In this document: one piece after another, positions 1 through 64,000 of the stretch
Position numbering within the stretch: the first letter of the stretch is position 1
How the letters are laid out: every line of letters begins with the position of its first letter
Origin: a virus
Virus record (IMG/VR): IMGVR_UViG_3300005099_000066
Span: 12,949-76,948 of that record
DNA: 64,000 nucleotides
Reading direction: 5' to 3' (one strand)
The notes under the pieces: model-generated
The model's database searches: none
Told to the model about the DNA's origin: nothing
Seen by the model: the letters and a program-made list of their open reading frames with translations, nothing else
Program-made: the position numbers and the translations under genes

Positions 1-1385
1 TATGCTTCTGTCCATGATTTTATCGTATATCTTTGAACACCTACACCAGGAACATAAACTGCTACTTTTACATAAATAGCAGAACCACTATCATAAACAT
101 ACCAAATAGCCTCACCTGAAGCAGGTGTAGGTTCCGAAGTCTGAATAGATTCCAAAAAATACTTTCCTGTTAAATAATGCGTTGTTTTTCCACCAACAGC
201 AGAACTGCTTACTACTTTTGTTCCACCTCTGTATATATCACCTGTTACAACATTTATACCTGAAGTTCCTATTCTTATTAAATCTCCCCATGTTACATTA
301 TTTCCAGCAGTCGGAGTGTCATCAGTTCCATAACTAATCCTAAATAAATACCAGTTTTCACCCGAATATGGGTCAATAGCAATTTTTACAGCTGTTTCAT
401 CACTTACCAAATATGTTCCAGGATTTCCATAAGAAGCATTCCATTTTAAAACAAATCTTCCAGTTCCATCTTGAGCTGTTAAAATAGCACTTGAAGTAAC
501 ACCCCTTAATTCAACACCTTTTAATAAATTACTATCCCTACCAGAAACTGATAAAGAATCCGTTAAGACAATTTTTTCAGAACTGCGTATATCACCATCC
601 ACATCCAGTGTATATGAAATAAGAGTATCACTCCCTACATTTATTCCAACTCTATTATTATCTACATCTACTATAAGTGCAGTATCATTTATAGCAAAAG
701 AACCCTGATGTGATACACTTTCAGCTACAGTAAAATCATTAGAACCATGTATATACATTCCAGCTTCACTCACATGTATCCCATCCCAGTAATATGTAGA
801 TGTCCCCAGAGAATAAGTTTCAGCCATGTCAGGTCTTATATCTGCTTTTGCTATTAACTCCACATCTGTATAAACCTTGGAATTTGCTCTGTCTATTGTT
901 ATGAAATTTGAATTAGAATCATAATCCCTTATATAGAATTTGTCATCTGTAGAATAGTAAAACAATTTGATTCCCGCATCTGTGCTCTTTTTAGTATAAC
1001 AAAAGGCTATTCCATTATAACCAGCACCTTTTATTTTGATTGCTCCATCAGTATAATCCCCAGTTGCTGTTATACTTATTACAGGTAAAGTGCCTGACAT
1101 ACTTATAAAACCTGATAAATAAATATTAGCAAATTTATGTGTAGAATCACCTATTGTAAGAGATGTGTTTTGAGGAATTATACTTCTGTAAATATCAATC
1201 TCAGATGAAGAAAGAACAGCAATATTACTTCCAGAGATATTCAGCTCTATATTTCCACCTATAACATTATTTACAATAAATTTGTTAGCAGTATATTCAG
1301 TGTATAATTTGGCTATAAGAGAATTATCTTCATCAAAGAAGTGTAGTTCTTTTCCATCTGTAAGTAGAAGAGGTTTTTGAGCCAT
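1..1385 (-). CDS. Virion fibre protein (~461 aa, runs to the window edge)
   Basis: Not in ORF track. ATG at 1385 after AGGAG; begins MAQKPLLLTDGKELHFFDEDN and ends ...QRYTIKSWTEA+TA at base 1. Fibre-like motifs (IGDSTHKFANIYL, RVGINVG...TLDVDGDI); N-terminus paralogous to 1403..2878. Confidence 0.7.
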   Translation of the reverse strand, partial: MAQKPLLLTDGKELHFFDEDNSLIAKLYTEYTANKFIVNNVIGGNIELNISGSNIAVLSSSEIDIYRSIIPQNTSLTIGDSTHKFANIYLSGFISMSGTLPVISITATGDYTDGAIKIKGAGYNGIAFCYTKKSTDAGIKLFYYSTDDKFYIRDYDSNSNFITIDRANSKVYTDVELIAKADIRPDMAETYSLGTSTYYWDGIHVSEAGMYIHGSNDFTVAESVSHQGSFAINDTALIVDVDNNRVGINVGSDTLISYTLDVDGDIRSSEKIVLTDSLSVSGRDSNLLKGVELRGVTSSAILTAQDGTGRFVLKWNASYGNPGTYLVSDETAVKIAIDPYSGENWYLFRISYGTDDTPTAGNNVTWGDLIRIGTSGINVVTGDIYRGGTKVVSSSAVGGKTTHYLTGKYFLESIQTSEPTPASGEAIWYVYDSGSAIYVKVAVYVPGVGVQRYTIKSWTEA

Positions 1386-1402
1386 ACTTTACTCAATCTC
1401 CT

Positions 1403-2878
1403 TTAGTTCTGGCTAAACTTAACAACTGTTATTCTTGCTCCACTTGGTAAGTCATAATTGAATGATATATATGGAGAACCCTGTTCTTGATAATCTTCAG
1501 TTGAACCAGGAGTTTGAAATACACCATTAACAAATACTAATATTCTACCAGACTCATAAGAGCCAATGTCTATATTTGTGCCAGCTGTTGTGTCACTTGA
1601 CAAATCAACATATGATGTAGAAACTGTATTTGATAAAAATTGTCCAGATTTAATATACAGCTGATTACTTCCATTTTCTCCTATTGTTGTATCATCTATT
1701 TTAACAGCAACACCATTAGCACTAACATTAATAACCTTTGCTAAATTTGTTCCACCAGTAGTATCTGCTACAACAGAAAGAGCAGTTCCTCCACCTCCTG
1801 TTAATCCATTCCCAGCTACAGAAGTTGCCAAATGAGATTCTGTTATTCCACCAGATTTGACTTGAATTGTTCCAGAGGAATTTTCAATTGAAGAATCATC
1901 CACATTAACTTCTGCATAAATAGCAGGTGTATTATCATTATATGTAAACAGGACTGAATGCCCTGAATTTGTTAGAATATTTCCAACTGCGTCCTGTGCT
2001 TTTTCGTCTGTGTAATATAAATGTGTGCTACCTTCTGCTAAATCATCAGTCGTAAATCCACTTAAAGATTTTAAGTATAAGTAATGGTTTGTAGTATCAA
2101 CATCAATATTTGTTCCATCAACTTTATCAGATAAATAACCTGCAGTAGGGTCAGATGAATCCGCTTTCACATACTGGTCTGTTCCAGCTATTTGCTGAAA
2201 TTCTAAACCAGTTTCCCCTGCATTTACAATAATAGCATATCCTCCATAGCCTGTGTATGAAGAAGGAGTATCATTTAAATTCAAAAATGATTTGGCATTC
2301 CAATATGTATCAAAATTTCCAGCATGTATAATCTCCCTTGCTGTTCCACCAGAATCCGTAAGAACCCATTTATCATTAGTCTCATCCCAGTATAACTGCA
2401 TATCAGTTGAGTCTCCTCTCTCAACAATAATACCAGAATCCTCGGAGGGAGTGCCTGTAAATCCACTATTCAGATGAATCCATCTGTCCTCAACATGCAA
2501 TTCTGTTACTGTTTCCTTATTTATTGAGCCTCCAATTGTAAAATCACCTGATACATATAAATTGCCTGTAATTGAAGCTCCACCTGAACTTACTGTTAAT
2601 GCTCCATTGAAAGTAGCAGCACCTGCCTGTATATTTACCCAGGAAGAGTCTGTATCATCTCTTATATATAAAACTCCAGATGAATTTTTAAGCAAAATAG
2701 CAGAATTTATTTCAACTGAAGAAACGAGTATTTTAGTAGAAGAAGCATCAAATGTTGTTGTTGTTTCTAATACTACAGTTCCAGAAGAGCCTCCGTAGAG
2801 GCTTCCAACAAGAGTATTAGAATCATTATAAATATCCAGATGTTTTCCATCTGTTAAGAGCAGATTTTTCTGAGCCAT
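1403..2878 (-). CDS. Virion fibre / structural protein
   Basis: G/S/T/D-rich, with fibre motifs (TTDDLAEGSTHLYYTDEKAQDAVG, VAGNGLTGGG, ERGDSTD...WDETNDKW) and a C-terminal FVNGVFQ...YDLPSGA module. Confidence 0.7.
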   Translation of the reverse strand: MAQKNLLLTDGKHLDIYNDSNTLVGSLYGGSSGTVVLETTTTFDASSTKILVSSVEINSAILLKNSSGVLYIRDDTDSSWVNIQAGAATFNGALTVSSGGASITGNLYVSGDFTIGGSINKETVTELHVEDRWIHLNSGFTGTPSEDSGIIVERGDSTDMQLYWDETNDKWVLTDSGGTAREIIHAGNFDTYWNAKSFLNLNDTPSSYTGYGGYAIIVNAGETGLEFQQIAGTDQYVKADSSDPTAGYLSDKVDGTNIDVDTTNHYLYLKSLSGFTTDDLAEGSTHLYYTDEKAQDAVGNILTNSGHSVLFTYNDNTPAIYAEVNVDDSSIENSSGTIQVKSGGITESHLATSVAGNGLTGGGGTALSVVADTTGGTNLAKVINVSANGVAVKIDDTTIGENGSNQLYIKSGQFLSNTVSTSYVDLSSDTTAGTNIDIGSYESGRILVFVNGVFQTPGSTEDYQEQGSPYISFNYDLPSGARITVVKFSQN

Positions 2879-2894
2879 AAATCAGTGCCTCCTT

Positions 2895-3512
2895 TTATGT
2901 GAATATTACAAAATCAATTATTGCTCCAGAAGGTAAATCATATGTGAATGAAATAGATGTTGAAGAATCTTCAGTATATTCTTCATTTTTTGTTTGTAAA
3001 ACTCCATTTACATAAACCATCAAATTATTCTCTCCAACTGAATATGACCTTCCATTTGGTATTGTAATAGATGTTCCAGCTGTAATATCTGATGGTGCTG
3101 TATAAGTTTCTCTGTATATTGTAAGTGATACAGAAGTTCCACCATTTCCTCCTTCTCCAAGACAAAAGACATCATTTAAAGCTGTATTTATTTTTTCCCA
3201 TGATTTATCCAGGAGTGGTTTAACAACAGCTTCAATAATAGATTTGAGTAAGACTTCACGCAGTGATTTAAGTATAGAAACAAATGGTTCCTGCTTAAGA
3301 TTGATTTGTTGAATAATTGATAGAATCTGTTGTTCTGTATTTGAATCCAGTTCATGTTCAGATATATACTTCTGTAAATAGGATTTGAGATTTTCTGGAT
3401 AGTATTCATCAAATAAATCAGGGTATTGAGAAATAATGTAATCATAAATATTGTCGACAATGCTGGAAATGTCAAGTCGTATTGGGCAATTGTATGTGTT
3501 TTCATTTAACAC
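2895..3512 (-). CDS. Putative virion protein with C-terminal beta module
   Basis: C-terminal VYVNGVLQ...ISFTYDLPSGA shared with the 491-aa fibre protein; helical N-terminus. Confidence 0.55.
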   Translation of the reverse strand: MLNENTYNCPIRLDISSIVDNIYDYIISQYPDLFDEYYPENLKSYLQKYISEHELDSNTEQQILSIIQQINLKQEPFVSILKSLREVLLKSIIEAVVKPLLDKSWEKINTALNDVFCLGEGGNGGTSVSLTIYRETYTAPSDITAGTSITIPNGRSYSVGENNLMVYVNGVLQTKNEEYTEDSSTSISFTYDLPSGAIIDFVIFT

Positions 3513-3524
3513 ATCCTACCTTCC

Positions 3525-4877
3525 CTATTTGGTTTTATCAAACACAGTCAGAAATCTTGGAGAGGACATATAGCCAAACGAATGTAGAGTAATAGCATCT
3601 GAGTAGATTCTGTAGCCTATATCAGTTCTAAAATAACCATCGGGTATATGTATATGATTTAACAGATTTTTATATGCCTGTAAAATAGCAGGCTCAAGTT
3701 TTGGATGTTTTCCTACAGACACAATAGCTCTTCCATGTGAAGGAACAATTCTGTAAACTCCATCTTCATCTTTGTAAATTCCAGCTGGAATATGTTTGTT
3801 AATAAAATCTGGCTTGTCAAGATAAACAGGACTGTTAGCAGATTCTTCTAAAACACAAGCAAATGGATAACCTTTAGCATTGTAAGCAACTCCAACTAAC
3901 CAATCTGAATCAATATCTACTTTTTTCATTAAGCCTTTTGGAATATCATGAAATATCTTTCCGAGGGGAGTTCTTATAGCTGGCAACATTATTAAAATAT
4001 GTGGATAACCAAATCTTGCTGTATATTCAAGAAAATAAGGTTTGCCATCTTCATATGATACAATCGCATTTATGTCTATATAATTTACACCATAGTATTT
4101 TGAATACCATCTTTCTCTTCCCTTATCACCAAACATTAATTGAAATAATTTGTCTGAATCATCATATCCATTATTGTTGAATATTACTGTTCCCATCTCA
4201 CCTGTCATTGGTCCTATTTCTCCTGGGAACAATCTTTTGTGCTCAAAATTCATATTCCATGGGAATACATATCCATTTGGAGAAACAAATAAGCCAATAG
4301 CTACTTCAACACCTTCTATATATTCTGTAATTACAAGTTCTGTTGAATCATCTACACCTTTCTCAATTAAACCTTTCAAGTGGTCTATGGCATCATCTTT
4401 TCCAAATGCAACATATGTTTTAATAGAAGAATCTCCTACTTTGTTGACTTTAATTACAGGTCTGGAGAATTCTCCTGATTTTATATCACTAATTGCCTCT
4501 TTTATAGAAGAGTAAATTTTTGATTTGGGAAAATAATCATACAGATTTTTGTCTTTAGCAAACATTCTTTCATTTTCCAGCCTTTCACCTATTGAACTTG
4601 TTCCCCAGACTGTTTTTCCTTCTTTTCTCAGTTTATCAACTGTTTGTCCCCATCCCATATCAGGAAATACAATAACATCAACTTTGTCTATATATGGTTC
4701 CCAGTTGTCTATTCTTTTTACACCAAAGTCTTCCAAAATCCCTTTTCCATACAATAAGTCTGCCTGTTCAGGATGTGCTCTTTGCCAAACTGTGTAGTAG
4801 TAAACCTCTTCACCTTCATTTGCAAGTCTAATAGCAATTGCTTCAGATAAACCTGTGTCAACTATAAGATATTTCAT
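3525..4877 (-). CDS. PurD-like (GAR synthetase family) ATP-grasp ligase 1
   Basis: EHKRLFPGEIGPMTGEMG (cf. PurD DHKR..GPNTGGMG), EYTARFGYP (cf. EFNxRFGDP), LENERMFAK, FRTDIG. Start reassigned to ATG 4877 after AGGAGG. Confidence 0.85.
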   Translation of the reverse strand: MKYLIVDTGLSEAIAIRLANEGEEVYYYTVWQRAHPEQADLLYGKGILEDFGVKRIDNWEPYIDKVDVIVFPDMGWGQTVDKLRKEGKTVWGTSSIGERLENERMFAKDKNLYDYFPKSKIYSSIKEAISDIKSGEFSRPVIKVNKVGDSSIKTYVAFGKDDAIDHLKGLIEKGVDDSTELVITEYIEGVEVAIGLFVSPNGYVFPWNMNFEHKRLFPGEIGPMTGEMGTVIFNNNGYDDSDKLFQLMFGDKGRERWYSKYYGVNYIDINAIVSYEDGKPYFLEYTARFGYPHILIMLPAIRTPLGKIFHDIPKGLMKKVDIDSDWLVGVAYNAKGYPFACVLEESANSPVYLDKPDFINKHIPAGIYKDEDGVYRIVPSHGRAIVSVGKHPKLEPAILQAYKNLLNHIHIPDGYFRTDIGYRIYSDAITLHSFGYMSSPRFLTVFDKTK

Positions 4878-4879
4878 TA

Positions 4880-5224
4880 TTAGTCCTCCTGGAATTCTAC
4901 ATTTATATAGTTGAGCCAATCTGTAGGGAATGTTTTCATAAGATAATCCTGTATTGTTTGTCTTATAAATTCACTTATTTTTCTCCTTCTTATGTAAATG
5001 TCTATATAGGAATCTTCATTCATTTTGTCAACACGAGGTTCTACAACTATACATGATTCACTTCCAACTTGTTCCTCTGCAAATGTTACAAAATCCTTCA
5101 GAAGTGCAATAAATACATCTTTGTCAACATTTATGCTATTTACAAAGTTTTCGAAGTCATCTTTATTACTCACAATTACAGTTGTTTTATCTGTCAAAAA
5201 TGAAACAAATGTTCCGTAATCCAT
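4880..5224 (-). CDS. Hypothetical protein between the two ATP-grasp genes
   Basis: 114-aa ORF with GGAGG RBS, tightly packed. Confidence 0.6.
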   Translation of the reverse strand: MDYGTFVSFLTDKTTVIVSNKDDFENFVNSINVDKDVFIALLKDFVTFAEEQVGSESCIVVEPRVDKMNEDSYIDIYIRRRKISEFIRQTIQDYLMKTFPTDWLNYINVEFQED

Positions 5225-5234
5225 GTTCCACCTC

Positions 5235-6476
5235 CTAATACAAAATTCCTTCAGTTTGAGAAATCCATTGTTTTATTGTGCTAATTAAATCCTTATCATA
5301 AAACTTACCCTCAAAGTCTATCCAGTTGTTTGCTATGTCCAGAATTTTCTTCCAGGCATTGTCAACTGTTTTGTCATTTACCATGATTAAGCCAACTAAA
5401 TCATCTCCTGGAATGAAATAATAATTATTCTTTACTTTAGCAACTCTTCTAAATTCCCATTCTCTTAAACACTCCATATCTGGATTATCAAACATCTTTC
5501 CAGTTATTTTTAACCATTCGTCAGTATTTTTAGTAGCCAAATACAAACCAACAAGCCAATTACCATTTACATTCCAGGGCACAGATTTTGCCTTTCCTGT
5601 TGCAATATGATATAGAAAGTCTGTATAATTTTTCAGGTATTTAGTCCAGAATAAAGACAATGACTGAGCAAATCTGGAAGTAATATCAGTAACATATAGA
5701 TTTTTATTTTTATCCATAAATCCTTCCAGAGAAAAGGGACCAGTGTAATTTGATGCTTCCTTTTGACTAAATATCTTTTCTAATATTCCATTCCACAAAG
5801 ATTTTTCAACTATCTTTAAAATATAGCCTGTTCCAGTAGCAAGTCCTACAGTGTATGGTTTTAGAATTTTGCCTTTGGATACCCAGACATCACATCCCAC
5901 TTCAATCATATTTCTCATGTTTCTTTGTATTATTATAGGAGAAGTCTCGGAGAAGGGACCAATTGCACTTCTTAATTCTTCCAGCTTTGTTTTAGTATTA
6001 CTATCATCTTTGGCATACCATGTGTCAATATTACCTCTAAAAATAGAATCAACTTTTACCCAACAATCGTAATTGTATTGTTTAATTAAAACATAGGCTT
6101 CATCTACACCTTTAGCAATTTTGTATTCAGGAACTTTAACACCTATCTTATCAAGAAATTTGTAGCCTCTTGATTTGGAAATTTCATACTGTTCTAATTC
6201 TGCTCCAGACACGACATAATTTTTCTCAGATTTTAAGTAATTCACAAAATGCCCCATTCCAACATCAACAAATACAAGCAAATCGTAATTGTCTAACTCT
6301 CCAAAATCATATATTCTTCTGAATGAATCAAAACCCATACCTATTGCATATTCTTCCAGTCTTGGAAAGCCTTTTGAAATAGGAGTAAATAAATACACAT
6401 CATGCCCATCAAAAGCCATTCTTGTGGCTTGTCCAAGTCCTGCAAATCCCTCTGTATCAACTACTAATATTTTCAT
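5235..6476 (-). CDS. Divergent PurD-like ATP-grasp ligase 2
   Basis: N-terminus parallels ligase 1 (MKILVVDT vs MKYLIVDT; LVFVDVGMG vs IVFPDMGWG); IGVKVPEY, WVKVD, IEVGCD, YTGPFSLE, VTDITSRF fit an ATP-grasp fold. Confidence 0.7.
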   Translation of the reverse strand: MKILVVDTEGFAGLGQATRMAFDGHDVYLFTPISKGFPRLEEYAIGMGFDSFRRIYDFGELDNYDLLVFVDVGMGHFVNYLKSEKNYVVSGAELEQYEISKSRGYKFLDKIGVKVPEYKIAKGVDEAYVLIKQYNYDCWVKVDSIFRGNIDTWYAKDDSNTKTKLEELRSAIGPFSETSPIIIQRNMRNMIEVGCDVWVSKGKILKPYTVGLATGTGYILKIVEKSLWNGILEKIFSQKEASNYTGPFSLEGFMDKNKNLYVTDITSRFAQSLSLFWTKYLKNYTDFLYHIATGKAKSVPWNVNGNWLVGLYLATKNTDEWLKITGKMFDNPDMECLREWEFRRVAKVKNNYYFIPGDDLVGLIMVNDKTVDNAWKKILDIANNWIDFEGKFYDKDLISTIKQWISQTEGILY

Positions 6477-7396
6477 TCTATTAAATCTATTGCGTTATTA
6501 TAGTAGAACTCTATAAGATTATCAATTTCATCTATAACAGCATCAAAGAATTTTCTTTCTTCTTCAAATAATTTGATATTATATCTGGAAGCAACTATAT
6601 CCACATTTCCCTTTCTCCAAAATCCGTCAGGACAATAAACTAAAACATTTTTATCTCTGAATAAACCAAGTTCAAGAAGTGTTATAGGGGATTTTGTTCC
6701 AGGCACAAAGTAATAAATATTTATATCAGTTAATTCCTGACTCATCAATTCCCATTCAACTTGTTCTCTAAAATATGGATTATTTATGCTTTGTTCCCAC
6801 GAAGAATCCCAGTCATCTCTGCGAGGATTTACTATGAAGACAATATATGATAATTCGTTGTCTTTTGCATAATTTTTCAAGTAGGAATATATATGGTTTG
6901 TTAACCTTTTTTGCCAATTTTCAGCTGTTCCCATCTCAATAGAACCACCCAGAAATATTGAAACTGGAAATTCTCCTATATCAAGAAAGTAATTATACAA
7001 AGGTTTCCATTCAGTAGGAGCTTTTATTTCATACAACAGAATCTTTGTTGTTTCATTAACCAATTTTATTTCATTATCATTCAATTCAGAATCTTCTTCG
7101 AAATTTTTTAACAGAGTATCAAGAAAAAGCTGTTTTTCTGTTTTGGATAGAGATTTGAGATATTTTGTTTTGAATTTATTAAATGTGTTTTTATTCATAA
7201 GAATTTTTTCAATAGCAATATCTTTGAAAATCAGAGTGTCCTTTAAATAATCTGGAAGAAACAGTTTTTCTGCTGCTTCATTTGATTTTTCCAAAAAAGC
7301 CATAAGAAGATTGTAAATTTCTTTTTCAGAAGAAGGTGTTTCAGGGAAAGTAATTTTGAAAATCGAAGGCTGTTCTGTTGGCTTAAATTCCCACAT
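6473..7396 (-). CDS. Nucleoside 2-deoxyribosyltransferase-like (nucleotide N-glycosidase) domain protein with ~140-aa N-terminal extension
   Basis: IFLGGSI..W, NPRRDDWDSSW, QVEWEL, SPITLLELGL, GNVDIV motifs typical of the NDT-like family. Confidence 0.85.
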   Translation of the reverse strand: MWEFKPTEQPSIFKITFPETPSSEKEIYNLLMAFLEKSNEAAEKLFLPDYLKDTLIFKDIAIEKILMNKNTFNKFKTKYLKSLSKTEKQLFLDTLLKNFEEDSELNDNEIKLVNETTKILLYEIKAPTEWKPLYNYFLDIGEFPVSIFLGGSIEMGTAENWQKRLTNHIYSYLKNYAKDNELSYIVFIVNPRRDDWDSSWEQSINNPYFREQVEWELMSQELTDINIYYFVPGTKSPITLLELGLFRDKNVLVYCPDGFWRKGNVDIVASRYNIKLFEEERKFFDAVIDEIDNLIEFYYNNAIDLIE

Positions 7397-7406
7397 AATA
7401 GTCTCC

Positions 7407-7778
7407 TTACAGTTTTACAAAGTTGTAAAAATCTTCAATTTTATTCAAAACAAATTTCCTTATCTTTCTTTGTCTCATAAGTTTTACTCTTTCTTCAGGA
7501 AAATTCCAGGAATACTCTAATTCAGCCAATTCGTAATATCTCTCAGCTTCTTCAGCAATCACATATTTTAATTCTTCCAAAAAGCTTTCTGTATCACCTT
7601 TCACATCTGCCTTTACTATAAATGCTTCTTCAGTTAAATCATAATCATATTCAGCAATTTCGAAATCATACTCATCGGAATATTCCATAAATTCCTCGAA
7701 TAACAACTCAAGTGAACCCAAAAGCCATTTCCAGAATGGTCTATCAAGATTCGAAACAGGAATTTTTACCTCAATCAT
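7407..7778 (-). CDS. Hypothetical acidic protein
   Basis: 123-aa ORF, coupled to neighbours. Confidence 0.55.
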   Translation of the reverse strand: MIEVKIPVSNLDRPFWKWLLGSLELLFEEFMEYSDEYDFEIAEYDYDLTEEAFIVKADVKGDTESFLEELKYVIAEEAERYYELAELEYSWNFPEERVKLMRQRKIRKFVLNKIEDFYNFVKL

Positions 7779-8107
7779 GATACCTTTGGTGGATTTACTA
7801 TTTTGCTTTGGTCTGGAATTTCGAGTCCAGTTGTTCTTCTTATATACTCTGCCACAGATTGTTTATTTGGTCTAAACCAGCCAATTACTCCTTTCAAGTA
7901 AAGCAATTCATTTTCCTCTATTGGTAAGTTTATTAGTAATAACAGTATCAAACCTTTATCACTGCCAGGAGGCATGTGAGCTTGAACTAACATAGGCTTT
8001 TCTACTATTACTGTCCCATCAACTTGCGTGCCTTTGTAGTAACCCATTACCCATCCAGCATGTGTTATAAATACTACTAATTCATTTATATCAGGCATTG
8101 TTTGCAT
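7775..8107 (-). CDS. Hypothetical protein (possible Sm-like beta-barrel)
   Basis: 110 aa with AGGAGG RBS; beta pattern then EYIRRTTGLEIP tail. Confidence 0.5.
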   Translation of the reverse strand: MQTMPDINELVVFITHAGWVMGYYKGTQVDGTVIVEKPMLVQAHMPPGSDKGLILLLLINLPIEENELLYLKGVIGWFRPNKQSVAEYIRRTTGLEIPDQSKIVNPPKVS

Positions 8108-8117
8108 AATAACCTCC

Positions 8118-9977
8118 TTATTTGTCTAATTCTCTTATTCGAGAAGGAATATTCACTCCTTCTCTTCCTCCTCCAATAATTTTTGTCCCTCCAAGGGGAT
8201 TTGATGGGGGAACTAACTGTCTGAGGGGAGATTCCACTCTCGCAGTTGAAACTGTTGAAGCCTTTCCAACTGCGAGTTTTCTTGCTTCTGCTTCAGATAA
8301 AGTTATTGAATCAGTTTTAGAGTCTATATGAAACAGTTTATTAAACCAAAAGACCAAACCAACTATTGAATCAGCAATATCCTGATATCCCGTTATTACT
8401 CTGGGCTTTGAAGAGCCTGATGGAGGCTGGAGGTTTTTAAATTGTGAAATTGCCAAATATGATTCTTCCTGGTTTGGAAATATTATTGCTGGAGGATTAG
8501 AATAAAACAGATTTTTTGCACTGATATAATCTTGCTGATTTACAGGTTTATCATCCCATTCTTTAGCAAGATGTTTAAAAGCAGCAGTGTTCCATTTGTC
8601 TGACTTTATTTTTGTAATATTCAAATACTTTGCAAGTCTACCTATTACATCATAATAATTCCATAAATCTACTGATACATTCTTTTGTTTATCTGTTTGC
8701 CAGACTAAAATTGCATCAACTATTAAGAGTGGAGTTCCTCTTTGTATTAAGCCATGTCCTATTGCAACTGCTGCCATACAGTCAACTTCTCCTGGGTCTA
8801 TACCCATAAAGTATTCGTATGGCTCTGGTTTTCTTGTAAATCTTAAGGTATCAGGTTTGTAAACAAATTTGTTTCCATTAGCAGTTTTTATAATTTCACT
8901 TTCGGCAATTACAAGAGGCAATCTGTTTTTATCAACAAAAACATCCTCATCCAAAACTTGTAAAACAGGCATCCATCTTTCTACAGAATATCCTACTGGA
9001 AGGGCAAGATATTTAGCTACAGCTGAATTAAAATCTCTGTCAAATTGAGTTTTGAAATCCATGGGGACATCAACTTCTAAATCAAATTCTTTCACATAAA
9101 TTCTAAAAGTTTCTTTGCTAAAGAATTTCTTTGGTTTGACTTGCCATGTAAAATAGTGAGAAGTATAGGCATTATCATATTTTCCATTTTTGACTTCTTC
9201 ATGTAAAATATATGTAAAATCATTCTTTTTATCGAGTCTGGGGAATGATGTTACAAGTCCCAGGTATGGAAGCTCTCTTGTTGAAGTTGTAGCTGTATTA
9301 AAAATCTTTTCAGCATTATGGATTCCAGATTGTGAAACATGTCCAGAAGCTTCATCCATAACAAAAGCAATAAGAGTCAAACCTTCCCATGATTCATTTT
9401 TGGAGGGAACTGATATGAATTCTACATTTATTGAACTGAATTTTATTGTATTTCCAGCTATATGAATTTTTGGCAATGACCTATCACATATATGTGAATT
9501 AACTATTTTTCCATGTTCCTCAATAGGATATTTGTTGAAAAATTTTGAATTCTTTATTCTGGCCTTTACTCTGTCAAACATTTTCTGGGACTGATTCTGG
9601 TTAGTTGCGACAGTTATAATTGATATAGCATCTGCTTTTGATACTCCAAAGAAATCATGAGGGTTTGGTTCAAGAAAGTGTAGAAGATAAATAACATAAG
9701 TAATTATGTTAGCAGAAACAAGTCCCTTTCCACTTCCCTTTCCCCAAAGAAGAACAGATAAATTTGGTCTTGTTTCAGGTGTAAAAAATAAGACAGGATC
9801 CCCTTTCACTCCACCTTCTCCAATAATAGCAAGAGATTCTCTGGTTTGGACTTCAGATAATTTTACCTCATTTAAATCATTATACAAAAATTCAAGAAAT
9901 GGAAGAACATTGTGTGTTGGCTTTTTGACTTCAGATTTATTCTCACTTATTAGTATTTTTCTCCAATCAGAACTCAT
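8118..9977 (-). CDS. terL: Terminase large subunit
   Basis: Walker A WGKGSGKG, Walker B AFVMDEA, coupling motif TSFP, nuclease MGIDPG and DIADS. Confidence 0.85.
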   Translation of the reverse strand: MSSDWRKILISENKSEVKKPTHNVLPFLEFLYNDLNEVKLSEVQTRESLAIIGEGGVKGDPVLFFTPETRPNLSVLLWGKGSGKGLVSANIITYVIYLLHFLEPNPHDFFGVSKADAISIITVATNQNQSQKMFDRVKARIKNSKFFNKYPIEEHGKIVNSHICDRSLPKIHIAGNTIKFSSINVEFISVPSKNESWEGLTLIAFVMDEASGHVSQSGIHNAEKIFNTATTSTRELPYLGLVTSFPRLDKKNDFTYILHEEVKNGKYDNAYTSHYFTWQVKPKKFFSKETFRIYVKEFDLEVDVPMDFKTQFDRDFNSAVAKYLALPVGYSVERWMPVLQVLDEDVFVDKNRLPLVIAESEIIKTANGNKFVYKPDTLRFTRKPEPYEYFMGIDPGEVDCMAAVAIGHGLIQRGTPLLIVDAILVWQTDKQKNVSVDLWNYYDVIGRLAKYLNITKIKSDKWNTAAFKHLAKEWDDKPVNQQDYISAKNLFYSNPPAIIFPNQEESYLAISQFKNLQPPSGSSKPRVITGYQDIADSIVGLVFWFNKLFHIDSKTDSITLSEAEARKLAVGKASTVSTARVESPLRQLVPPSNPLGGTKIIGGGREGVNIPSRIRELDK

Positions 9978-10128
9978 TCAAAATCTCCTTTTTCAGCTTA
10001 TCCTTTTCTCTCTTTCTGTTGTATTGCTTCTTTTTGTTTGGTATGATTTTTGTTGGTGGAGGAACTTTCTTTCTTATTGATTTGATAATTTCCAAACCAG
10101 AAATTTTACTTTTCCTTTTCATTTTCAT
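9967..10128 (-). CDS. Small basic hypothetical protein
   Basis: Lys-rich ~53 aa (IRKKVPPPTKIIPNKKKQYNRK) overlapping primase end and terL start. Confidence 0.5.
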   Translation of the reverse strand: MKMKRKSKISGLEIIKSIRKKVPPPTKIIPNKKKQYNRKREKDKLKKEILNEF

Positions 10129-11030
10129 TAAAAGGTGAATAAAATACAAAACCTTTGGTGGGGTGAAATTTAATCAATTCCAAACCAGAATAGTATGGAA
10201 ATATATATTCAAGTATTTTGCCATGTAAATCAGCAGGGTCTTTATCTTCAGGTAGCAAAGCAACAAAGACATCATTTATAAATGACTGAAGTTTCCTGCA
10301 TAATTCAAAAGCCTCTTTTTGAGCATCCCCATCTAAAGCAACAACAACAGTTTCAGGAGAGTAACAGTTCTAACAACTGTTTGTGTGTAATTGTTTTTGA
10401 TAATAGAGCAACTGACGGACAATTGTATTCTTTGTATACTGATAAAGCATCCATAATTCCTTCAGTAATAAAAAGAGGTTTTCCCAATCCAAGTGAAGTA
10501 ATGGAAAATTTGAAGAGAGGTTTTTTCACTCCAGATGGATTCAGAAAGTCATGTTTACCTACTTTTCTTAAAACATAATAATCCATATCACCTGCCCATG
10601 TATAGGATTTAAACATAAGCCATATATCAGAATTTGTTTTGTTAACAACTATGCTGTAAAATTCCCTTGGGATTTTTGTTTTTAAATCTTCAATAGATAT
10701 TCCAAGTCTCATAGCTAAATACATTTCAGAAATCAATTGTGCTTGTCCTGCTACTTTCTGATAACCATTTGGAAAACTTAACTTGACTTCTTCAACTTCT
10801 TCTACTTTTTCGAAATCAACTATTTTTGAAGAAACAGACATAATTGTCTGAACATAGTGTTTGGGCAAAATGGACAAACTTCCTGATTTACCACATCTGA
10901 AACAATGAAAGACTCCTTTTCGAGGATTCACATACAGATGATATTTTGAGTCAGGAGGCTTTCCTATTTCAACACAGAAGGGACAATTGAATCTTATTTC
11001 TCCTGACGAAGTCAATTTAAAATTAACCAA
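10106..11030 (-). CDS. DNA primase (Zn finger + TOPRIM), split by a +1 frameshift near 10355
   Basis: CPFC...HCFRC zinc finger and ITEGIMDAL in 10353..11030; VVVALDGDA and LPEDKDPAD in the +1 frame (10357 to stop at 10106). TTG start after AGGAGG. Confidence 0.85.
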
Positions 11031-11121
11031 AGTTCAAACCTCCTCTGTTTTATTAGATAGTAATTACAGCCTATTTTTTGTTTTGGCATCAGTTGAAGAT
11101 AGAATTGAAAATTCGCTCCGC

Positions 11122-11219
11122 GAATATATAATATAATATCTCTGATATTATATTATATATTCCGTAAAGTAATAATATATAATATTATTACTTTGCGAAA
11201 TTATTATATTATATAATTT
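11122..11219. repeat. Cluster of three adjacent AT-rich inverted repeats (candidate origin/cruciform)
   Basis: Perfect 19-bp arms 11122-11140/11144-11162; 16-bp arms 11163-11178/11182-11197 (1 mismatch); 7-bp arms within 11198-11219. Lies in the divergent intergenic gap. Confidence 0.75.
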
Positions 11220-11283
11220 ACATATTATAAAAACTTTATATAGGACAGCTCAGCAAATCTTTTTCTATTTTTCAGTTTGCTTT

Positions 11284-11341
11284 CAATTTTTGATAAAATC
11301 GAATCTAATATAATAGAGATGGAAATAAAAAAGGAGGTAAA
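11284..11341 (+). promoter_or_regulatory. Repeated promoter+RBS cassette, copy 1
   Basis: CAATTTTTGATAAAATCGAATCTAATATAATAGAGATGGAAATAAAAAAGGAGGTAAA; contains TATAAT and AGGAGG. Confidence 0.8.
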
Positions 11342-11349
11342 ATGAGACA

Positions 11350-11751
11350 ATGAAAAATATTTTTATTGTCCATAGGTGTTTGATGTGTGGTGAATGTTGC
11401 AAAAAATCCAGAGTTCATATGACGGAAGAAGAATTCAAAAAAGTTCCAAAGAGATTTCATTTTCTTTTTCACAAAGTATATGTGAAAAGTAAGGATGTTA
11501 TTTTGTATAAAGTAAAAGTTCGGGATATGGAAACGGGAGAGTTAATTGCTTGGAATTCATTTTTAGAGGTTATGGATGATAAATATGTTTGTGGGGCTTT
11601 GATGAATGATGGAAAATGTTTTCTTCATCCTTACAAGCCTCAGATTTGTAAAGATATTTGGTGCAAGAAATCTGAAATAAGCATTTTTAAGTTTGTTTTA
11701 GAAAAGTTGAGGAGGGTTAAAAGATGGATAAAAAGAAAAAAGATTGGGTAA
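11350..11751 (+). CDS. YkgJ-family (CxxCxxCC) cysteine-cluster protein
   Basis: CLMCGECC...CGAL...CFLHPYKPQIC. Confidence 0.75.
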   Translation: MKNIFIVHRCLMCGECCKKSRVHMTEEEFKKVPKRFHFLFHKVYVKSKDVILYKVKVRDMETGELIAWNSFLEVMDDKYVCGALMNDGKCFLHPYKPQICKDIWCKKSEISIFKFVLEKLRRVKRWIKRKKIG

Positions 11752-11945
11752 GTGTGTGGGTAGATGCAATTGGGGAAATGGGAGAAATCTCTTCTTCAGG
11801 TAATTACTCGTGTTATGTTGTTTCTCTTAATCTCGGACATTTCAGAAGTATGGTGGAAAAATCTGATATATCTGCAAGAAATAAGAAAAAGATTTTGGAT
11901 TTGTTGGATGAAATAGAAATTATTTTAGAAGGGGAATTGAAATAA
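11724..11945 (+). CDS. Hypothetical protein
   Basis: 73 aa, RBS GGAGG. Confidence 0.5.
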   Translation: MDKKKKDWVSVWVDAIGEMGEISSSGNYSCYVVSLNLGHFRSMVEKSDISARNKKKILDLLDEIEIILEGELK

Positions 11946-11965
11946 GTGATGAAAGGAGGTGTAAA

Positions 11966-12166
11966 ATGAAAAAGAAAGAATTTGTCCAGCACGGGTGTAA
12001 AATCCGTGTTGAACGCACATCGCAAGGGGCTTTAAAGTATTTCTATTTCTGTGCAAAATGCGGGCGTTCGATTAAAGAAGCAAAATTTTTGAGTGAAAAG
12101 GGGTATTATGAGAGAATAACTACATATAAATGCCCATGTGGAAATATATACCGAATATATTCATAA
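11966..12166 (+). CDS. Small zinc-ribbon protein
   Basis: CAKCG...CPCG; AGGAGGT RBS. Confidence 0.55.
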   Translation: MKKKEFVQHGCKIRVERTSQGALKYFYFCAKCGRSIKEAKFLSEKGYYERITTYKCPCGNIYRIYS

Positions 12167-12207
12167 TTTCATTTCTTTTGCAAATAATAAAAAGGAGGTG
12201 TAAATAT

Positions 12208-12651
12208 ATGAATCCTTTGAAAAAATGGTATGTTGAGTTTGCTGTAAAAAGGATGAAGATATTGAAGAAGTATAATCTCAAGACAGCATACGATGTAGCA
12301 AATTTTTTCATTAAGAGCAATCTAATGGAGAAAGAACCTGATTTTTGCCCTCTATTTAAGTCAGGTAAAAAATGCCATGATATTCCTGATGATGAATTGA
12401 ATTGTTTCTTTTGTGCTTGTCCATACTATGATTTTGATAAATGGGATGAGGATAAGAAGGAATTTGGAGGATGTTTAGTTCATTCTAAAATTGGATTCAG
12501 AAACGAGTATGGTTATTGGGACTGTTCGGAATGTGTTGCTGTTCATAGGAAAGTTTTTGTTAAAACAATTCTTGAAACTAATTCAGAATTTCTAAAACAA
12601 TTGATAAAGGAAGCTGAAGAGTTTAAAAGAAAGAAATCTGAGAAAAATTGA
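12208..12651 (+). CDS. Cysteine-rich small domain (zf-like) protein
   Basis: FCPLF...CH...LNCFFCACPYY...WDCSECVAVH; ATG 12208 after AGGAGGTG. Confidence 0.7.
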   Translation: MNPLKKWYVEFAVKRMKILKKYNLKTAYDVANFFIKSNLMEKEPDFCPLFKSGKKCHDIPDDELNCFFCACPYYDFDKWDEDKKEFGGCLVHSKIGFRNEYGYWDCSECVAVHRKVFVKTILETNSEFLKQLIKEAEEFKRKKSEKN

Positions 12652-12676
12652 TTTACTGGAAATGGAGTGTTGATTT

Positions 12677-13318
12677 ATGCCAAGTGAAGGTAATATTAGA
12701 ATTTTGTTTGTTGGAGATTTACACATTGTTGACCATCAGGATATGTTTAATTGGATTGATGTGTTTGAAGAATTGTATAGTAGGGCAAAATTTGATTTTA
12801 TGATTTTGCTTGGGGATATGGAATTTCCAGAAGTTCCTTCATTTTCGTTTCCCTGGGGATACATATACGGTAATCATGATAATTTGGGTATTCTTTACAG
12901 TAGCAATGGTGTAAATTTACATAGAAATGTATATGAAGTTAATGGAGTAAAAATAGCAGGGCTTGGTGGGAATTTTCAGATGAAGGCATGGAACGAGATA
13001 AATAATATTGAAGAATGGATAAAGAAGTATGGTGGAACGGGCAGAAGGGAACATGCTCTTTTTAGAGATGATGTCGAGTTTCTTTTATGTTTTAAATATG
13101 ATATTCTTGTTTCTCATGATGCCCCGTCGAACTTTTTGAATTATGAAAATCAAAATCCAGCTATGGACAGACTTTTGAAAGAAAATCCTCCGAAACTATT
13201 TGTTGTTCATGGTCATTTCCATATTCCGCTTTATTATCAGAAATTTGGTGTTGATATTTATTCAGTGGGAATAAGGCAATATTTTATAAAGGAGGTAAAG
13301 AAATGGACTGGAGCATAG
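12677..13318 (+). CDS. Metallophosphoesterase (calcineurin-like)
   Basis: GDLH, LGD, GNHD, SHDAP and HGHFH motifs. Confidence 0.9.
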   Translation: MPSEGNIRILFVGDLHIVDHQDMFNWIDVFEELYSRAKFDFMILLGDMEFPEVPSFSFPWGYIYGNHDNLGILYSSNGVNLHRNVYEVNGVKIAGLGGNFQMKAWNEINNIEEWIKKYGGTGRREHALFRDDVEFLLCFKYDILVSHDAPSNFLNYENQNPAMDRLLKENPPKLFVVHGHFHIPLYYQKFGVDIYSVGIRQYFIKEVKKWTGA

Positions 13319-14035
13319 ATGCGTTTTTCTTTGCTCAATTTGATTTTAGTGAGTGCATTTACTTGTTTGATGTTAGCAAGTTAGATGATAGAGTGTTAGA
13401 AGAACTGGAGAAATATTTGAGTAAAAAGAATAATGAAGAAGTTTATCTTGATGATTCAAGTTGGCTGGCTTTGATACCAAAGAGTTGGGAAACACCTGTT
13501 TTTATGGAAGAAGGCACAGCATTTGGTTGTTGTAGTGTTAGAAGATATGAGTATAATGACAAATTTGATATTGTAATTGGTTTTCATTCTTAAAGGAGGT
13601 GTATTTAAAATGATTATGGTCAAAGCAGAAATTAAAGATGATAGGGCAAGTTGGATAGAAGAATTTGAAGTGGAATCAATAGAAACAGCTGAACAGGAAA
13701 TTAAGAAAATAATTGCAAATTTTAATGCTACTTTGCGTTCTTATGAACGTCCCCGTGAATTTGTTCGTTTGATAGTGGAATATGATAGTAGCCTTCTTAA
13801 AGAGTATTGTAAAAAGGTTTTGCGAATGTTTGCTCGTGAAGTTAATAATGCATATGGAAATATGAAAGTAAAAGAAAATTATAGCAGATGGAGAAAAGTC
13901 ATTAACAATTTTCTTTCTTTAAAAAGACCAAACAGGTGTTCTTATCAAAAATTACTTGATGTGATATGGGAATTTCCGTCGGAGTTCAGGGATGAGAGAG
14001 CCATAGAATATATTGAAGGAAAAGCAAAGAGCTGA
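13303..14035 (+). CDS. Two hypothetical proteins (13303-13593, 13610-14035)
   Basis: ORFs with strong AGGAGGT RBS; no recognisable motifs. Confidence 0.5.
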
Positions 14036-14112
14036 AAAGATTGAAATTGTCAAGAATTGAGATAATGCAAAAAATTAAATATGAATATGGTAAGAATAGA
14101 AATTATTCGATA

Positions 14113-14185
14113 ATGTGTGGAAATTTTCCAATTTTTGATAAAATCGAATCTAATATAATAGAGATGGAAATAAAAAGGAGGTAAA
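14113..14185 (+). promoter_or_regulatory. Repeated promoter+RBS cassette, copy 2
   Basis: 73 bp identical to 47939-48011, directly upstream of ATG 14187. Confidence 0.85.
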
Positions 14186-14186
14186 G

Positions 14187-14600
14187 ATGAAAGTAAAATT
14201 CGAAAAATATAAAACAAATGTAAGCTTGAACTACAACAAAAACACAATAGAAATAGAAGAATACTATGCTCTAAAAGTAAATGATGGATTAGCTTATTAT
14301 TCGAGTGAAAGGGCGTTTTCATTGCTGCCTGGAATTTTGTCGCTTTTTGAAAGCTATATAGATGAAGCTGGTGTGCCTGGATTTTCGAGTGTGTCGAGGA
14401 AGGATGATAGTATTGTTATAAAGTGTTCTCTTCTGGTTAATGAAAGGGTTATGGCTGATTTTTCATACAATAGCAATGATATTGATGATTTTGTGAAATT
14501 CAAAATAGCTATAAAGGATGTTATAAAGAAATGTGAGGAGGATATCAGAACTGCTTTGACAATTGAAAAACTTATGAGAAAAAGGGAGAAGAAAGAATGA
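14187..14600 (+). CDS. Hypothetical early protein
   Basis: 137 aa directly behind cassette copy 2. Confidence 0.6.
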   Translation: MKVKFEKYKTNVSLNYNKNTIEIEEYYALKVNDGLAYYSSERAFSLLPGILSLFESYIDEAGVPGFSSVSRKDDSIVIKCSLLVNERVMADFSYNSNDIDDFVKFKIAIKDVIKKCEEDIRTALTIEKLMRKREKKE

Positions 14601-14769
14601 AAAAGACTTTCATTCCTTTTCTTCTTGCTTCAGCATGGTCTGAAATATATGAAAGATTACATAAAAATAAAAGATTTTCTTTTCGTTCTGAAAATTATTT
14701 GAATTATGTTCGTTCGATAAAGCCAAAGAGGGGAAGAAAACATAAGAAGTCAAAAAGGAGGAAATAAAA

Positions 14770-15267
14770 GTGGTAGAAGAAATTGGGAAAGTTATGTCTA
14801 TAATTTCCTCTTTGAGAGAGAACCACAAAAATAAGCCTATTGGTGATTTTTTGATTTGGTGGAGGGACTCCGATGAAAGGAAAACTTTGAGAGAGTTTTT
14901 TCAGAAGATTGCCAATGCTGTTCTTTCGTATTACCATATAAGACATTTGCCTGTTTATATGAGCAAAAAATACAAAATCAAAACACTTGGTCTTACACAC
15001 ATTTCTGACTATTATGCCAAACCAAAATCCATAGTTTTGTTTCCATTCATTTCTGATGTGTATATAGATTATTCTGACAAAAGTTGTTTGGTTGGAAATA
15101 TGTTGACTATTAGAGGTTTTTCTTCTTTGATGAAGACTTTGATTCATGAGTTGGCTCATGTTGTTGAAGTAAAGAAAAGTGGAAATTCGTCTCACAATGT
15201 TTTCTTTCATAAAAGGGAAAAAGAAATTGAAGAATTTGTTAAGAAGGAGTTAAAAGTTCATTTTTAG
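14770..15267 (+). CDS. SprT/zincin-like metalloprotease domain protein
   Basis: TLIHELAH...SSHNVFFH (HExxH plus downstream H). Confidence 0.7.
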   Translation: MVEEIGKVMSIISSLRENHKNKPIGDFLIWWRDSDERKTLREFFQKIANAVLSYYHIRHLPVYMSKKYKIKTLGLTHISDYYAKPKSIVLFPFISDVYIDYSDKSCLVGNMLTIRGFSSLMKTLIHELAHVVEVKKSGNSSHNVFFHKREKEIEEFVKKELKVHF

Positions 15268-15278
15268 GAGGTAGAACA

Positions 15279-18200
15279 ATGATTGAACAATATAGGTATG
15301 TTGTTGAATCTGGTTCGACTCAGTATAGTTATGGTGAATACAGACTTGCTATTATGAAGTTGTTGAATTGTTGGATGAGAAGGAAAGAAGCTAAATTGTG
15401 GAAGCTGGATTATAATGGAAAGAAAGTAGAAAGGCTTGGTGCTGTCTGGAAAGAACAGGGCAGATGGCATTATTATTATGAGGAAGAACCATTGGAGGAG
15501 GATTGAAATGAAAGTAAAAATAGTAAGAAAATGTAATAATTGTGAGGGAAAAGGAACGGTTTATCATAAAACTGAGGGAGGAATCTCTTATGGTTTGATT
15601 TGTCCAATATGTAGTGGAAAAGGCTATGTTGTAGAAGAATATGATGATGTTTACAAAATCACAGTCGCAGATACAGAAAACATCTTTGATGTAATAAAAA
15701 AGGCAATAGAGGAGAAGGAAGAGAATGATTAAATGGATAGTTTCATTTTTCGTTGGGCTTTTTATTTATTGTGGAATTTATCATATTGTTGCTTGGTTAT
15801 TTGACAAAAATCAGAAAATTGCCAAGGCTGTTATTTCAGTTGCGGTGGCAATATTGTTTATAGCTTTGATTGTGAATTTATAAGGAGGTGTAAAGGTGAA
15901 AATTGTAACAATAAAACAGGAGGAAAATGAAAAGTTTTCTCTAAAGAAAACAGTTGAAATTGAAGTTGAAATTGCTGTTATAAGAGAGAAAAATGATAAA
16001 CTGAAAATTGTATATTCTTTATTTGATAAATATGTAGAGTTAATTTTCTCACCTGAAGAGGTGGAGAAGATTTTAGTTCCAAAATTTGTATTTAAAGGAG
16101 GTAGCAAAAAATGATTGGATTGTATTTTATACTGCTTCTTATAATTTTGTCTGTTGTAATTTGTTTGTATTCATACTTGGTTGAGAAAGACTCATGGTCT
16201 TTTAGATTGTTTATAGCTGTGGCAATTGCTCTTCTCAGTATGCTTTTGTCTTTTTTATATCATGACAAAGTATATTGCATTTTGCTGAAAGAACAACTCC
16301 AAAAGAGGTATATTAAATCAGCTACTACTGAATTCAGAGATGGATATGTTGCTTACAAATTGAATATAATAGGTTTGGATATTAAATTGTATGTTTTGCC
16401 AGAGGACACTTTGAAAATTAAACAATTGAATGAAATATTTTCTCCAGAGGAGGTGAATAAATGACAATAAAGAAAGCTGTAATACAACTTTTGAAATCCT
16501 ATCCTCAGAAATATGATAGGACTTTAGGCAGATATTATATTGAGGTTAGTTTGAAAAAACTAACAAGTGATGTTGAATCTCTTTGTAAGAGGTGGGCCAC
16601 GGATGGAACGGTGTCAAGAACATTGAGAGAATTGAGGCAAAAGAATGTGATTTATTACAGAGTTGCTGGAAAGGGAGTCTATCATGTTTATCTTATTGAT
16701 GAATGGGATGTTTGGCTAAAATTGATGTGTAAGTAGTTCTAAAAAGGAGGTGTAATTATGGGTAGAAGAAAAATTCCTTACAGAAAGGAAGTAAAGGAAA
16801 AGGCAAGGAAATTTCTAAAAAATCGTAGAATAAAACCTCTTCGTTGGGGAGAAAATGGTTATGATGATATTGAAGTGTTTGTTGAATTACCAAATGGAGA
16901 AAAAAGATGGATTTATGTTGACCTTGGAAGGAATAGATTAAATATTGATACATATCCACAGTATGCTTGGTTGAAAGATTATATTAAGAAAGATGATAGA
17001 TATGAAGAAAGTTGAAAAATTTATGAATAGAAAATGTAAATCTGATTGGAGGTATACAAAATGAATTGGCAATTTCTTTATAATCTATTTAAAAGAAGTG
17101 AATACAATCCTATAAGCATAGAAAAAATTACAGGGGAAGATAAAACTATATGTGTTGCTATGTTGAAAAGGGACATTCTTACTGCTGAGAAACATCACAA
17201 ATTGTTTGTTCTTTTCTCTAAATCTTATTATGATGCTTTAGTTGAATTGTCTGATAAGGAAATAGAACGAGCTTACAGAACTTATCTTGATTACTTGTTG
17301 AAACTCAATGAATTGAAGAAGATAGCAAACAAACCTTATAAGGAATACTATAAGATAGTAATGGGAAAGGAGTATGTTGAAGAATAGGAGGCATTATTAT
17401 GGCACGTAAATATAAACCTGTTGTTGATTTTGAATTTTTGAAAGAGGATGATAAGTTTGTTTATTTTCGTTTGATTTTTCCGAAGAGTCCAAAAACTTAT
17501 CTGCAAGTTGGAGATTATTTGAAATCTCTAATAAAGATGTATTTTTCTGTAGCTGAAAAGATATTGGGTGTTGAAGAGATATTTGAATGGTTATCTGAAA
17601 ATAAAAAATCAGTTAATGCTATTGCTTTTTATTGGAATGAAAAGACCAGAGATGAGTTTCTCAATCAAATTCCCAAAAAATGGCAAAGGCATTATCAATT
17701 TTTCATATTTGGATTCTTTCCAGAAATTGACAATGAGTTAGAAGATTTTGTTTTGAAAGTCAACAAAAGTGAATTGATAAAGGAGAGAAAAGAAAATGAA
17801 AGTTGCTGATGTTGTTGTAAAAATATTAGCATCTGTTGCGATAGTTTTTGTCTATCTTTGGCTTTGTTCAAAGATAGGAAAATTTTTGTCCATGAGTGAT
17901 AATTATCCTTATCCCCCTTCTGATGACAAGGAGGAAGATGATGAATTATGATAAGATTATTGAATATACAATTTATACTTTGCCTTTGAAGAGAGTAAAC
18001 AAGTTTATGGGAATTCATTTTACAACAAAAGAAGCAGCAGAAAAATGGTTAAAAGAATCAGTATTACAGGATGACCCAGGTTTTGTTACAACACTTTACA
18101 AATTGTATTTGATGGCAAAGCAGGAAAGAGCTAAAGAAGAAAAGAAAATTAAATCAATATCTGAATTTGAAGAAATTTATTTGCCTCAAGTTAAAAAAGA

Positions 18201-18568
18201 GAAAGAAATGAGAATGAAAGAAAAGAATGGTGAGATAGGTAGAATATGGGTAAAAGAAGTGATGAGAATTGTTAAAAACATAATATGTCAAGAGGAGGAA
18301 TAAAATGGAAGAACTCATTAAAGAGTATGGTATAAAAGAAAAAAGAAAAGCTTTAAACTTATACTGGAAATTAGAGTGGTTAAGGCAGTTGTTGAGTAAG
18401 TATTTAGCTTATCAGTGTTATTGTAATGAAGGACAGTCGTATTGGTTGCGTATTGTATGGAATTTTATTTGTGGATATTCGTTAATTGATAGTTTTTATT
18501 ATGACCCACAGACACCCAGTTGGCTCAAGAAAGCTTTAATGAAATTAAAAACAATTGTTTATGTATAG
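15279..18568 (+). other. Array of ~13 small early hypothetical genes, including a DnaJ-type Zn finger (15508-15732), a possible wHTH protein (16461-16736) and small membrane proteins (15725-15883, 16111-16464, ~17796-17951)
   Basis: Contiguous short ORFs with GGAGG RBS; CNNCEGKG...CPICSGKG; TVSRTLRELRQKNVI; hydrophobic helices. Confidence 0.55.
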
Positions 18569-18735
18569 GAGACAAGTATGCATTGTATGATTACTAATCA
18601 TTTACCTTTGAGATTATGGAGTATGTTAGACAGCATAAAAACTTTGAAGAAAGCTCCAAAGTATGATGGCCACACTTCAAAAGATGTTGTCAATTGCTTG
18701 GAAGAGTGGATAAGAAAGCATTTGAAGGGGCAATC

Positions 18736-19146
18736 ATGAGAGAAAGAAAATTTAAGGGTAAAGCTGTTAATGATTATCCTCATTTGAAAATAAAAAGAGG
18801 AGATTGGGTGTTTGGTTATTTGGCGGATGAAGATGTAATAAGTGTTAAGACTTACATGGATGATTACGGTGATTTAAATTGCGTTCTCGTGCAGGTAGAC
18901 CCTGAAACTGTGTGTCAGTATACCGAGTTAAATGATAAGAAAAAGCAAGAAATTTATGAAGGGGACTTGGTAAAGCATTCAGATTATCCAAAAAATATTT
19001 ATGTTGTTGTATGGGAGTATGCGGGTTTTATGTTAAAGTTAATTGGTTCAGATGATTATTTGCTTTGTGCTGATTGGGAATCAGAACTTGAAGTTGTGGG
19101 TAATATTCATGATAATGTTGAAATGTTAGGGATGCAAAATGTTTAG
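18736..19146 (+). CDS. YopX-family phage protein
   Basis: MRERKFKGK...WVFGYL...VDPETVCQYTELNDKKKQEIYEGDLV...LEVVGNIHDN. Confidence 0.9.
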   Translation: MRERKFKGKAVNDYPHLKIKRGDWVFGYLADEDVISVKTYMDDYGDLNCVLVQVDPETVCQYTELNDKKKQEIYEGDLVKHSDYPKNIYVVVWEYAGFMLKLIGSDDYLLCADWESELEVVGNIHDNVEMLGMQNV

Positions 19147-19223
19147 AATTTTGTTACAATTTACAGACTTTTACCCAGTTCAAGAGAGAGCAGTGGAATT
19201 AAGAACAATTCTTTGTATAGAAG

Positions 19224-20009
19224 GTGAGTATGGATTGTATAATTACTAATCTCATTATGTATTATAAGAATGGTATTGGAAATACTATGGTAGCAGGACA
19301 TATAATAGGAGAAATGATTTGCACTGCCATAAAAGATATAATTCCTGATATTGACTACTCCCTTGGTTGGGCAGAAGCTGGTATAGATACTATTTGTTTC
19401 TGGAGTAACAGTCATCAAGTATTTACTTCTAATTATGAGAATAAGGTAAGATTTGAAGAACTCATTATAGAAGTTTTCCCAGAACTCGAATACAATATAG
19501 ATACTCCATTTGGCATTTACTTGGATAAGGATGAAGCTGAACAAATCAAAAACAAACTTTGTGAACTTAAAAATATGGGTAAGGATGAAAGTGGAACTGA
19601 TTTTGTGGATTTAAATGGAGAAACAGAAACAACAATAATGGGAAGAATAAGTTTTAGAGCACTGGCTCCTGTATTGAAAGGAAAAGACAAGGGTAAGCTA
19701 AAATGGTTTTACAATATTCTAACGGATGGAAGTGCGGTTTATATATACGCACCAAATATGGGAATTCAGCCTTTAAAGGATGTAAAAGCTCTTTGTCGTT
19801 CTGTTAATTATTGGGATAAAAATGATGTTGAAATTTATGAAGGGGACATTCTCAAAACTAATATTGATTATATGCCAACTTATGTAGTCAAAAGTGTGGA
19901 ACAGTTTTGGGTGGATAGAGGACTTTGCGAAGATTTTGAATTTGCGGAGTTAGAAGTAATTGGTAATATTTTTGAATCTGAATTGAACAAACAAGAGGAG
20001 GAATCATGA
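19224..20009 (+). CDS. Protein with C-terminal YopX-like domain
   Basis: DKNDVEIYEGDIL...LEVIGNIFE. Confidence 0.7.
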   Translation: MSMDCIITNLIMYYKNGIGNTMVAGHIIGEMICTAIKDIIPDIDYSLGWAEAGIDTICFWSNSHQVFTSNYENKVRFEELIIEVFPELEYNIDTPFGIYLDKDEAEQIKNKLCELKNMGKDESGTDFVDLNGETETTIMGRISFRALAPVLKGKDKGKLKWFYNILTDGSAVYIYAPNMGIQPLKDVKALCRSVNYWDKNDVEIYEGDILKTNIDYMPTYVVKSVEQFWVDRGLCEDFEFAELEVIGNIFESELNKQEEES

Positions 20010-20572
20010 TGTCAATGAGAAAAATTATTTTTGCTTATGTAATGGAAATTTTGTTGTTTGTCTCTGCGTTTGGAATTTATAAACATATCAATGAGTATAA
20101 AATTTTAAAATCCAGAGTCCAGGTTCTTCAGATGTATTATGAAAAGTCACAGAGCAGACAGAGGACTATTCGTGAAATATCTAATAGCATAGAGAAATTC
20201 AATTCCAATTTGACCAATCCAGAGTTGCTTTCATATTCAGTTGCTGTTTATTATATTTCGAAACAGTTGAATCTTGATTATAGAATTATTGTTTCTCTTG
20301 GGGGTGTTGAATCAAGATGGAATCCAACTGCGAAGTCATCTTATGGAGCAATAGGTGTTATGCAAGTTGCTCATCATGTTTGGAGGAAGTATTTTGGTTT
20401 TAGAAAGATTGAATTATACAATCCAATCAGAAACATTTATTTTGGCAGTATGATTTTCAAATATTATCTTGATGAGTCAAATGGAAATATAAGAGATGCT
20501 TTGAGAAAGTATTCTGGAGGAACTCAGAGGGAAGTTTATTATGAAATTGTTTTATCTTCTTGTGAGAATTGA
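20006..20572 (+). CDS. Membrane-anchored lytic transglycosylase (SLT domain)
   Basis: N-terminal TM helix; VESRWNPTAKSSYGAIGVMQV, NPIRNIYFG, ALRKYSGG. Confidence 0.9.
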   Translation: MMSMRKIIFAYVMEILLFVSAFGIYKHINEYKILKSRVQVLQMYYEKSQSRQRTIREISNSIEKFNSNLTNPELLSYSVAVYYISKQLNLDYRIIVSLGGVESRWNPTAKSSYGAIGVMQVAHHVWRKYFGFRKIELYNPIRNIYFGSMIFKYYLDESNGNIRDALRKYSGGTQREVYYEIVLSSCEN

Positions 20573-20582
20573 TGGAATTGTG

Positions 20583-20616
20583 ATTTTTGATAAAATCGAA
20601 TCTAATATAATAGAGA
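20583..20616 (+). promoter_or_regulatory. Repeated promoter cassette core, copy 3
   Basis: ATTTTTGATAAAATCGAATCTAATATAATAGAGA identical to the other copies. Confidence 0.8.
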
Positions 20617-20647
20617 AGAAAAGCAAAGTTAATAAGGAGGTGTTATT

Positions 20648-21490
20648 GTGATAATAAAAACAAAAGGTAAAGTTGGATTTAATCATAATGGTGAAACATT
20701 GTTAGAGGCTTTGAAAATAACTGACGAGGAAGTTGAAAAGTTTGATGAATATCTGGAGAAATTTTTGAATGAGCAATCTACAGAAGAAATTCCTCCGAAT
20801 GTGTTGTTGCTTATACTGTATATTGTTGGGCATATTTTTATATTTCCTGACCTTCTTGTTTCCGAAAACACTGTTTCTTTTATGAGATGGATATTGTCTG
20901 TTTTTTACGAATCTAATGAAGTAGAAGTAAATGTCCCTGATGTTATTGAGTTGGAAGAAGCTGATTTGGATTTTGTTATTGTTAAGCCAGATATTCTTAA
21001 TTATATATCTGAGATGGAAAAGATTTTTTGGGGAAATTTGAGAACCAGTGAGAGAATTGCTGTTGCTTATGAAAATTTTGGATATGAAGGAGTTTGTTTT
21101 CTATCTTTTGTTGTAGCTGGTATCAGAATGTATGGTGCTTCTTGTGCTGTATTTTCGAATAGTGTAATTGAAGACTTTTTGGAGAACTTTTCAGATAAAG
21201 ACAAACCTGCTTGAGGAGGCGTTGTTATGATGCCAAAATACAAAGAATGGATTTTGGGGATTATATTGAAATTTTTTCCGAAGTATTTTAAAAAATTATC
21301 AGAGAGAACATACAAAACTGAGATTGGACTTACGGGTCATGTTAGTGACATTGATAAAATGGTGGCAAAAGAGAAAGGTCTTAAGCCTCTTAATGTGTTT
21401 GAAAGATGGTTATTGAAAGAATTTATTGCTTATGAGAAAAAGAGATTACAGCGAAATTTCAAAACAATTTTGGAAGAGTATGGAATATGA
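20648..21490 (+). CDS. Two hypothetical proteins (20648-21214, 21227-21490)
   Basis: ORFs with AGGAGG RBS. Confidence 0.55.
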
Positions 21491-22302
21491 TAAAAACAAA
21501 ATCGTATACTATGTTGCCAATTGCTGATGTGAAAATGAAACATTTGAAAGATTTTAAGTATTACAACACAATTACTTGGTTGAGGGATGGATTTAAAGAT
21601 TTATACCCAGAAGAATTTGCCATAGTGAAAACAACTTGGGGTAGATTTAACCTTGGTATGAAAATTGTAAATAGTTCTGATGTTCCAGTTGATAAAGAGA
21701 AAACATTAAAAGGATGTTCTACTTGTCCTGTATTTATTCAAAAGAAAAATTGGTCTTGTCCTCCTTTGTTTAATTCAACATTTCAAAAACAATTAATAAA
21801 AGGAGGTAATCCTGAAAAAATAACAGTGGTTTGGATGAGAACTTATTTGCCTCCAAGACTTGTGTTCTATTTGAATAATAGTAGATTTATTAAATATCTA
21901 AATTCAGGTGTTTCTAATGTTGAAGAGAATTATTTTGATAAGTGGTTACATTTCGTAAGAAAGAAAACAGAATATTATACTCTTGGTGCTGGTTCTTGTA
22001 GAGTCTGCAAACCTGCTTGTGCTGCGAAATATGGATTGCCCTGTAAAAATCCGAAGTATAGACAGCCTTCTTTAGAATCTGTTGGGGTTCTTGTTAATGA
22101 ATTGATGGAGAATATAATTGGATACCCTATGTATTGGGAAAGGAGAATTTGTAAAGTTGAATTGAAGTATGAAATACCTTTATGGTATTGGTTTGTTGGA
22201 GTCATTTTTTCAAATGAATTGGATAAACAATTTTTGTTTGATGTTTTTGTTGAATCATCTAAATGTAAAGAAAAGGGATGGATATGTTTGAAAAGATTTT
22301 GA
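21487..22302 (+). CDS. DUF2284-like metal-binding protein
   Basis: NWSCPP...GAGSCRVCKPAC...PCKNPKYRQPSLESVGVLV. Confidence 0.75.
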   Translation: MIKTKSYTMLPIADVKMKHLKDFKYYNTITWLRDGFKDLYPEEFAIVKTTWGRFNLGMKIVNSSDVPVDKEKTLKGCSTCPVFIQKKNWSCPPLFNSTFQKQLIKGGNPEKITVVWMRTYLPPRLVFYLNNSRFIKYLNSGVSNVEENYFDKWLHFVRKKTEYYTLGAGSCRVCKPACAAKYGLPCKNPKYRQPSLESVGVLVNELMENIIGYPMYWERRICKVELKYEIPLWYWFVGVIFSNELDKQFLFDVFVESSKCKEKGWICLKRF

Positions 22303-23135
22303 TGGAAATAGAATCTAATAAAAAGGAGGTTATAATGATTTTAAAATTTTCGAGAGAAGAAATTCTTGAAATAGTTAGCAATTTGGATAAAATAGAATTT
22401 TGTTTGAAGCAATTGAAAAATACTGGAATTGATGATATAAAATTGTATTTGTCCCCACCAGGTAGTGATGATGTATTTTTGTATTCTCCAGATGATGTAA
22501 ATTCAATGCTTGGATTTCTTGGTTCAATTGAATATCATGCTAAAAAAGCAAAATTAGTAATTTTGGATAAAATAAAAACGACAAAAAGTAAGGAGGTGTA
22601 AACCATGGCTATATCATGCTTTGGAATTTTGTATGATGAAAAAGACCCAAACTGCCAAATTTGCTCTCTCAGAACTCTCTGTAGAAATGTTATGGAGGGT
22701 TCAATAGAATGGACAACTGCTTTAAAATTCATTGAGGCAGCAAATGTAACAGAAGAACAAAAAGCTGAGAAAAACGAACTAATCAGGCACATAAGAGCTG
22801 AAATCAAGAAAAGAAGCTCTGCTGAACAACAGAAAAAGTCAGTCGAAAAACCGAAAACAAAACTTGTTAAGAAACCGAAAACTAAATCTGAGTCTGAATC
22901 TTTGCCTTTAACTGAGAATGAGGAAAAAATTATTTCAGAAATATCTGAATTTGCTGGCGTTCCTATTAGAATAAAGAAATACATTCCCAGACCAAATCAA
23001 GTTATGATTCTTGTGTCTTGGCCGAAGTTCAAAGTGTATATAAACAGAGATGGAACTATTACTCTGCTGAAGCCAAATATGAAGACAATAGCAAGAAATA
23101 TTTCTCCAAAAGATATACAAAATCATCTTTCGTAG
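22278..23135 (+). CDS. Two hypothetical proteins (22278 or 22335-22601; 22605-23135)
   Basis: Second ORF has N-terminal CFG..YD...CQIC...C metal motif. Confidence 0.55.
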
Positions 23136-23141
23136 AAGAAA

Positions 23142-23801
23142 ATGAGACTGATAATATCTCCACATTGGGATGATTTCTTTCTTTCAGTTCCTTTGGATTT
23201 GATTGTAGATTCTACTGTTGTTATTGTTGCTGGTTACAAAATAAAGTTTGCTAAAGATGTCCTCTCTGAATTATTTGTTAAATATAATGTAAATTTCGAA
23301 TATTTAAATTTGGTTCAGCCAAGAAGGAGATGGATGAAAAATGAAGGTTCTACATGGTGGTTTGTTGATGATTTGGCTTTTGAAATTGCAAAGAAGATAA
23401 AGAAATTGAATTTGGAAAAGTTCAATGAAATCTACATTCCTGCTGGTTATATACATCCTTATCATTTGTTGGTTGCTAATGTTTGTGTTCATATTATGGA
23501 TATAAAGAACAGAATTATCTATGCTGATAGACCATATTATGATTTGTTAAAAAACAACATACAATATAATACACAGAAAGGTTTGAAATGGATGTATGAG
23601 AAATGGATTTCTAATTGGAGTCAGAATATTATGCCGTATTTTCCTTGGGGTGGAGGACCAGTTGTTGTTAATTTAGATAATTGGAGAAGAGAAGGAAAGT
23701 TGGTTCCTTTTGATATTGCTTATGATATAGTAAGATTTGTTGAAGGAAAATCCTTTGTTTTAAGAAAGCCTGATGATGAGTGGGGCTATGTTTGGAAATA
23801 G
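23142..23801 (+). CDS. PIG-L/LmbE-family de-N-acetylase
   Basis: ISPHWDD (PHxDD), GYIHPYH (HPDH variant), IYADRPYY (YxDxPY). Confidence 0.75.
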   Translation: MRLIISPHWDDFFLSVPLDLIVDSTVVIVAGYKIKFAKDVLSELFVKYNVNFEYLNLVQPRRRWMKNEGSTWWFVDDLAFEIAKKIKKLNLEKFNEIYIPAGYIHPYHLLVANVCVHIMDIKNRIIYADRPYYDLLKNNIQYNTQKGLKWMYEKWISNWSQNIMPYFPWGGGPVVVNLDNWRREGKLVPFDIAYDIVRFVEGKSFVLRKPDDEWGYVWK

Positions 23802-24171
23802 AAATTCTTTTTCTATTTGTATTCAAACTCCGTATACGCTGGAATTTGAGCTATCATATGTTTCTTTGTCTTTGAAAAATCTGATAAAAGACACTATGTT
23901 AACTATTGAAAAGATTGAGACTATGATTCAGTATGGAAAGCCAAATTCTCAATTATTTAATGCTCTTTTACAGCAAAGAAAATTCTTGAAAGAATTGGCT
24001 GATTCTGCTGATATGAGAAAGACAGAGATTCTTGGGATTCTGAATAAGGCTATGACAAAAGTTGCTTATGAATTTTCTGGTTATGATGATGAGAAGAAAA
24101 AACTGATATATGAAACATTTAATAAATTAGAAGAACAAGTAATGCAGATATTGGAAAAGGAGTTGAAATGA
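23773..24171 (+). CDS. Hypothetical alpha-helical protein
   Basis: ORF overlapping both deacetylase and glycosyltransferase. Confidence 0.55.
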   Translation: MMSGAMFGNRNSFSICIQTPYTLEFELSYVSLSLKNLIKDTMLTIEKIETMIQYGKPNSQLFNALLQQRKFLKELADSADMRKTEILGILNKAMTKVAYEFSGYDDEKKKLIYETFNKLEEQVMQILEKELK

Positions 24172-25517
24172 AATATATTGATTATGTTAATTTATGGAGA
24201 TATTATTTGCTTGAGTATGAAGCTTTTGAAGATTACTTGAGTTCGAAAAAGCTCCCTCATATGATTATTGTTTATAAGTATGTTGACCAAGCTGGAGGAT
24301 TGCCTATTGCTGCTTATACAAGAAAGAAAATATGGGAATATGCAGGAGGAACTGCTGAACTGGTGGTCATATATGATAGAAAATCTGTTGTTGATATTCC
24401 TTCTGGATGGATAAGAAGAAGTAGAGGTTTGTTACCTCCTGCTGATGTAAAATTATCAAAGCTCAATTACAAGAGGGGGCTTAATAAACTTATGTCTGAA
24501 CATGGTGAAGGAATTGTTTATTGGATGGCAGGATTACAGGCATTTAGATTGGAACCTGAAGTTCTTGAATTCTTTAAAAATCAGAAATCTAAATTTCCTA
24601 AATGGTTGTTTTTAGTTGAACATGGGGATATAGGATTGGTTAGAATGAAAGAAGAAGAATGGGAAGCTTTTATTGAATCTTTTGATTTTGTATCATTTGC
24701 TTCTCCTTGTAAATACTACCACTGTAGGAATAGATATAAATTTAAACCGAAGAATAAAAAATATTTTTCTTTGTTCCTTGTCCCTCTGAAATTTGAGTCT
24801 GAATTCGTTCCTTTTTCAGAAAGAAAGATTTTGAATACTTGGCTTTCTGGTATATTTGCTTGGAGACATCCTTTTGATTGGTATAATTTTGTTGATGAAA
24901 AATACACTTCTTACTTGAAAATTATGAGTCATCAAAGAAGGTCATTTTCAAGAAATTTTAAACCTCTTGGAGTTAAATATTACGATGAAGCAAAAAGAAG
25001 ATTTCCTGAATGGTTTGGCAATAGAAAAAATGCTGGGGCTACTTATACTACTCCTGACAAATTTTCATATGCTGAGTGGAGAAGTATATTGTGGAAAGCT
25101 TCTTCTGATGGAACTCCTGGGACTTGGTTAGATGATACAACTCCATTGGAAGCTATTTGTTCTGGAACTCTTGTTGTTTCAAATTATAGGTTTGCTTCTA
25201 ATCCTCTTTGGAAGTTTGATGGTGAAAATAATGTTTTGTTTGAAATGGATTCTGTAACAGCTTTTGAAGCATTTTTGGATGATTTGTTAACAAATCCAAA
25301 GCCTTATGAAGATTGGGCAAGATATGTCTGGGGAAGATATTCTTATCAAATTGTTAGAGGAACACTTACTGCTTATCTTATTTTCACCCTGTATGAAGCT
25401 TGGAAATCTAATAAGTTAGATGAATACAAGTTATTTCTTGAGGATGATGAAGTTTTTCCTCTTTTTGAAAAAGATATAGAAGCTTCTTTAAAAATTATGA
25501 GGGGAGGTGAGATATAA
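24168..25517 (+). CDS. Putative GT-B glycosyltransferase (candidate DNA glycosyltransferase)
   Basis: N-terminal beta strand then AGG; C-terminal TPLEAICSGTLVVSN resembles the GT4 EAxxxGxPVV motif; 449 aa, basic and aromatic-rich. Confidence 0.55.
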   Translation: MKYIDYVNLWRYYLLEYEAFEDYLSSKKLPHMIIVYKYVDQAGGLPIAAYTRKKIWEYAGGTAELVVIYDRKSVVDIPSGWIRRSRGLLPPADVKLSKLNYKRGLNKLMSEHGEGIVYWMAGLQAFRLEPEVLEFFKNQKSKFPKWLFLVEHGDIGLVRMKEEEWEAFIESFDFVSFASPCKYYHCRNRYKFKPKNKKYFSLFLVPLKFESEFVPFSERKILNTWLSGIFAWRHPFDWYNFVDEKYTSYLKIMSHQRRSFSRNFKPLGVKYYDEAKRRFPEWFGNRKNAGATYTTPDKFSYAEWRSILWKASSDGTPGTWLDDTTPLEAICSGTLVVSNYRFASNPLWKFDGENNVLFEMDSVTAFEAFLDDLLTNPKPYEDWARYVWGRYSYQIVRGTLTAYLIFTLYEAWKSNKLDEYKLFLEDDEVFPLFEKDIEASLKIMRGGEI

Positions 25518-26784
25518 CATGATAAAGGAGAAACTTCGCTTTGTAAGATGTAAAGTTTGTGGTTTTCCATATGAACTTCACTGGGAGGAGTGTGAAGGAG
25601 AAAGAAATGTCTTTGCCATAAAAACGAACTCTTTTGTTAAATCAGGAAATGAAAAAAAGTATAGTTTGAATTCGAGATGCCCCATTTGTGGAGCAAAATT
25701 TTCTAAGAATTTGGAAGAATGTAGTGATATGGATTATTTTACTTATTATTCGATTTGGAATTCTGGTGAAAAATGGATAAAGATTATTGATGATGTTCGT
25801 AATTTCAATACTGTATTCGCAAAACATGACAAAAATATTTTTGTGAAGTTTCATAAGGGCAAAAACAATGTTGATTTGTCTAATGAGGATTTGGTAATAA
25901 ATATGGCCAAAGTTGATTTTGTTGAAATGAAAATAAAAGAGGTTTGTTTTCATTTCAGCAATGGTTCTTTGTTAACTTTAATTTTAAAATTACCTCAGAA
26001 GGAGGAGAATGATGAACAGGGCACAAAAGAGATTGTGTGAAGAAATATGGAGGGTGTTGCCTTTCCCTCCGACAGATGTAAAAACATTTGATGAGTATAA
26101 GAAGTTTCTATTTAAAACATATGCCATACAACTTGATGACTTTCCTGTATGGATAATTTCATATATAGAGAAACATTTTGAAGGCCAGGCTGACGAATCT
26201 GAAGAACTTATGTATGGTCCTTAAAAAGGGGGTGAAAAATGAATATACAAAAAGTAAAACAGGAGTTGGAAAAAGCTGAAAAAATTGTTGAGAATGTTGC
26301 TGAAGAAATAAGAAAAAACATGGAATCTTCTGATACTCCGAATTTGTCTGAAGAAGATATGGAAAAAGAATTCCTTTTTATGCAGGCTATGCGTTTGTTG
26401 AATAAGATTGGAGCTATGAAAGATTTTTCCTGGAGACGCATCGAAATTTTAGAGGACACTCCTATTATATTTAAGATACGAACTTCTTGTGCTTGTGGTC
26501 TTCCAGAGGATTCTTTGACTGTTGAATATTACAGAAAGCATGGTGAAGTATATTTGTATTTATATAATTATTGGTATGACCATCTTGGTTTAGACCCAGC
26601 TACTCCTGCTATAATTTGGAATTTGAAGCGTTTTTGGAATAGATTAAAGATGTTGTGGAAAATTTTTGTTACGGGAAAATTAGAACTATATGGAGAATTT
26701 ATATTCGAAGATTTTAATCATCTGAGAGATTTTATTGAAGCATTGAAGACAATTAATGCAGAATGGAAGCAGAAATCTGAATAA
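25507..26784 (+). CDS. Three hypothetical proteins (25507-26040 Zn ribbon; 26009-26224; 26239-26784)
   Basis: CKVCG...CPICG in the first; coupled ORFs with RBS. Confidence 0.55.
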
Positions 26785-26840
26785 TGGCTGGTTTAATCTC
26801 TAAAATAAAGAGGAACAAAAATTGATAAAGGAGGTTTGAT

Positions 26841-27446
26841 ATGAAGAAGACAATATATGATGAAACACTGCAAGCAATAGGAGAAAAAGTAATAGAGAAG
26901 TTTCATCCACAACTTATGACTTCAGAAATTATGTTTTTATTTGCCGATGATTTGGGAGGATATGGTGGAAGATTTGTATTAGGTAGAGTCAGAAGAGCGA
27001 ATCCAGTTGAAAAGATGTTATATAAGAAAATTTCTGGGGTTCAAAAACCTCTTGAATTTGTTGTTTTGTTGGATTTTCCATCCTCTGTATATGCTTCTGA
27101 AGATTTTGTTGAAATAAAGAGCAAGGTTTTGTTGAGAACAATAGACCATGAACTTTGCCATATAAGAGTTCAAAAGTCAGAAGAAGGTGAGGAAAAGAAA
27201 AAGTTGGTAGGCCATGATTTTGAAGATTTTAAAGATGTTATTGAAAGATGGGGAATATTAGAATTTGTTCAGAACAATTTGGGAGATGAACTCGTTGAAA
27301 GATTGGGAGATTTAATTACTACTTTAAATTCTAAATTGAATGTAATAATAAATGATTTATATGGTTCTTCTGAGGAATTTCTTGAAAGATGTTCCAAAAA
27401 ATTTAGAACAGCTTCTGATATCCAGATTCAATTTCTAATAAAATGA
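26841..27446 (+). CDS. Putative phage metallopeptidase
   Basis: IDHELCHI...GHDFEDFKDVIERWG. Confidence 0.75.
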   Translation: MKKTIYDETLQAIGEKVIEKFHPQLMTSEIMFLFADDLGGYGGRFVLGRVRRANPVEKMLYKKISGVQKPLEFVVLLDFPSSVYASEDFVEIKSKVLLRTIDHELCHIRVQKSEEGEEKKKLVGHDFEDFKDVIERWGILEFVQNNLGDELVERLGDLITTLNSKLNVIINDLYGSSEEFLERCSKKFRTASDIQIQFLIK

Positions 27447-27459
27447 AAGGAGGAGATTT

Positions 27460-29940
27460 ATGTATTCAGAAGGATTTGTAGAATTTAGAGATGCTGTTGC
27501 AAGAGAAAAGTATTTTCTTGAAGGAGAAGAAAGCTGGGATGATGTAATAAAAAGAGTATCAAATGAGATTGGAAATTTTCTCGAAAACAAGTTAAAGCAT
27601 GAAAACAAGGGAAATTTATATAGGGAGATGTATGGCGACAAATCCCCTTCAGAAATCTTCTATAACATGATGTCCCAGAATATATTTATTCCAGGAGGCA
27701 GAATTCTATATGGAGCGGGCAATCCCAATAAAGTGACATTAACAAATTGTTATGTCTTACCTTCTCCAGATGATTCTATTGAAGGTATAATGAAGCTTGC
27801 TACTGAAATGGCTTTGACTTATAGGGCAGGCGGTGGAGTTGGATTTGATATTTCATCCTTAAGACCAGAAGGCTCTCCTGTGAGAAACGCAGCACGAACA
27901 TCCACAGGAGCCTGGAGTTTTATGGAGTTGTATTCTTTAATAACAGGTATAATAGGACAAGCAGGTAGAAGAGGTGCTTTGTTAATAGCTATGGATATAT
28001 CACATCCAGATGTTCTGAAATTTGTATCTGCTAAATCAATAATTTCTCCCAATAATAAAAAGTTTCTACAGCAGGCTTCCTATTTTGGTTGGACTCCAGA
28101 ACAATTGGAGGCAGCAGAAAAGATACTTACTATGTCACAAATAAGGTTTGCTAATCTATCTGTGAAACTTACTGATGAATTTATGAAAGCAGTGAAAGCA
28201 GGAGAGGAGTGGGCTTTCAGATGGAAAGGGAAAGTTATGAAAACAATGCCAGCCAGAGATGTGTTTAAGTATATTGCTGAATTTGCCTGGAAAACTGCTG
28301 AACCAGGGATTTTATTTGTAGATACTGCTAAAAGATATTCAACAACTGAATATTTTTCTCCTATTGTTAATACAAATCCTTGTGGAGAACAGTGGCTTGG
28401 AGCTTATGGGAATTGTAATCTGGGGGCAATAAATGTTGGAAGTCCAGTCTTCTTTAGAGATGGATTTTTTGATTATGTTAATTTTGGTTACTACATAAAA
28501 GTAGCAATTTTGTTTATGAATGCTGTAATCTGGTATAATCTTGATAGACATCCTCTCCCTGAGCAAAAGAAAACTGCTGAAAGGGAAAGAAGAATTGGGC
28601 TTGGAATAATGGGATTGGCTGATGCTTATATAAGAAAAGGAGTTGAGTATGGAGAAGGGAGTTTTACTTCCAAGCTTGCTGAAGTTCTTGCTTATTATGC
28701 TTATTCAGCGAGTATACAACTTTCAAAAATATTTGGTTCATTTCCTGATTACGACCCAGATAAACATTTTGAACAAGAGTATTATAAAAGACTTATTGAA
28801 GAATATCCAGAATTTGAGAATTTATTTAAAGAAGCAAAAGAAGTGGGATTGGCGAACTCTGCTCTTCTAACAATAGCTCCTACGGGAACTACTTCAATAA
28901 TGGCAGGTGCTTCATCAGGTATAGAGCCTGTATTTGGATGGAAAGTCCAAAGATGGTTTGAAACAGCAGGCAAAATGTTTGAATTTTACCATCCAGTATA
29001 TTATGAGTATATAAACAATAACTCTGATGAAAAGCTACCTGAGTATTTTCAAACTTATGCTGATGTTGATTATAGAACAAGATTGGATACTCAAGCAATT
29101 TTACAGAAATTTATTGACAATTCTATTTCTTCGACTGTGAATTTGCCTGAATCTGTTAGTGTTGAAGATATAGAAAATCTGTATATGGAGGCATGGGAAA
29201 AGGGATTGAAAGGCATAACAGTTTACAGAGAGAATAGCAGATTTGCCGTAATCAAAAAGAAAGATGAAAAGTCAGAGGAAAAACAAGAAAAGAAAGAGAA
29301 AAGAGAAGAACTCAAGATATTTATACCTGCTCCAAAAAAGGCAGGGCTTGAAGGAAAAAGATATAGATTCAAATATAAAGACACAGGAATATACATAATG
29401 GTATTTGGAGAAAACAATGTTCCCAGGGAAGTATTTCTGGGTAGTAAAAATTTGAAGTGTTGGGATTTTGCTATTGCTTTGAATACAACTCTGTCAGAAA
29501 TTCTCAGAAGTCTGCCTGAGGATTTGGCAATAACATTTGCTAAAAGAATGGTGAAAAAGTATAAATCATTATCTACGGGAGATTCTGCTTTTATATTTGG
29601 AGAGAAGCTTGGCTCAGTTGTGGGATTGTGGGGTTTGGCTTTGGATTGGTATATGAATGGAATTGACCCAAATGAACTTGAGGAAGAAATAAAGAGAAGC
29701 CTTCTAACAGTGAACATCCCAAATAAGCCAAAGCCTTCTCTAAAAACTTACAACAGCAGTTTTGTTGTTTTATATGAGGGATTGGATTTGAAAAATGGAG
29801 CAGAACTTCCAAATGACGCAGTTATTTCGAGATGTCCTTCTTGTGGTGCTAAACATATAACAAAGGGAAGACCATATTCGTTTGATTGTGAACATCCCTG
29901 TATGGTTTGTGGTTATTCAGAAAAATGTCCAGGAGATTGA
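27460..29940 (+). CDS. nrdJ: Class II (adenosylcobalamin-dependent) ribonucleotide reductase
   Basis: PGGRIL, NCYV, GGGVG, RRGA, TNPCGEQ, CNLG, IAPTGT, SSGIEP, ISSTVN, KGITVYR; C-terminal Cys ribbon; no adjacent beta subunit. Confidence 0.92.
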   Translation: MYSEGFVEFRDAVAREKYFLEGEESWDDVIKRVSNEIGNFLENKLKHENKGNLYREMYGDKSPSEIFYNMMSQNIFIPGGRILYGAGNPNKVTLTNCYVLPSPDDSIEGIMKLATEMALTYRAGGGVGFDISSLRPEGSPVRNAARTSTGAWSFMELYSLITGIIGQAGRRGALLIAMDISHPDVLKFVSAKSIISPNNKKFLQQASYFGWTPEQLEAAEKILTMSQIRFANLSVKLTDEFMKAVKAGEEWAFRWKGKVMKTMPARDVFKYIAEFAWKTAEPGILFVDTAKRYSTTEYFSPIVNTNPCGEQWLGAYGNCNLGAINVGSPVFFRDGFFDYVNFGYYIKVAILFMNAVIWYNLDRHPLPEQKKTAERERRIGLGIMGLADAYIRKGVEYGEGSFTSKLAEVLAYYAYSASIQLSKIFGSFPDYDPDKHFEQEYYKRLIEEYPEFENLFKEAKEVGLANSALLTIAPTGTTSIMAGASSGIEPVFGWKVQRWFETAGKMFEFYHPVYYEYINNNSDEKLPEYFQTYADVDYRTRLDTQAILQKFIDNSISSTVNLPESVSVEDIENLYMEAWEKGLKGITVYRENSRFAVIKKKDEKSEEKQEKKEKREELKIFIPAPKKAGLEGKRYRFKYKDTGIYIMVFGENNVPREVFLGSKNLKCWDFAIALNTTLSEILRSLPEDLAITFAKRMVKKYKSLSTGDSAFIFGEKLGSVVGLWGLALDWYMNGIDPNELEEEIKRSLLTVNIPNKPKPSLKTYNSSFVVLYEGLDLKNGAELPNDAVISRCPSCGAKHITKGRPYSFDCEHPCMVCGYSEKCPGD

Positions 29941-29960
29941 TGTCATCAAGGAATTAGACT

Positions 29961-30164
29961 ATGCCTACTTATATTTACAAATGTAAAAAGTGTAGTTATA
30001 TATTTGAAAAGGAATTTAAAGTAGGTGAAGTCAGAAAGAATTTACATTCTTCTGAGTTGCAAAAGTGTCCAAAATGTGGAGGAGAAGTTTATAGAATTTA
30101 TACTTCTCCCTCACTCAGATTTGTAGGTTCTGGATTTTATGTAAATGATTACAAGGGAAAATGA
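29961..30164 (+). CDS. FmdB-family zinc-ribbon protein
   Basis: MPTYIYKCKKC...CPKCGG...FVGSGFYVNDY. Confidence 0.85.
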   Translation: MPTYIYKCKKCSYIFEKEFKVGEVRKNLHSSELQKCPKCGGEVYRIYTSPSLRFVGSGFYVNDYKGK

Positions 30165-30204
30165 GTTGGAAATTGAATCTAATGAAATAGGGGAGGTGAA
30201 AAGA

Positions 30205-30591
30205 ATGAATAAAAAATTGAAAGAATTTTTTGAAAGTCTGCCAAAAATAGAAGTGCTGAAAATGACTTCCCTTTCAGAATTCGAAGAGCCATTTTCATTG
30301 ATGTTTGAGTTGTATATGGCAAAGAATAAAGGTTATGGAGCTTCCTGGAGAAAGAGAGGAATTCCAAGTTCTTTTGAGAATATAAGCAGAAAATATGACA
30401 GACTTCTTGTTCAAGTAGAAAAATCTAATTTTCATCCAGAAAATCTTTCAAATGAAGAAAAACTTGATTTCTTTGATACGGCAATTGACCTTGCTGTGTA
30501 TTCATATCTTTTTCTTTGGTTTGTATATGATTTGTTTGGAGAAGAAATAGTAAAGGAGTGGAGAAAGAAAGTAGGATTGGAAAATGGATAA
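30205..30591 (+). CDS. Nucleotide-modification-associated domain (DUF1599/Nmad1-like, MazG-like helical)
   Basis: KNKGYGASWRKRG...ISRKYDRL...DTAIDLAVYS. Confidence 0.7.
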   Translation: MNKKLKEFFESLPKIEVLKMTSLSEFEEPFSLMFELYMAKNKGYGASWRKRGIPSSFENISRKYDRLLVQVEKSNFHPENLSNEEKLDFFDTAIDLAVYSYLFLWFVYDLFGEEIVKEWRKKVGLENG

Positions 30592-32962
30592 AACTCTGAG
30601 AGAAGAATGTAAAAATTGTATATTCTTCAATAATGCGTATGTTCCTCCAGAATATCCTTTTGGTGATGAAAAAATTGATGTTTTGTTTATAGGAGAAGCT
30701 CCTGGGGTAGAAGAGGAAAGACTTGGAAAGCCATTTGTGGGAAGGTCAGGCCAATTATTTAGAGATGCTCTTGCTGAATTTATAAAGGAATTTCCTCATC
30801 TGAAATTTGGAATAACAAATGTTGTGAAATGCCATCCTCCCAATAATATGACTCCCAAATCAGCTGAAATAAAATTGTGTAAGCCTTTGCTTCTTGATGA
30901 GATAGAGAAGTATGACCCAGATTTTATAATACCTTTAGGAAACACAGCTCTTCAAGCAATAGTTGGAAGGGCAGGTATTCAGAAAAATTTAAATCAAGTT
31001 ATAACTAAAGTTGTTGCTGGAAGGGAGAGAACAATAATACCAACTTTTCATCCTGCTGCTATTTTAAGAAATCCTCATCTATTACAAGATTTTGTGAGAA
31101 CATTTGGTATATTAGAAAAGATAATGAAAGGACAGGTTCTTGAGTTGGAGGATTTCATAGTTGTAGATGATTTTAGGAAGATTGAAAATATGTTGAATGA
31201 TTTATCAAATTCTAAAGCATTTGCTTTTGACCTTGAGACTTCTTCTTTGAATCCTTTTTCTGAGAATGCCAAAATTCTTTGCTTGTCTTTGTCAAATGGG
31301 AAAAATACTTATGTTATCCCTGCTAAAGATTATGAGATGTCTAATCTGATTGACTTGTTAAAAATTGTTTTTTCCCTTCCAGCTAAAAAGATTGCTCACA
31401 ATGCGAAATTTGATGTGAAATGGTTAAAAGTTTTTGGTGTGGAAGTTAAGAATCTGGCTTTTGATACTATGATAGCCCACTATTTGATTAATGAAAATTT
31501 GCCTCACTCTCTGGCTTTTATTCTATCTGAAATGGGATTTGTTGACCACAAAGGAGATTTTTCAAGAGCTGTTGGAGGGGAAACTGCTACTTGGAAGGTG
31601 TTATCTGATGAAGAAAAGCTTAATGAATACTGGGATGTTCTTCTTGAGTATAATGCGAAAGATGCTTGGTCAACTTATTTAATCTATGAGAAATTAAAAG
31701 ATAAACTCGAATCAAGTCAGGTTTGGTTAATGGAAAATTTTTATATTCCTTTGATATACACATTTTCAGAAATAGAAATTTATGGGATGAAAGTTGATTT
31801 GAATAGAATCCAGTATTTATCCCAGAAGTATAAGAATGAAATGAAGAAAATTATATCTGAAATGGAAAATTTATCGTCCGTCAAATTTTGGAAGACTCTA
31901 CATCCTGATGAAAAATTTAATCCATCTTCGACAAAGCAAGTTGCTGAAATTATTTTTGATATAGAGAAATTAGAAGTTATTGCTATGACTCCGAAAGGAG
32001 CACCATCGACAAAGAGTGAATTTCTTGAATTTCTTGCCTCGAAATCGAAATTTGTTAAATTGTTGTTAGAATATAGGAAAATTATGAAAAACGAAACTGC
32101 TTTTATAAAAGGCATTCAAAAACATATAAAAATAGATGGATGTGTTCATCCCTCTTATAATCTTATTGGAACAGTGACGGGCAGAATATCTTGTAGAGAG
32201 CCAAACATACAACAGATACCAAAAGATTCAGAAATAAGAACAATATTTGTTCCAAAACTTGATTGGTTTATAGAAGCTGACTTTTCACAAATAGAGTTAA
32301 GAGTTGCTGCTTCTTTGTCTGGGGACCCATATATGATTGATGCTTATAAAAAAGGTGAAGACTTACATACAAAAACTGCTTCTTCCATATTTGGGAAGAG
32401 ACCAGAAGAGGTTTCAGAAGAAGAACGATTTGTGGCAAAAACTATTAATTTTGGTATTTTGTATGGAATGGGAGCAAAGAGTTTACAGGCAAGAGTTTCC
32501 AGAGAAGGAATAAATATACCTTTGAAAAAGGCAGAAGAATATATCAGAAAGTTCTTTATAGCCTATCCTGTTTTGAAAGCTTGGGTAGATGAGCAAAAAT
32601 CAAAAGTTCTTGGTTCCAGAATGGTAGTGTCTCCTTTTGGAAGAATTAGAAGATTAATGGGAACTTCTGATGATGATTTGAGACAGGGTGTAAATGCTCC
32701 TGTTCAGGGAACTGCTTCTGATTTAACTTTGTTTTCTGTGATGTTTCTTCACAATGAATTTAAAAGGAGAGGTTTGAAATCCCATATAGTAGGTTCAGTT
32801 CATGATTCAATATTATTTGATGTGGCTGATGAAGAATTACACTGTGTTGTGACTCTAATAAAACAGATAATGGAAGGACTTGATTTTGATTTTATAAAAG
32901 TTCCTTTGAAAGTAGATGTTGCAATAGGAAAGGCATGGGGAGAAATTTTAATGGAGGTATAA
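30584..32962 (+). CDS. polA: Family A DNA polymerase with N-terminal family-4 UDG-like domain and 3'-5' exonuclease
   Basis: UDG: CxxC, GEAPG, KCHPP..C, HPAAILRN. Exo: DLET, HNAKFD, YNAKDA. Pol motifs: ADFSQIELR, KTINFGILYG, VHDS. Confidence 0.95.
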   Translation: MDKTLREECKNCIFFNNAYVPPEYPFGDEKIDVLFIGEAPGVEEERLGKPFVGRSGQLFRDALAEFIKEFPHLKFGITNVVKCHPPNNMTPKSAEIKLCKPLLLDEIEKYDPDFIIPLGNTALQAIVGRAGIQKNLNQVITKVVAGRERTIIPTFHPAAILRNPHLLQDFVRTFGILEKIMKGQVLELEDFIVVDDFRKIENMLNDLSNSKAFAFDLETSSLNPFSENAKILCLSLSNGKNTYVIPAKDYEMSNLIDLLKIVFSLPAKKIAHNAKFDVKWLKVFGVEVKNLAFDTMIAHYLINENLPHSLAFILSEMGFVDHKGDFSRAVGGETATWKVLSDEEKLNEYWDVLLEYNAKDAWSTYLIYEKLKDKLESSQVWLMENFYIPLIYTFSEIEIYGMKVDLNRIQYLSQKYKNEMKKIISEMENLSSVKFWKTLHPDEKFNPSSTKQVAEIIFDIEKLEVIAMTPKGAPSTKSEFLEFLASKSKFVKLLLEYRKIMKNETAFIKGIQKHIKIDGCVHPSYNLIGTVTGRISCREPNIQQIPKDSEIRTIFVPKLDWFIEADFSQIELRVAASLSGDPYMIDAYKKGEDLHTKTASSIFGKRPEEVSEEERFVAKTINFGILYGMGAKSLQARVSREGINIPLKKAEEYIRKFFIAYPVLKAWVDEQKSKVLGSRMVVSPFGRIRRLMGTSDDDLRQGVNAPVQGTASDLTLFSVMFLHNEFKRRGLKSHIVGSVHDSILFDVADEELHCVVTLIKQIMEGLDFDFIKVPLKVDVAIGKAWGEILMEV

Positions 32963-32963
32963 A

Positions 32964-33299
32964 ATGATAGATATGTTTGATTATAATTCTAATCTCGAAA
33001 AGACTGTTTTTCAAATTATTTCCGAAAGTTGGGATTTGGATGATGAGGAATTAACTGAAAGAGTAAGATTCTTTTTGTTGGAATATATAACAAAATGGTT
33101 TTTTGATAATTATAATGATTTAGTTAAAGTTAAGGGAAATGATATATATTTCTCCAAAAAGTTTGTGCTAAATTATTTATATTTAGCAATACCAGATAAA
33201 TTAGAATCAGAATGGTATGAGCTTTATGTAGGGACAAAAAGGAAGAATGGTGAAGAAATGAGATTTATTTATTTTAAACCAACAAAAGAGGAGGTGTAA
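32964..33299 (+). CDS. Hypothetical protein
   Basis: 111 aa with GGAGG RBS. Confidence 0.55.
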   Translation: MIDMFDYNSNLEKTVFQIISESWDLDDEELTERVRFFLLEYITKWFFDNYNDLVKVKGNDIYFSKKFVLNYLYLAIPDKLESEWYELYVGTKRKNGEEMRFIYFKPTKEEV

Positions 33300-33301
33300 A
33301 G

Positions 33302-34354
33302 ATGTTAAACATAGATAAACTGAAGAAGGACCTCGAAAAACTGTCTACTCCAGAAGGACCAAGCATAAGATGGATGTATCCTCCTGAAGGAGTCACCAGA
33401 GTGAGAATACTTCCTGCTCTTTTTGGCAGTGATGTATTCTATGAAATAGTAGCAAGACACAGAGTTCCTGATTCTGAATCCCCCAGAGGAATTAAATCAT
33501 ACATCTGTAAAAAGCTGACATTTGGACAGGAGTGTCCTATCTGTTCTGCTTATGAAATTCTACAGAAAAGCAAGTCCGCATACAACATAGATGATAAATT
33601 GATAAAGAGTCTAAAGCCATACTTTAGAATCTATGTAAATGCTATCATAAAGGGATGGAAAAGGGCACTACAAGACCCAACATTCATTTACCCAGACACA
33701 TTTCCCCCTGAACAGCCTGTTCTTCTTGTTATCCCTCAAACAGTTCATACCCAAATTTTAAATTTGATTCTTGGAGAGTATGGAGATATAACTGACCCAC
33801 AGAATGGAAGGGATATTGACATTGTTAGAACAACAGTAGGAAATAGAACAGAATATTCAGTTCAGCCAGTTCCCAATCCATCTCCTATTGAAAATGCTTC
33901 TGAGATATTCCAGAAAGCTTATGATTTAAAATCTGTCGTTGCTGAGATGGATGAAGATTACGAATCCTTACAGGAAAGATTTCTCCAGGGTATACTTGGG
34001 GCTTCTACTACAAATATTTTGGCAGGAGTCATAAGTAATATTCTTTCTGGGTATGCTCCACAGCCTTTGACTTCTCCGACTCCTTCTGCTCCGCCAACTC
34101 CAACTCCTACTGTTCAACCAACTCCTCCTTCACCTACCCCTACTGCAAAACCGACTGTTCCTCCGACTCCTACACAAGCTCCAACAGTTCCTCCGACTCC
34201 AACAACTCCTTCAAGTATACCTATTCCAGAACCTCAAACTCCTCCTTCTCCAACTCCTACTCAAGAAACTTCAAAATCAACTCCGACATCCCCAGAGAAT
34301 CTCAGACAAAAGTTGGAAGAGTTAAAGAAGAAATTCTCAAAAGGAAGTTCATAA
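33302..34354 (+). CDS. Single-stranded DNA-binding protein (gp32-like) with Pro/Thr-rich tail
   Basis: RVRILP, H..C...CPIC zinc site, DITDPQNGRDI..RT...TEYSV; position before UvsY/RecA. Confidence 0.75.
   Translation: MLNIDKLKKDLEKLSTPEGPSIRWMYPPEGVTRVRILPALFGSDVFYEIVARHRVPDSESPRGIKSYICKKLTFGQECPICSAYEILQKSKSAYNIDDKLIKSLKPYFRIYVNAIIKGWKRALQDPTFIYPDTFPPEQPVLLVIPQTVHTQILNLILGEYGDITDPQNGRDIDIVRTTVGNRTEYSVQPVPNPSPIENASEIFQKAYDLKSVVAEMDEDYESLQERFLQGILGASTTNILAGVISNILSGYAPQPLTSPTPSAPPTPTPTVQPTPPSPTPTAKPTVPPTPTQAPTVPPTPTTPSSIPIPEPQTPPSPTPTQETSKSTPTSPENLRQKLEELKKKFSKGSS
34065..34295 (+). repeat. Low-complexity Pro/Thr codon repeat
   Basis: Imperfect CCN-ACN repeats encoding PTPSAPPTPTPTVQPTPPSPTPT... 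Confidence 0.85.
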
Positions 34355-34355
34355 A

Positions 34356-34730
34356 ATGGTTTTGAACATAGAGAAAGTTGGAACTACAATAAAAGCTGAT
34401 ATGAATGGAATTGTTTTACACTTTGACCCAGAGACTTTGCTTCAGCCACCAACGCAATTGATAGCTCTTAAGTATCAGTGGGGTTTGGTTAAGTCTGAAA
34501 TAGAGAGAATAAAAAGATACCTCGATTTTGAAGTGAAGAAAACCAAAGCAGAAACAATAAAATCTTTGATGAGTTCAGGTATGTCAAAGACTGCTGCCTC
34601 TGAAGAAGTTGTCCTTGATTCAGCGTATCAGAACAAAGTTCAGCAACTTCAAATATATGAATATTGGTCAGATTTGGTTTATCAAGTTTTATCAGCACTT
34701 GATGGAGCAATCAATGCAAGGGGAGAATAG
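34356..34730 (+). CDS. Putative UvsY-like recombination mediator
   Basis: Helical 124-aa protein between SSB and RecA; call rests mostly on synteny. Confidence 0.45.
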   Translation: MVLNIEKVGTTIKADMNGIVLHFDPETLLQPPTQLIALKYQWGLVKSEIERIKRYLDFEVKKTKAETIKSLMSSGMSKTAASEEVVLDSAYQNKVQQLQIYEYWSDLVYQVLSALDGAINARGE

Positions 34731-34743
34731 GAGAGCCTATAAA

Positions 34744-35724
34744 ATGGACATAAAAATGGACGAAGTAGCCAAAAAGTTGAGTAAGGAAGCTGGGGTGGAG
34801 ATTGTTCCTCCACCCCAAGTTCCTCACGAGAGGATACCTACGGGAATAGCACCTCTTGATTGGTTAATAGAAGGAATTCCTTTATCTGCTGTCACAACTT
34901 TCTTTGGTCCTGAATCTTCTGGTAAAACTACGATTGCTGCTTATGTTGCTGCTAAATTTCAGCAAATGGGAGGTATAGTCTCTTGGATTGATACTGAATA
35001 CTCTTTTTCTACTGAATATTTTCAGAGAATTGGTGTGAATACGAAAAATCTTTTATATACAGTTGGTGTTACAGTTGAACAAGCATTTAAGGTAATGGAA
35101 ACAGTCATTGGATTTTCTCTTGAAAATGACCAGCCATGTCTTGTTGTGTGGGATTCAATTGCTGCTACTCCATCAGAGGAAGAAGAAAGCAGAGCTTTTG
35201 ATGAAAATACAGTTGCTGCTGCTGCGAGAGCACTTTCAAAAGGATTTAGAAAGTTGTCTGTAAAACTTGCGAGGCAACCAAAAGTTGCTTTTTTGATGAT
35301 AACACAAGTAAGGGAGGATATTGGTGGTTCCATTTATGGAACTGGATATGATATGTATGGAGGCAGAGCATTAAAGCATTATCATATGCTTGCTCTGGAG
35401 TTTAGAAGAGTTGGGTATATCAGAGAAGAGATACCAGGAGTGAAAGCCCAAATATTGGTTGCTAAATCAAAGCTTCCGAATGCTCCTATGCTGAAAGGTG
35501 TTTCCCTTTATATCAATTATGGTTATGGAGTTGATGAAGGGAAGTCTTTAGTTGATATAGCAAAGGATTTGGGATACATAAGAGTTCAGGGTGGATGGTG
35601 GAAATTTTCTAAAGGTGATTCCAAAGCTTATAGAAGAAATGAAATAGCATTGGAGTTGTTAAAAAATGAACACAAAAAAGCTTTGGAGTTGCTATGGAGA
35701 GAGAAAAACAAACCATCCATATAG
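34744..35724 (+). CDS. recA: RecA/UvsX recombinase
   Basis: IPTGIAPLD, GPESSGKTT, IDTE, VWDSIAA, GGRALKH, KSK, GGWW. Confidence 0.95.
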   Translation: MDIKMDEVAKKLSKEAGVEIVPPPQVPHERIPTGIAPLDWLIEGIPLSAVTTFFGPESSGKTTIAAYVAAKFQQMGGIVSWIDTEYSFSTEYFQRIGVNTKNLLYTVGVTVEQAFKVMETVIGFSLENDQPCLVVWDSIAATPSEEEESRAFDENTVAAAARALSKGFRKLSVKLARQPKVAFLMITQVREDIGGSIYGTGYDMYGGRALKHYHMLALEFRRVGYIREEIPGVKAQILVAKSKLPNAPMLKGVSLYINYGYGVDEGKSLVDIAKDLGYIRVQGGWWKFSKGDSKAYRRNEIALELLKNEHKKALELLWREKNKPSI

Positions 35725-36203
35725 ATGGGGAGTGGGCTGTTGCCGTTGTAAAGCCCCATAGTCATCCTTTAATTGAGTATCGATATTCAAATTATTTGCT
35801 GAAAAAAGGATTTCCAGAGATTTCTTTTTCATATATAAAACATAACAACAGAATATATCCGAGTTATTATCTGTTTGTTAGAATACAGAATCCGTTGAAT
35901 TTTGATTTTGAACTATGGAGAAATCTTGAGCCAAATCTTTTCTTTTGGTTGCCTTACGGAGCAGAAAGACCATATATGATAGCAGAAAAAGATGTTTCTA
36001 CATACTTTTCGAATCTTGAAAATTATTTGAACAAAATTTTCAAAAACAAATACGAATCTGGAGATAGAGTATGGATTCCTCAGCTTGAAAAGGAAGGTTT
36101 TGTAGTTGAAGTTAGACATAAAGTTCTTCTGGTCGCAACTGAACTGATGAGGAGAACTATTTATATTACTGTTCCAAAATCAGATGTTGTAATGATGAGG
36201 TAA
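35694..36203 (+). CDS. NusG-family (NGN+KOW) transcription elongation/antitermination factor
   Basis: WAVAVVKP, IYPSYYLFVRI (cf. FPGYVFV), and KOW-like YESGDRVWI...GFVVEV...LMRRTIYITV. Confidence 0.65.
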   Translation: MEREKQTIHIDGEWAVAVVKPHSHPLIEYRYSNYLLKKGFPEISFSYIKHNNRIYPSYYLFVRIQNPLNFDFELWRNLEPNLFFWLPYGAERPYMIAEKDVSTYFSNLENYLNKIFKNKYESGDRVWIPQLEKEGFVVEVRHKVLLVATELMRRTIYITVPKSDVVMMR

Positions 36204-36204
36204 T

Positions 36205-36684
36205 ATGATTAGAAAGCCTTACAGAATTGATATACTTACTGGAATGTTCCAAGAAGTTGAGCATATACCTGATAATATTTTGTTGTTTTCCATTTATGGT
36301 GTTCTTCTTGATAGATATAAAAAATCCAGAGTGATTGAATTTGATAAGCAATTTATAGAGCACAGAATGATATTAAGACTTTTATGGAAAAGGCTTTCAT
36401 CTGAGATAATTGATTTGTTTTATGGAAGAAGATTAAAAATTGCAATGATTTTTCTTCAATCCCCTGAGTATCCAAAACCAGTTATAGCTTCTATTTTGGG
36501 AATGAAATTAAAACGATTATATTATGAAAAATTTGTTGTTTATAACAGATTGAAGCAAAGGTTTATTTATGAGTTTGATGTTTTGAAGTTTTTGGAATTG
36601 TGTAATAAATTGTGGGGTTCTAAATTGCTTATATATTCATATAAGTCTTTGGAAAAATTATCTGGAATTAAATCTGATAAATAG
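36205..36684 (+). CDS. HTH protein (sigma region-4-like)
   Basis: PKPVIASILGMKLKRLYYEKFVVYNRLK resembles a region-4/LuxR HTH. Confidence 0.4.
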   Translation: MIRKPYRIDILTGMFQEVEHIPDNILLFSIYGVLLDRYKKSRVIEFDKQFIEHRMILRLLWKRLSSEIIDLFYGRRLKIAMIFLQSPEYPKPVIASILGMKLKRLYYEKFVVYNRLKQRFIYEFDVLKFLELCNKLWGSKLLIYSYKSLEKLSGIKSDK

Positions 36685-36695
36685 GAGGAATAAAG

Positions 36696-37631
36696 ATGAA
36701 CATTTTGATAATTGGTGATACACATTTTCATAACTGGAAATACAAAAAACTTGTTGATTATCAGTATGAATTTATGAATAAAATTATTCCTGATGTATTG
36801 AAAAACAATTCTGTTGATAGTATTGTTCTTCTTGGGGATTTATTTGAATCAAGAAGACTTGTTGATAAAAGACTCGTTGTTGCTGTATTCGAATGGTTAG
36901 AAACTCTTGGCCAGAATTATCCCTTCTTTTTTGTTTTGGGAAATCATGACTTTTATGATTTAACATATTCTCCATTTGAAAAGGCTTTTAAAAAGGTAAA
37001 AGTTATTTCAAAACCTGAAATAATTTCAGTAAAAGGTGTTAAGTTGGGATTTTTGCCTTGGAATTACTGGAAAGATGAAGATATGAAATCCGTATCTGAA
37101 GCAGAGGTTATCTTTTGCCATTTGGAAATAAAAGGTCACAAATACTCTCCAGTATATTCGTATGCTTCTCCAGAAGGTTTGACTTTTATTCCAAAAGACA
37201 AAATCATATTTAATGGTCATTATCACATTCCCTCTGATGAAGGAAGCTTGATATTCGTTGGTTCTATTTTACAGAAGAATTTATCTGATTTGGGTTCTAA
37301 AAAATCTGTTATTTTGTTTAATTCTGATTCAAAATCTTATGAAAGAATATCTCTTCCCCATCCTGAATTCAAATTGGCTTTGTCGAGAGTTGAATTTGAG
37401 GAAATGAGAACAAAATCAGATAAAAGCAACATAATTCCTGTTTTTCAGCCAGCAAAACTTTCTAATTCAAGTTCTACTGATATGTCCACTGAACAGTTGA
37501 ATGTATTTGAACTTGTTGTTGGGGCAGTAAAAAAATTGTCGAAGCAGTTTAATATAAAAGCTGACTTTGGATTGAAACTTGTAAAAGAATATTATGAAAA
37601 GGAGATGTCTCATGAAGCTGATAAAAGTTAA
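36696..37631 (+). CDS. SbcD/Mre11-like nuclease
   Basis: GDTH, LGDLF, GNHD, FCH, GHYH, VGS. Confidence 0.9.
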   Translation: MNILIIGDTHFHNWKYKKLVDYQYEFMNKIIPDVLKNNSVDSIVLLGDLFESRRLVDKRLVVAVFEWLETLGQNYPFFFVLGNHDFYDLTYSPFEKAFKKVKVISKPEIISVKGVKLGFLPWNYWKDEDMKSVSEAEVIFCHLEIKGHKYSPVYSYASPEGLTFIPKDKIIFNGHYHIPSDEGSLIFVGSILQKNLSDLGSKKSVILFNSDSKSYERISLPHPEFKLALSRVEFEEMRTKSDKSNIIPVFQPAKLSNSSSTDMSTEQLNVFELVVGAVKKLSKQFNIKADFGLKLVKEYYEKEMSHEADKS

Positions 37632-39177
37632 AGTGAATAGATTTATGTCATTGCAAAATATTGAATTTGATTTTCCTGCTGGAGTGATTCTTGTTGAAGG
37701 CTACAATGAGGAAACAGGAGGAAGCAATGGAGCAGGTAAGTCTTCTTTGTTTGAAGCAGTATTTTATGCTCTGTATGGAAAAACTCTGAGAGGTTCTACA
37801 GATAACAAAGCCAATGTCGAACTTGAATTTATGGATAATGAAGGTAATGTCTGGTTTATTCACAGAACAAAGATGAAACTCTCTTTGTTCAAGAATGGAA
37901 AGGCAATAACTGATTTAAAAACAAATTTACAGAAAAGGATTGAACAAATTATTGGAGTTTCTTGGAGAACTTTTCAAACAATAATATATTTTACACCTTA
38001 CACAATAACAAAATGGTTTGTTGAGTTTTCTGATACAGACAGAAAAAATATGTTTTCTGAGATTTTGAATCTCCAATGGTTAGATGCTTTGCTTAATAAT
38101 GTAAAGAATAAAAGGAAAGAGCTTGAATCTCAATTTCTACAAAAACAAAATGAGTTCAATACTTCAAGGGCAATAATTTCTGAATTGGAAGAGGCTCTTA
38201 AACCTGCTGAAGGAATAAAATTAGCCATAAACAAAAAAATAGAAGCTTTGAAGGAAATGGGATTTGATTTTAACCAATCTTCTCTCCAGGCATTTAAGGA
38301 ATCTATTGAAGAAGTAATAAATAAAATGTCGCAAGAACTTTCCCAATTAGAGTTTAAAAGAAGGGAATTAAGTGGGAAAATAAATGAAAATATGTCCCAG
38401 ATAAGTAGAATAAAAGTGCTTACTGTTTGTCCTACCTGTAAACAGAAAGTTTCTGATGAGCACAAATCAAAAATTGAAATGGATTTGAAAATGTCTAATG
38501 ATAACATGAATAAGGAGTTGATGAATTTATCTGCCAAAATAACAGAACTTCAATCAGAAGTGACAAGATGGACAGGTATTTTGAATATATTCAAAGAAAT
38601 CGAAATTCTGCAAGCTCAATTAAATAATTTTTCAGGCCAATACAAGAGGCTCGAAAAGTATAAGAATTTGTTACCAAAACAATTCAAAGAATTAGAGAAA
38701 CTTGAAAAAGAAGTTGAAGAAATGAAAATTTGGGAAAAAATATTTTCTCCAACTGGAGTAAAATCAATTGTTCTTGAAAATATAATAAATTTCGTTTCTC
38801 AGTATATGAAGGTTTATTCATATATAATGGGATTGGAAGTTGAGACTGTTATTGATAACAAAGGAAAAATAAATTACTCTGTTGACTATAAGTCATTATC
38901 TTCTGGAGAAAGAAGAAGAGTTGAAGTTGCTCTTCTTTTTGCTCTCAGACAGGTTATTCCTGTTCCATTTGATTTGCTGGTTATTGATGAAATATTTGAC
39001 CATCTTGATTATGTTGGGCTTGAATCTGTTAGTCCAATAATAGAAGAATTTTCTATGGCGAATAATTTGCCCGTATTTGTTGTCTCGCACAGACCAGATT
39101 TGCCTATTCCTTATACTGAAAAGTGGAGAATAGTGAAAACGAAGGGGGGGATATCAAATGTCCTTGAAAGACAGTAA
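37612..39177 (+). CDS. SbcC/Rad50-like ATPase
   Basis: GSNGAGKSS, coiled coil with CPTC zinc hook, LSSGE, IDEIFDHLD, VSH. Confidence 0.93.
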   Translation: MKLIKVKVNRFMSLQNIEFDFPAGVILVEGYNEETGGSNGAGKSSLFEAVFYALYGKTLRGSTDNKANVELEFMDNEGNVWFIHRTKMKLSLFKNGKAITDLKTNLQKRIEQIIGVSWRTFQTIIYFTPYTITKWFVEFSDTDRKNMFSEILNLQWLDALLNNVKNKRKELESQFLQKQNEFNTSRAIISELEEALKPAEGIKLAINKKIEALKEMGFDFNQSSLQAFKESIEEVINKMSQELSQLEFKRRELSGKINENMSQISRIKVLTVCPTCKQKVSDEHKSKIEMDLKMSNDNMNKELMNLSAKITELQSEVTRWTGILNIFKEIEILQAQLNNFSGQYKRLEKYKNLLPKQFKELEKLEKEVEEMKIWEKIFSPTGVKSIVLENIINFVSQYMKVYSYIMGLEVETVIDNKGKINYSVDYKSLSSGERRRVEVALLFALRQVIPVPFDLLVIDEIFDHLDYVGLESVSPIIEEFSMANNLPVFVVSHRPDLPIPYTEKWRIVKTKGGISNVLERQ

Positions 39178-39706
39178 CAATAAATTTGTGAAAATTATAG
39201 GAATTGACCCTTCTATTGTGTCATTAGGCTTTTCGGTAATACAGGGACATTCTAAATGTAATGATTTTGTTTATACTGCTGGTGGAGTGTTTGAAGTGCC
39301 TTCTGATTTGGATTTGGCTTCCAGATATAGAAGAATACGATATTTTATTGAGACTTTGTGCGAAATATATAATCCTGATATGTTTGTGATAGAGGATGTT
39401 GATTTTAGACCATTCATAAAGAGACAGGTTCAATCCTATTTGTTTGGCTCATTTGCTGTGATTTTATCTGCTATTCCATCTTATATAGGTTATTATGCTA
39501 TTAGAAAACAAAAGGTGAATACCATTCTTGGCCTGATTGAGAAAGGGAAGAAAAAATCTTCAAAGCAGATAAAGCAATCTGTGATAAAAAGGTATGAAAA
39601 ATACTTGAGAGGCATAAAAGACAAAAACAAAGAACATGTGGCAGATTCGATAGCAGTTGTTGAAGCTTTCTTGAGGGAAAGCGATGTTGGAAGTTTGCAA
39701 GTATAA
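39158..39706 (+). CDS. RuvC-like Holliday junction resolvase
   Basis: IIGIDPS, FVIED, HVADSIAV. Confidence 0.85.
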   Translation: MSLKDSNNKFVKIIGIDPSIVSLGFSVIQGHSKCNDFVYTAGGVFEVPSDLDLASRYRRIRYFIETLCEIYNPDMFVIEDVDFRPFIKRQVQSYLFGSFAVILSAIPSYIGYYAIRKQKVNTILGLIEKGKKKSSKQIKQSVIKRYEKYLRGIKDKNKEHVADSIAVVEAFLRESDVGSLQV

Positions 39707-41396
39707 AAGTGGGTTCTTAATCAAAAACATAACCTCTGAACAGCTCCGAAAGTATTATTCTACATTTGGTAGAAAAGCAAAAATTATTTCTGTTGATGGA
39801 GTTTATTCACTTTATTTGTCGAGATTAAATATTTATCACTTGAGATTTTTTACTGAACTTGATAGCTTTTTGTCTTTATCTCCAGAGGTTCAATCTGAAA
39901 TAGAAATAAGTCAAGAAGAGGTTTTGAGGGATGCTATTGCTCAATATACTCCTGAAGAAATCTTTCCTGATGTTGATTTCAAAAGATATGTGGATTTAGA
40001 TTTATATGATTTTCAGAAAAGAGCAATAAGAAGAGCTTTCAATCAGTTTTCGTATGGACTATTTTTTGAAATGAGATGTGGAAAAACCATTACATCACTT
40101 GTTTTGTCTGCTCTCTGGTTTGAAAAGGGTATTATTGATTCAATTGTAGTTGTATCTCCTTTATCTGCTGTTGAGGGATGGCAGAGAGAAATAGAAAGAA
40201 TGAAAGTCCCAAAAATGAAATATTTCTTTGCTCCCGATTATAAGAGTATGTTAAAATTAAAAAAGGCTATTTCCAATTGTTGTTCTGTTGGGATTCTGCC
40301 TATTATTCATTTTCATTATGAATTTTGGAGAACGAAAAGATGGGAAGAATTTTTGAATGAAGTTTTGGGTTCTGTTGGGAAATTTGTTTTAATTCTTGAT
40401 GAGAGTCACAAAGTTAAAAATCCTCAATCAAAAGTTCATAAAATACTTTATGCCTTATCAAGATATGCCAAAAGAACATTACTTCTAACTGGAACTCCAA
40501 TAGGAAATACAATAGAGGATTTGTGGGCACAATCGAAGTTTTTGAATCTACAGCACAAACTCGGAGAAACTTTAACAAAATTCAGAGCCAAATTTATGTA
40601 TTCGATTCCAGGAATGTATGGATGGTTTGAAAGGAAAGGAGCAAGACAGCAGGTTCTTTATCTTATTTCCAATTCGGTTATGTCTGTTTCACAAAAGGAT
40701 GTATTTAAAACTCAGAAAGTATTTATGGAGACTCTGCATTATGATTTGAATTCTGAACAAAGAAGAGTGTATGATGGAATAGTTGATAGAATACAATTTG
40801 ATTTGAAGGATGGAAAAATAACAATCAACAATGCTTTGACAAGGTCATTAAAACTTTTACAAGTTTGCTCTGGATTTGTTATAAATGACAATGGAGTAAT
40901 AGAAGATTTTACTTCAGAAAAAGACAAATTGTTATTAGACATATTGGATACATATTCTGATGCTCCAATTGTAATTTGGACAATTTTTGATTATGAAGCA
41001 GACAAACTTTTGAAACTAATAAACAAAAAATTGAAGAGAAAAGCAATTGTTGTTGATGGAAGAACTCCAAAGGATAAAAGAACAAATTTGATTAGTTTGT
41101 TCAAAGAGGGTTCTTATAATGTGTTGATTTCGAAACCGCAAGTTTTATCTTTGGGAACGGATTTGTCGAGTTCAAGAATTGCTATATTTTATTCCAGAAG
41201 TTATTCACACATAGATAGAGAACAGGCTTTATCCAGATTGTTAAATCCAGAAGTTAAATCAGCAATTGCTATTATTGATTTAGTTGGTAGAAACACAGTT
41301 GAAGAAAGGGTTTTGGAAATTCTGAATAAAAAGAAAGAAATATCTGAAGAAGTAAAAAGTTATACAAGCTTTATCAAATTGATAAAAAGGAGCTGA
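39684..41396 (+). CDS. SNF2-family helicase
   Basis: LYDFQ, EMRCGKT, LDESH, LTGTP, GTDL, QALSR. Confidence 0.88.
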   Translation: MLEVCKYKSGFLIKNITSEQLRKYYSTFGRKAKIISVDGVYSLYLSRLNIYHLRFFTELDSFLSLSPEVQSEIEISQEEVLRDAIAQYTPEEIFPDVDFKRYVDLDLYDFQKRAIRRAFNQFSYGLFFEMRCGKTITSLVLSALWFEKGIIDSIVVVSPLSAVEGWQREIERMKVPKMKYFFAPDYKSMLKLKKAISNCCSVGILPIIHFHYEFWRTKRWEEFLNEVLGSVGKFVLILDESHKVKNPQSKVHKILYALSRYAKRTLLLTGTPIGNTIEDLWAQSKFLNLQHKLGETLTKFRAKFMYSIPGMYGWFERKGARQQVLYLISNSVMSVSQKDVFKTQKVFMETLHYDLNSEQRRVYDGIVDRIQFDLKDGKITINNALTRSLKLLQVCSGFVINDNGVIEDFTSEKDKLLLDILDTYSDAPIVIWTIFDYEADKLLKLINKKLKRKAIVVDGRTPKDKRTNLISLFKEGSYNVLISKPQVLSLGTDLSSSRIAIFYSRSYSHIDREQALSRLLNPEVKSAIAIIDLVGRNTVEERVLEILNKKKEISEEVKSYTSFIKLIKRS

Positions 41397-41398
41397 AA

Positions 41399-42040
41399 AT
41401 GACTCTAATAGATAAAGGAAGATTAAAAATGAAAGTTTCTGAAGTTGTGTCTGTTTGGAGGAAAGTTATTACTATGAAGAAAATAAAAACTTCGGTGAGA
41501 GGAAAAAGAGCGGAGCAAATAATAGAAAAATTGCTTAACAAACATCCAGCAGATGAAATCGTGTCTGTATTTGCTTCTTTACCTTCAAATTCCAGATTTG
41601 AATTATGGTGGTTGTTAAATGATAAGGCTTATGAAAGATACTTAAAGTCTTCTGAAGCAAAACAAAGGAAAGGCTCTTCAGAAGGAATAGAGCCATCTTT
41701 TAGAAATGATTTAGAATATGTATTCAATTACTTTATAAGAATGAACATACCCAAAATAAGACAGAGAAAGATGACATATCAAGAACTTTTGATGAGTTTG
41801 CCTTCTTTCGAACCACAGGTTCAAAGTTGGTTATTAGTTGACCCTGTTTATAGAGAACTTTCGAAATTGAGAATAATTCAGCCAAAAGAAACAAAACATC
41901 TGAAGGCTTTATATAGAAAAAAGTCAATAAGACAAAAACTTGAAACAGAATTTCAAAATTTTGTAGAACATCATCCTGATTTGAGAGAAATAATAAGTGA
42001 AGAATTGGAAGTGCTTGAGGAATTTAAACAGGAGGTGTGA
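41399..42040 (+). CDS. Hypothetical basic protein upstream of helicase
   Basis: 213-aa ORF; function (possible loader) not supported beyond position. Confidence 0.55.
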   Translation: MTLIDKGRLKMKVSEVVSVWRKVITMKKIKTSVRGKRAEQIIEKLLNKHPADEIVSVFASLPSNSRFELWWLLNDKAYERYLKSSEAKQRKGSSEGIEPSFRNDLEYVFNYFIRMNIPKIRQRKMTYQELLMSLPSFEPQVQSWLLVDPVYRELSKLRIIQPKETKHLKALYRKKSIRQKLETEFQNFVEHHPDLREIISEELEVLEEFKQEV

Positions 42041-42044
42041 ATAG

Positions 42045-43280
42045 TTGAAAGCAAACATTGAAAAATATATTTTGAATACTATGTTAATTTCTCCTTCACA
42101 TTGTATTGATTTAATAGATTTGGGAGTGGACAAATATGTTGAACATCCTATAATAAAACCAATTGTTTCTTTCATATCCTCCTATTATAGACAACACAAA
42201 AAGATTCCTCCTGCTGATTTGATAGTAGAAAATTTCCCACAACAAAAATACTTTCTTTCTGAGATTGTTAACCTTGAGCCTGCTCCTGATTGGGCTGTTT
42301 CTGAAGTAGAAAAATTTGTAAAAACGGTAAAGGTTCAGAAATTAACTGAATTTATTCTAACTAATTCAAGCAATCCGAAAATAACTCCTGAAGAGTTGTG
42401 GGAAAAGGGAAGAGAAATTTTGAGATTAAGAACTCCTTCAAGACTTGGAGTTGATTATTTTTCTGAAATTCCAAGACCATATTATGAAAAATTTCATCCA
42501 GAAAGTTTGGAGAACATTATTCCTACTGGACTTGTAAAGCTTGATGAATTGATGTATGGAGGAATGAGGAAAGGATGGTTTGGATTTGTTATGGGTGGAA
42601 CTGGAATGGGAAAATCTGCTCTGTTAATAAATTTTACGGCAAATGCTTTGTTGTTCAATAAAAAGGTTTTATACATTTCTTTGGAAATGTCTGTTGATGA
42701 AGTTATGCTGAGAATTGATGCTAAACTGACAGGCAAAACAATGGAAGAATTATCTAATCCAAGTATGGATAATTATTTGAGGCAATTTCTTTCTATGGTA
42801 AAACAGAAATATACAGAAGCAAATTTGAGATTGATTTACTTTCCTTCGAAGAGTATAACTGTGAACAAAATTCCTTCAATCATAGAATCTTTTCAGATGA
42901 TAAATTTCAAACCAGATTTGCTTGTTATTGACTTTGCTGATTACTTTGCTCCCCTTTCTAAAAGAAATTCGGCATGGGAAGAGGTAGTTGATACATTTCA
43001 GGTTCTGCCAGGATTTGCTAAAGAATATGATATGGCAATCTGGACTGCTACTGAAATAGGAAAAGCAAAAATGTATAACGAACAGGCAACAATAGATACT
43101 ATGTATGGTGGTTCAGGAAAATCTTTTGGTGCTGATATTATTTTGGGAATATCTGCTACTAAAGAGGAAGCAAGGCTTGGTGGTTTAAGATTAACTGTGT
43201 CGAAATTTAGACATGGAAGAAGTTTAATTGACATTCCTGTGTTTTTTGATAGAGCAAGAATGTTAATAAAAACCTTATAA
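42045..43280 (+). CDS. DnaB-like replicative helicase
   Basis: IPTGLVKLD, GGTGMGKS, ISLEMS, VIDFAD, KFRHG. Confidence 0.92.
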   Translation: MKANIEKYILNTMLISPSHCIDLIDLGVDKYVEHPIIKPIVSFISSYYRQHKKIPPADLIVENFPQQKYFLSEIVNLEPAPDWAVSEVEKFVKTVKVQKLTEFILTNSSNPKITPEELWEKGREILRLRTPSRLGVDYFSEIPRPYYEKFHPESLENIIPTGLVKLDELMYGGMRKGWFGFVMGGTGMGKSALLINFTANALLFNKKVLYISLEMSVDEVMLRIDAKLTGKTMEELSNPSMDNYLRQFLSMVKQKYTEANLRLIYFPSKSITVNKIPSIIESFQMINFKPDLLVIDFADYFAPLSKRNSAWEEVVDTFQVLPGFAKEYDMAIWTATEIGKAKMYNEQATIDTMYGGSGKSFGADIILGISATKEEARLGGLRLTVSKFRHGRSLIDIPVFFDRARMLIKTL

Positions 43281-43292
43281 GGAGGTGTATAT

Positions 43293-44691
43293 ATGGGAGC
43301 TCATGGAAATTATGGAAGAAATAACGGTCAAATAAAGGTAGCTTATTTAAATTGGGTTAGAAAGTATGTTGTTTCTTTGTCTGATGAAAAGATTGTCGAA
43401 GACTTGAAGATTTTGGAGAATCTTCCGAAAGGCTATTATGATTGGGAAATTATTGCATGTCCACATTTCTCTCCAGAAGAATTTGAGTATATATCGAAAT
43501 TTTATGTTGATTATTTGGGTCACGAGTTGAGATTCGCAATAAGAAAGAGAACATTTTACGATGGGGAGTATGTTTGGGAAAATTCAGAGGAGGGAAGTGT
43601 AATATGATTATTTTTGCTGTGTCTGTGTTTATTGCTTGTGTTGCTTTGTTTGTATTTTATTTGTTGAATATAAATAAATTTTTAAAAAGGAGGAGTGATG
43701 AAATGAATGAAAAAGCAAAAAATAAAAGCCTGGTAGATAAATTGTTAGAATTGGGATTTGAAATAATAATCCGCAAATCACATGAGAAAAAATTCGAAAG
43801 AGTTGCTGTTGAAATAATGCTATCAAAGAAAATAAAGTATCAGTCTCAGGATGTCGGATATATAGAAATAAAGTCATTTGGAATGGCAAATGATTTTGAG
43901 ACAGCTTTAAGAATTGCTGTTAAGAGGCTTGAGCCTCTTATAAAAGTAGAGGAGGTATAGAAAATGTTTGTAAAAATGTATGAAAAAAATGAAAAGCCAC
44001 GTAATATATTTACAGCATATCAGCTTGAGGAAGTAAAGGTGATAAAAGTAGGAGAAGAAAATTCTGAAACAAAAATCAAGTTATGGATAAAAGCTTCGTT
44101 TCCAGAAAAGGATGTTATTGAAATAGTATTAAATGAGGATGAAATGGTAAAAATTGCTAATTTATTGAATGAAAATGATAGGAGGTGATAAAGATGAGGG
44201 AATTAACAGCATATCATATAACTATAAGAAAGGACAAAGTATCATGGCCAAATGATAGTTTCAGGTCTGCTGAACATCAATTTTATAAATGTAATGATGG
44301 TAAAATAATAGTAGTTGCGAGTGACCCTTTCCTTATTCTTGAAAGATTAAAAATGGGAGATGTTGTCGAAAAAATAGAAGTTTTGGGAACTGGATATGTT
44401 TTCCAAAAGAGACCATCACTTTCAGAATTTGTTGATTTTGTGAGTTGTTACAAGGAAACTTTAGAAGAACTAAACAAAGCTATATCAGACAAATTTGGAG
44501 AAATGAAAACTGAAATCGAGTTTGATAAAAAAGTTATGTTTATTACTATTTACTCAACTCTCACTCCAGCTGAAACGTGGAACAGATTAGATAGAATATG
44601 CAAACAATTTGACTTTGCTGAATTGCCCATAGTCATAAGAATTGAACATGTTGATAGTGATAAAGAACCAAAAAAGGTGGTAACATTATGA
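43293..44691 (+). CDS. Four hypothetical proteins (43293-43607, ~43604-43960, 43964-44188, 44185-44691)
   Basis: Coupled ORFs with GGAGG RBS. Confidence 0.5.
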
Positions 44692-45212
44692 AAAGTGAAA
44701 CTGCTTTCTATTTGATGCAAATATTTATGGACAAATATAATGAAGTATTGCCAGGGGGAATCGAGGTTAAAAGAACTGACGAATTCCATCAATTTTTTGA
44801 TTCGATGGAGTGGATTTATGAATTTCTTGAGAGAAAGAATATACCGAAAGATAAGTTCGAATTGGTATGGGAAGCACAAAGAAGATTAAGAGAATTCTAC
44901 AAAAGGGCAAGACCAGAGTGGTTTGAAGAATCTAATCTCCAGAGGGCAATAACAAAAACAATTGCTATGCTTGTTGAGTCAGCTGAAACTTTGAATGAAC
45001 TTCCCTGGAAACCTTGGAAATCGAAGGAGTTTAACAGGAAGAAAATTCTTGAGGAGTTTGTTGATGTCTTTCATTTCTGGATGGATGCTCTACAGGAAAT
45101 GGGCTTTACGCTTGATGAAGTTGTTGACTGTTATATTAAGAAATGCAGAAAGAACATAGTTAGACAATACAAACATGAAGGATATAAATCAAAAACTTTG
45201 GAGGAAAAATAA
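44688..45212 (+). CDS. Dimeric all-alpha dUTPase-family NTP pyrophosphatase
   Basis: VESAETLNELPWKPWK...LEEFVDVFHF...YIKKCRKNIVRQ. Confidence 0.85.
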   Translation: MKSETAFYLMQIFMDKYNEVLPGGIEVKRTDEFHQFFDSMEWIYEFLERKNIPKDKFELVWEAQRRLREFYKRARPEWFEESNLQRAITKTIAMLVESAETLNELPWKPWKSKEFNRKKILEEFVDVFHFWMDALQEMGFTLDEVVDCYIKKCRKNIVRQYKHEGYKSKTLEEK

Positions 45213-45511
45213 TGTATCCGACAATCAATCTTGTTGTCTTTGATAAGCTTGTTCTGAATCCTGTTTATCTCATTTATGAAACAAAGTTGGCTGTTTTGCT
45301 TGAAATAAATGGAAAGAAAGAGTGGATTCCCAAATCACTTTTGTATTTGGTAAAGGATAATGATAATAATCGAGTGTATGGCTGGATTCCTGATTGGAAA
45401 TTTAAACAAGCCTGGGGTTCTATTGAGAAATTTAACACAAAAGACTTTATGATGAGTGACATTCCAAAAGAGGTAAAACAAAAATTCAGACAAATGATAG
45501 CTGGAGAATGA
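45212..45511 (+). CDS. Hypothetical protein
   Basis: ETKLAVLLEI...WIPKS...IPDW, a pattern common in small phage proteins. Confidence 0.55.
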   Translation: MYPTINLVVFDKLVLNPVYLIYETKLAVLLEINGKKEWIPKSLLYLVKDNDNNRVYGWIPDWKFKQAWGSIEKFNTKDFMMSDIPKEVKQKFRQMIAGE

Positions 45512-45535
45512 ATCTAATATATAGGGGAAAGTGAA

Positions 45536-46555
45536 ATGACTATTGTTATCAAATCAAATAATTTCTTCGAGGCAATAAATGAGGTATTCTTTCTCATAAA
45601 GGATAAAGGAAAAGTCAGAAAAACAAGAAACACAGAATCTGTCTATATACCTGATTTAGTTGTTATTGATGTAAAAGACCCAACTAAATTTACTTCATAT
45701 CCCCATCCTTCCAGGAAGGTTTTTCCTCCTGCTCAATTTTATGAAGTTGCTTGGGTATTATCTGGAAGAAATGATGTGTTGGGATTGGAATTGGTTTTGA
45801 AAAGGGCAAGACAATTTTCTGATAACTTTCATCAATGGAGAGGAGGGTATGGTCCCCGAATACATTGGAATAGAAATATATTTAAGATAATAGAATTGTT
45901 AAACAAAGACCCAGAAACAAGAAGAGCAATCCTTCCTATATTTTTTCCAGAGGATGTCGAAGCAACTCATTGGTCTTTGGATATTCCTTGTTCGATTATG
46001 ATTCACTTCCTTCCCATAGATGATAGGCTTGATGCAAGATTTTTTATCAGAAGCAATGATGCCTTCTGGGGCTTTACTCATATAAATTTCGTTCTGATAA
46101 GAACAATCCAGAGAATAGTTGCTTATTTCTCAAACAAAAAGGTAGGACATTTACAATACATTGCTTCAGATTTGCATGTTTACAAAAGGCATATGAACAG
46201 ACTTGAAAAAATATTGAAAAGTGTTGTCTTTCCTACTTTAGTTAAATCATACCCCTGGGATGTCTTTGAGGATAATGAATTTGATAGTCCAGAAAGTTTC
46301 TTTAAGATTTTACAAAGAGATTTGGCTGTGCTTGATTATGTTTTGATGGATAAGTCAATAAAGAAAACAAAAAGCAAATTTTTACTTGATTCAAAACCTG
46401 CTGATTACTTATTGAATTCCCCTCTCAGAAGATGGTGGCTTCCCATTTTGGCTTGGAAGAAAGGTAATTTGGAAATTATGAAAGAATATATTGATAATGT
46501 TGAAGAAACTGATGTATATGAGGCTTTGGAACTATGGATGAGAAAAGAACAATAA
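45536..46555 (+). CDS. Thymidylate synthase homolog, probably dUMP hydroxymethylase
   Basis: YGPRI, ETRRA, DIPC (catalytic Cys), IRSNDAFWGFTHIN, LHVY. Confidence 0.8.
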   Translation: MTIVIKSNNFFEAINEVFFLIKDKGKVRKTRNTESVYIPDLVVIDVKDPTKFTSYPHPSRKVFPPAQFYEVAWVLSGRNDVLGLELVLKRARQFSDNFHQWRGGYGPRIHWNRNIFKIIELLNKDPETRRAILPIFFPEDVEATHWSLDIPCSIMIHFLPIDDRLDARFFIRSNDAFWGFTHINFVLIRTIQRIVAYFSNKKVGHLQYIASDLHVYKRHMNRLEKILKSVVFPTLVKSYPWDVFEDNEFDSPESFFKILQRDLAVLDYVLMDKSIKKTKSKFLLDSKPADYLLNSPLRRWWLPILAWKKGNLEIMKEYIDNVEETDVYEALELWMRKEQ

Positions 46556-46806
46556 ATACAATAGGTATAATAGTAGAGACAGAAGACCAGAGAAGGGTCT
46601 TGGTTAATTATATAAAGAATGTTGCAAAAATCAAAGCTGATTTGAATTTGCTAAAAGTAAAACCTTTGCCAGTTGTTATTTTCTTTGAGAACTTGGAAAA
46701 CTGTCCTGTATCATATGCAAGTTTGGAATTCGTAAAATTTCATTTAAGATTTTACAAAGATACAATATTTTTCAAACCTGTAGATTTGTTTAAATGGAGG
46801 ATTTAG
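46534..46806 (+). CDS. Hypothetical protein
   Basis: 90-aa ORF overlapping the TS homolog. Confidence 0.45.
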   Translation: MDEKRTINTIGIIVETEDQRRVLVNYIKNVAKIKADLNLLKVKPLPVVIFFENLENCPVSYASLEFVKFHLRFYKDTIFFKPVDLFKWRI

Positions 46807-46917
46807 AACATGAAATTAAAAAGTATTTTGTATAATGTGTTGTCTCTTATTTTGTTAATAATTCTTTTACCAATAGCAATGATATATGTATCTTCAAACA
46901 AATGGAGGTAGCAAATT

Positions 46918-47472
46918 ATGAAGACATTTGAGGATTATATGAAATCATTTTTGGAAGGTGAGGTTCTTTTGAAGGAAGGACTTGTGTCGGAGCATATTTA
47001 CATAAGAGAATATGCTTGTAGACACTGTGATAAATTTCCTCCTCTTGAGGATGTTCCTGAAGATTTATCTGAACAATGGTTTTTTGCCATTAGAAAAGTG
47101 TTTGACGCATTTGAAGATTTAAGGGAATTTGTTGGAAGACCAATATTTATCTCTTCAGGATATAGGTGTAAAGAATATCAAAAGATTTTGACAGCAAGAG
47201 GTTATAAAACTGCTGAAGTAAGTCCCCACAATTTTGGCGTTGCTCTTGACATTATTGTTGGAGATGAAAGAGATAATCAGGTAGCTGTTTCCTTTTTAGA
47301 ACTATATCATTCCGATTTGAGAATAGGCTTTCAATTGTATAATCATAAATTCATCCACATAGACACAGCATATTTGTTGCCTATCAAAAAGCTTCAAGAA
47401 TTAAAGATACTTCCTACTCTTGTTAGAGGAGTTTCTTTGCAAAAATATTGGACAGAAGGAAAGAGATGGTAG
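46918..47472 (+). CDS. Peptidase M15A-family D-Ala-D-Ala peptidase (putative endolysin)
   Basis: ISSGYRC...SPHNFGVALDI...FIHID. Confidence 0.85.
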   Translation: MKTFEDYMKSFLEGEVLLKEGLVSEHIYIREYACRHCDKFPPLEDVPEDLSEQWFFAIRKVFDAFEDLREFVGRPIFISSGYRCKEYQKILTARGYKTAEVSPHNFGVALDIIVGDERDNQVAVSFLELYHSDLRIGFQLYNHKFIHIDTAYLLPIKKLQELKILPTLVRGVSLQKYWTEGKRW

Positions 47473-47481
47473 GAGGCTGAT

Positions 47482-47841
47482 ATGTTTTTGTATTTAATAC
47501 AAAGAATAATAATTTGTTTAATTGTGTTAATTATTGCCTATATAGCATTTGTTATATATTCTGTAAAAACAGACAGACTTTCTCCTGTTATTCATTTGGG
47601 ATTGTTTTTTGTTATTATCTTTTTGCTTGCAGGAATATTTGTTTCTATTCAAAGGGCAGTTGAATCGAGAATTCCTTATATTTCATTCGAAAGAAAACCA
47701 ACTTATGTTTATTACAAATTAAAATGTCCATACTTTGTTTCAATGGATATTTATGTTCCGAAAAGACTCTCAGATAAATTTGAGAAAGATTATAATGTTT
47801 CTAAAACTGGAGAAGTTAAGTTAAAGTGTATAATTAAATGA
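47482..47841 (+). CDS. Two-TM membrane protein
   Basis: Two hydrophobic helices followed by a soluble domain. Confidence 0.55.
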   Translation: MFLYLIQRIIICLIVLIIAYIAFVIYSVKTDRLSPVIHLGLFFVIIFLLAGIFVSIQRAVESRIPYISFERKPTYVYYKLKCPYFVSMDIYVPKRLSDKFEKDYNVSKTGEVKLKCIIK

Positions 47842-47938
47842 TTATATTCAACTGGAATCAGCTGGCTAATTTCAAATTTCTTTTTACTTTCGATAGATTT
47901 TGTGTTTTTAATTTCAAGCTTCGTTATCAGCATGTTTG

Positions 47939-48011
47939 ATGTGTGGAAATTTTCCAATTTTTGATAAAATCGAATCTAATATAATAGAGATGGAAATAAA
48001 AAGGAGGTAAA
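47939..48011 (+). promoter_or_regulatory. Repeated promoter+RBS cassette, copy 4
   Basis: 73 bp identical to 14113-14185. Confidence 0.85.
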
Positions 48012-48017
48012 ACAAGA

Positions 48018-50750
48018 ATGAATGGAGAATGTAAACTGATAAAAGTAGTAATAGAAAAGATGTTTAGAGGTAATACCGTGGTGGCAACATATACAAATGT
48101 AGATTATAGAGAAAACAAAGTTCTTATTCCCAAGAAAACTGAATATAAATTTGATGAACTTGGATTTAAAGAATCTGAAAATTCGATGCTCTTGTTCGAC
48201 AAAAAAGATGAAAGTCACTACTTTACGATTTTAAATGATTCAGTAGAAACTCTGTCCTATAAATATCACCCAGATAATAAGAAAGTTGTTCTGAAAATTT
48301 ACTTTAAAAATGGGGATTTTCTTCAGCTGGAGAGAACTTTATGAAATTTTATGAACTTGAAGAAGGGAAAATTTATCTATCTCAAAGAGGATACAGAGTG
48401 GCAAGAATAGGTGAATTTTTGTATGTGTTGTGCACTGGAAATTTTATTGTAGAACAACATGACAAAGATGGATTTAATGAGTATCCTTTTCCAACTTACT
48501 TTCCGAAATCAAGTTTGTTGTATGAAGAATTCATAAAGGGACCACCTGCTGTTCAAGAACAGATAAAGAATGGTAGAGCAAAGAAAGAGATTGTTTATAA
48601 ATCTCAGAGAGGAGTCAGAAATTTTGTTAAAAGAAAATTCGAAGCTTTCAGAAAGAAGATGATAAAAGAAAAGGCTTTACTTTACGGTTCTAAAAGATTA
48701 AATAATGAGAGAAAGAGAATTGAAGAAGAATCCAAAAGAAAGGTGAAAAGAAAAAGAAGATGAAGACAATTACAGGATTGCGGAGGTGTAATAGTGAAAC
48801 TTGTTAACAAGTCAGTTCCTTTGATTGTTGAAGATTTTTCTACTTTGGAGTTGGAATTAGTGGATATAGGTTATTCTCCAAAATTGAACAAAATCTTTGT
48901 AAAGGTAAATTTCAAAAATAATGCTGGAAAAGTAGGTCAGTTTGAAGTGGAATATAGTTCTTTGCATAGTGAAATAAAAAAGATTAATGAAAAGTATTAT
49001 TTAAGAGTCAGGGAGGTGAAAATAAAATGATATTATTTATTTTCATTTCAATTGTTGTTGTTTTTATTCTTGTTGGCTTGATTGTAGCAATAATTGCTGA
49101 TAAAAGTCTTGTGGAATTTCTGCTTCTTATAGCAATAATAGTTTGTGTTGGAGGTATTGTAGGAAAGAGAGCAGTTGAAGCAATAAACATATATAAGGAG
49201 TTGGTGGCATTAAAACAACAAATTGTGGCTTTAGAACATAATGTTGATAGGATACGCACTGCTATTTATCAGGAAAACAATAATTCTGCCTTTGATTCCA
49301 AAAATTTCAAACAATCTACTAATTTATCAAATTATTTGAGAAAAGTTGCTGAATTAAAAGGAGAATATAACTACAAATTGAGAAAAGCTTATTTTCATCG
49401 TCATTACTGGCTTTATTATTGGTTTTGGGATGGATTTCTCATTCCAAGTGCAATTGATACAATGCAATATTACTAAATCAAGGAGGAAAATATGAAAGAA
49501 GAGCTAAAAGATAAATTGTGGAATACTATTATAAAGCATTTAGTATTTATTCGACAAACCACAACAATTAACAAAGAAGCATTGGTATCACAGCCACAGA
49601 ATGCATTTGAAAATTTGAATTCCATACTACATGAAGAAATTGTGAGAGATTTGGTTGAAGGAGCGAAAAAACATATAATTGTTACTTCAGAAACAGACCC
49701 AGAAACATTGAGCATAATGCTTACTGGAAAATTGGTAGTTGTAAAAAATCCAGAAGAATTTTTGGAAAAAATAAGACAAATTCTTGATGAAATGTAGGAG
49801 CAAAATATGTATTTTTCAAAATACTTATGGGAAATTGCAGGAATTAAATTGGTATAAACTAATGGGAAGGAAATCATGATTGCAAAAATTATACTTGTTG
49901 TGTTATTTTCTCTGGTTACTTTCATAAGTTTCTTTACTTATTTAATAGATTTGATTCCCAAAAATCTTGATGACAGGAATGTAGGAGCAGTGATTTGGAT
50001 TTCTTTTATAATAACAGTTGTGCTATGTAAAATTCTACTTTTTAAATAGAAGGAGAAAACTATGGGAATGGAAAATTATGTTGTGTCATTAGAATTAGCA
50101 AAGGAATTGAAAGAGGTGGGGTTTCCGCAGAATGATGGAGAATGGTATTGGATACAAGTAAGGCTTGGCTATAAATGGGAATGGAAGTTATACTTACTTG
50201 CGAATTCCCCTTATGCCATTGACAATGATAAAATCAGAGCTCCCCTTGTTGAAGAAATTACTAAAGAATTACCTGACCATATTGCGATTGAAAGGGATGG
50301 AGAAAGGAAAAAGTATTGGTTAAACATTGAAGTCTATAAAGAAGGTTGCCGTGCTGGATATAGAACTGACCCTGCTACGCTTGGTGAAATGCCAGAATGG
50401 TTGTATGTAAGTGATGTATATCCCAAGCTCTCAGATGCTCTTGCTCAATTATGGCTCTGGGCTTACGAACGTGGGTATTTGGAGGAGAGAGATGAAGATT
50501 AAAATTGAAACAAAAGAGACACCTATCCAGGAATTTGTAAAAATGTTATATAAATATGGTGAGATATGGGCAGAAGTCCCCTGGAACATACCACAGCCAC
50601 GAATTGCCCTGTACTGCTATTCTGCGGTTTGGTGTTGATGAAAAAGGATTTTACTTTTATAGTGATAGCAAAGGTAAGGTCTATTTGGATATTTATAAAA
50701 TTCCTTCTGTGCATTTAGTAACAATTACGGAGGAGACAAATGAAGATTAA
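48018..50750 (+). other. Second array of small hypothetical genes (48018-48344, 48341-48763, 48794-49030, 49027-49476 membrane, 49492-49797, ~49877-50049 membrane, 50062-50502 and others)
   Basis: Short ORFs with RBS behind cassette copy 4; 50062 begins YVVSLELAKELKEVGFPQ, typical of phage hypotheticals. Confidence 0.5.
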
Positions 50751-51276
50751 TGTAAACAACATTGTTAGATTGAGCTATATAAAAAGATTTTCTATGTTAA
50801 GAGTAAACTATCCACAGACAGTTGCTGACCACTCATACAGAGTAGCTATGCTGGTTCTCATAATTGCGGATAGACTAAATCTGTCTGAAAAGAAAACATA
50901 TGAGCTTGTTATACAGGCTTTGCTTCATGATATAGAGGAGAGTGTTCTTGGTGATGTCCAGTATTACATAAAGCATATTCCAGAAGTCGAAAAGGCTTTA
51001 GATGAATACAAGAGAAAATTTGCTTCTCAGATTCCTATACTAAATGATGAAGATGAAGACAGAATTGTAAAAATAGCAGATATGTTAGATTTGCTTTTAT
51101 ACACAGAAGACGAACTCCGTTCAGGGAATACTCATCCTGATATAATACAGTTAAGAGAAAGAGCCCAGAGAATATTGAATGAACTTACTTCGGATGATTC
51201 TGAATTAAAAGAAATTGTCTTTGATATTTATTCGCAATTCAGAAATCAACCAACTTATCCTGGTCCTGGAAAATAA
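50740..51276 (+). CDS. HD-domain 5'-deoxynucleotidase (YfbR/DatZ-like)
   Basis: LSYIKRF...QTVADHSYRV...ALLHDIEESVLGD...VKIADMLD. Confidence 0.88.
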   Translation: MKINVNNIVRLSYIKRFSMLRVNYPQTVADHSYRVAMLVLIIADRLNLSEKKTYELVIQALLHDIEESVLGDVQYYIKHIPEVEKALDEYKRKFASQIPILNDEDEDRIVKIADMLDLLLYTEDELRSGNTHPDIIQLRERAQRILNELTSDDSELKEIVFDIYSQFRNQPTYPGPGK

Positions 51277-51277
51277 A

Positions 51278-51312
51278 AAACAGGGAAGGAAAATTTGTTT
51301 CCTTCCCTGTTT
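51278..51312. terminator. Bidirectional intrinsic terminator
   Basis: Perfect 15-bp stem AAACAGGGAAGGAAA / TTTCCTTCCCTGTTT with 5-nt loop, between convergent genes. Confidence 0.85.
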
Positions 51313-51329
51313 GCTTTAATGGTGTTTGT

Positions 51330-51836
51330 TTATATGCTGTAAGAGTTTTTGGGATTTGTGGTATAAATTTTCTTTCTGGTTATTTCTCCCTCAAATACTT
51401 CAGGAAGTCCAAGTCTTTTTCTTACTCTCCTTATTGTCCACCTCTGGCCTGAAATAATTTCTTCCCTTTCTTTTTCTGTTGTGTTTGCAATTATTAAATT
51501 TAGCAATCTTCTTTTATGTTCATCCAGAAAATGTGAACACAAAATGTTCTCATAATTGTTATTATCGTCTTCATCATTATCGTAAGCATCGTAGGATACA
51601 AAAACTCCCAATTTGCCAACAATCTCTAATATACGGTTTGTGTATGACTTGCTCCAGAATTTGAATTTATTTCTTACACCTTCTACTCTCGATATTTTCA
51701 ACCACACGAGAACTCCTTCTTGGAACAAATCCTCTTCAGAATAGAATTCGCTGATAAATGGATATTTATTTACAATGAATTTTACACTTCCCCAGATATA
51801 TTTTTCTACATTTGAAGGAATTGAAGATTTACTCAT
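51330..51836 (-). CDS. Sigma70-family-like factor (region 2)
   Basis: IVNKY...SEEDLFQEGVLVWLK resembles region 2.2 (EDLxQEG); truncated C-terminal part. Confidence 0.55.
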   Translation of the reverse strand: MSKSSIPSNVEKYIWGSVKFIVNKYPFISEFYSEEDLFQEGVLVWLKISRVEGVRNKFKFWSKSYTNRILEIVGKLGVFVSYDAYDNDEDDNNNYENILCSHFLDEHKRRLLNLIIANTTEKEREEIISGQRWTIRRVRKRLGLPEVFEGEITRKKIYTTNPKNSYSI

Positions 51837-51838
51837 AT

Positions 51839-52033
51839 TTATCTCCTTGTTTGGAGTTCTTTTATTTTACAGGTGCTTAAGTCAAGTTCAAATTCTTGAA
51901 TTTCATTCTCATATTCTATTTTGATATATATTATTGCTTCATCATCCAGGCTTATTGGACTTGATATGTAGTAGTTGTATATGTCTTTATCTTTGATTTC
52001 ACTTTCACTTTTCAGGAGTTCATATAATGTCAT
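51839..52033 (-). CDS. Hypothetical protein
   Basis: 64 aa with AGGAGGGAG RBS. Confidence 0.55.
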   Translation of the reverse strand: MTLYELLKSESEIKDKDIYNYYISSPISLDDEAIIYIKIEYENEIQEFELDLSTCKIKELQTRR

Positions 52034-52054
52034 AACTCCCTCCTTTTAATTTTA

Positions 52055-52172
52055 TTATATTGTTTAATTGTGGAAAAATAAAGTTTTTTGTTTTTTGGGA
52101 TTTTTGAGTTGATGATATTTTATTTTTCATCATTTATATTATAAGGCTAAATTATGAAAAAATAAAGTTTTT
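52055..52172 (-). promoter_or_regulatory. Two tandem AT-rich promoter-like repeats
   Basis: Minus strand AAAAACTTTATTTTT-N14-TATAAT occurs twice upstream of the sigma-like operon. Confidence 0.45.
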
Positions 52173-52359
52173 CTTTTACTTGGAAAAAGCAGATTTTTAC
52201 AGACTAACAAATTTTTCATATTTGTGATTTCTGAATGTGTTGAAAATACTGAATTTTTGAAAACAGCAAAAATCCTATTCTTAAATTTACAAAATATCAA
52301 AAATTTTCACATAATTGTAGAGAAATAGAAAAGCTTGTAAAATTAGTTAGTGACACTAA

Positions 52360-52761
52360 CTATTCAAAATCCTCCTTTACAAACTGGGAATAAGAAGCAG
52401 ATAAAATTGCACCTTCTAAATATTTTACCAAATGTCTCGGAATTTCTTGGCCTTCATTCAAATCCATCAATTTTTCTACTATTTCTGGGTCATACACTGA
52501 ATAAACATATCTGTCTGGTGTTCTAACCAACATTTTATCTGGATATTTTGCAATCAAATACCACCCTGTATCCACTTTATTATCAGAGAAGGGTAAATCT
52601 TCTATTATCAGCAATGGTTCAGGTATGTTTATGTCAGTGAAATTACTCATATCATTTTTTACCTGTTTTCCTACCAGCTCCACATCTGAAGCTATTTTTA
52701 TTGGAGTATTGAAGAAAAATATTCTGGAGTTTGAATCATATGAACCTTTGACTTTTAGCAT
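52360..52761 (-). CDS. Hypothetical protein
   Basis: 133 aa, AGGAGG RBS; last gene of the tail block. Confidence 0.55.
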   Translation of the reverse strand: MLKVKGSYDSNSRIFFFNTPIKIASDVELVGKQVKNDMSNFTDINIPEPLLIIEDLPFSDNKVDTGWYLIAKYPDKMLVRTPDRYVYSVYDPEIVEKLMDLNEGQEIPRHLVKYLEGAILSASYSQFVKEDFE

Positions 52762-52779
52762 GTTGCTATACCTCCTATT

Positions 52780-53244
52780 TTATTGTTTTACTGGTGTTGC
52801 ATTGTCTTTAACTTTGTTAAACCATTGAACAGCACCCCAAACTGCCTTGGGGTCATTTGTTACAATATTGGCTTCAAAATTTTCTTCTAAACCTCCTTGT
52901 GAAAGATTCGAAGAACCCAGAAGTAGCCAATTGTCTATTATCAAAACTTTGGCATGAGCAGTTATTTTCTCCATTATATAAACTGACACATTATGTTCCT
53001 TAAATTGTTTCAGAAATTCAACAACTCCTTTTTTCAAAGACTTGTTGCCTTCATAATTTAAGATGAATTGTGTGTCAGGAATTGTCATAGAGGCTTTTGC
53101 TATTTCTTCTACTAATTCAAGAGCCTTTCCCTTTAAAGAAATCTGATACATCAACAAATATATTCTCTTTTTTGATTGTCCAAGAAGAACTTTTGCTGTT
53201 TCGTAATACTTGTTTCCTTCAACAAAATAAGTTATAGCTGGCAT
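52780..53244 (-). CDS. Phospholipase D-family (single HKD) nuclease
   Basis: HAKVLIID...GSSNLSQGG..NFE. Confidence 0.85.
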   Translation of the reverse strand: MPAITYFVEGNKYYETAKVLLGQSKKRIYLLMYQISLKGKALELVEEIAKASMTIPDTQFILNYEGNKSLKKGVVEFLKQFKEHNVSVYIMEKITAHAKVLIIDNWLLLGSSNLSQGGLEENFEANIVTNDPKAVWGAVQWFNKVKDNATPVKQ

Positions 53245-53269
53245 TTATTATCCTCCATTTATAAGATTA

Positions 53270-56200
53270 CTATACACCAAAGTTCAAATCAGAAAGAGTA
53301 GCTGGTTTGATGTTCGAAGTTCCTGCATCAAATTGTCTTGATGTAGAAATAATGTTTCCCATAAACGTGACCTTATCTCCAGAAGAGGCAAGATAGAAAA
53401 ATTGTGTTGAAATGCCTGCTATAATTATTTTAACATTATTATAGCTAAAAAATCCTACTATGGGTTCGTTAGAATCTCCACTATCCAAAGATAAACCTTT
53501 TGACAAAAACAAAGAAGTTGTTGAGTCATCTGTGGATTCAATATGACTTCCACTTATGGATAAGCTTTGAGCATTAAAAAGCTGATTAGTATGTTTTGAA
53601 TATTTTATGGTTGAATCTGAAACCACCATTCTTTTTGCTTGAAGATTGCTTACCCCACCTACATCAGAGTTTATGTTTAAATAAGAAGAGGATATATAGC
53701 ATTCTTGAGCATATTTAGCAGGTGCTGACATTGCATCAATTCTTGAAGAGGATATTGTAAAATATCTTCTTGGAGTCAATGAAAAATCATAAGTTATTTC
53801 TGAATTAAGTATTCTTAAGTCACCTATGTAATAAGCTCCTGAAACAGAAGTTTTTACTTCTGCAATTACTGAATTTGCTACTATTACATTTGGTCTGTCT
53901 AAATCAAACGCACTATCATCAGTGCTACCTTCTATCATTAATGCCCCTCCAGAATGATTTATATCCCAAATTTCATAGAAATATTCTGTGCCATTTTTCA
54001 TTACTGAAATATCTGAATTGCTTAAATTCACAAAATAAATATATCTTGATACTTCTGTTGTGTCTGGTTTGAATTGGACATAACAATTGTAAATTCCATT
54101 TACTATATATGTCTTTTCTGCTTTTATTATGATTTCTGCAGGGGTGCCAGCATTAGCCGTTACCTCAACTCCATTATTTATTATATACAGTGTTCCAGAA
54201 AAAGAAATTGTTTGTGATACATTAGACAGATTTAACTGATTGTTTGATTCATGTGGAATCAATTTCAAAACAGCCACATTTCCTGAAATTGAGTTCAGCT
54301 GAATAATTGCATTAATAAAGTTTGTTACAGAGTCATCATTTGTTGCTGCCAATCTACATTCGACAGTGCAGTCAGATGGAACACTCCAATTCTGTATTTG
54401 AGAAACAATTGCATTTAGAGCACCATCTACATCTTTTTCCTGTGTTGAATCACTTATGAAATAGAATCCATCCTTTCTTCTTATTTTATCAGCAGTGTGG
54501 AAATATGTCCCAGATGTTATGTCACTTTTTTCTGAAGAGCTTAAACCATCACCATCAAGTTGGGTGTGTTTGTCAATAGTTGTATTTAAATCCTCAATGC
54601 CTGAATAAGTATTCGTTATCTTTTTAATTCTGTCTGCTGTATGTAAATAAGTTCCTGAACCAACATCAGTCCAGGATGAGTCATCCCTTTGTATGTGTTT
54701 TCTTATAACAGACTCAACATCATACGAAACACCTGCATATGAATAGTTGAATTTTATTTTGTTAGAATTATGAACATATGAAGTTCCTACATAAGTATAG
54801 TCAATATGGTCTTCAATAATTTCCTTCAATGACCTTCTATATTTGTTTTTAAAGTAGTCATTTTTTGCCCCTTCAGATGTTGTTTGCTCTCGTTCTATTC
54901 TGATGTTTCCAAGATTTAAGTAATGAAATTGTCTTATATCGCCAGGATTTCCATCATCACTAAATCTCATTCCAGTAGGATGAATTTCTATTCTTTCATA
55001 AATTACACCAATTTGTGATAGAGCAGCATTTACTGCGATTAAAGTTATAGGAACAAAATCTGTGTGCTGAATAAATTCTTCTACTGTTGTTAAAAGAGTT
55101 CCATCAACACCTTGAGTTGTTGCATCAGTTGATGATTTGGCTACATAGCCTTGAAAATTATCAAGAGAGTCATCCTCCATAAGAGGCTCATCAAATGATG
55201 GAGAAGAGGCAGTGCCTCCTACCCACCTGAATCTAACACCTAAACTTTCATCATATACAGCACATAACATCCAAATCTGAAATGTTTTAGTTCCACCTGT
55301 AGGTCTGCTAATGTAAATGTAATTTTCATCATCAGCTTGATACCTTTCTCCGTTGTCAGCAGGATTTGCTCCAGGAGTTGAATTTACACCTGCAACTACA
55401 ATGTAATCGTTGCTTCTCATTACTCCAAGTTTTATATAGTCATGAACACCTGCTTCCCTTGATGGCTGGAGCGAAGTAAATATGTCATCTCCTGGAGTTT
55501 GTATGCCTGATTTTACCATATATTGCCAAACATCCCTTCTGCCTCCTATGTCTGACATAGCAAGTCCAAACGGATTATTCGTTGTTCTTGAAGATGAGCC
55601 TTTACAGGACAAGAAATTCAAAAGATGAGTAAAATTACTTACTGAAGCAGAAGGACTAAATGAAAGTCTTGTCAAACTTCCATCTGTAGCAGTGTCTGTC
55701 CAGAGAATTTTTGGATAAACGAACCTTCTTGAATCTTCTGTTACAGAGAATCCAGTGGAAGTGCTATAACTTACTTTTGCTAACTTTATATATTGGTCTG
55801 GGTCGGATTCAAAATCTGTTTCACTTCCATCAGGAACAAGATAGAAAGAGTATTGTGGAGTAGAATCATACGTGTCTGTTATTATTGAAGTATTATCAAT
55901 AACTGAAATTATAAGAGTATCCCTTGTGTCTCCTGTAGTTGGATTAACCTGCATTGGAGATGCTGTTGATGTTCTATAAGCTACGAAAACATGGTATGTT
56001 GTTCCATCACTCATTCCAGTAGGAGAAATTGTAACAGAAGTTTCCGAAATAATGAAATTTTCTTTATTGTTTGTTCTTATTACTCCTGAATTTATTGATA
56101 ATTGGTCTCCATTTGCTGTTACCTTAAACTCATTTCCATCTTTGCTCCCAAATATCCCATATCCGTCATACATTCCTTTTAAGATGGCCGAAATAAGAGA

Positions 56201-56290
56201 TATGGGAATTTGACCAAGAGTATTAAGATGAGAAGGTGCTATTCTGTAATTTTCAAGAAAGCTCATTTTTACTTTTGTATTGGTTGCCAT
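53270..56290 (-). CDS. Large tail fibre/spike protein
   Basis: Follows baseplate genes; N-terminal baseplate-attachment-like region, three His repeats (YVHNSNKI, YLHTADRI, YFHTADKI), beta-helix-like C-terminus. Confidence 0.7.
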   Translation of the reverse strand: MATNTKVKMSFLENYRIAPSHLNTLGQIPISLISAILKGMYDGYGIFGSKDGNEFKVTANGDQLSINSGVIRTNNKENFIISETSVTISPTGMSDGTTYHVFVAYRTSTASPMQVNPTTGDTRDTLIISVIDNTSIITDTYDSTPQYSFYLVPDGSETDFESDPDQYIKLAKVSYSTSTGFSVTEDSRRFVYPKILWTDTATDGSLTRLSFSPSASVSNFTHLLNFLSCKGSSSRTTNNPFGLAMSDIGGRRDVWQYMVKSGIQTPGDDIFTSLQPSREAGVHDYIKLGVMRSNDYIVVAGVNSTPGANPADNGERYQADDENYIYISRPTGGTKTFQIWMLCAVYDESLGVRFRWVGGTASSPSFDEPLMEDDSLDNFQGYVAKSSTDATTQGVDGTLLTTVEEFIQHTDFVPITLIAVNAALSQIGVIYERIEIHPTGMRFSDDGNPGDIRQFHYLNLGNIRIEREQTTSEGAKNDYFKNKYRRSLKEIIEDHIDYTYVGTSYVHNSNKIKFNYSYAGVSYDVESVIRKHIQRDDSSWTDVGSGTYLHTADRIKKITNTYSGIEDLNTTIDKHTQLDGDGLSSSEKSDITSGTYFHTADKIRRKDGFYFISDSTQEKDVDGALNAIVSQIQNWSVPSDCTVECRLAATNDDSVTNFINAIIQLNSISGNVAVLKLIPHESNNQLNLSNVSQTISFSGTLYIINNGVEVTANAGTPAEIIIKAEKTYIVNGIYNCYVQFKPDTTEVSRYIYFVNLSNSDISVMKNGTEYFYEIWDINHSGGALMIEGSTDDSAFDLDRPNVIVANSVIAEVKTSVSGAYYIGDLRILNSEITYDFSLTPRRYFTISSSRIDAMSAPAKYAQECYISSSYLNINSDVGGVSNLQAKRMVVSDSTIKYSKHTNQLFNAQSLSISGSHIESTDDSTTSLFLSKGLSLDSGDSNEPIVGFFSYNNVKIIIAGISTQFFYLASSGDKVTFMGNIISTSRQFDAGTSNIKPATLSDLNFGV

Positions 56291-56306
56291 GCTAAATTAC
56301 CTCCTT

Positions 56307-57797
56307 TTATGATGGCTCCCTCAAGGGAGATATAAATCCTGGTAAAATTCCAGCAGTTGCCTGAGCATTTGTTATATTATAATATGTTCCAGAATAGGAA
56401 TCATAATCCCAAAGCCCAATCCAAAAAGTCCATAAATTGATTTGTTGAAAAACATTTTGTAAATTCAAGATTATATTTCTGACTTTTTTGAATTGTTCTT
56501 CATTTATAAATGTTAAATTTGCTGAATCGTAATATTTCAAAAATATGTCTATACCAGATAAACCTTTTTCGTCAACTGATAAATGATAATATTCAGTTGT
56601 TGGAAAAAGATATGTTTGTGTTGCTGTTACGGCATAAGCATAAAGAGGTATATTTATGTCAAGAGTCAAGCCTGAAATGTAATAATTATAGCCTCCATGA
56701 ATATCTGGGTCATAACCTTTCAATTCAAATAAACAAGGAGCGACTTGAACTGGCAAAGGAAAGTTTGTTATTTCTGAAGCAGAGTAAGCTCCTATCCCCA
56801 AAATTCCTTCCCAGTCAAATACTGGAAAGGCAGTATGAATATAATATTTTCCATTGTATTCAAAAACTTCACCAGGAGAACTTCCTTGAGCAAATTTTAT
56901 TCCTGGTTTTGCTTCTTCTATTGTTACCCACTCTAAATCGAGAGTTTTATTTTCATGATTAGCAAAAGCATTTAATATGTAATATCCTATTTCTGATGGA
57001 ATTTCAGGAACATTAGTAGGTGGCTGTAATCTGTATCCAAAATTAAGAAATTTTGTAAAATCTTCAACAAATGTTATTGTTGGAGTAGCTCCAAGAGTCA
57101 TTTCCCATAATGAAACTCCCTGTCGAGCAGGCATCCATGTAAATGGAAGCCAATACAATGAGAAATTGGAATCAATAGCAGTCTGAATAAATTTCTCCAA
57201 AATATACAACTGATACATACTGTATTTATAGGTTATAACTTGTTTTATGTAATCCAAGTTGCTTGGAAAGTTGGATAGATTTTCTGGTGTGACCAATCCA
57301 CCAGCAGCAGGAAATGACAAACTCACATCATAACTTTCATTCTCTGAAATAAATCCAAGCAGTTCTTCAAAAATTTTATGGGATGAATCAGGCAAAGGAT
57401 ATGATTTTTGCAAATCTGTTTGATATAAAATCTTGTATAATGTTCTGAATGAATCTTCATATACATAGAGAGGAATGGCATAATTTTTTAGAGAAAAATC
57501 AAATATTTCATGAGTATTTGTTCCTTCTGCTATAACTCTATATGTTGCGGATTCTCTGGGGATATCAAATTGTAAAGAAAATTTTCCATCATTATCAACA
57601 GGAATAGGAGCAGAATCTACTATTACTGTGTCTGGAAGCCTTTTGAATGTTATGTTGATAGTTGTGTCTGAACTTTCTCCCTCTATAATCACACTCGTAG
57701 TTGGAGGAATTACATTGTCCCTTTTGTAGAACCCCTTTGGCAAAAGTCTCAGAAGATTGTGAAATATTTTAGTATTTTCAGGCAATGTTACTTTCAT
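56307..57797 (-). CDS. Baseplate wedge protein (gpI-like position)
   Basis: Directly after gpJ; N-terminal LLRLLPKGFY. Confidence 0.55.
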   Translation of the reverse strand: MKVTLPENTKIFHNLLRLLPKGFYKRDNVIPPTTSVIIEGESSDTTINITFKRLPDTVIVDSAPIPVDNDGKFSLQFDIPRESATYRVIAEGTNTHEIFDFSLKNYAIPLYVYEDSFRTLYKILYQTDLQKSYPLPDSSHKIFEELLGFISENESYDVSLSFPAAGGLVTPENLSNFPSNLDYIKQVITYKYSMYQLYILEKFIQTAIDSNFSLYWLPFTWMPARQGVSLWEMTLGATPTITFVEDFTKFLNFGYRLQPPTNVPEIPSEIGYYILNAFANHENKTLDLEWVTIEEAKPGIKFAQGSSPGEVFEYNGKYYIHTAFPVFDWEGILGIGAYSASEITNFPLPVQVAPCLFELKGYDPDIHGGYNYYISGLTLDINIPLYAYAVTATQTYLFPTTEYYHLSVDEKGLSGIDIFLKYYDSANLTFINEEQFKKVRNIILNLQNVFQQINLWTFWIGLWDYDSYSGTYYNITNAQATAGILPGFISPLREPS

Positions 57798-57799
57798 AA

Positions 57800-59164
57800 C
57801 TATACCTCATTTATTGTCAATGTTCCCAACTTTGCATATTCCCAGTAATCTATTGTTATGTATGCATCTTCTCCAGGGGTGTATGTTTTCCCTCTTGTTA
57901 TATCTGTTATAGAAGTTTGCGAAGTATCTATGTAGTCAACTCCATCAACTTCTCCTATTACAACAATCAAATCTGATATATCAATTCTGTCTCCAAGTCC
58001 TTTTTCAGAAAAGAAATTGTTAACAGCATCTTCAACATTAGATTGAACTTCTGAAACATTTACAGAAGTATTATACCTGATATACAAATCAATATCCAAC
58101 TCAACTTTTCTGCCCAATCTAACCATAATTGTATCTTCAGAACCAATATACCATATACCTCTTTCCCACAAAGCACTCTGAATTTGTCTTACCAAGGGAT
58201 GATATTTATATGTGTATGGATAAGAACCAGGATTTGAAGTGTGCTGCCAAATAGAACCAGAATAAATATTGTCAGCAGGGTCTTGTGTTATAGGGAGAAC
58301 TGGTTCATAAATTTCTTCATAAGAATTTGCCGAAGCTTCTACATATATATCAGGCAATATCACCCAAACATCCATTCCGTAGCCTCTGTAATATTCTGGC
58401 TGTCCTACCCATTTGATATAAACATCTATTGCACCAGCAGTATAAACAACTTGTTCTATGAAGGAAGTCAGACTTGGAACTTGAACCATATTCCACTGTG
58501 CTATTCTCTCCAAAAAATCTTCCAGCTCTTCTTCATCTTCTCCTCCTTCAGTAGCACTTGAATTTGATACTTGAACTATGTTTGTTACTGTTCCTGAAAA
58601 GTCTTTCCAAGAATTTATACTACCTGCTGAAACATTAGTTGAACTACCTGTTGTTTCAGAAACAATAGGAATATCTGCGTAATACAATCCCAAATCTGAA
58701 TCAAAATTGACTTTGACTTCTCCAACTATTAAAGGATAAAATTTTATTCCAGTTGTTGAGTAAAAAGTTAGATTTGTATTTGGTGTTGGAATTGTTAGAG
58801 AGCTTGAAGATAGATAAACCCTGACCATTCCATATGACTTCTTTGCAGGAATAGGCTGTAGTGGATAAAATCTTCTTTTGGCATCATTCTTTATCATGTC
58901 ATTTAATTCATCGTCCGTAAGATTCAGGTGCTCTTTTAAAGCAGATTTGAGAATGTCATCATTATAAATTGAAAGAAAACCAGCAGGAGTTATTGACCTG
59001 TAAATATATTCTGCTATTGCATAGGCTCTTCTGAATTCCTGTAAAGGAACTGTAATGGAAATATCTGTGTGAGGCAATCCAGGAGCCCAAACAATGTTTG
59101 GTGCTATTGACTTTGCCCTATCCAATAAACTTCTTAAAATTTCATCACTACTTGGAATCTTCAT
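57800..59164 (-). CDS. Baseplate J-like protein
   Basis: GSSTNVSAGSI...VSNSSATEGGEDEEELEDFLERI; GLGDRIDISDLI...VDGVDYI. Confidence 0.88.
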   Translation of the reverse strand: MKIPSSDEILRSLLDRAKSIAPNIVWAPGLPHTDISITVPLQEFRRAYAIAEYIYRSITPAGFLSIYNDDILKSALKEHLNLTDDELNDMIKNDAKRRFYPLQPIPAKKSYGMVRVYLSSSSLTIPTPNTNLTFYSTTGIKFYPLIVGEVKVNFDSDLGLYYADIPIVSETTGSSTNVSAGSINSWKDFSGTVTNIVQVSNSSATEGGEDEEELEDFLERIAQWNMVQVPSLTSFIEQVVYTAGAIDVYIKWVGQPEYYRGYGMDVWVILPDIYVEASANSYEEIYEPVLPITQDPADNIYSGSIWQHTSNPGSYPYTYKYHPLVRQIQSALWERGIWYIGSEDTIMVRLGRKVELDIDLYIRYNTSVNVSEVQSNVEDAVNNFFSEKGLGDRIDISDLIVVIGEVDGVDYIDTSQTSITDITRGKTYTPGEDAYITIDYWEYAKLGTLTINEV

Positions 59165-59185
59165 TCTGTTCCTCCTTTAATTATA

Positions 59186-59710
59186 TTAAACTTCTTCAGA
59201 CAATGAGACTACAACTTTCGTAGGGTCTGATGAATCTAAATTTATGTCAATGTAGGAAATTCTTCCTTTCCATCCATATTGTTTTAGCAATGATAAAGAT
59301 TTTATTATATTCATCATAATTGTTGCTTTTGTTGTTTTTGTATACTTTTGGCTATATTTGCCAGGAACTAATAAGCCAACTCCAATTCCTCCTACCTCTT
59401 CTCCGAATATAATTCTTGGAAGAACTGGTTCTAAACTTTCTTCAGTTAAATCATATATTTCAGATAAGTTTAAATCCCACAAATCATCTTCTCCTTTGAA
59501 ACAAACAAATGATTTGAAATATTTTCCATTTTTTACATTGGGGCTTTCTCCAACAATAATTTTTTCAACTGGTTCTGTCTTTAACAATTCAGTGTTATAA
59601 TCTATATTATTTATTAAGCTTTCTGTAAAATAGGTTTTTTCGACAGTTATTTTTTCTTCATAGAATTTCTGTGAAATAGAACCTATATAAAATATAATTA
59701 CATTGCCCAT
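59186..59710 (-). CDS. Baseplate protein, gp25/W-like position, paralog A
   Basis: Upstream of gpJ; strongly similar to 60640..61194. Confidence 0.5.
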   Translation of the reverse strand: MGNVIIFYIGSISQKFYEEKITVEKTYFTESLINNIDYNTELLKTEPVEKIIVGESPNVKNGKYFKSFVCFKGEDDLWDLNLSEIYDLTEESLEPVLPRIIFGEEVGGIGVGLLVPGKYSQKYTKTTKATIMMNIIKSLSLLKQYGWKGRISYIDINLDSSDPTKVVVSLSEEV

Positions 59711-59714
59711 AAAA

Positions 59715-60638
59715 TTACTTCCTTAAAGCTGGTGTATTCCAAATTGCCGAAGGTATGATTCCAATATATTCTGCTACTAATTCCCATTCTGTTCCATCGG
59801 AAATTGGTGTTCTGTATATTGCAAAATAACTATCAAAAGGAGGAGGAGATACAATGTCTCCAATCAAGAATATATATGAATTGTCATGTGTGATAGCTCT
59901 CGGAGTATAATCCAATGTATCCGTTGCAATTGTTTTGAGCAAATTCAAATTTAAGTCTAAAACCGCTACACTATAATCAGATGAATTAATGAGAGTAACA
60001 TAATTTCCATTTACATCAAATCCTTCAAATTCGCTTAAAATTGTATCACTGTTGTATATGTTTAAAATATTTCCTGACCAATCTATTTGTCTCAAGTAGT
60101 AATCATCTGCGACACAATAAAGATAAGAACCTTTCCCAATAACATTCAGAGAACTAAACGAGAATGAAGTCTGTTCTGTTTCTGTTAGTATATTGTATAT
60201 TATGGCATTATAACTACTTTTTTGCCCAAACATAAGAGTTTCATCATCATTTATCCAGAATCTTTCCGCTGGTCTAATTCCAGAAGCTGATATATCAATT
60301 GCCTCTACAAAACCACCATCTGTTTTACTATACTTTTCAATATTTATTGATGTAAATGGTTGGGATATAGTATATAAATAATTTGAATTAACCATAAAAC
60401 TTCCTGCTTCTGAATTTGTGAAGAATCTGTCTGTGTTTTTCCATCTTAAAGTAGCATCAGCATTGTAAGAAGCCAACATATAATTTATGCCTTCTCCTCC
60501 AGATATATCTGCTATAAGATAATGATAGGAGAAATCAGAACCAATCCAAATCAAATCTTCATAATACCCATCTAAATCCGAAACATCTCTTGTGTATCTG
60601 AGTAAAGTTGAAGTATCGTATGTATCTATTCTTGACAT
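59715..60638 (-). CDS. Putative beta-propeller virion protein
   Basis: Repeated beta-blade-like units (GSYLY, GNYVT, SYIFL). Confidence 0.5.
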   Translation of the reverse strand: MSRIDTYDTSTLLRYTRDVSDLDGYYEDLIWIGSDFSYHYLIADISGGEGINYMLASYNADATLRWKNTDRFFTNSEAGSFMVNSNYLYTISQPFTSINIEKYSKTDGGFVEAIDISASGIRPAERFWINDDETLMFGQKSSYNAIIYNILTETEQTSFSFSSLNVIGKGSYLYCVADDYYLRQIDWSGNILNIYNSDTILSEFEGFDVNGNYVTLINSSDYSVAVLDLNLNLLKTIATDTLDYTPRAITHDNSYIFLIGDIVSPPPFDSYFAIYRTPISDGTEWELVAEYIGIIPSAIWNTPALRK

Positions 60639-60639
60639 A

Positions 60640-61194
60640 TTATGACTCCTTTATATAAATATTCACTTTTGTTGGGTCTGATGAATCCAAATATATTTGC
60701 AAGTCTTCTATGTTGAATTGTGCTCCATATCTCTTTAAATTTGCTAATGACTTGTGTATATTCAGTAGCATAGTCATTCTTGTCATTTCTGTGTATTTTT
60801 GACTATATTTTCCAGCTACAAGTAATCCTGCCCCAATACCACCAACTTCCTCACCAAATACAATTCTTGGCAGAAAGTCTTTTAAAGATGTTCCGAGATT
60901 GTCAATTTCCAAGTCCCAAATTTTATTATCATCTTTGAAACAAACAAAACTTTTTAGTTCTGAGCTTAACACATTTAATGTAATTTTTCCAATTCTAAAA
61001 TACTCAATCAATTGTTCTTCTTCTGTTTCTTCAGTTAAACTTTTGAGTGCTACTTGTTCGTAGTAGCCTTTCCGAACTGAACCACAAACCAAATTAGGAA
61101 GTTTTGCTGTTGGTTCTCCTTCTGTTATATCAATAACTGAAACAAGATTTGTTTTTTCAAATACAGTTAATTCAACAGCAGAATAATTTGCCAT
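60640..61194 (-). CDS. Baseplate protein, gp25/W-like position, paralog B
   Basis: Shares KSFVCFK..WDL, LPRIxFGEEVGGIGxGLLVxGKYSQKYT and LDSSDPTKV with 59186..59710. Confidence 0.5.
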   Translation of the reverse strand: MANYSAVELTVFEKTNLVSVIDITEGEPTAKLPNLVCGSVRKGYYEQVALKSLTEETEEEQLIEYFRIGKITLNVLSSELKSFVCFKDDNKIWDLEIDNLGTSLKDFLPRIVFGEEVGGIGAGLLVAGKYSQKYTEMTRMTMLLNIHKSLANLKRYGAQFNIEDLQIYLDSSDPTKVNIYIKES

Positions 61195-61209
61195 TATTTA
61201 AACTCCTGT

Positions 61210-62073
61210 TTAATCTCCTAATATTGGGTCAGTTCCCTGTCTTACAAGAATAGCAGCATTTCCATTATCATAGATAAATTCGTATACAATTGAATTAACA
61301 GTAACAGTATCTCCTTCAGCATACATTCCTTGTAAACTTAACCTGAGATAAGGAAGCTCAAGAATTTCTCTGCGACCTGACGAATTTATGTAAATCCATT
61401 GTTTTCCAACAAATCTGCCAGGATTTCCATCAATGGGATTTCCAAATATTGAAGAAGTTCCGTTGCCACCCATATAAGTAGCAGCATATTCAATAGAAGT
61501 AAAGCCTGTAGTATTTCCTTTGGTAATAGCTCCGTCAATAAGTATACTGTTATAGCCAGAATTATAATTTGCCCCAAGATAGTATCCAAATTCAAGACTC
61601 CTATCAGTTAACAATCCAGTGTAAACTGCTTCTGATTTATCAGCTGTTCTAAAAGCATACAAGAAATTTCCATCACTAAATAACCAAATTCCATCTGGGA
61701 ATGAAGCATAGGTTAATTTTTGTAAATAAGTGCTTCCATAATAAAAATAATCTTCATAAGAATCATAATTTGCTCCATAAGGAAAATACGAAGAATCTGG
61801 ACTATCAAATGAATTGGGGTCTTGAAATGCTGAATGTCCTGGAGGATAAGCATGAAATTCTATATCATCTCCATTTGTATAAATATGTAGTATTCCATAA
61901 GTTCCCATATGAGTTTCTGCTGTTTTCAACAAAATCTCAGTAGAGCTGGGACCAGAACCAGTATATTGACTTTCAATCCAGCCAACATTTGAATTTGTTA
62001 AGAACTCTCTCAAAGACGAAATTACTTCAGACAAAGAATTCAAACCAGTATATTTGTGCTCATACCAAGTCAT
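61210..62073 (-). CDS. Virion structural protein
   Basis: Gly/Tyr/Ser-rich protein in baseplate cluster. Confidence 0.55.
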   Translation of the reverse strand: MTWYEHKYTGLNSLSEVISSLREFLTNSNVGWIESQYTGSGPSSTEILLKTAETHMGTYGILHIYTNGDDIEFHAYPPGHSAFQDPNSFDSPDSSYFPYGANYDSYEDYFYYGSTYLQKLTYASFPDGIWLFSDGNFLYAFRTADKSEAVYTGLLTDRSLEFGYYLGANYNSGYNSILIDGAITKGNTTGFTSIEYAATYMGGNGTSSIFGNPIDGNPGRFVGKQWIYINSSGRREILELPYLRLSLQGMYAEGDTVTVNSIVYEFIYDNGNAAILVRQGTDPILGD

Positions 62074-62075
62074 AA

Positions 62076-62603
62076 TTAAACCTCCTCATAGTTATACAAA
62101 ATTCCATCTGACAAGATTTTTGAGGAATCCTTTTCAAAAATCTTGTTTAAAGTTTTTAAGTCAGCCAGAGCTATTACCATTCCCAAAACTTTCTGTGGAT
62201 ATACAAATGAAATCATTCCATATCTGTTATTTTTTCCTTTCAGTTCCTGAACTTCATAATCTATATCAAAATTCTTTTTTAAATGATAAGACAATCTAAC
62301 AGAAAATGGTTTGCTTCTTTCTTTGGAACGAATATCATAACCAACCATACCTCCACCATACTTATTTAATGTTAAAACAACATAAAGATTAGCATTTATT
62401 TTATTAGCAAAAAATCCTCTTTCTCTAAAAGAACCATGACCCAGAAAGAAAGCCAAGTTGCCTGTTTCCTCAAGATTTATTGCTGTGTCTAAAGCTATTT
62501 TTGACAATATGTGAGCTTCTTTTCCCATTGGAGTTGTTAGTCCCCGTCCTGCCAACTTTTTTGGCCTCCCCCAGAGTGTTGTTAATACTACTTTCATAGT
62601 CAT
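62076..62603 (-). CDS. Degenerate N-acetylmuramoyl-L-alanine amidase (Amidase_3-like)
   Basis: KEAHIL...RERGFFANKINANLYVVLTLN mirrors E...R...AN..ADxxxSIHxN but lacks the His ligands. Confidence 0.45.
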   Translation of the reverse strand: MTMKVVLTTLWGRPKKLAGRGLTTPMGKEAHILSKIALDTAINLEETGNLAFFLGHGSFRERGFFANKINANLYVVLTLNKYGGGMVGYDIRSKERSKPFSVRLSYHLKKNFDIDYEVQELKGKNNRYGMISFVYPQKVLGMVIALADLKTLNKIFEKDSSKILSDGILYNYEEV

Positions 62604-62610
62604 TCCTCCT

Positions 62611-63549
62611 TTAATCAATTTTGACTGATGAAGAACTTATATCTGTAAAAATATCCGTATTTGGATTTAAAACTATTCCTATGCACATTAGTGCTGAAAT
62701 TACAGTATTTATACTCATTTGCAAATTTGTTAAATGAAATTGTGTTTGTGAATCTCTGACTGCCTTATATGTTGGCGATTGTCCAAGTCTTACATCATTA
62801 CTTTGACCAACTATTCTTGATGCCTCTACGAAAAATTCAGAAGTTAATTCAACAGAAACAGACTTTCCTTCATGTTTTATAGATTCTACATCTGACTCTA
62901 CAGAGTCTCCTATCAAATCTGTTTTGCTGAATTTAAGGTTAATTTCTTCAATAAAGGCTTCAACTTTTTGGGAAATCAAATGCAAAAATTCAGTAGCAAA
63001 ACTAATTGCTTTCGAAGCAACATTAAATACATTTACGACAAATTTCAAAAGTTTATTTTTTGTGAATGATATAATATTGTTCGATGTATTATAAGTTATA
63101 GAAAATACTGTAGATGGATATTGATTTCCTCCCAATTTCAATGAAATTCTGTCCCCTGACAAAGGAATTCTTCCAGACAACTCGGCCATTCCATCACTTG
63201 TTATTTTTATCAAGGCATTGGAAAAGGGATGCATATATCCAAAGTCAGCTTCATCAAGAATAAGCTGATTTCCTGGCAAATTTTCAGGATAGCTTTTTGG
63301 CAATACTCCAATAATAATCCATTCCTCTGATTCTGTGTATAACAAAACTACGGAACTATCTTTTTTCAATATTCTAAAATCAATAGAACTTTGAACACCA
63401 TCAACAACTATTTGTAAAGAAGGAATGAAAACTTTATATGTTCCCAGAGGAACTCCATAACCGTAATCATCAAGGTTTCTCTCAATTTCTTTTATGGTTC
63501 CAAAAAATACAGGATTTGTCAGTATTTCTTTTTGAATTTTTCTTAACAT
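62611..63549 (-). CDS. Baseplate spike / gpV-gp45-like protein
   Basis: N-terminal OB-like region (FGTIKEI...VVLLY...IIIGVL) followed by beta-rich repeats. Confidence 0.6.
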   Translation of the reverse strand: MLRKIQKEILTNPVFFGTIKEIERNLDDYGYGVPLGTYKVFIPSLQIVVDGVQSSIDFRILKKDSSVVLLYTESEEWIIIGVLPKSYPENLPGNQLILDEADFGYMHPFSNALIKITSDGMAELSGRIPLSGDRISLKLGGNQYPSTVFSITYNTSNNIISFTKNKLLKFVVNVFNVASKAISFATEFLHLISQKVEAFIEEINLKFSKTDLIGDSVESDVESIKHEGKSVSVELTSEFFVEASRIVGQSNDVRLGQSPTYKAVRDSQTQFHLTNLQMSINTVISALMCIGIVLNPNTDIFTDISSSSVKID

Positions 63550-63557
63550 AATGCCTC

Positions 63558-64000
63558 CTACAGCATATAAGTTGCGTAGTTAAAGGCTATTCTTATTCTA
63601 TCTTTATAGTAAGGGTCAGATGGTAGAGCCAAAATTCTATTTCCTACTTTCAATACACTTCCAGGAGAAGATTTTTTATTGTCCAACTGTGATTTTACTT
63701 TTTCCAAGTAATTTAACACAAAATCTCCATAACCAGTAGAATTATAATATACCCAAACATATGGAGCGTCAGAATTTGCCTTTTGCCACTCGAACTCCCC
63801 CGTGGGAACTGTTGAACCTGTGACAGGAATAACTCTGAGTGTTAATGATGGAGAACGAGAAATGATATTAGAAACTAATGAAGAAAAAACATTATCCCAA
63901 TCAATTTCAAGAGTGTAGTTGTTAGAACGAATTCCCTTAAATCCAATGGGATATGAAAATTCATAAGTTTTTATTCCAAATGACCCAGAGGCAGTGTGTG
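63558..64000 (-). CDS. Partial CDS, probable tail/baseplate hub protein (3' end only)
   Basis: Open frame from window end ...HTASGSFGIKTYEFSYPIG...AFNYATYML* with TAG at 63558-63560. Confidence 0.5.
   Translation of the reverse strand, partial: HTASGSFGIKTYEFSYPIGFKGIRSNNYTLEIDWDNVFSSLVSNIISRSPSLTLRVIPVTGSTVPTGEFEWQKANSDAPYVWVYYNSTGYGDFVLNYLEKVKSQLDNKKSSPGSVLKVGNRILALPSDPYYKDRIRIAFNYATYML

What the first reader, a model, noticed from the sequence alone, without database searches (positions are those of the whole stretch)
3525..7396. Tandem PurD-like ATP-grasp ligases plus a nucleotide N-glycosidase between terminase and fibre genes
Seen: tightly packed run of NDT-like gene, ATP-grasp 2, 114-aa ORF, ATP-grasp 1, with no other de novo purine genes in the window. 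Ligase 1 keeps the PurD loop (EHKR..GPMTGEMG) but changes EFNxRFGDPE to EYTARFGYPH; ligase 2 lacks that loop (DITSRFAQS). Established: PurD ligates glycine to the amine of an amino-sugar (phosphoribosylamine); NDT-family enzymes (DNPH1/RCL, MilB) cleave nucleotide N-glycosidic bonds. Inference: not purine supply but a new amide-forming system. It may aminoacylate the amino-sugar exposed by PIG-L on DNA at packaging time, build a novel nucleotide from released sugar-phosphate, or peptide-tag/cross-link virion proteins. The divergent copy could be a second step or a heterodimer partner.
Basis: partly seen in the sequence, partly recalled or inferred. Interest (0 to 1): 0.85.

Follow-up and report, generated by a model that had tools for sequence, protein, structure and literature searches.

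The report
Two non-PurD ligases in phage
An uncultured marine-sediment and vent phage carries two diverged copies of an enzyme shaped like the purine enzyme PurD but rebuilt for unknown substrates, next to a common phage nucleotide-sugar-cleaving-type gene; the genes are real, but nothing ties the three together as one system.

Summary
A tightly packed minus-strand run encodes a Nuc_deoxyri_tr2 (PF15891) protein, a divergent ATP-grasp ligase (L2), a 114-aa ORFan and a PurD-like ligase (L1), between a terminase-like gene and fibre-like genes.

Neither ligase is PurD. L1 scores 109 bits against a 288-bit purD cut-off. It lacks the GGREH loop, the GLAAGK loop and the glycine-binding Asp and Glu, and it splits from canonical PurD with full support. 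Cellular genomes that hold an L1-type gene also hold a normal PurD. No purF or purN-type formyltransferase match was found in the 77-kb record.

L1 and L2 belong to two large, undescribed sister families that keep the ATP-grasp catalytic core.

The proposed three-gene system is not supported:
- 0 of 80 L1 loci hold an NDT-like or L2 gene.
- 0 of 45 NDT-like loci hold a ligase.
- The nearest relative phage has L1 alone at the same site.

L1-type genes also occur sporadically, 55-63% identical across phyla, among housekeeping genes of bacteria and archaea. This argues for a ubiquitous substrate rather than this phage's virion proteins or DNA. The product is unknown.

This scan has flagged the family before on other DNA (103 notes hold the search words, most unchecked). 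In the searchable literature I found only a 2011 remark on possibly related 'extra' PurD-like proteins.

The parts
8118..9977 (-). Terminase-large-subunit-like gene (619 aa) heading the late operon
   Evidence: No Pfam, PHROG or PDB sequence hit. The ESM Atlas places it with viral MJ0330_N P-loop clusters, some labelled terminase. It is 48% identical to the 630-aa gene at the same position in relative L002.
7775..8107 (-). 110-aa small gene, conserved next to the terminase-like gene
   Evidence: 26% identical to the 105-aa ORF that sits between the terminase-like gene and L1 in L002. No family hit.
7407..7778 (-). 123-aa ORFan, first gene of the inserted cassette
   Evidence: No family hit. 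No homologue in the 160 ligase loci. Absent from L002.
6473..7396 (-). NDT-like protein (307 aa): lineage-specific N-terminal extension (about residues 1-120) plus a PF15891 domain (about residues 122-290, nt 6527-7033)
   Evidence: PF15891 at 4.2e-26 and phrog_30579 at 2e-37. It matches PDB 4mcj, an uncharacterised protein, at 4.9e-17. All family-invariant residues are kept, including GSIE and LLELG. The extension is found only in a 95%-identical relative, where it carries 16 substitutions against 0 in the domain. An in-frame 3-nt insertion behind 7044 appears in three runs.
5235..6476 (-). L2: divergent PurD-fold ATP-grasp ligase (413 aa)
   Evidence: 737 representative clusters match at E<=1e-3. 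hhalign against the L1 family gives 100% probability, E 1.2e-60. The model has pLDDT 91, and its best fold matches are GAR synthetases, TM 0.64-0.74. The L2 clade has 100 support. The ATP Lys, acidic Mg ligands and the Arg of TxRF are kept, and the EHKR..TGEMG loop is deleted.
4880..5224 (-). 114-aa ORFan between the two ligases, with an acidic C-terminus (EFQED)
   Evidence: Only 91% and 81% identical relatives were found. The C-terminus is kept in the 91% relative. No Pfam or PHROG hit. The Atlas gives nothing above chance level. The two listed strain variants are at third codon positions.
3525..4877 (-). L1: PurD-like ATP-grasp ligase (450 aa), the conserved member
   Evidence: GARS_A and GARS_C hits. 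TIGR00877 scores 108.9 bits against a cut-off of 288. The model has pLDDT 87 and aligns to GAR synthetases at Z 30-33 over about 390 residues, against Z about 21-22 for PurK, PurT and biotin carboxylase. It is 58% identical to the gene at the same site in L002. 23 of 28 listed variant sites are third codon positions.
3..3512 (-). Three fibre-like genes downstream (205, 491 and more than 461 aa)
   Evidence: Weak PHROG tail-fibre and virion-protein hits, and DUF4183 at 0.004. They share N-terminal (MAQK.LLLTDGK) and C-terminal modules. More fibre-sized genes follow in the 12.9 kb before the window.

Best explanation
The stretch is part of the late operon of an uncultured tailed phage from marine sediment and hydrothermal vents.

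It encodes two paralogous ATP-grasp carboxylate-amine ligases. Both descend from PurD but belong to two large, undescribed sister families, which I call L1 and L2.

Shown: both keep the parts that make an acyl-phosphate from ATP and a carboxylate. These are the ATP lysine, the acidic metal ligands, and the Arg equivalent to human GARS Arg292. Both have lost what makes PurD specific for phosphoribosylamine and glycine: the N-terminal GGREH loop, the GLAAGK loop, and Asp295 and Glu297.

Shown: L1 is the resident gene of this phage group. The block of 123-aa ORF, NDT-like gene, L2 and 114-aa ORF is a lineage-specific insertion.

Inferred: each ligase joins a carboxylate (most likely an amino acid or another small acid) to an amine that is not phosphoribosylamine. 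The L1 pocket residues are invariant across phages with unrelated virion genes and in stand-alone cellular copies. The substrates are therefore most likely ubiquitous cell molecules (a metabolite or a universally conserved host component), not this phage's virion proteins or modified DNA.

Inferred: the NDT-like protein is an independently mobile phage gene of the nucleotide N-glycosidase/transferase superfamily. It probably acts on the nucleotide pool on its own.
For: Not PurD:
- TIGR00877 scores 109 bits against a cut-off of 288.
- There is no GARS_N hit.
- In 147 L1 sequences, Thr replaces the Asn of EFN in 147. An aromatic residue replaces the glycine-binding, general-base Asp in 145. Glu replaces Gly in TGGMG in 146. 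Residue roles are from Welin 2010, PMC2978367.
- The tree splits canonical PurD from L1 plus L2 with 100 support.
- Five cellular genomes with an L1-type gene each also hold a better-scoring full-length purD match. Four score 365-588 bits, above the cut-off. The fifth, in Nitrosopumilales, scores 166 bits. The L1-type genes score 93-108 bits.

Catalytic core kept:
- L1: K143 in 146/147, E191 in 147, K214 in 147, E284 in 147, R288 in 147.
- L2: Lys in 117/119, Asp in 116, Arg in 118.
- PurD fold for both.

L1 resident, cassette inserted:
- L002 synteny.
- L002 has no L2 or PF15891 gene in its 73 kb.

No linkage between the genes: 0/80 and 0/45.

Ubiquitous substrate:
- 80 cellular loci from many phyla collapse to 4 sequences at 62% identity and nest among viral ones.
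- Their neighbours are ValRS, ArgRS, an M1 peptidase, MgtE, a MiaB-like enzyme and a PRTase.
- They are sporadic: 5 of 151 and 1 of 151 genomes, the query genome included in each count.
- About 20 of 80 viral loci place L1 among DNA-binding, PhoH and exonuclease genes rather than virion genes.

The genes are real: strain contigs lay across the gene junctions in the same order, and third-position variation dominates in L1.
Against: - No substrate was identified and no chemistry was tested.
- In the alignment of about 270 sequences, 33 or more of 80 viral L1 loci place the gene directly after large proteins. Some of these carry a lytic transglycosylase domain typical of ejected internal virion proteins, and the gene lies before tail fibres. 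That placement fits a virion-associated or injected role as well as a metabolic one.
- In this phage the four genes are translationally coupled, and strain contigs show the same gene order. A local functional link between the NDT-like protein, L2, the 114-aa ORF and L1 therefore cannot be excluded.
- The Asn-to-Thr change at a metal ligand could mean altered or weak catalysis.
Confidence: 0.55

Rival explanations
1. Injected or virion-packaged host-takeover enzyme. L1, and perhaps L2, is made late and packed with the ejection proteins. It is delivered with the DNA and ligates an amino acid or amine onto a universally conserved host protein or RNA. The analogy (from memory) is phage T4 Alt, which is packaged and modifies host RNA polymerase.
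For: - L1-type genes lie immediately after large proteins with N-terminal transglycosylase domains (internal virion or ejection protein type), and near portal-like, GNAT and 'DNA ejection' genes, in many viral loci.
- L2-type genes lie between portal and terminase in Aquificae viruses.
- An invariant pocket across phages fits a conserved host target.
- Cellular copies lie next to ValRS, ArgRS and MiaB-like genes in unrelated lineages.
Against: - Position is the only evidence.
- No packaging signal or proteomics is available.
- About 20 of 80 loci are in replication-type neighbourhoods.
- The nearest characterised relatives (PurD, PurK, PurT) all act on small molecules.
Confidence: 0.2
2. Virion-protein modification. 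The ligases tag, cross-link or extend this phage's own structural proteins (fibres, or the 114-aa acidic-tailed protein). The analogy (from memory) is RimK, LysX or tubulin ligases acting on acidic C-termini.
For: - The genes lie in the late operon directly upstream of fibre genes.
- The 114-aa ORF between the ligases ends in EFQED, and this is kept in a 91% relative.
- Five viral loci have a small protein ending in PQTDDE just upstream of L1.
Against: - Acidic C-termini upstream of L1 are not general: about 14 of about 70 loci, and these are not independent.
- The 114-aa ORF is an ORFan.
- L1 pocket residues are invariant although the virion proteins of these phages are unrelated.
- L1 lives alone among housekeeping genes in cells.
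Confidence: 0.12
3. One pathway. The NDT-like enzyme releases or transfers a sugar-phosphate or base. The two ligases then aminoacylate the product, or an amino-sugar on hydroxymethyluracil DNA, giving a new nucleotide or DNA hypermodification.
For: - The four genes are translationally coupled, and strain contigs show the same order across the gene junctions.
- The NDT-like domain keeps all family-invariant residues.
- Earlier notes suggest the phage makes hydroxymethyluracil (unchecked here).
Against: - There is no co-occurrence anywhere else: 0/80 and 0/45.
- The relative phage keeps L1 without the NDT-like gene or L2.
- PIG-L is not detectable by Pfam.
- The residues PurD uses for the sugar-phosphate amine are lost.
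- Cellular L1 copies have no such partners.
Confidence: 0.1
4. L1 is a true auxiliary purine gene: a divergent but functional GAR synthetase.
For: - PurD is the best sequence and fold match.
- Public sources often name relatives phosphoribosylamine-glycine ligase.
Against: - It fails every PurD-specific test.
- Cells that have it also have a better-scoring purD match.
- No purF or purN-type gene is in the record.
- Brown 2011 judged similar 'extra' proteins not to be GARS.
Confidence: 0.03

Closest known systems
PurD / glycinamide ribonucleotide synthetase (EC 6.3.4.13; TIGR00877; PDB 2QK4, 2YW2, 1GSO)
   Same: - Same four-domain fold over the full length: L1 at Z 30-33 and rmsd 3.0-3.7 over about 390 residues; L2 at Foldseek E 4e-19.
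- Both keep the ATP lysine, the D/E-H-K-R region (L1 only), the Arg of RFG, and the C-domain R..D (L1 only).
   Different: - No GGREH loop and no GLAAGK loop.
- EFN becomes EFT (L1) or DxT (L2).
- The Asp of RFGDPE becomes Tyr or Trp, and the Glu is lost.
- TGGMG becomes TGEMG in L1, and the loop is deleted in L2.
- The purD model score is below the cut-off.
- They form a separate clade.
- They coexist with a better-scoring purD match in cells.
'Extra' PurD-like proteins of haloarchaea (rrnAC0307, Hlac_1553) noted by Brown et al. 2011, Biol Direct 6:63
   Same: They are described as lacking GARS_N, the Mg sites and the conserved Asp of R[LF]GDPE, and were judged not to be GAR synthetases. The cellular L1-type copies found here show the same pattern.
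   Different: I could not fetch those two sequences, so membership in the L1 clade is not shown. The paper assigns no function and does not mention viruses.
PurK, PurT and biotin carboxylase (ATP-grasp enzymes of the same structural group)
   Same: They are the next-best fold matches, at Z about 21-22, and use the same acyl- or carboxy-phosphate chemistry.
   Different: They are clearly more distant than PurD, and no specific motifs are shared.
NDT superfamily: nucleoside 2-deoxyribosyltransferases, DNPH1/Rcl, MilB/BlsM (from memory); Pfam PF15891; PDB 4MCJ
   Same: - The PF15891 domain scores well above its cut-off.
- The Gly-Ser-Ile loop and the Glu in LLELG lie where these enzymes have the phosphate loop and the nucleophile. 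That placement is from memory of DNPH1 and is not tested here.
   Different: - No member of PF15891 has a described activity in the searchable literature, and 4MCJ is uncharacterised.
- This copy has a unique, fast-evolving 120-aa N-terminal extension.
Phage amidoligase / GAT / ATP-grasp / GGCT cassettes of LUZ24-like phages
   Same: They are phage-encoded ATP-grasp amide-forming genes of unknown product.
   Different: They belong to a different ATP-grasp family (291 aa). They sit in early or replication modules and have fixed partner genes. None of those partners is present here.

Membership tests
PurD (GAR synthetase, EC 6.3.4.13) | Score at or above the curated cut-off of the equivalog model TIGR00877 (288 bits) | tested here: not met
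   L1 scores 108.9 bits and matches model positions 81-423 only. L2 has no hit.
PurD (GAR synthetase, EC 6.3.4.13) | GARS_N domain with the GxGGREH loop (Arg13 and Glu14 of human GARS on the phosphoribosylamine side) | tested here: not met
   There is no PF02844 hit. L1 has D-T-G-L-S-E and L2 has D-T-E-G-F at that place. Three to four of the five canonical PurDs have G-[SG]-G-R-E-H there, and the two archaeal-type ones differ. Residue roles are from PMC2978367.
PurD (GAR synthetase, EC 6.3.4.13) | Signature R-[LF]-G-D-P-E (Prosite PS00184), whose Asp and Glu bind glycine | tested here: not met
   L1 has RFGYPH and L2 has RFAQSL. In 147 L1 sequences the Asp position is Tyr, Trp or Phe in 145.
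PurD (GAR synthetase, EC 6.3.4.13) | Groups with canonical PurD in a tree | tested here: not met
   Canonical PurD splits from L1 plus L2 with SH-aLRT 100.
PurD (GAR synthetase, EC 6.3.4.13) | PurD four-domain fold | tested here: met
   L1 aligns at Z 32.8 to 2QK4. The 12 best Foldseek matches of L2 are all GAR synthetases.
PurD (GAR synthetase, EC 6.3.4.13) | Forms GAR from phosphoribosylamine, glycine and ATP | not testable with these tools
   This needs an enzyme assay or purD complementation.
ATP-grasp superfamily | ATP-binding Lys, acidic metal ligands and the ATP-grasp fold | tested here: met
   K143, E191, and E284 (L1) or D (L2) are kept in at least 97% of family members, except the L2 Glu at the E191 position (108 of 119, 91%).
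Nuc_deoxyri_tr2 (PF15891), NDT superfamily | Pfam score above the gathering cut-off, and the family-invariant residues | tested here: met
   91.8 bits against a cut-off of 30. All columns invariant among the 9 aligned homologues are kept.
Nuc_deoxyri_tr2 (PF15891), NDT superfamily | N-glycosidic bond cleavage or transfer on a nucleotide or nucleoside | not testable with these tools
   No member of this Pfam family has a described activity in the literature searched.
A coupled NDT-like plus ligase 'system' | The genes recur together in unrelated genomes | tested here: not met
   0 of 80 L1 loci and 0 of 45 NDT-like loci show the pairing. L002 has L1 only.

The most novel reading that the evidence does not exclude
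In this phage lineage the NDT-like enzyme, L2, the 114-aa acidic-tailed protein and L1 work as one pathway. It converts a nucleotide, or a nucleotide-derived sugar-phosphate or base amine, into a new amide-linked product. That product is either a building block for DNA hypermodification or an anti-defence small molecule. If so, PurD-derived ligases have been recruited to a second, non-purine nucleotide chemistry.
Probability: 0.1. Interest if true: 0.85.

Novelty: new variant of a known kind. Interest (0 to 1): 0.5.

Why it matters
PurD-derived ligases with rebuilt substrate sites form two very large families. More than 241 IMG/VR stretches encode a relative of L1, and 737 clusters at 50% identity match L2. 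Databases routinely mislabel them as purine genes, so they get counted as auxiliary metabolic genes.

They sit in late, virion or ejection modules of many unrelated phages. They also hop sporadically into bacteria and archaea with little sequence change.

Finding their product would add a new reaction to phage biology: a new metabolite, a host-takeover modification or a virion chemistry. It would also correct a systematic annotation error.

This window adds three points:
- The two families can co-reside.
- L1-type genes are not phage-only.
- The NDT-like neighbour is probably incidental.

Tried and rejected
Contexts of the nearest protein hits could therefore not be fetched, including a possible second L1 plus L2 pair on a 14,673-bp Logan contig.
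- The search for related loci could not use the L2 alignments because no stretch was conserved enough. L2 contexts rest on three annotated Aquificae viruses only.
- Proteins of about 760-930 aa in the L2 family looked like tandem fusions. They are single ligases with an insertion of about 340 aa, so they are no Rosetta-stone evidence for a dimer.
- A general acidic C-terminus on the protein upstream of L1 was not found.
- An AdoMetDC-type decarboxylase partner, suggested by earlier notes, was not found in this record.
- Promoter-like sites are not above shuffled expectation, and there is no terminator inside the operon.
- The 114-aa ORF has no relatives beyond near-identical ones, and the Atlas hits are at chance level.
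- No RNA holder was listed among the sequencing runs.
- Literature searches for PurD-like phage ligases and for PF15891 gave only Brown 2011 and an unrelated retron paper. Iyer et al. 2009 on amidoligases is not held.
- Terminase-like gene: no PDB sequence match.

Full report
**What is there.** The window is bases 12949-76948 of a 76,948-bp IMG/VR virus record estimated 61% complete. On the minus strand, from 9977 down to 3, lie these genes:
- a 619-aa terminase-like gene
- ORFs of 110 and 123 aa
- a 307-aa protein with a Nuc_deoxyri_tr2 domain
- a 413-aa protein, here called L2
- a 114-aa ORF
- a 450-aa PurD-like protein, here called L1
- three fibre-like genes

The NDT-like gene overlaps L2 by 4 nt. 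L2 and the 114-aa ORF are 10 nt apart. The 114-aa stop abuts the L1 start. No terminator-like site lies inside the run, and promoter-like sites are no more frequent than in shuffles.

Contigs from four separate studies (marine sediment, sediment, two hydrothermal vents) lay on the stretch. Pieces bridge the L1/114-aa, 114-aa/L2 and L2/NDT-like junctions at about 94-95% identity. Of the 28 best-supported variant sites listed inside L1, 23 are third codon positions. A 3-nt in-frame insertion occurs in the NDT-like N-terminal extension. These are real, selected genes.

**L1 is PurD-shaped but not PurD.**
- Pfam finds GARS_A and GARS_C but no GARS_N.
- The purD equivalog model gives 108.9 bits against a cut-off of 288, and matches only model positions 81-423.
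- The predicted structure (pLDDT 87) aligns to solved GAR synthetases at Z 30-33 over about 390 residues. That is well above PurK, PurT and biotin carboxylase at Z about 21-22.
- Welin et al. 2010 (PMC2978367) assign roles in human GARS. Asp217, Arg292, Asp295 and Glu297 bind glycine. Asp295 is the likely general base. Arg13 and Glu14 lie on the phosphoribosylamine side. GLAAGK is the conserved B-loop.
- In an alignment of 147 L1-type sequences, the Arg is kept in all. The Asp295 position is Tyr, Trp or Phe in 145, and the Glu297 position is variable. The Asn of EFN is Thr in all 147. TGGMG is TGEMG in 146. The N-terminal loop is D-x-G-L instead of G-G-R-E-H.
- The ATP lysine and acidic ligands are invariant.
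- The acyl-phosphate machinery is therefore kept, and both substrate sites are rebuilt.

**L2 is a still more divergent relative.**
- Pfam alone gives only E 0.07.
- An exhaustive HMMER search finds 737 representative clusters, 334 of them below 1e-10.
- Its family profile matches the L1 family profile at 100% probability, E 1.2e-60, over 401 columns, including the shared non-PurD N-terminal domain.
- Its model (pLDDT 91) has GAR synthetases as its 12 best Foldseek matches.
- The family keeps the Lys (117 of 119), an Asp in place of the Glu of EFN (116), the Arg (118) and a Ser-x-Glu (118). The whole EHKR..TGEMG loop is deleted.
- Members of about 760-930 aa are single ligases with an insertion of about 340 aa, not fused pairs.

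**Phylogeny and distribution.** A maximum-likelihood tree of 61 non-redundant sequences splits canonical PurD from L1 plus L2 with support 100. L2 is one clade (100). The window's L1 sits in a small clade with the IMG/VR relative L002 and metagenome proteins at 39-58% identity.

More than 241 IMG/VR stretches encode L1-type proteins. L1-type genes also occur in cellular genomes of many phyla. Those 80 loci collapse to four sequences at 62% identity and nest among viral branches. Five such genomes each also carry a better-scoring full-length purD match. Four score 365-588 bits, above the cut-off. The fifth, in a Nitrosopumilales genome, scores 166 bits. The L1-type genes score 93-108 bits.

The cellular copies have no conserved neighbour. 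They sit beside ordinary genes: ValRS, ArgRS, an M1 aminopeptidase, MgtE, a MiaB-like enzyme, and PRTase plus DeoC. They are sporadic: 5 of 151 sampled Acidobacteriota-phylum genomes, and 1 of 151 in the phylum of the Nitrosopumilales genome, the query genome included in each count. Yet they are 55-63% identical to the Nitrososphaera protein.

Brown et al. 2011 (PMC3261824) had noticed 'extra' PurD-like proteins in two haloarchaea that lack GARS_N and the signature Asp. They judged them not to be GAR synthetases. That is the only literature trace I found.

**Contexts in viruses.** In 80 viral L1 loci two settings recur.
- In at least 33, the gene starts within 90 nt of the end of a protein of 370 aa or more. 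Several of these proteins carry an N-terminal lytic transglycosylase domain of the internal-virion/ejection type. Portal-like, GNAT and 'DNA ejection' genes lie upstream and tail fibres downstream.
- In about 20, the gene lies among DNA-binding, transcription-regulator, PhoH and exonuclease genes.

L2-type genes in three Aquificae viruses lie between portal and terminase. In at least the Thermocrinis Great Boiling Spring virus it is the only ligase in the record. The present phage has a baseplate-wedge homologue, so it is not a podovirus.

**Is there a three-gene system?** The evidence says no.
- None of the 80 L1 loci has an NDT-like gene, an L2-type gene, or a homologue of the 114- or 123-aa ORFs within 8 kb.
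- None of 45 metagenomic NDT-like loci (267 kb) has either ligase type.
- The nearest relative phage (L1 58%, terminase-like gene 48% identical) has terminase, a 105-aa ORF, L1 and fibre at the same site. It has neither L2 nor PF15891 anywhere in its 73 kb.

L1 is thus the resident gene. The block of 123-aa ORF, NDT-like gene, L2 and 114-aa ORF is an insertion specific to this lineage.

The NDT-like domain is a very common stand-alone protein of about 170 aa. More than 1,888 proteins match it, including many in jumbo phages, and all are uncharacterised. The one solved relative, 4MCJ, is also uncharacterised. Here it keeps every family-invariant residue. It carries a unique N-terminal extension that evolves much faster: 16 substitutions against 0 in a 95% relative.

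The 114-aa ORF is an ORFan with an acidic EFQED end. Acidic ends on upstream proteins are not a general feature of L1 loci.

The PIG-L gene on which the amino-sugar idea rests is not detectable with Pfam at E<=0.01 in this record. No purF, Formyl_trans_N (purN-type) or AdoMetDC match is present.

**Most likely mechanism.**
- Shown: there are two PurD-fold ATP-grasp proteins with an intact catalytic core and rebuilt substrate sites.
- Inferred: each activates a carboxylate as an acyl-phosphate and passes it to an amine other than phosphoribosylamine.
- Inferred: the L1 pocket is invariant across phages whose virion proteins are unrelated, and in lone cellular copies. The substrates are therefore probably ubiquitous cell components. 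I favour a small-molecule amide, because all near relatives act on small molecules.
- A packaged, injected host-modifying enzyme is the main rival, because of the ejection-module position.
- Modification of the phage's own virion proteins, or a joint pathway with the NDT-like enzyme toward DNA hypermodification, remains possible for this lineage but lacks comparative support.

**Verdict.** 'Not purine supply' is supported, and the proposed integrated system is not. This scan has already met the ligase family many times on other DNA (103 notes hold the search words, most unchecked). This window adds the co-residence of the two sister families, the demonstration of cellular L1 copies beside a better-scoring purD match, and evidence that the NDT-like neighbour is incidental.

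Noticed in passing
L092, L121, L133, L141, L145 (Acidobacteriota) and L135, L149 (Aenigmatarchaeota); L097, L108, L161, L115, L129, L134: Cellular L1-type genes lie next to a class-I aminoacyl-tRNA synthetase (ValRS type) in two very distant lineages. They lie next to a MiaB/RimO-like radical-SAM methylthiotransferase in Steroidobacteraceae, Woesearchaeota and Nanoarchaeota contigs, and ArgRS is two genes away in Nitrosopumilales. This may hint at a link to translation or tRNA, or it may be chance.
   Followed up: partly
proteins P0255, P0280, P0288, P0299, P0303, P0324, P0329, P0333, P0340, P0362, P0366, P0369, P0383: L2-family proteins of about 760-930 aa are one ligase interrupted by an insertion of about 340 aa, at two different places (after about residue 150 or about residue 267). 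The size suggests an intein; I did not check.
   Followed up: partly
proteins P0003 and P0242: The 53%-identical L1 relative and the nearest L2 relative (sister of the window's L2, support 99) both list a 14,673-bp Logan contig as their longest. They may sit together, which would be a second L1 plus L2 pair.
   Followed up: no
L027, L029, L032, L045 (ORFs ending just upstream of the ligase): A family of 111-125-aa proteins directly upstream of L1-type genes ends in a conserved acidic tail, PQTDDE. This recalls the EFQED end of the window's 114-aa ORF. No sequence similarity between the two was shown.
   Followed up: partly
L144:4427-7085: An archaeal MAG contig carries two L1-type genes in tandem (457 and 426 aa). 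It is the only other double among the 160 loci.
   Followed up: no
window 6497-6525 (minus strand): The best sigma-70-like match of the region (TTGATA, 17 nt, TATAAT; 11 of 12) lies inside the 3' end of the NDT-like gene, just upstream of the L2 start. Overall promoter-like counts are not above shuffles.
   Followed up: no
window 8118-9977: The terminase-like protein escapes Pfam, PHROGs and PDB sequence searches. It matches viral clusters carrying PF27249 (MJ0330_N P-loop), several of which hold inteins.
   Followed up: partly
window 6476-6499 and 7044: Vent-metagenome strains show a cluster of small insertions at the L2/NDT-like junction. Three runs show an in-frame 3-nt insertion in the NDT-like N-terminal extension. 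The junction and the extension are the most variable parts of the cassette.
   Followed up: partly
window 1403-3512 and 3-1385: The 205-aa and 491-aa proteins share a C-terminal module (weak DUF4183 hit). The 491-aa and the more-than-461-aa proteins share an N-terminal MAQK.LLLTDGK motif. This looks like a set of swappable fibre genes on a common adaptor.
   Followed up: no

Follow-up and report, generated by a model that had tools for sequence, protein, structure and literature searches.

Marine sediment and hydrothermal vents are the source of an uncultured tailed phage whose genome contains a gene block that raises the question of whether thymine is replaced in the DNA of this virus and, if so, whether the substitute base carries a sugar. 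The window analysed here is a 64,000-nucleotide stretch of a 77-kb contig which is estimated to be ~61% complete, with ~39% of the genome missing. An earlier note on this sequence had proposed that hmdU is made at the nucleotide level, after which a glycosyltransferase (GT) of the GT-B type would add an N-acetylhexosamine (HexNAc) and a PIG-L deacetylase would expose a free amine. This proposal is partly confirmed: the hmdU half is supported whereas the sugar half is not. All the listed open reading frames are present, as described, in a single co-oriented block on the + strand (23142-51276). With a probability of roughly 0.6, this block forms the arm of the phage genome devoted to replication and nucleotide metabolism, with an SPO1-type replacement of thymine by 5-hydroxymethyluracil at the nucleotide level and three accessory genes at 23.1-25.5 kb.

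The thymidylate synthase homolog

The thymidylate synthase (TS) family enzyme encoded at 45536-46555 (+ strand) is the predicted dUMP hydroxymethylase (5-hmdUMP synthase) of this phage. It matches the Pfam Thymidylat_synt model with only 61 bits (1.2e-16) and reaches 53-55 bits against the NCBIfam ThyA equivalogs, the cut-offs of which are 108-576. The best PDB match is the MilA CMP hydroxymethylase (7e-13), and among phage proteins those that match best are hydroxymethylases by annotation or prediction; the closest homologs from cultured phages, those of Montesquieu, Pam3 and Kuttervirus, all come from known hypermodification clusters. The alignment bears out the hydroxymethylase-type signature claimed in the earlier note. 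All catalytic residues are present, including Cys152 and the RSND motif with Asp169; the INF motif places an Asn at the position of ThyA N177, and an Asp located at -3 from the catalytic Cys corresponds to ThyA L143. This Asp replaces the water-excluding Leu143 in every aligned hydroxymethylase but not in ThyA. The reading of positions N177, L143 and D169 is based on a rule, correlative in nature, that links residue identity with substrate and product in the TS family, and under which the retained Asp169 argues against the 5-hydroxylase class (PMC13326640).

The replication and nucleotide-metabolism block

The gene at 30584-32962 (+ strand) encodes a fusion of a family-4 UDG, a 3'-5' exonuclease and a family A DNA polymerase. 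Its assignment to the SPO1 gp31 type, already suggested in the earlier note, is upheld by the matches to the Pfam models UDG (1.3e-29), DNA_pol_A_exo1 (2.9e-24) and DNA_pol_A (3.3e-96), and by the alignment with polymerases of the SPO1 group and other Herelleviridae (30-32% identity over 96-99% of the length). The start of this gene is overlapped by a gene for a DUF1599/Nmad1-like helical protein (30145-30591, + strand), so that the proposed coupling of such a protein to polA also stands. This protein scores 13.2 bits against PF07659 (DUF1599), under the Pfam cut-off of 25, but is a homolog of SPO1 gp30 in a pairwise comparison (E 3e-08 over 102 aa) and shows 50% identity over 26 aa with Pam3_54, annotated as 'nucleotide modification'. 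In 42 of the 49 nearest homologs of the TS homolog outside its own cluster, a DUF1599 domain is fused to the synthase, and the synthase of phage Montesquieu carries the same DUF1599 motif fused at the C-terminus.

Two predicted pool-editing enzymes share an operon-like block with the TS homolog. An all-alpha (dimeric/MazG-like) dUTPase, correctly recognized before, is encoded two genes upstream of it (44688-45212, + strand; Pfam dUTPase_2, 5.1e-15; phrog_173 NTP pyrophosphohydrolase, 2.8e-14). For the other enzyme (50740-51276, + strand), previously called an HD 5'-nucleotidase, the HD-domain YfbR-like affiliation holds (Pfam YfbR-like, 6.9e-17), whereas the exact activity is less certain: the NCBIfam 5'-deoxynucleotidase match (1.7e-10) is under the cut-off and the top PHROG is phrog_7076, 'dATP triphosphohydrolase' (5.8e-23), so that it is predicted to be either a 5'-deoxynucleotidase or a dNTP hydrolase. 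The ribonucleotide reductase (RNR) large chain, a dNTP supply component, is encoded at 27460-29940 (+ strand; Pfam Ribonuc_red_lgC, 3.4e-99). The 77-kb contig (~61% complete) showed neither a dCMP deaminase nor a dNMP kinase.

The steps of a pathway can be outlined from homology. The dUTPase would supply dUMP and hold dUTP low; the TS homolog, using a folate methylene and admitting water, would produce 5-hydroxymethyl-dUMP rather than dTMP; and the HD enzyme would remove a competing canonical (deoxy)nucleotide. The DUF1599/Nmad1 protein, which is gp30-like and synthase-fused in most relatives, probably assists, and the UDG-PolA replicase would incorporate hmdUTP while its UDG domain takes out plain uracil. 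Predicted replacement of thymine by hmdU made at the nucleotide level, as claimed in the earlier note, is well supported by the diagnostic residues of the synthase, the UDG-PolA, the dUTPase, the HD nucleotidase, the gp30-like gene and the synthase-DUF1599 fusions, in a gp29/gp30/gp31-like gene content.

It appears unlikely that the TS homolog is instead a divergent ordinary thymidylate supplier, or makes another C5 product, in which case the block would serve dNTP supply and canonical thymine would be present in the DNA. The Asp at the Leu143 position, the scores far under the ThyA equivalog cut-offs and the nearest solved relative being a hydroxymethylase all argue against an ordinary thymidylate synthase, and Asp169 argues against the 5-hydroxylase class. 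What favors this alternative is that dUTPase, RNR and UDG-PolA are found in many phages without modified bases, and that, in the tree, the TS homolog sits on a long branch with its position not settled, so that the tree gives no placement among proven dUMP hydroxymethylases. Furthermore, in archaeal viruses, DUF1599 is encoded beside an ordinary ThyX and a dUTPase, an arrangement read as dTMP supply (10.1101/2021.07.29.453957), and DUF1599 alone is therefore no sign of hydroxymethylation. Another improbable alternative is that hmU, once made, undergoes hypermodification by enzymes other than the proposed GT and deacetylase, either a 5-hmU DNA kinase and an amino-acid:DNA transferase encoded in the missing part of the genome or unrecognised ones. 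The incompleteness of the contig and the origin of the closest cultured-phage synthase homologs, all from hypermodification clusters, are compatible with this scenario, and candidates could be two PurD-like (GARS-like) ATP-grasp ligases and an NDT-like Nuc_deoxyri_tr2 protein encoded at 3525-7396. These genes, however, belong to the other arm, on the strand opposite to that of the block and amid structural genes. Neither the kinase nor the transferase was detected in the 77-kb contig (~61% complete), in agreement with the earlier note, and a tblastn search of the 77 kb with the kinase-like, aGPT-Pplase, Nmad5 and PLP proteins of Pam3 and Montesquieu yielded nothing credible. The only weak match in that search, ORF 41399-42040 (27% identity over 63 aa, without Pfam support), was rejected.

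The accessory genes at 23.1-25.5 kb

The first gene of the trio (23142-23801, + strand) encodes a 219-aa Rossmann-like protein that is a candidate LmbE/PIG-L-fold enzyme. It has no HMM match in Pfam, PHROG or NCBIfam, and comparison with PF02585 gives nothing at E <= 10. Two LmbE-like motifs, H8-W-D10-D11 after strand 1 and H105-P-Y-H108, are ~100 residues apart, with a Trp in the first motif where LmbE/PIG-L proteins have Pro. The top language-model cluster (score 0.95) contains PIG-L in 21% of its members, and a fold search with a low-confidence model places LmbE deacetylases on top (Z 8.2-8.4); these matches are weak and on a par with those to CARF and other Rossmann folds. The only homolog (P0003) is 74% identical and carries H8Y and D10C. 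Accordingly, the PIG-L identity proposed in the earlier note, to which the motifs, the language-model lead and the weak fold matches point, is not confirmed at the family level.

The second gene (23773-24171, + strand), which overlaps both neighbours, encodes a 132-aa helical protein without a family match in Pfam, PHROG or NCBIfam; it is 92% identical in a relative that lacks the third gene (dN/dS 0.09). An SLT cell-wall enzyme is encoded 3 kb upstream of the trio.

The third gene (24168-25517, + strand) is an ORFan, the 449-aa product of which may be a highly diverged GT-B glycosyltransferase. Two whole-database searches (1.84 billion proteins) returned only the protein itself, and there is no match in the phage collection. 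Similarity to Glycos_transf_1 amounts to 12-16 bits (cut-off 26.4) at aa 325-386, with E 0.11, or E 0.008 for a fragment chosen post hoc; a viral GT cluster is the single lead from the language model, and the AF2 model, with a pLDDT of 34, cannot be used. The claimed GT-B family is thus not established for this putative enzyme. HMM searches, as suggested in the earlier note, gave no curated match for the ORFan or the PIG-L-like protein, and tblastn of both against the phage collection revealed no relative. The ORFan is a strain-variable cassette, a precise 1351-nt indel with a clean junction, missing from ~97%-identical relatives in three independent assemblies, a JGI contig and a pair of vent metagenomes (L007 and contigs of runs X2 and X3). 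It is present in identical form in run X5; its composition is like that of the rest of the genome.

In the cassette-less relative, the PIG-L-like gene evolves under purifying selection (dN/dS 0.26), and two of the four predicted catalytic residues of its product, the His metal ligand and the Asp general base, are replaced. The predicted triad is thus intact with the cassette and broken without it, a pattern seen in two lineages only, which hints that the trio genes may be functionally coupled. The indel in three assemblies, the retention of the PIG-L-like gene without the cassette and the lack of a family match for this gene and the ORFan suggest that the trio is an accessory module, with the third gene in some strains only, and at present it is not assignable to DNA modification.

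Given these observations, it is very unlikely that the ORFan, as a GT-B of the BshA/MshA type, puts HexNAc on hmU and that the PIG-L-like protein deacetylates it to a cationic amino-sugar base, at least in cassette strains. The three genes do overlap within the DNA-metabolism arm; the Glycos_transf_1 C-terminal motif and the viral GT lead, the LmbE-like motifs with the top LmbE fold matches and the PIG-L lead, and the predicted catalytic residues, intact only in the cassette-bearing strain, are all consistent with this chemistry. So is the precedent of phage DNA glycosyltransferases similar to BshA/MshA that reportedly add HexNAc to 5hmC (10.1101/2023.12.21.572611), as well as the block of the T-hypermodified phage Carin-5 discussed below. 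However, both families are below every curated threshold, none of the genes in the contig was recognised as a nucleotide-sugar gene, close relatives maintain the PIG-L-like gene without the cassette and with the predicted metal ligand and general base replaced, and an envelope target is equally open for the trio considering the nearby SLT enzyme. The tied fold matches also leave some room, albeit a small one, for the first protein being a different Rossmann-like protein, such as a CARF-like binder or ring nuclease for cyclic oligoadenylates, with an anti-defence role unrelated to DNA chemistry. The CARF-domain proteins Csa3, Can2, Csm6, Cad1, Card1 and Csx1 account for much of the fold list, level with the LmbE entries at Z 6-8, and the predicted LmbE His and Asp are not kept in the sole homolog despite purifying selection; yet LmbE comes first in the re-scored and independent fold searches (identity 14-20% versus 8-12%), the language-model atlas leads to PIG-L, and two His-containing motifs occupy LmbE-like positions.

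Relationship to known systems

Trypanosome base J differs from the predicted thymine replacement in that T is oxidized in DNA by JBP and then modified by a GT-A enzyme, with no nucleotide-level route. The first protein of the trio resembles the LmbE/PIG-L deacetylases that are paired with GT4 enzymes (MshA/MshB, BshA/BshB, PIG-A/PIG-L) in its candidate H-x-D-D and H-P-x-H motifs and its Rossmann-like character, with Dbv21/Orf2*/BshB-type enzymes as the best fold matches; it differs from them in the lack of a PF02585 match, in the Trp that stands for Pro, in the replacement of the His and of the general-base Asp in the sole homolog, and in a putative GT partner that relatives can do without. 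In Maribacter phage Colly_1, predicted to glycosylate hmU, the gene of a TS homolog that shares the Asn/Asp signature immediately follows those of an annotated beta-glucosyltransferase, a UDP-glucose dehydrogenase and an epimerase, whereas the ORFan of the window does not resemble the Colly_1 GT and is located 20 kb from the synthase.

Phages SP-15, YerA41 and Carin-5 possess oligosaccharide-hypermodified thymidines, and their PolA starts with a UDG-like domain; Carin-5, and YerA41 in the analogous place, have a GT block including a GlcNAc-deacetylase-like gene next to the UDG-PolA (PMC12686479). Given these phages, the statement in the earlier note that no example has been described needs softening. 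The UDG-like PolA is shared with the window, and the Carin-5 block follows the logic of the amino-sugar proposal; in contrast, their modifications involve a (di)hydroxypentyl linker and phosphate and come with recognisable GT and nucleotide-sugar genes, whereas the candidate GT and deacetylase of the window are unrecognisable by HMM and unaccompanied by sugar-activation genes. The thymidine hypermodification clusters of M6, ViI/Kuttervirus, PhiW-14, SP10, PaMx11, Pam3 and Montesquieu (PMC8989533) all begin with hmdU from a TS homolog and include the closest cultured-phage homologs of the synthase, but no counterpart of their 5-HMUDK, aGPT-Pplase/AADT, PLP or radical-SAM partners was detected in the 77-kb contig.

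Compared with the hmU system of Bacillus phage SPO1, the sequences are only 25-32% identical, a distance of 15 kb separates the gp30-like gene from that of the synthase, the two being neighbours in SPO1, and the window lacks a TF1-type hmU-DNA binding protein. The two systems nevertheless share a TS-family enzyme with the Asn/Asp signature of the dUMP hydroxymethylase gp29, a gp30 homolog directly before a gp31-like UDG-exo-PolA, and pool-editing hydrolases in the same arm.

Replication arm and nucleotide metabolism genes

The contig, an IMG/VR virus sequence of 76,948 bases that is estimated to be 61% complete and of which the window covers bases 12949-76948, has a GC content of about 32% and shows strong positive GC skew over the plus-strand gene block at approximately 11-51 kb. 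DNA of the window is present in metagenomes of marine sediments and hydrothermal vents that come from several studies, and no RNA runs are listed among the sequencing runs that contain it. A search of the window for tRNA genes found none. All the ORFs named in the earlier note are in place and co-oriented, and four of its assignments are supported by Pfam, all on the plus strand: the UDG-exonuclease-PolA protein (30584-32962; UDG, 1.3e-29; 3'-5' exonuclease, 2.9e-24; family A polymerase, 3.3e-96), the all-alpha dUTPase (44688-45212; 5.1e-15), the thymidylate synthase family protein (45536-46555; PF00303, 1.2e-16, only 61 bits) and the YfbR-like HD protein (50740-51276; 6.9e-17). The same arm encodes a standard replication and recombination set that consists of RNR, a gp32-like SSB, RecA, Mre11/Rad50-like proteins, RuvC, an SNF2 helicase and a DnaB-like helicase. 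The RNR gene (window position 28458) contains a 15-nt in-frame insertion in the relatives from sequencing runs X2, X3 and X4.

The replicase is of the SPO1 type, with a family-4 UDG domain located N-terminal to the exonuclease and PolA domains, in this order, within a single ORF of 792 aa; it shows 30-32% identity, over 96-99% of the length, to polymerases of the SPO1 group and other Herelleviridae. The UDG domain (30584-30900) retains the GEAPG and HPAAILR motifs along with four cysteines and, to all appearances, is an intact iron-sulfur enzyme of UDG family 4 and not a degenerate domain. The HD protein is most similar to the PHROG of the DatZ-type 'dATP triphosphohydrolase' family (5.8e-23); its candidate substrates are dTMP, dTTP and dATP. 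This PHROG match prompted a 2-aminoadenine reading which was dropped, PurZ not being found in the contig. A dCMP deaminase was also searched for in the contig and not found.

Predicted dUMP hydroxymethylase and the associated DUF1599-like gene

The synthase homolog contains the complete catalytic set of the thymidylate synthase fold, namely, C152, R172, S173, D175, H214 and Y216, which correspond to Cys146, Arg166, Ser167, Asp169, His207 and Tyr209 of ThyA. The alignments included E. coli ThyA, T4 gp42, SPO1 gp29 and the Kuttervirus, Pam3, Montesquieu and Colly_1 phage proteins. Within this family, N177 determines the preference for dUMP or dCMP, L143 correlates with the methyl or hydroxymethyl product, and the D169N replacement marks 5-hydroxylases (PMC13326640). 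The N177 column is occupied by Asn in the window protein (within an INF motif), ThyA, SPO1 gp29 and the Kuttervirus, Pam3, Montesquieu and Colly_1 proteins, and by Asp in T4 gp42. In the L143 column, three positions upstream of the catalytic Cys, there is Asp in the window protein and in every hydroxymethylase aligned, and Leu in ThyA; the respective motifs are LDIPC in the window protein, KDRPC in SPO1, KDMIC in Kuttervirus, KDVPC in Pam3, SDFMC in T4 and LAPC in E. coli ThyA. Thus, the hydroxymethylase-type signature that had been noted by eye is borne out by the alignment, with Asn at N177, Asp at L143 and Asp169 retained. A 5-hydroxy-dCMP synthase of the RB69 gp48 type combines D169N with N177D; the window protein has Asp in its RSND motif and Asn at N177.

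Database comparisons point in the same direction. The protein scores far below all NCBIfam ThyA equivalog cut-offs, among proteins of known structure its best match is the CMP hydroxymethylase MilA (7e-13), and its best matches in cultured phages are the Montesquieu 'thymidylate synthase/pyrimidine hydroxymethylase', the Kuttervirus 'deoxyuridylate hydroxymethyltransferase' and the proteins of Maribacter phages and Pam3. In a maximum-likelihood tree of 21 synthase homologs, the position of the window protein is not resolved; because this protein, ThyA and gp42 all form long branches, the tree was not used for classification. Given the diagnostic residues and the catalytic set, together with the best matches rather than phylogeny, the synthase homolog reads as a dUMP hydroxymethylase.

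The DUF1599-like ORF (30145-30591) overlaps the start of polA, the coupling that had been pointed out previously. The PF07659 (DUF1599/Nmad1) profile yields only 13.2 bits against a cut-off of 25, aligns over profile positions 1-28 only, and gives no match at E <= 10 in hmmscan. Nevertheless, although the family cut-off is not reached, the characteristic YGxSW..RG...RKxDRL core is present, and pairwise comparisons detect similarity to SPO1 gp30 (E 3e-08 over 102 aa) and to the Pam3 'nucleotide modification' protein Pam3_54 (E 2e-07), so that the Nmad-like assignment can be retained. In SPO1, gp30 is the product of a replication gene flanked by gene 29, for the hydroxymethylase, and gene 31, for the polymerase; similarly, Pam3_54 is encoded between the Pam3 synthase homolog and the polymerase.

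In 42 of the 49 closest synthase homologs outside the cluster of the window protein, as well as in Montesquieu (L010:6998-8548), a C-terminal domain with the same core motif is fused to the synthase, whereas the window, SPO1 (gp29 and gp30) and Pam3 encode the two as distinct proteins. The fused proteins among these 49 homologs are 470-585 aa long, combine a hydroxymethylase-type domain with C-terminal DUF1599/Nmad1 and, without exception, carry the Asn signature. These fusions are evidence that the two window genes, separated by 15 kb, are functionally linked. Together with the homology to gp30, they offer a concrete and testable lead on what gp30, the product of an essential replication gene in SPO1, may do, and suggest that it works with the hydroxymethylase. 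DUF1599 (Nmad1) also accompanies ThyX and dUTPase in viruses of Asgard archaea (10.1101/2021.07.29.453957), which implies that this domain marks thymidylate-type chemistry in general.

Deacetylase and glycosyltransferase candidates in a strain-variable locus

The earlier note further proposed a PIG-L deacetylase and a GT-B glycosyltransferase, and neither assignment is upheld by family models. For the putative deacetylase (23142-23801), PF02585 gives no match at E <= 10 in hmmscan or in the six-frame search of the contig; even at permissive thresholds, Pfam, PHROGs and NCBIfam contain no match to the protein, no relatives were detected by tblastn against phages or by the IMG/VR scan, and searches of the PDB with the single sequence and with a two-sequence profile returned chance matches only, with no LmbE chain found by the profile. 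The case for LmbE kinship comes from motifs and from fold comparison. The protein contains H8-W-D10-D11 directly after the first strand and H105-P-Y-H108 100 residues further on. In LmbE/PIG-L deacetylases, the zinc triad is made up of the His and Asp of the AHPDD motif and the second His of HPxH; small enzymes of this family, BC1534 among them, have their zinc ligands at this spacing, and the motif residues are putative equivalents of the BshB/BC1534 ligands. In the only homolog of this protein (P0003, 74% identical), D11, H105 and H108 are conserved, and positions 8 and 10 are occupied by Tyr and Cys, so that the His and the general-base Asp are replaced although the dN/dS of the gene pair is 0.26.

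The language-model atlas gives a first match at 0.95, to a viral cluster with PIG-L in 21% of the members. The structural model has a pLDDT of 48, with residues 1-130, at 50-76, being the sole usable part. LmbE deacetylases are the top matches for this model both in Foldseek and after re-scoring (Z 8.2-8.4, rmsd 3.4-3.8, 128-139 aligned residues), and Dbv21 came first, at Z 8.2, when 48,161 chains were scanned independently; these Z values are within 1 Z of those for CARF, GT-B and other Rossmann folds, and are at a level described as common. On balance, the protein is probably LmbE-like in fold, an estimate that applies to the fold only, the catalytic status being uncertain. About 3 kb upstream, within the early co-oriented block, there is a gene for a lytic transglycosylase (SLT) that has a hydrophobic segment at its N terminus (20006-20572), which indicates that envelope-directed enzymes are also encoded here. 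Cysteine-rich metal-binding proteins of DUF2284 (8.3e-15) and a PF04071 zf-like family (1e-06) are encoded at 21487-22302 and 12130-12651; these families are found mostly in anaerobes and archaea.

The ORF at 24168-25517 is certainly a genuine gene, as judged by its 449-codon frame in a 32% GC genome, AAGGAG site, ATGA start overlap and a composition like that of its neighbors. Its product is an ORFan: a word-indexed search of 5.8 billion proteins and a full phmmer search of 1.84 billion representatives both retrieved only the query itself, no relatives were found by the IMG/VR pattern scan or by tblastn against 50,697 phage records, and phmmer against the PDB yielded nothing at E <= 10. PF00534 reaches 12.5 bits (E 0.11) over aa 325-386, and 16.1 bits on a fragment selected post hoc, where 26.4 is required; PF13524 has no match to the protein at E <= 10 and none in the six-frame scan of the contig, and there is no match in PHROGs or NCBIfam. 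The single viral cluster listed by the language-model atlas has GT-B families in 15-19% of the members, and the single-sequence AF2 model is unusable (pLDDT 33.8). Visual inspection shows that the first strand is followed by a GG loop and that aa 325-386 contain a run of motifs (LEA..SG..VVSN / DGENN) reminiscent of a donor site, in which the spacing of the acidic pair is unlike EX7E. A relationship with the beta-glucosyltransferase of Maribacter phage Colly_1 was considered and rejected, there being no BLASTP similarity. We give roughly even odds that this gene codes for a glycosyltransferase, and these odds concern its identity, not DNA as the acceptor.

The P0003 protein led to a contig (L007) in which an upstream ORF, the PIG-L-like gene and a helical ORF are followed directly by the zinc-ribbon ORF that, in the window, comes after the putative glycosyltransferase gene. 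Positions 9-1259 of this contig match window 22918-24167 at 83% and positions 1274-2284 match window 25519-26529 at 97% (blastn), with 14 bases at the cassette site in place of the 1351 of the window. Two hydrothermal-vent runs, each from a different study, contain Logan contigs in which 24167 is joined to 25519 through the identical 14 letters, whereas a sediment run contains the cassette-bearing form with zero differences from the window; the comparison with run contigs covered window 19001-34000. Thus, only some of the strains carry the putative glycosyltransferase. Between window 22918-26529 and L007, dS drops from 0.43-0.86 on the left of the site to 0.10-0.13 on the right, so that this site is also a recombination boundary, with a sharp mosaic structure. 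The deacetylase-like triad is intact where the cassette is present and broken where it is absent, which is the one observation that hints at coupling and comes from only two lineages. A synthase homolog with 96% identity on another contig suggests that the cassette-less strains may keep the hmU enzyme.

Predicted DNA chemistry and relationship to known systems

The best explanation of these observations, with a probability of about 0.6-0.7, is an SPO1-type hmdU pathway accompanied by an accessory, strain-variable trio of genes. An alternative is the full amino-sugar pathway, in which the ORFan, as a GT-B enzyme, would O-glycosylate hmU with N-acetylhexosamine in the cassette-bearing strains and the LmbE-like enzyme would then remove the N-acetyl group; the pairing of the intact triad with the cassette speaks for this scheme, which, with one of its two unassignable genes dispensable in nature, appears highly improbable. 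Of the pathway proposed in the earlier note, the hmdU-producing half is supported as a prediction, and the sugar and amine half is at present a hypothesis on these two genes. It would be important if true: thymine would be replaced by a positively charged base without the route through a DNA kinase and an amino-acid transferase, and the vent strains with and without the cassette would provide an in situ comparison of two DNA chemistries.

The kinase and transferase route is not apparent in the contig. In agreement with the initial reading of the sequence, which saw no hmU-DNA kinase or amino-acid:DNA transferase, tblastn searches of the entire 77-kb contig with the Pam3 and Montesquieu kinase-like, aGPT-Pplase, Nmad5 and PLP proteins revealed nothing credible, and the same holds for the Colly_1 sugar genes and the T4 beta-GT; the absence of the 5-HMUDK and transferase pathway applies to this contig, at about 61% completeness. 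A match of the Montesquieu aGPT-Pplase2 in the ORF at 41399-42040 (27% identity over 63 aa, without Pfam or PHROG support) was attributed to chance, and one from Kuttervirus Sa111 at 5865-6065 was rejected, being antisense to the ORF at this position. On the minus strand at 3525-7396, among structural genes, a nucleoside deoxyribosyltransferase-like gene (Nuc_deoxyri_tr2) is located next to a PurD/GARS-like ATP-grasp gene (Pfam match), with no other purine genes present; a role of these two genes in nucleotide or base chemistry is possible.

The sugar idea has precedent in several known systems. The phages Carin-5, YerA41 and SP-15 contain oligosaccharide-hypermodified thymidines, and Carin-5, as well as YerA41 in an analogous location, encodes glycosyltransferases and a GlcNAc-deacetylase-like protein beside the UDG-PolA gene (PMC12686479). 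Phage GT-B enzymes that resemble BshA and MshA transfer HexNAc onto 5hmC (10.1101/2023.12.21.572611). In Colly_1 (L011:3300-8059), the genes for UDP-glucose dehydrogenase, an epimerase and a 'beta glucosyl transferase' immediately precede that of a synthase homolog carrying the Asn/Asp hmU signature, so that this cultured phage is predicted to glycosylate hmU. Against this background, what the sugar idea would add here is the removal of the N-acetyl group to leave a free amine on DNA, the part for which the evidence is weakest. The hmU half, for its part, matches the SPO1 paradigm, of which it is a new member. If the hmU prediction holds, the range of SPO1-type thymine replacement comes to include an uncultured lineage of phages from marine sediments and hydrothermal vents, and restriction- or polymerase-based methods may mis-handle the DNA of such phages.
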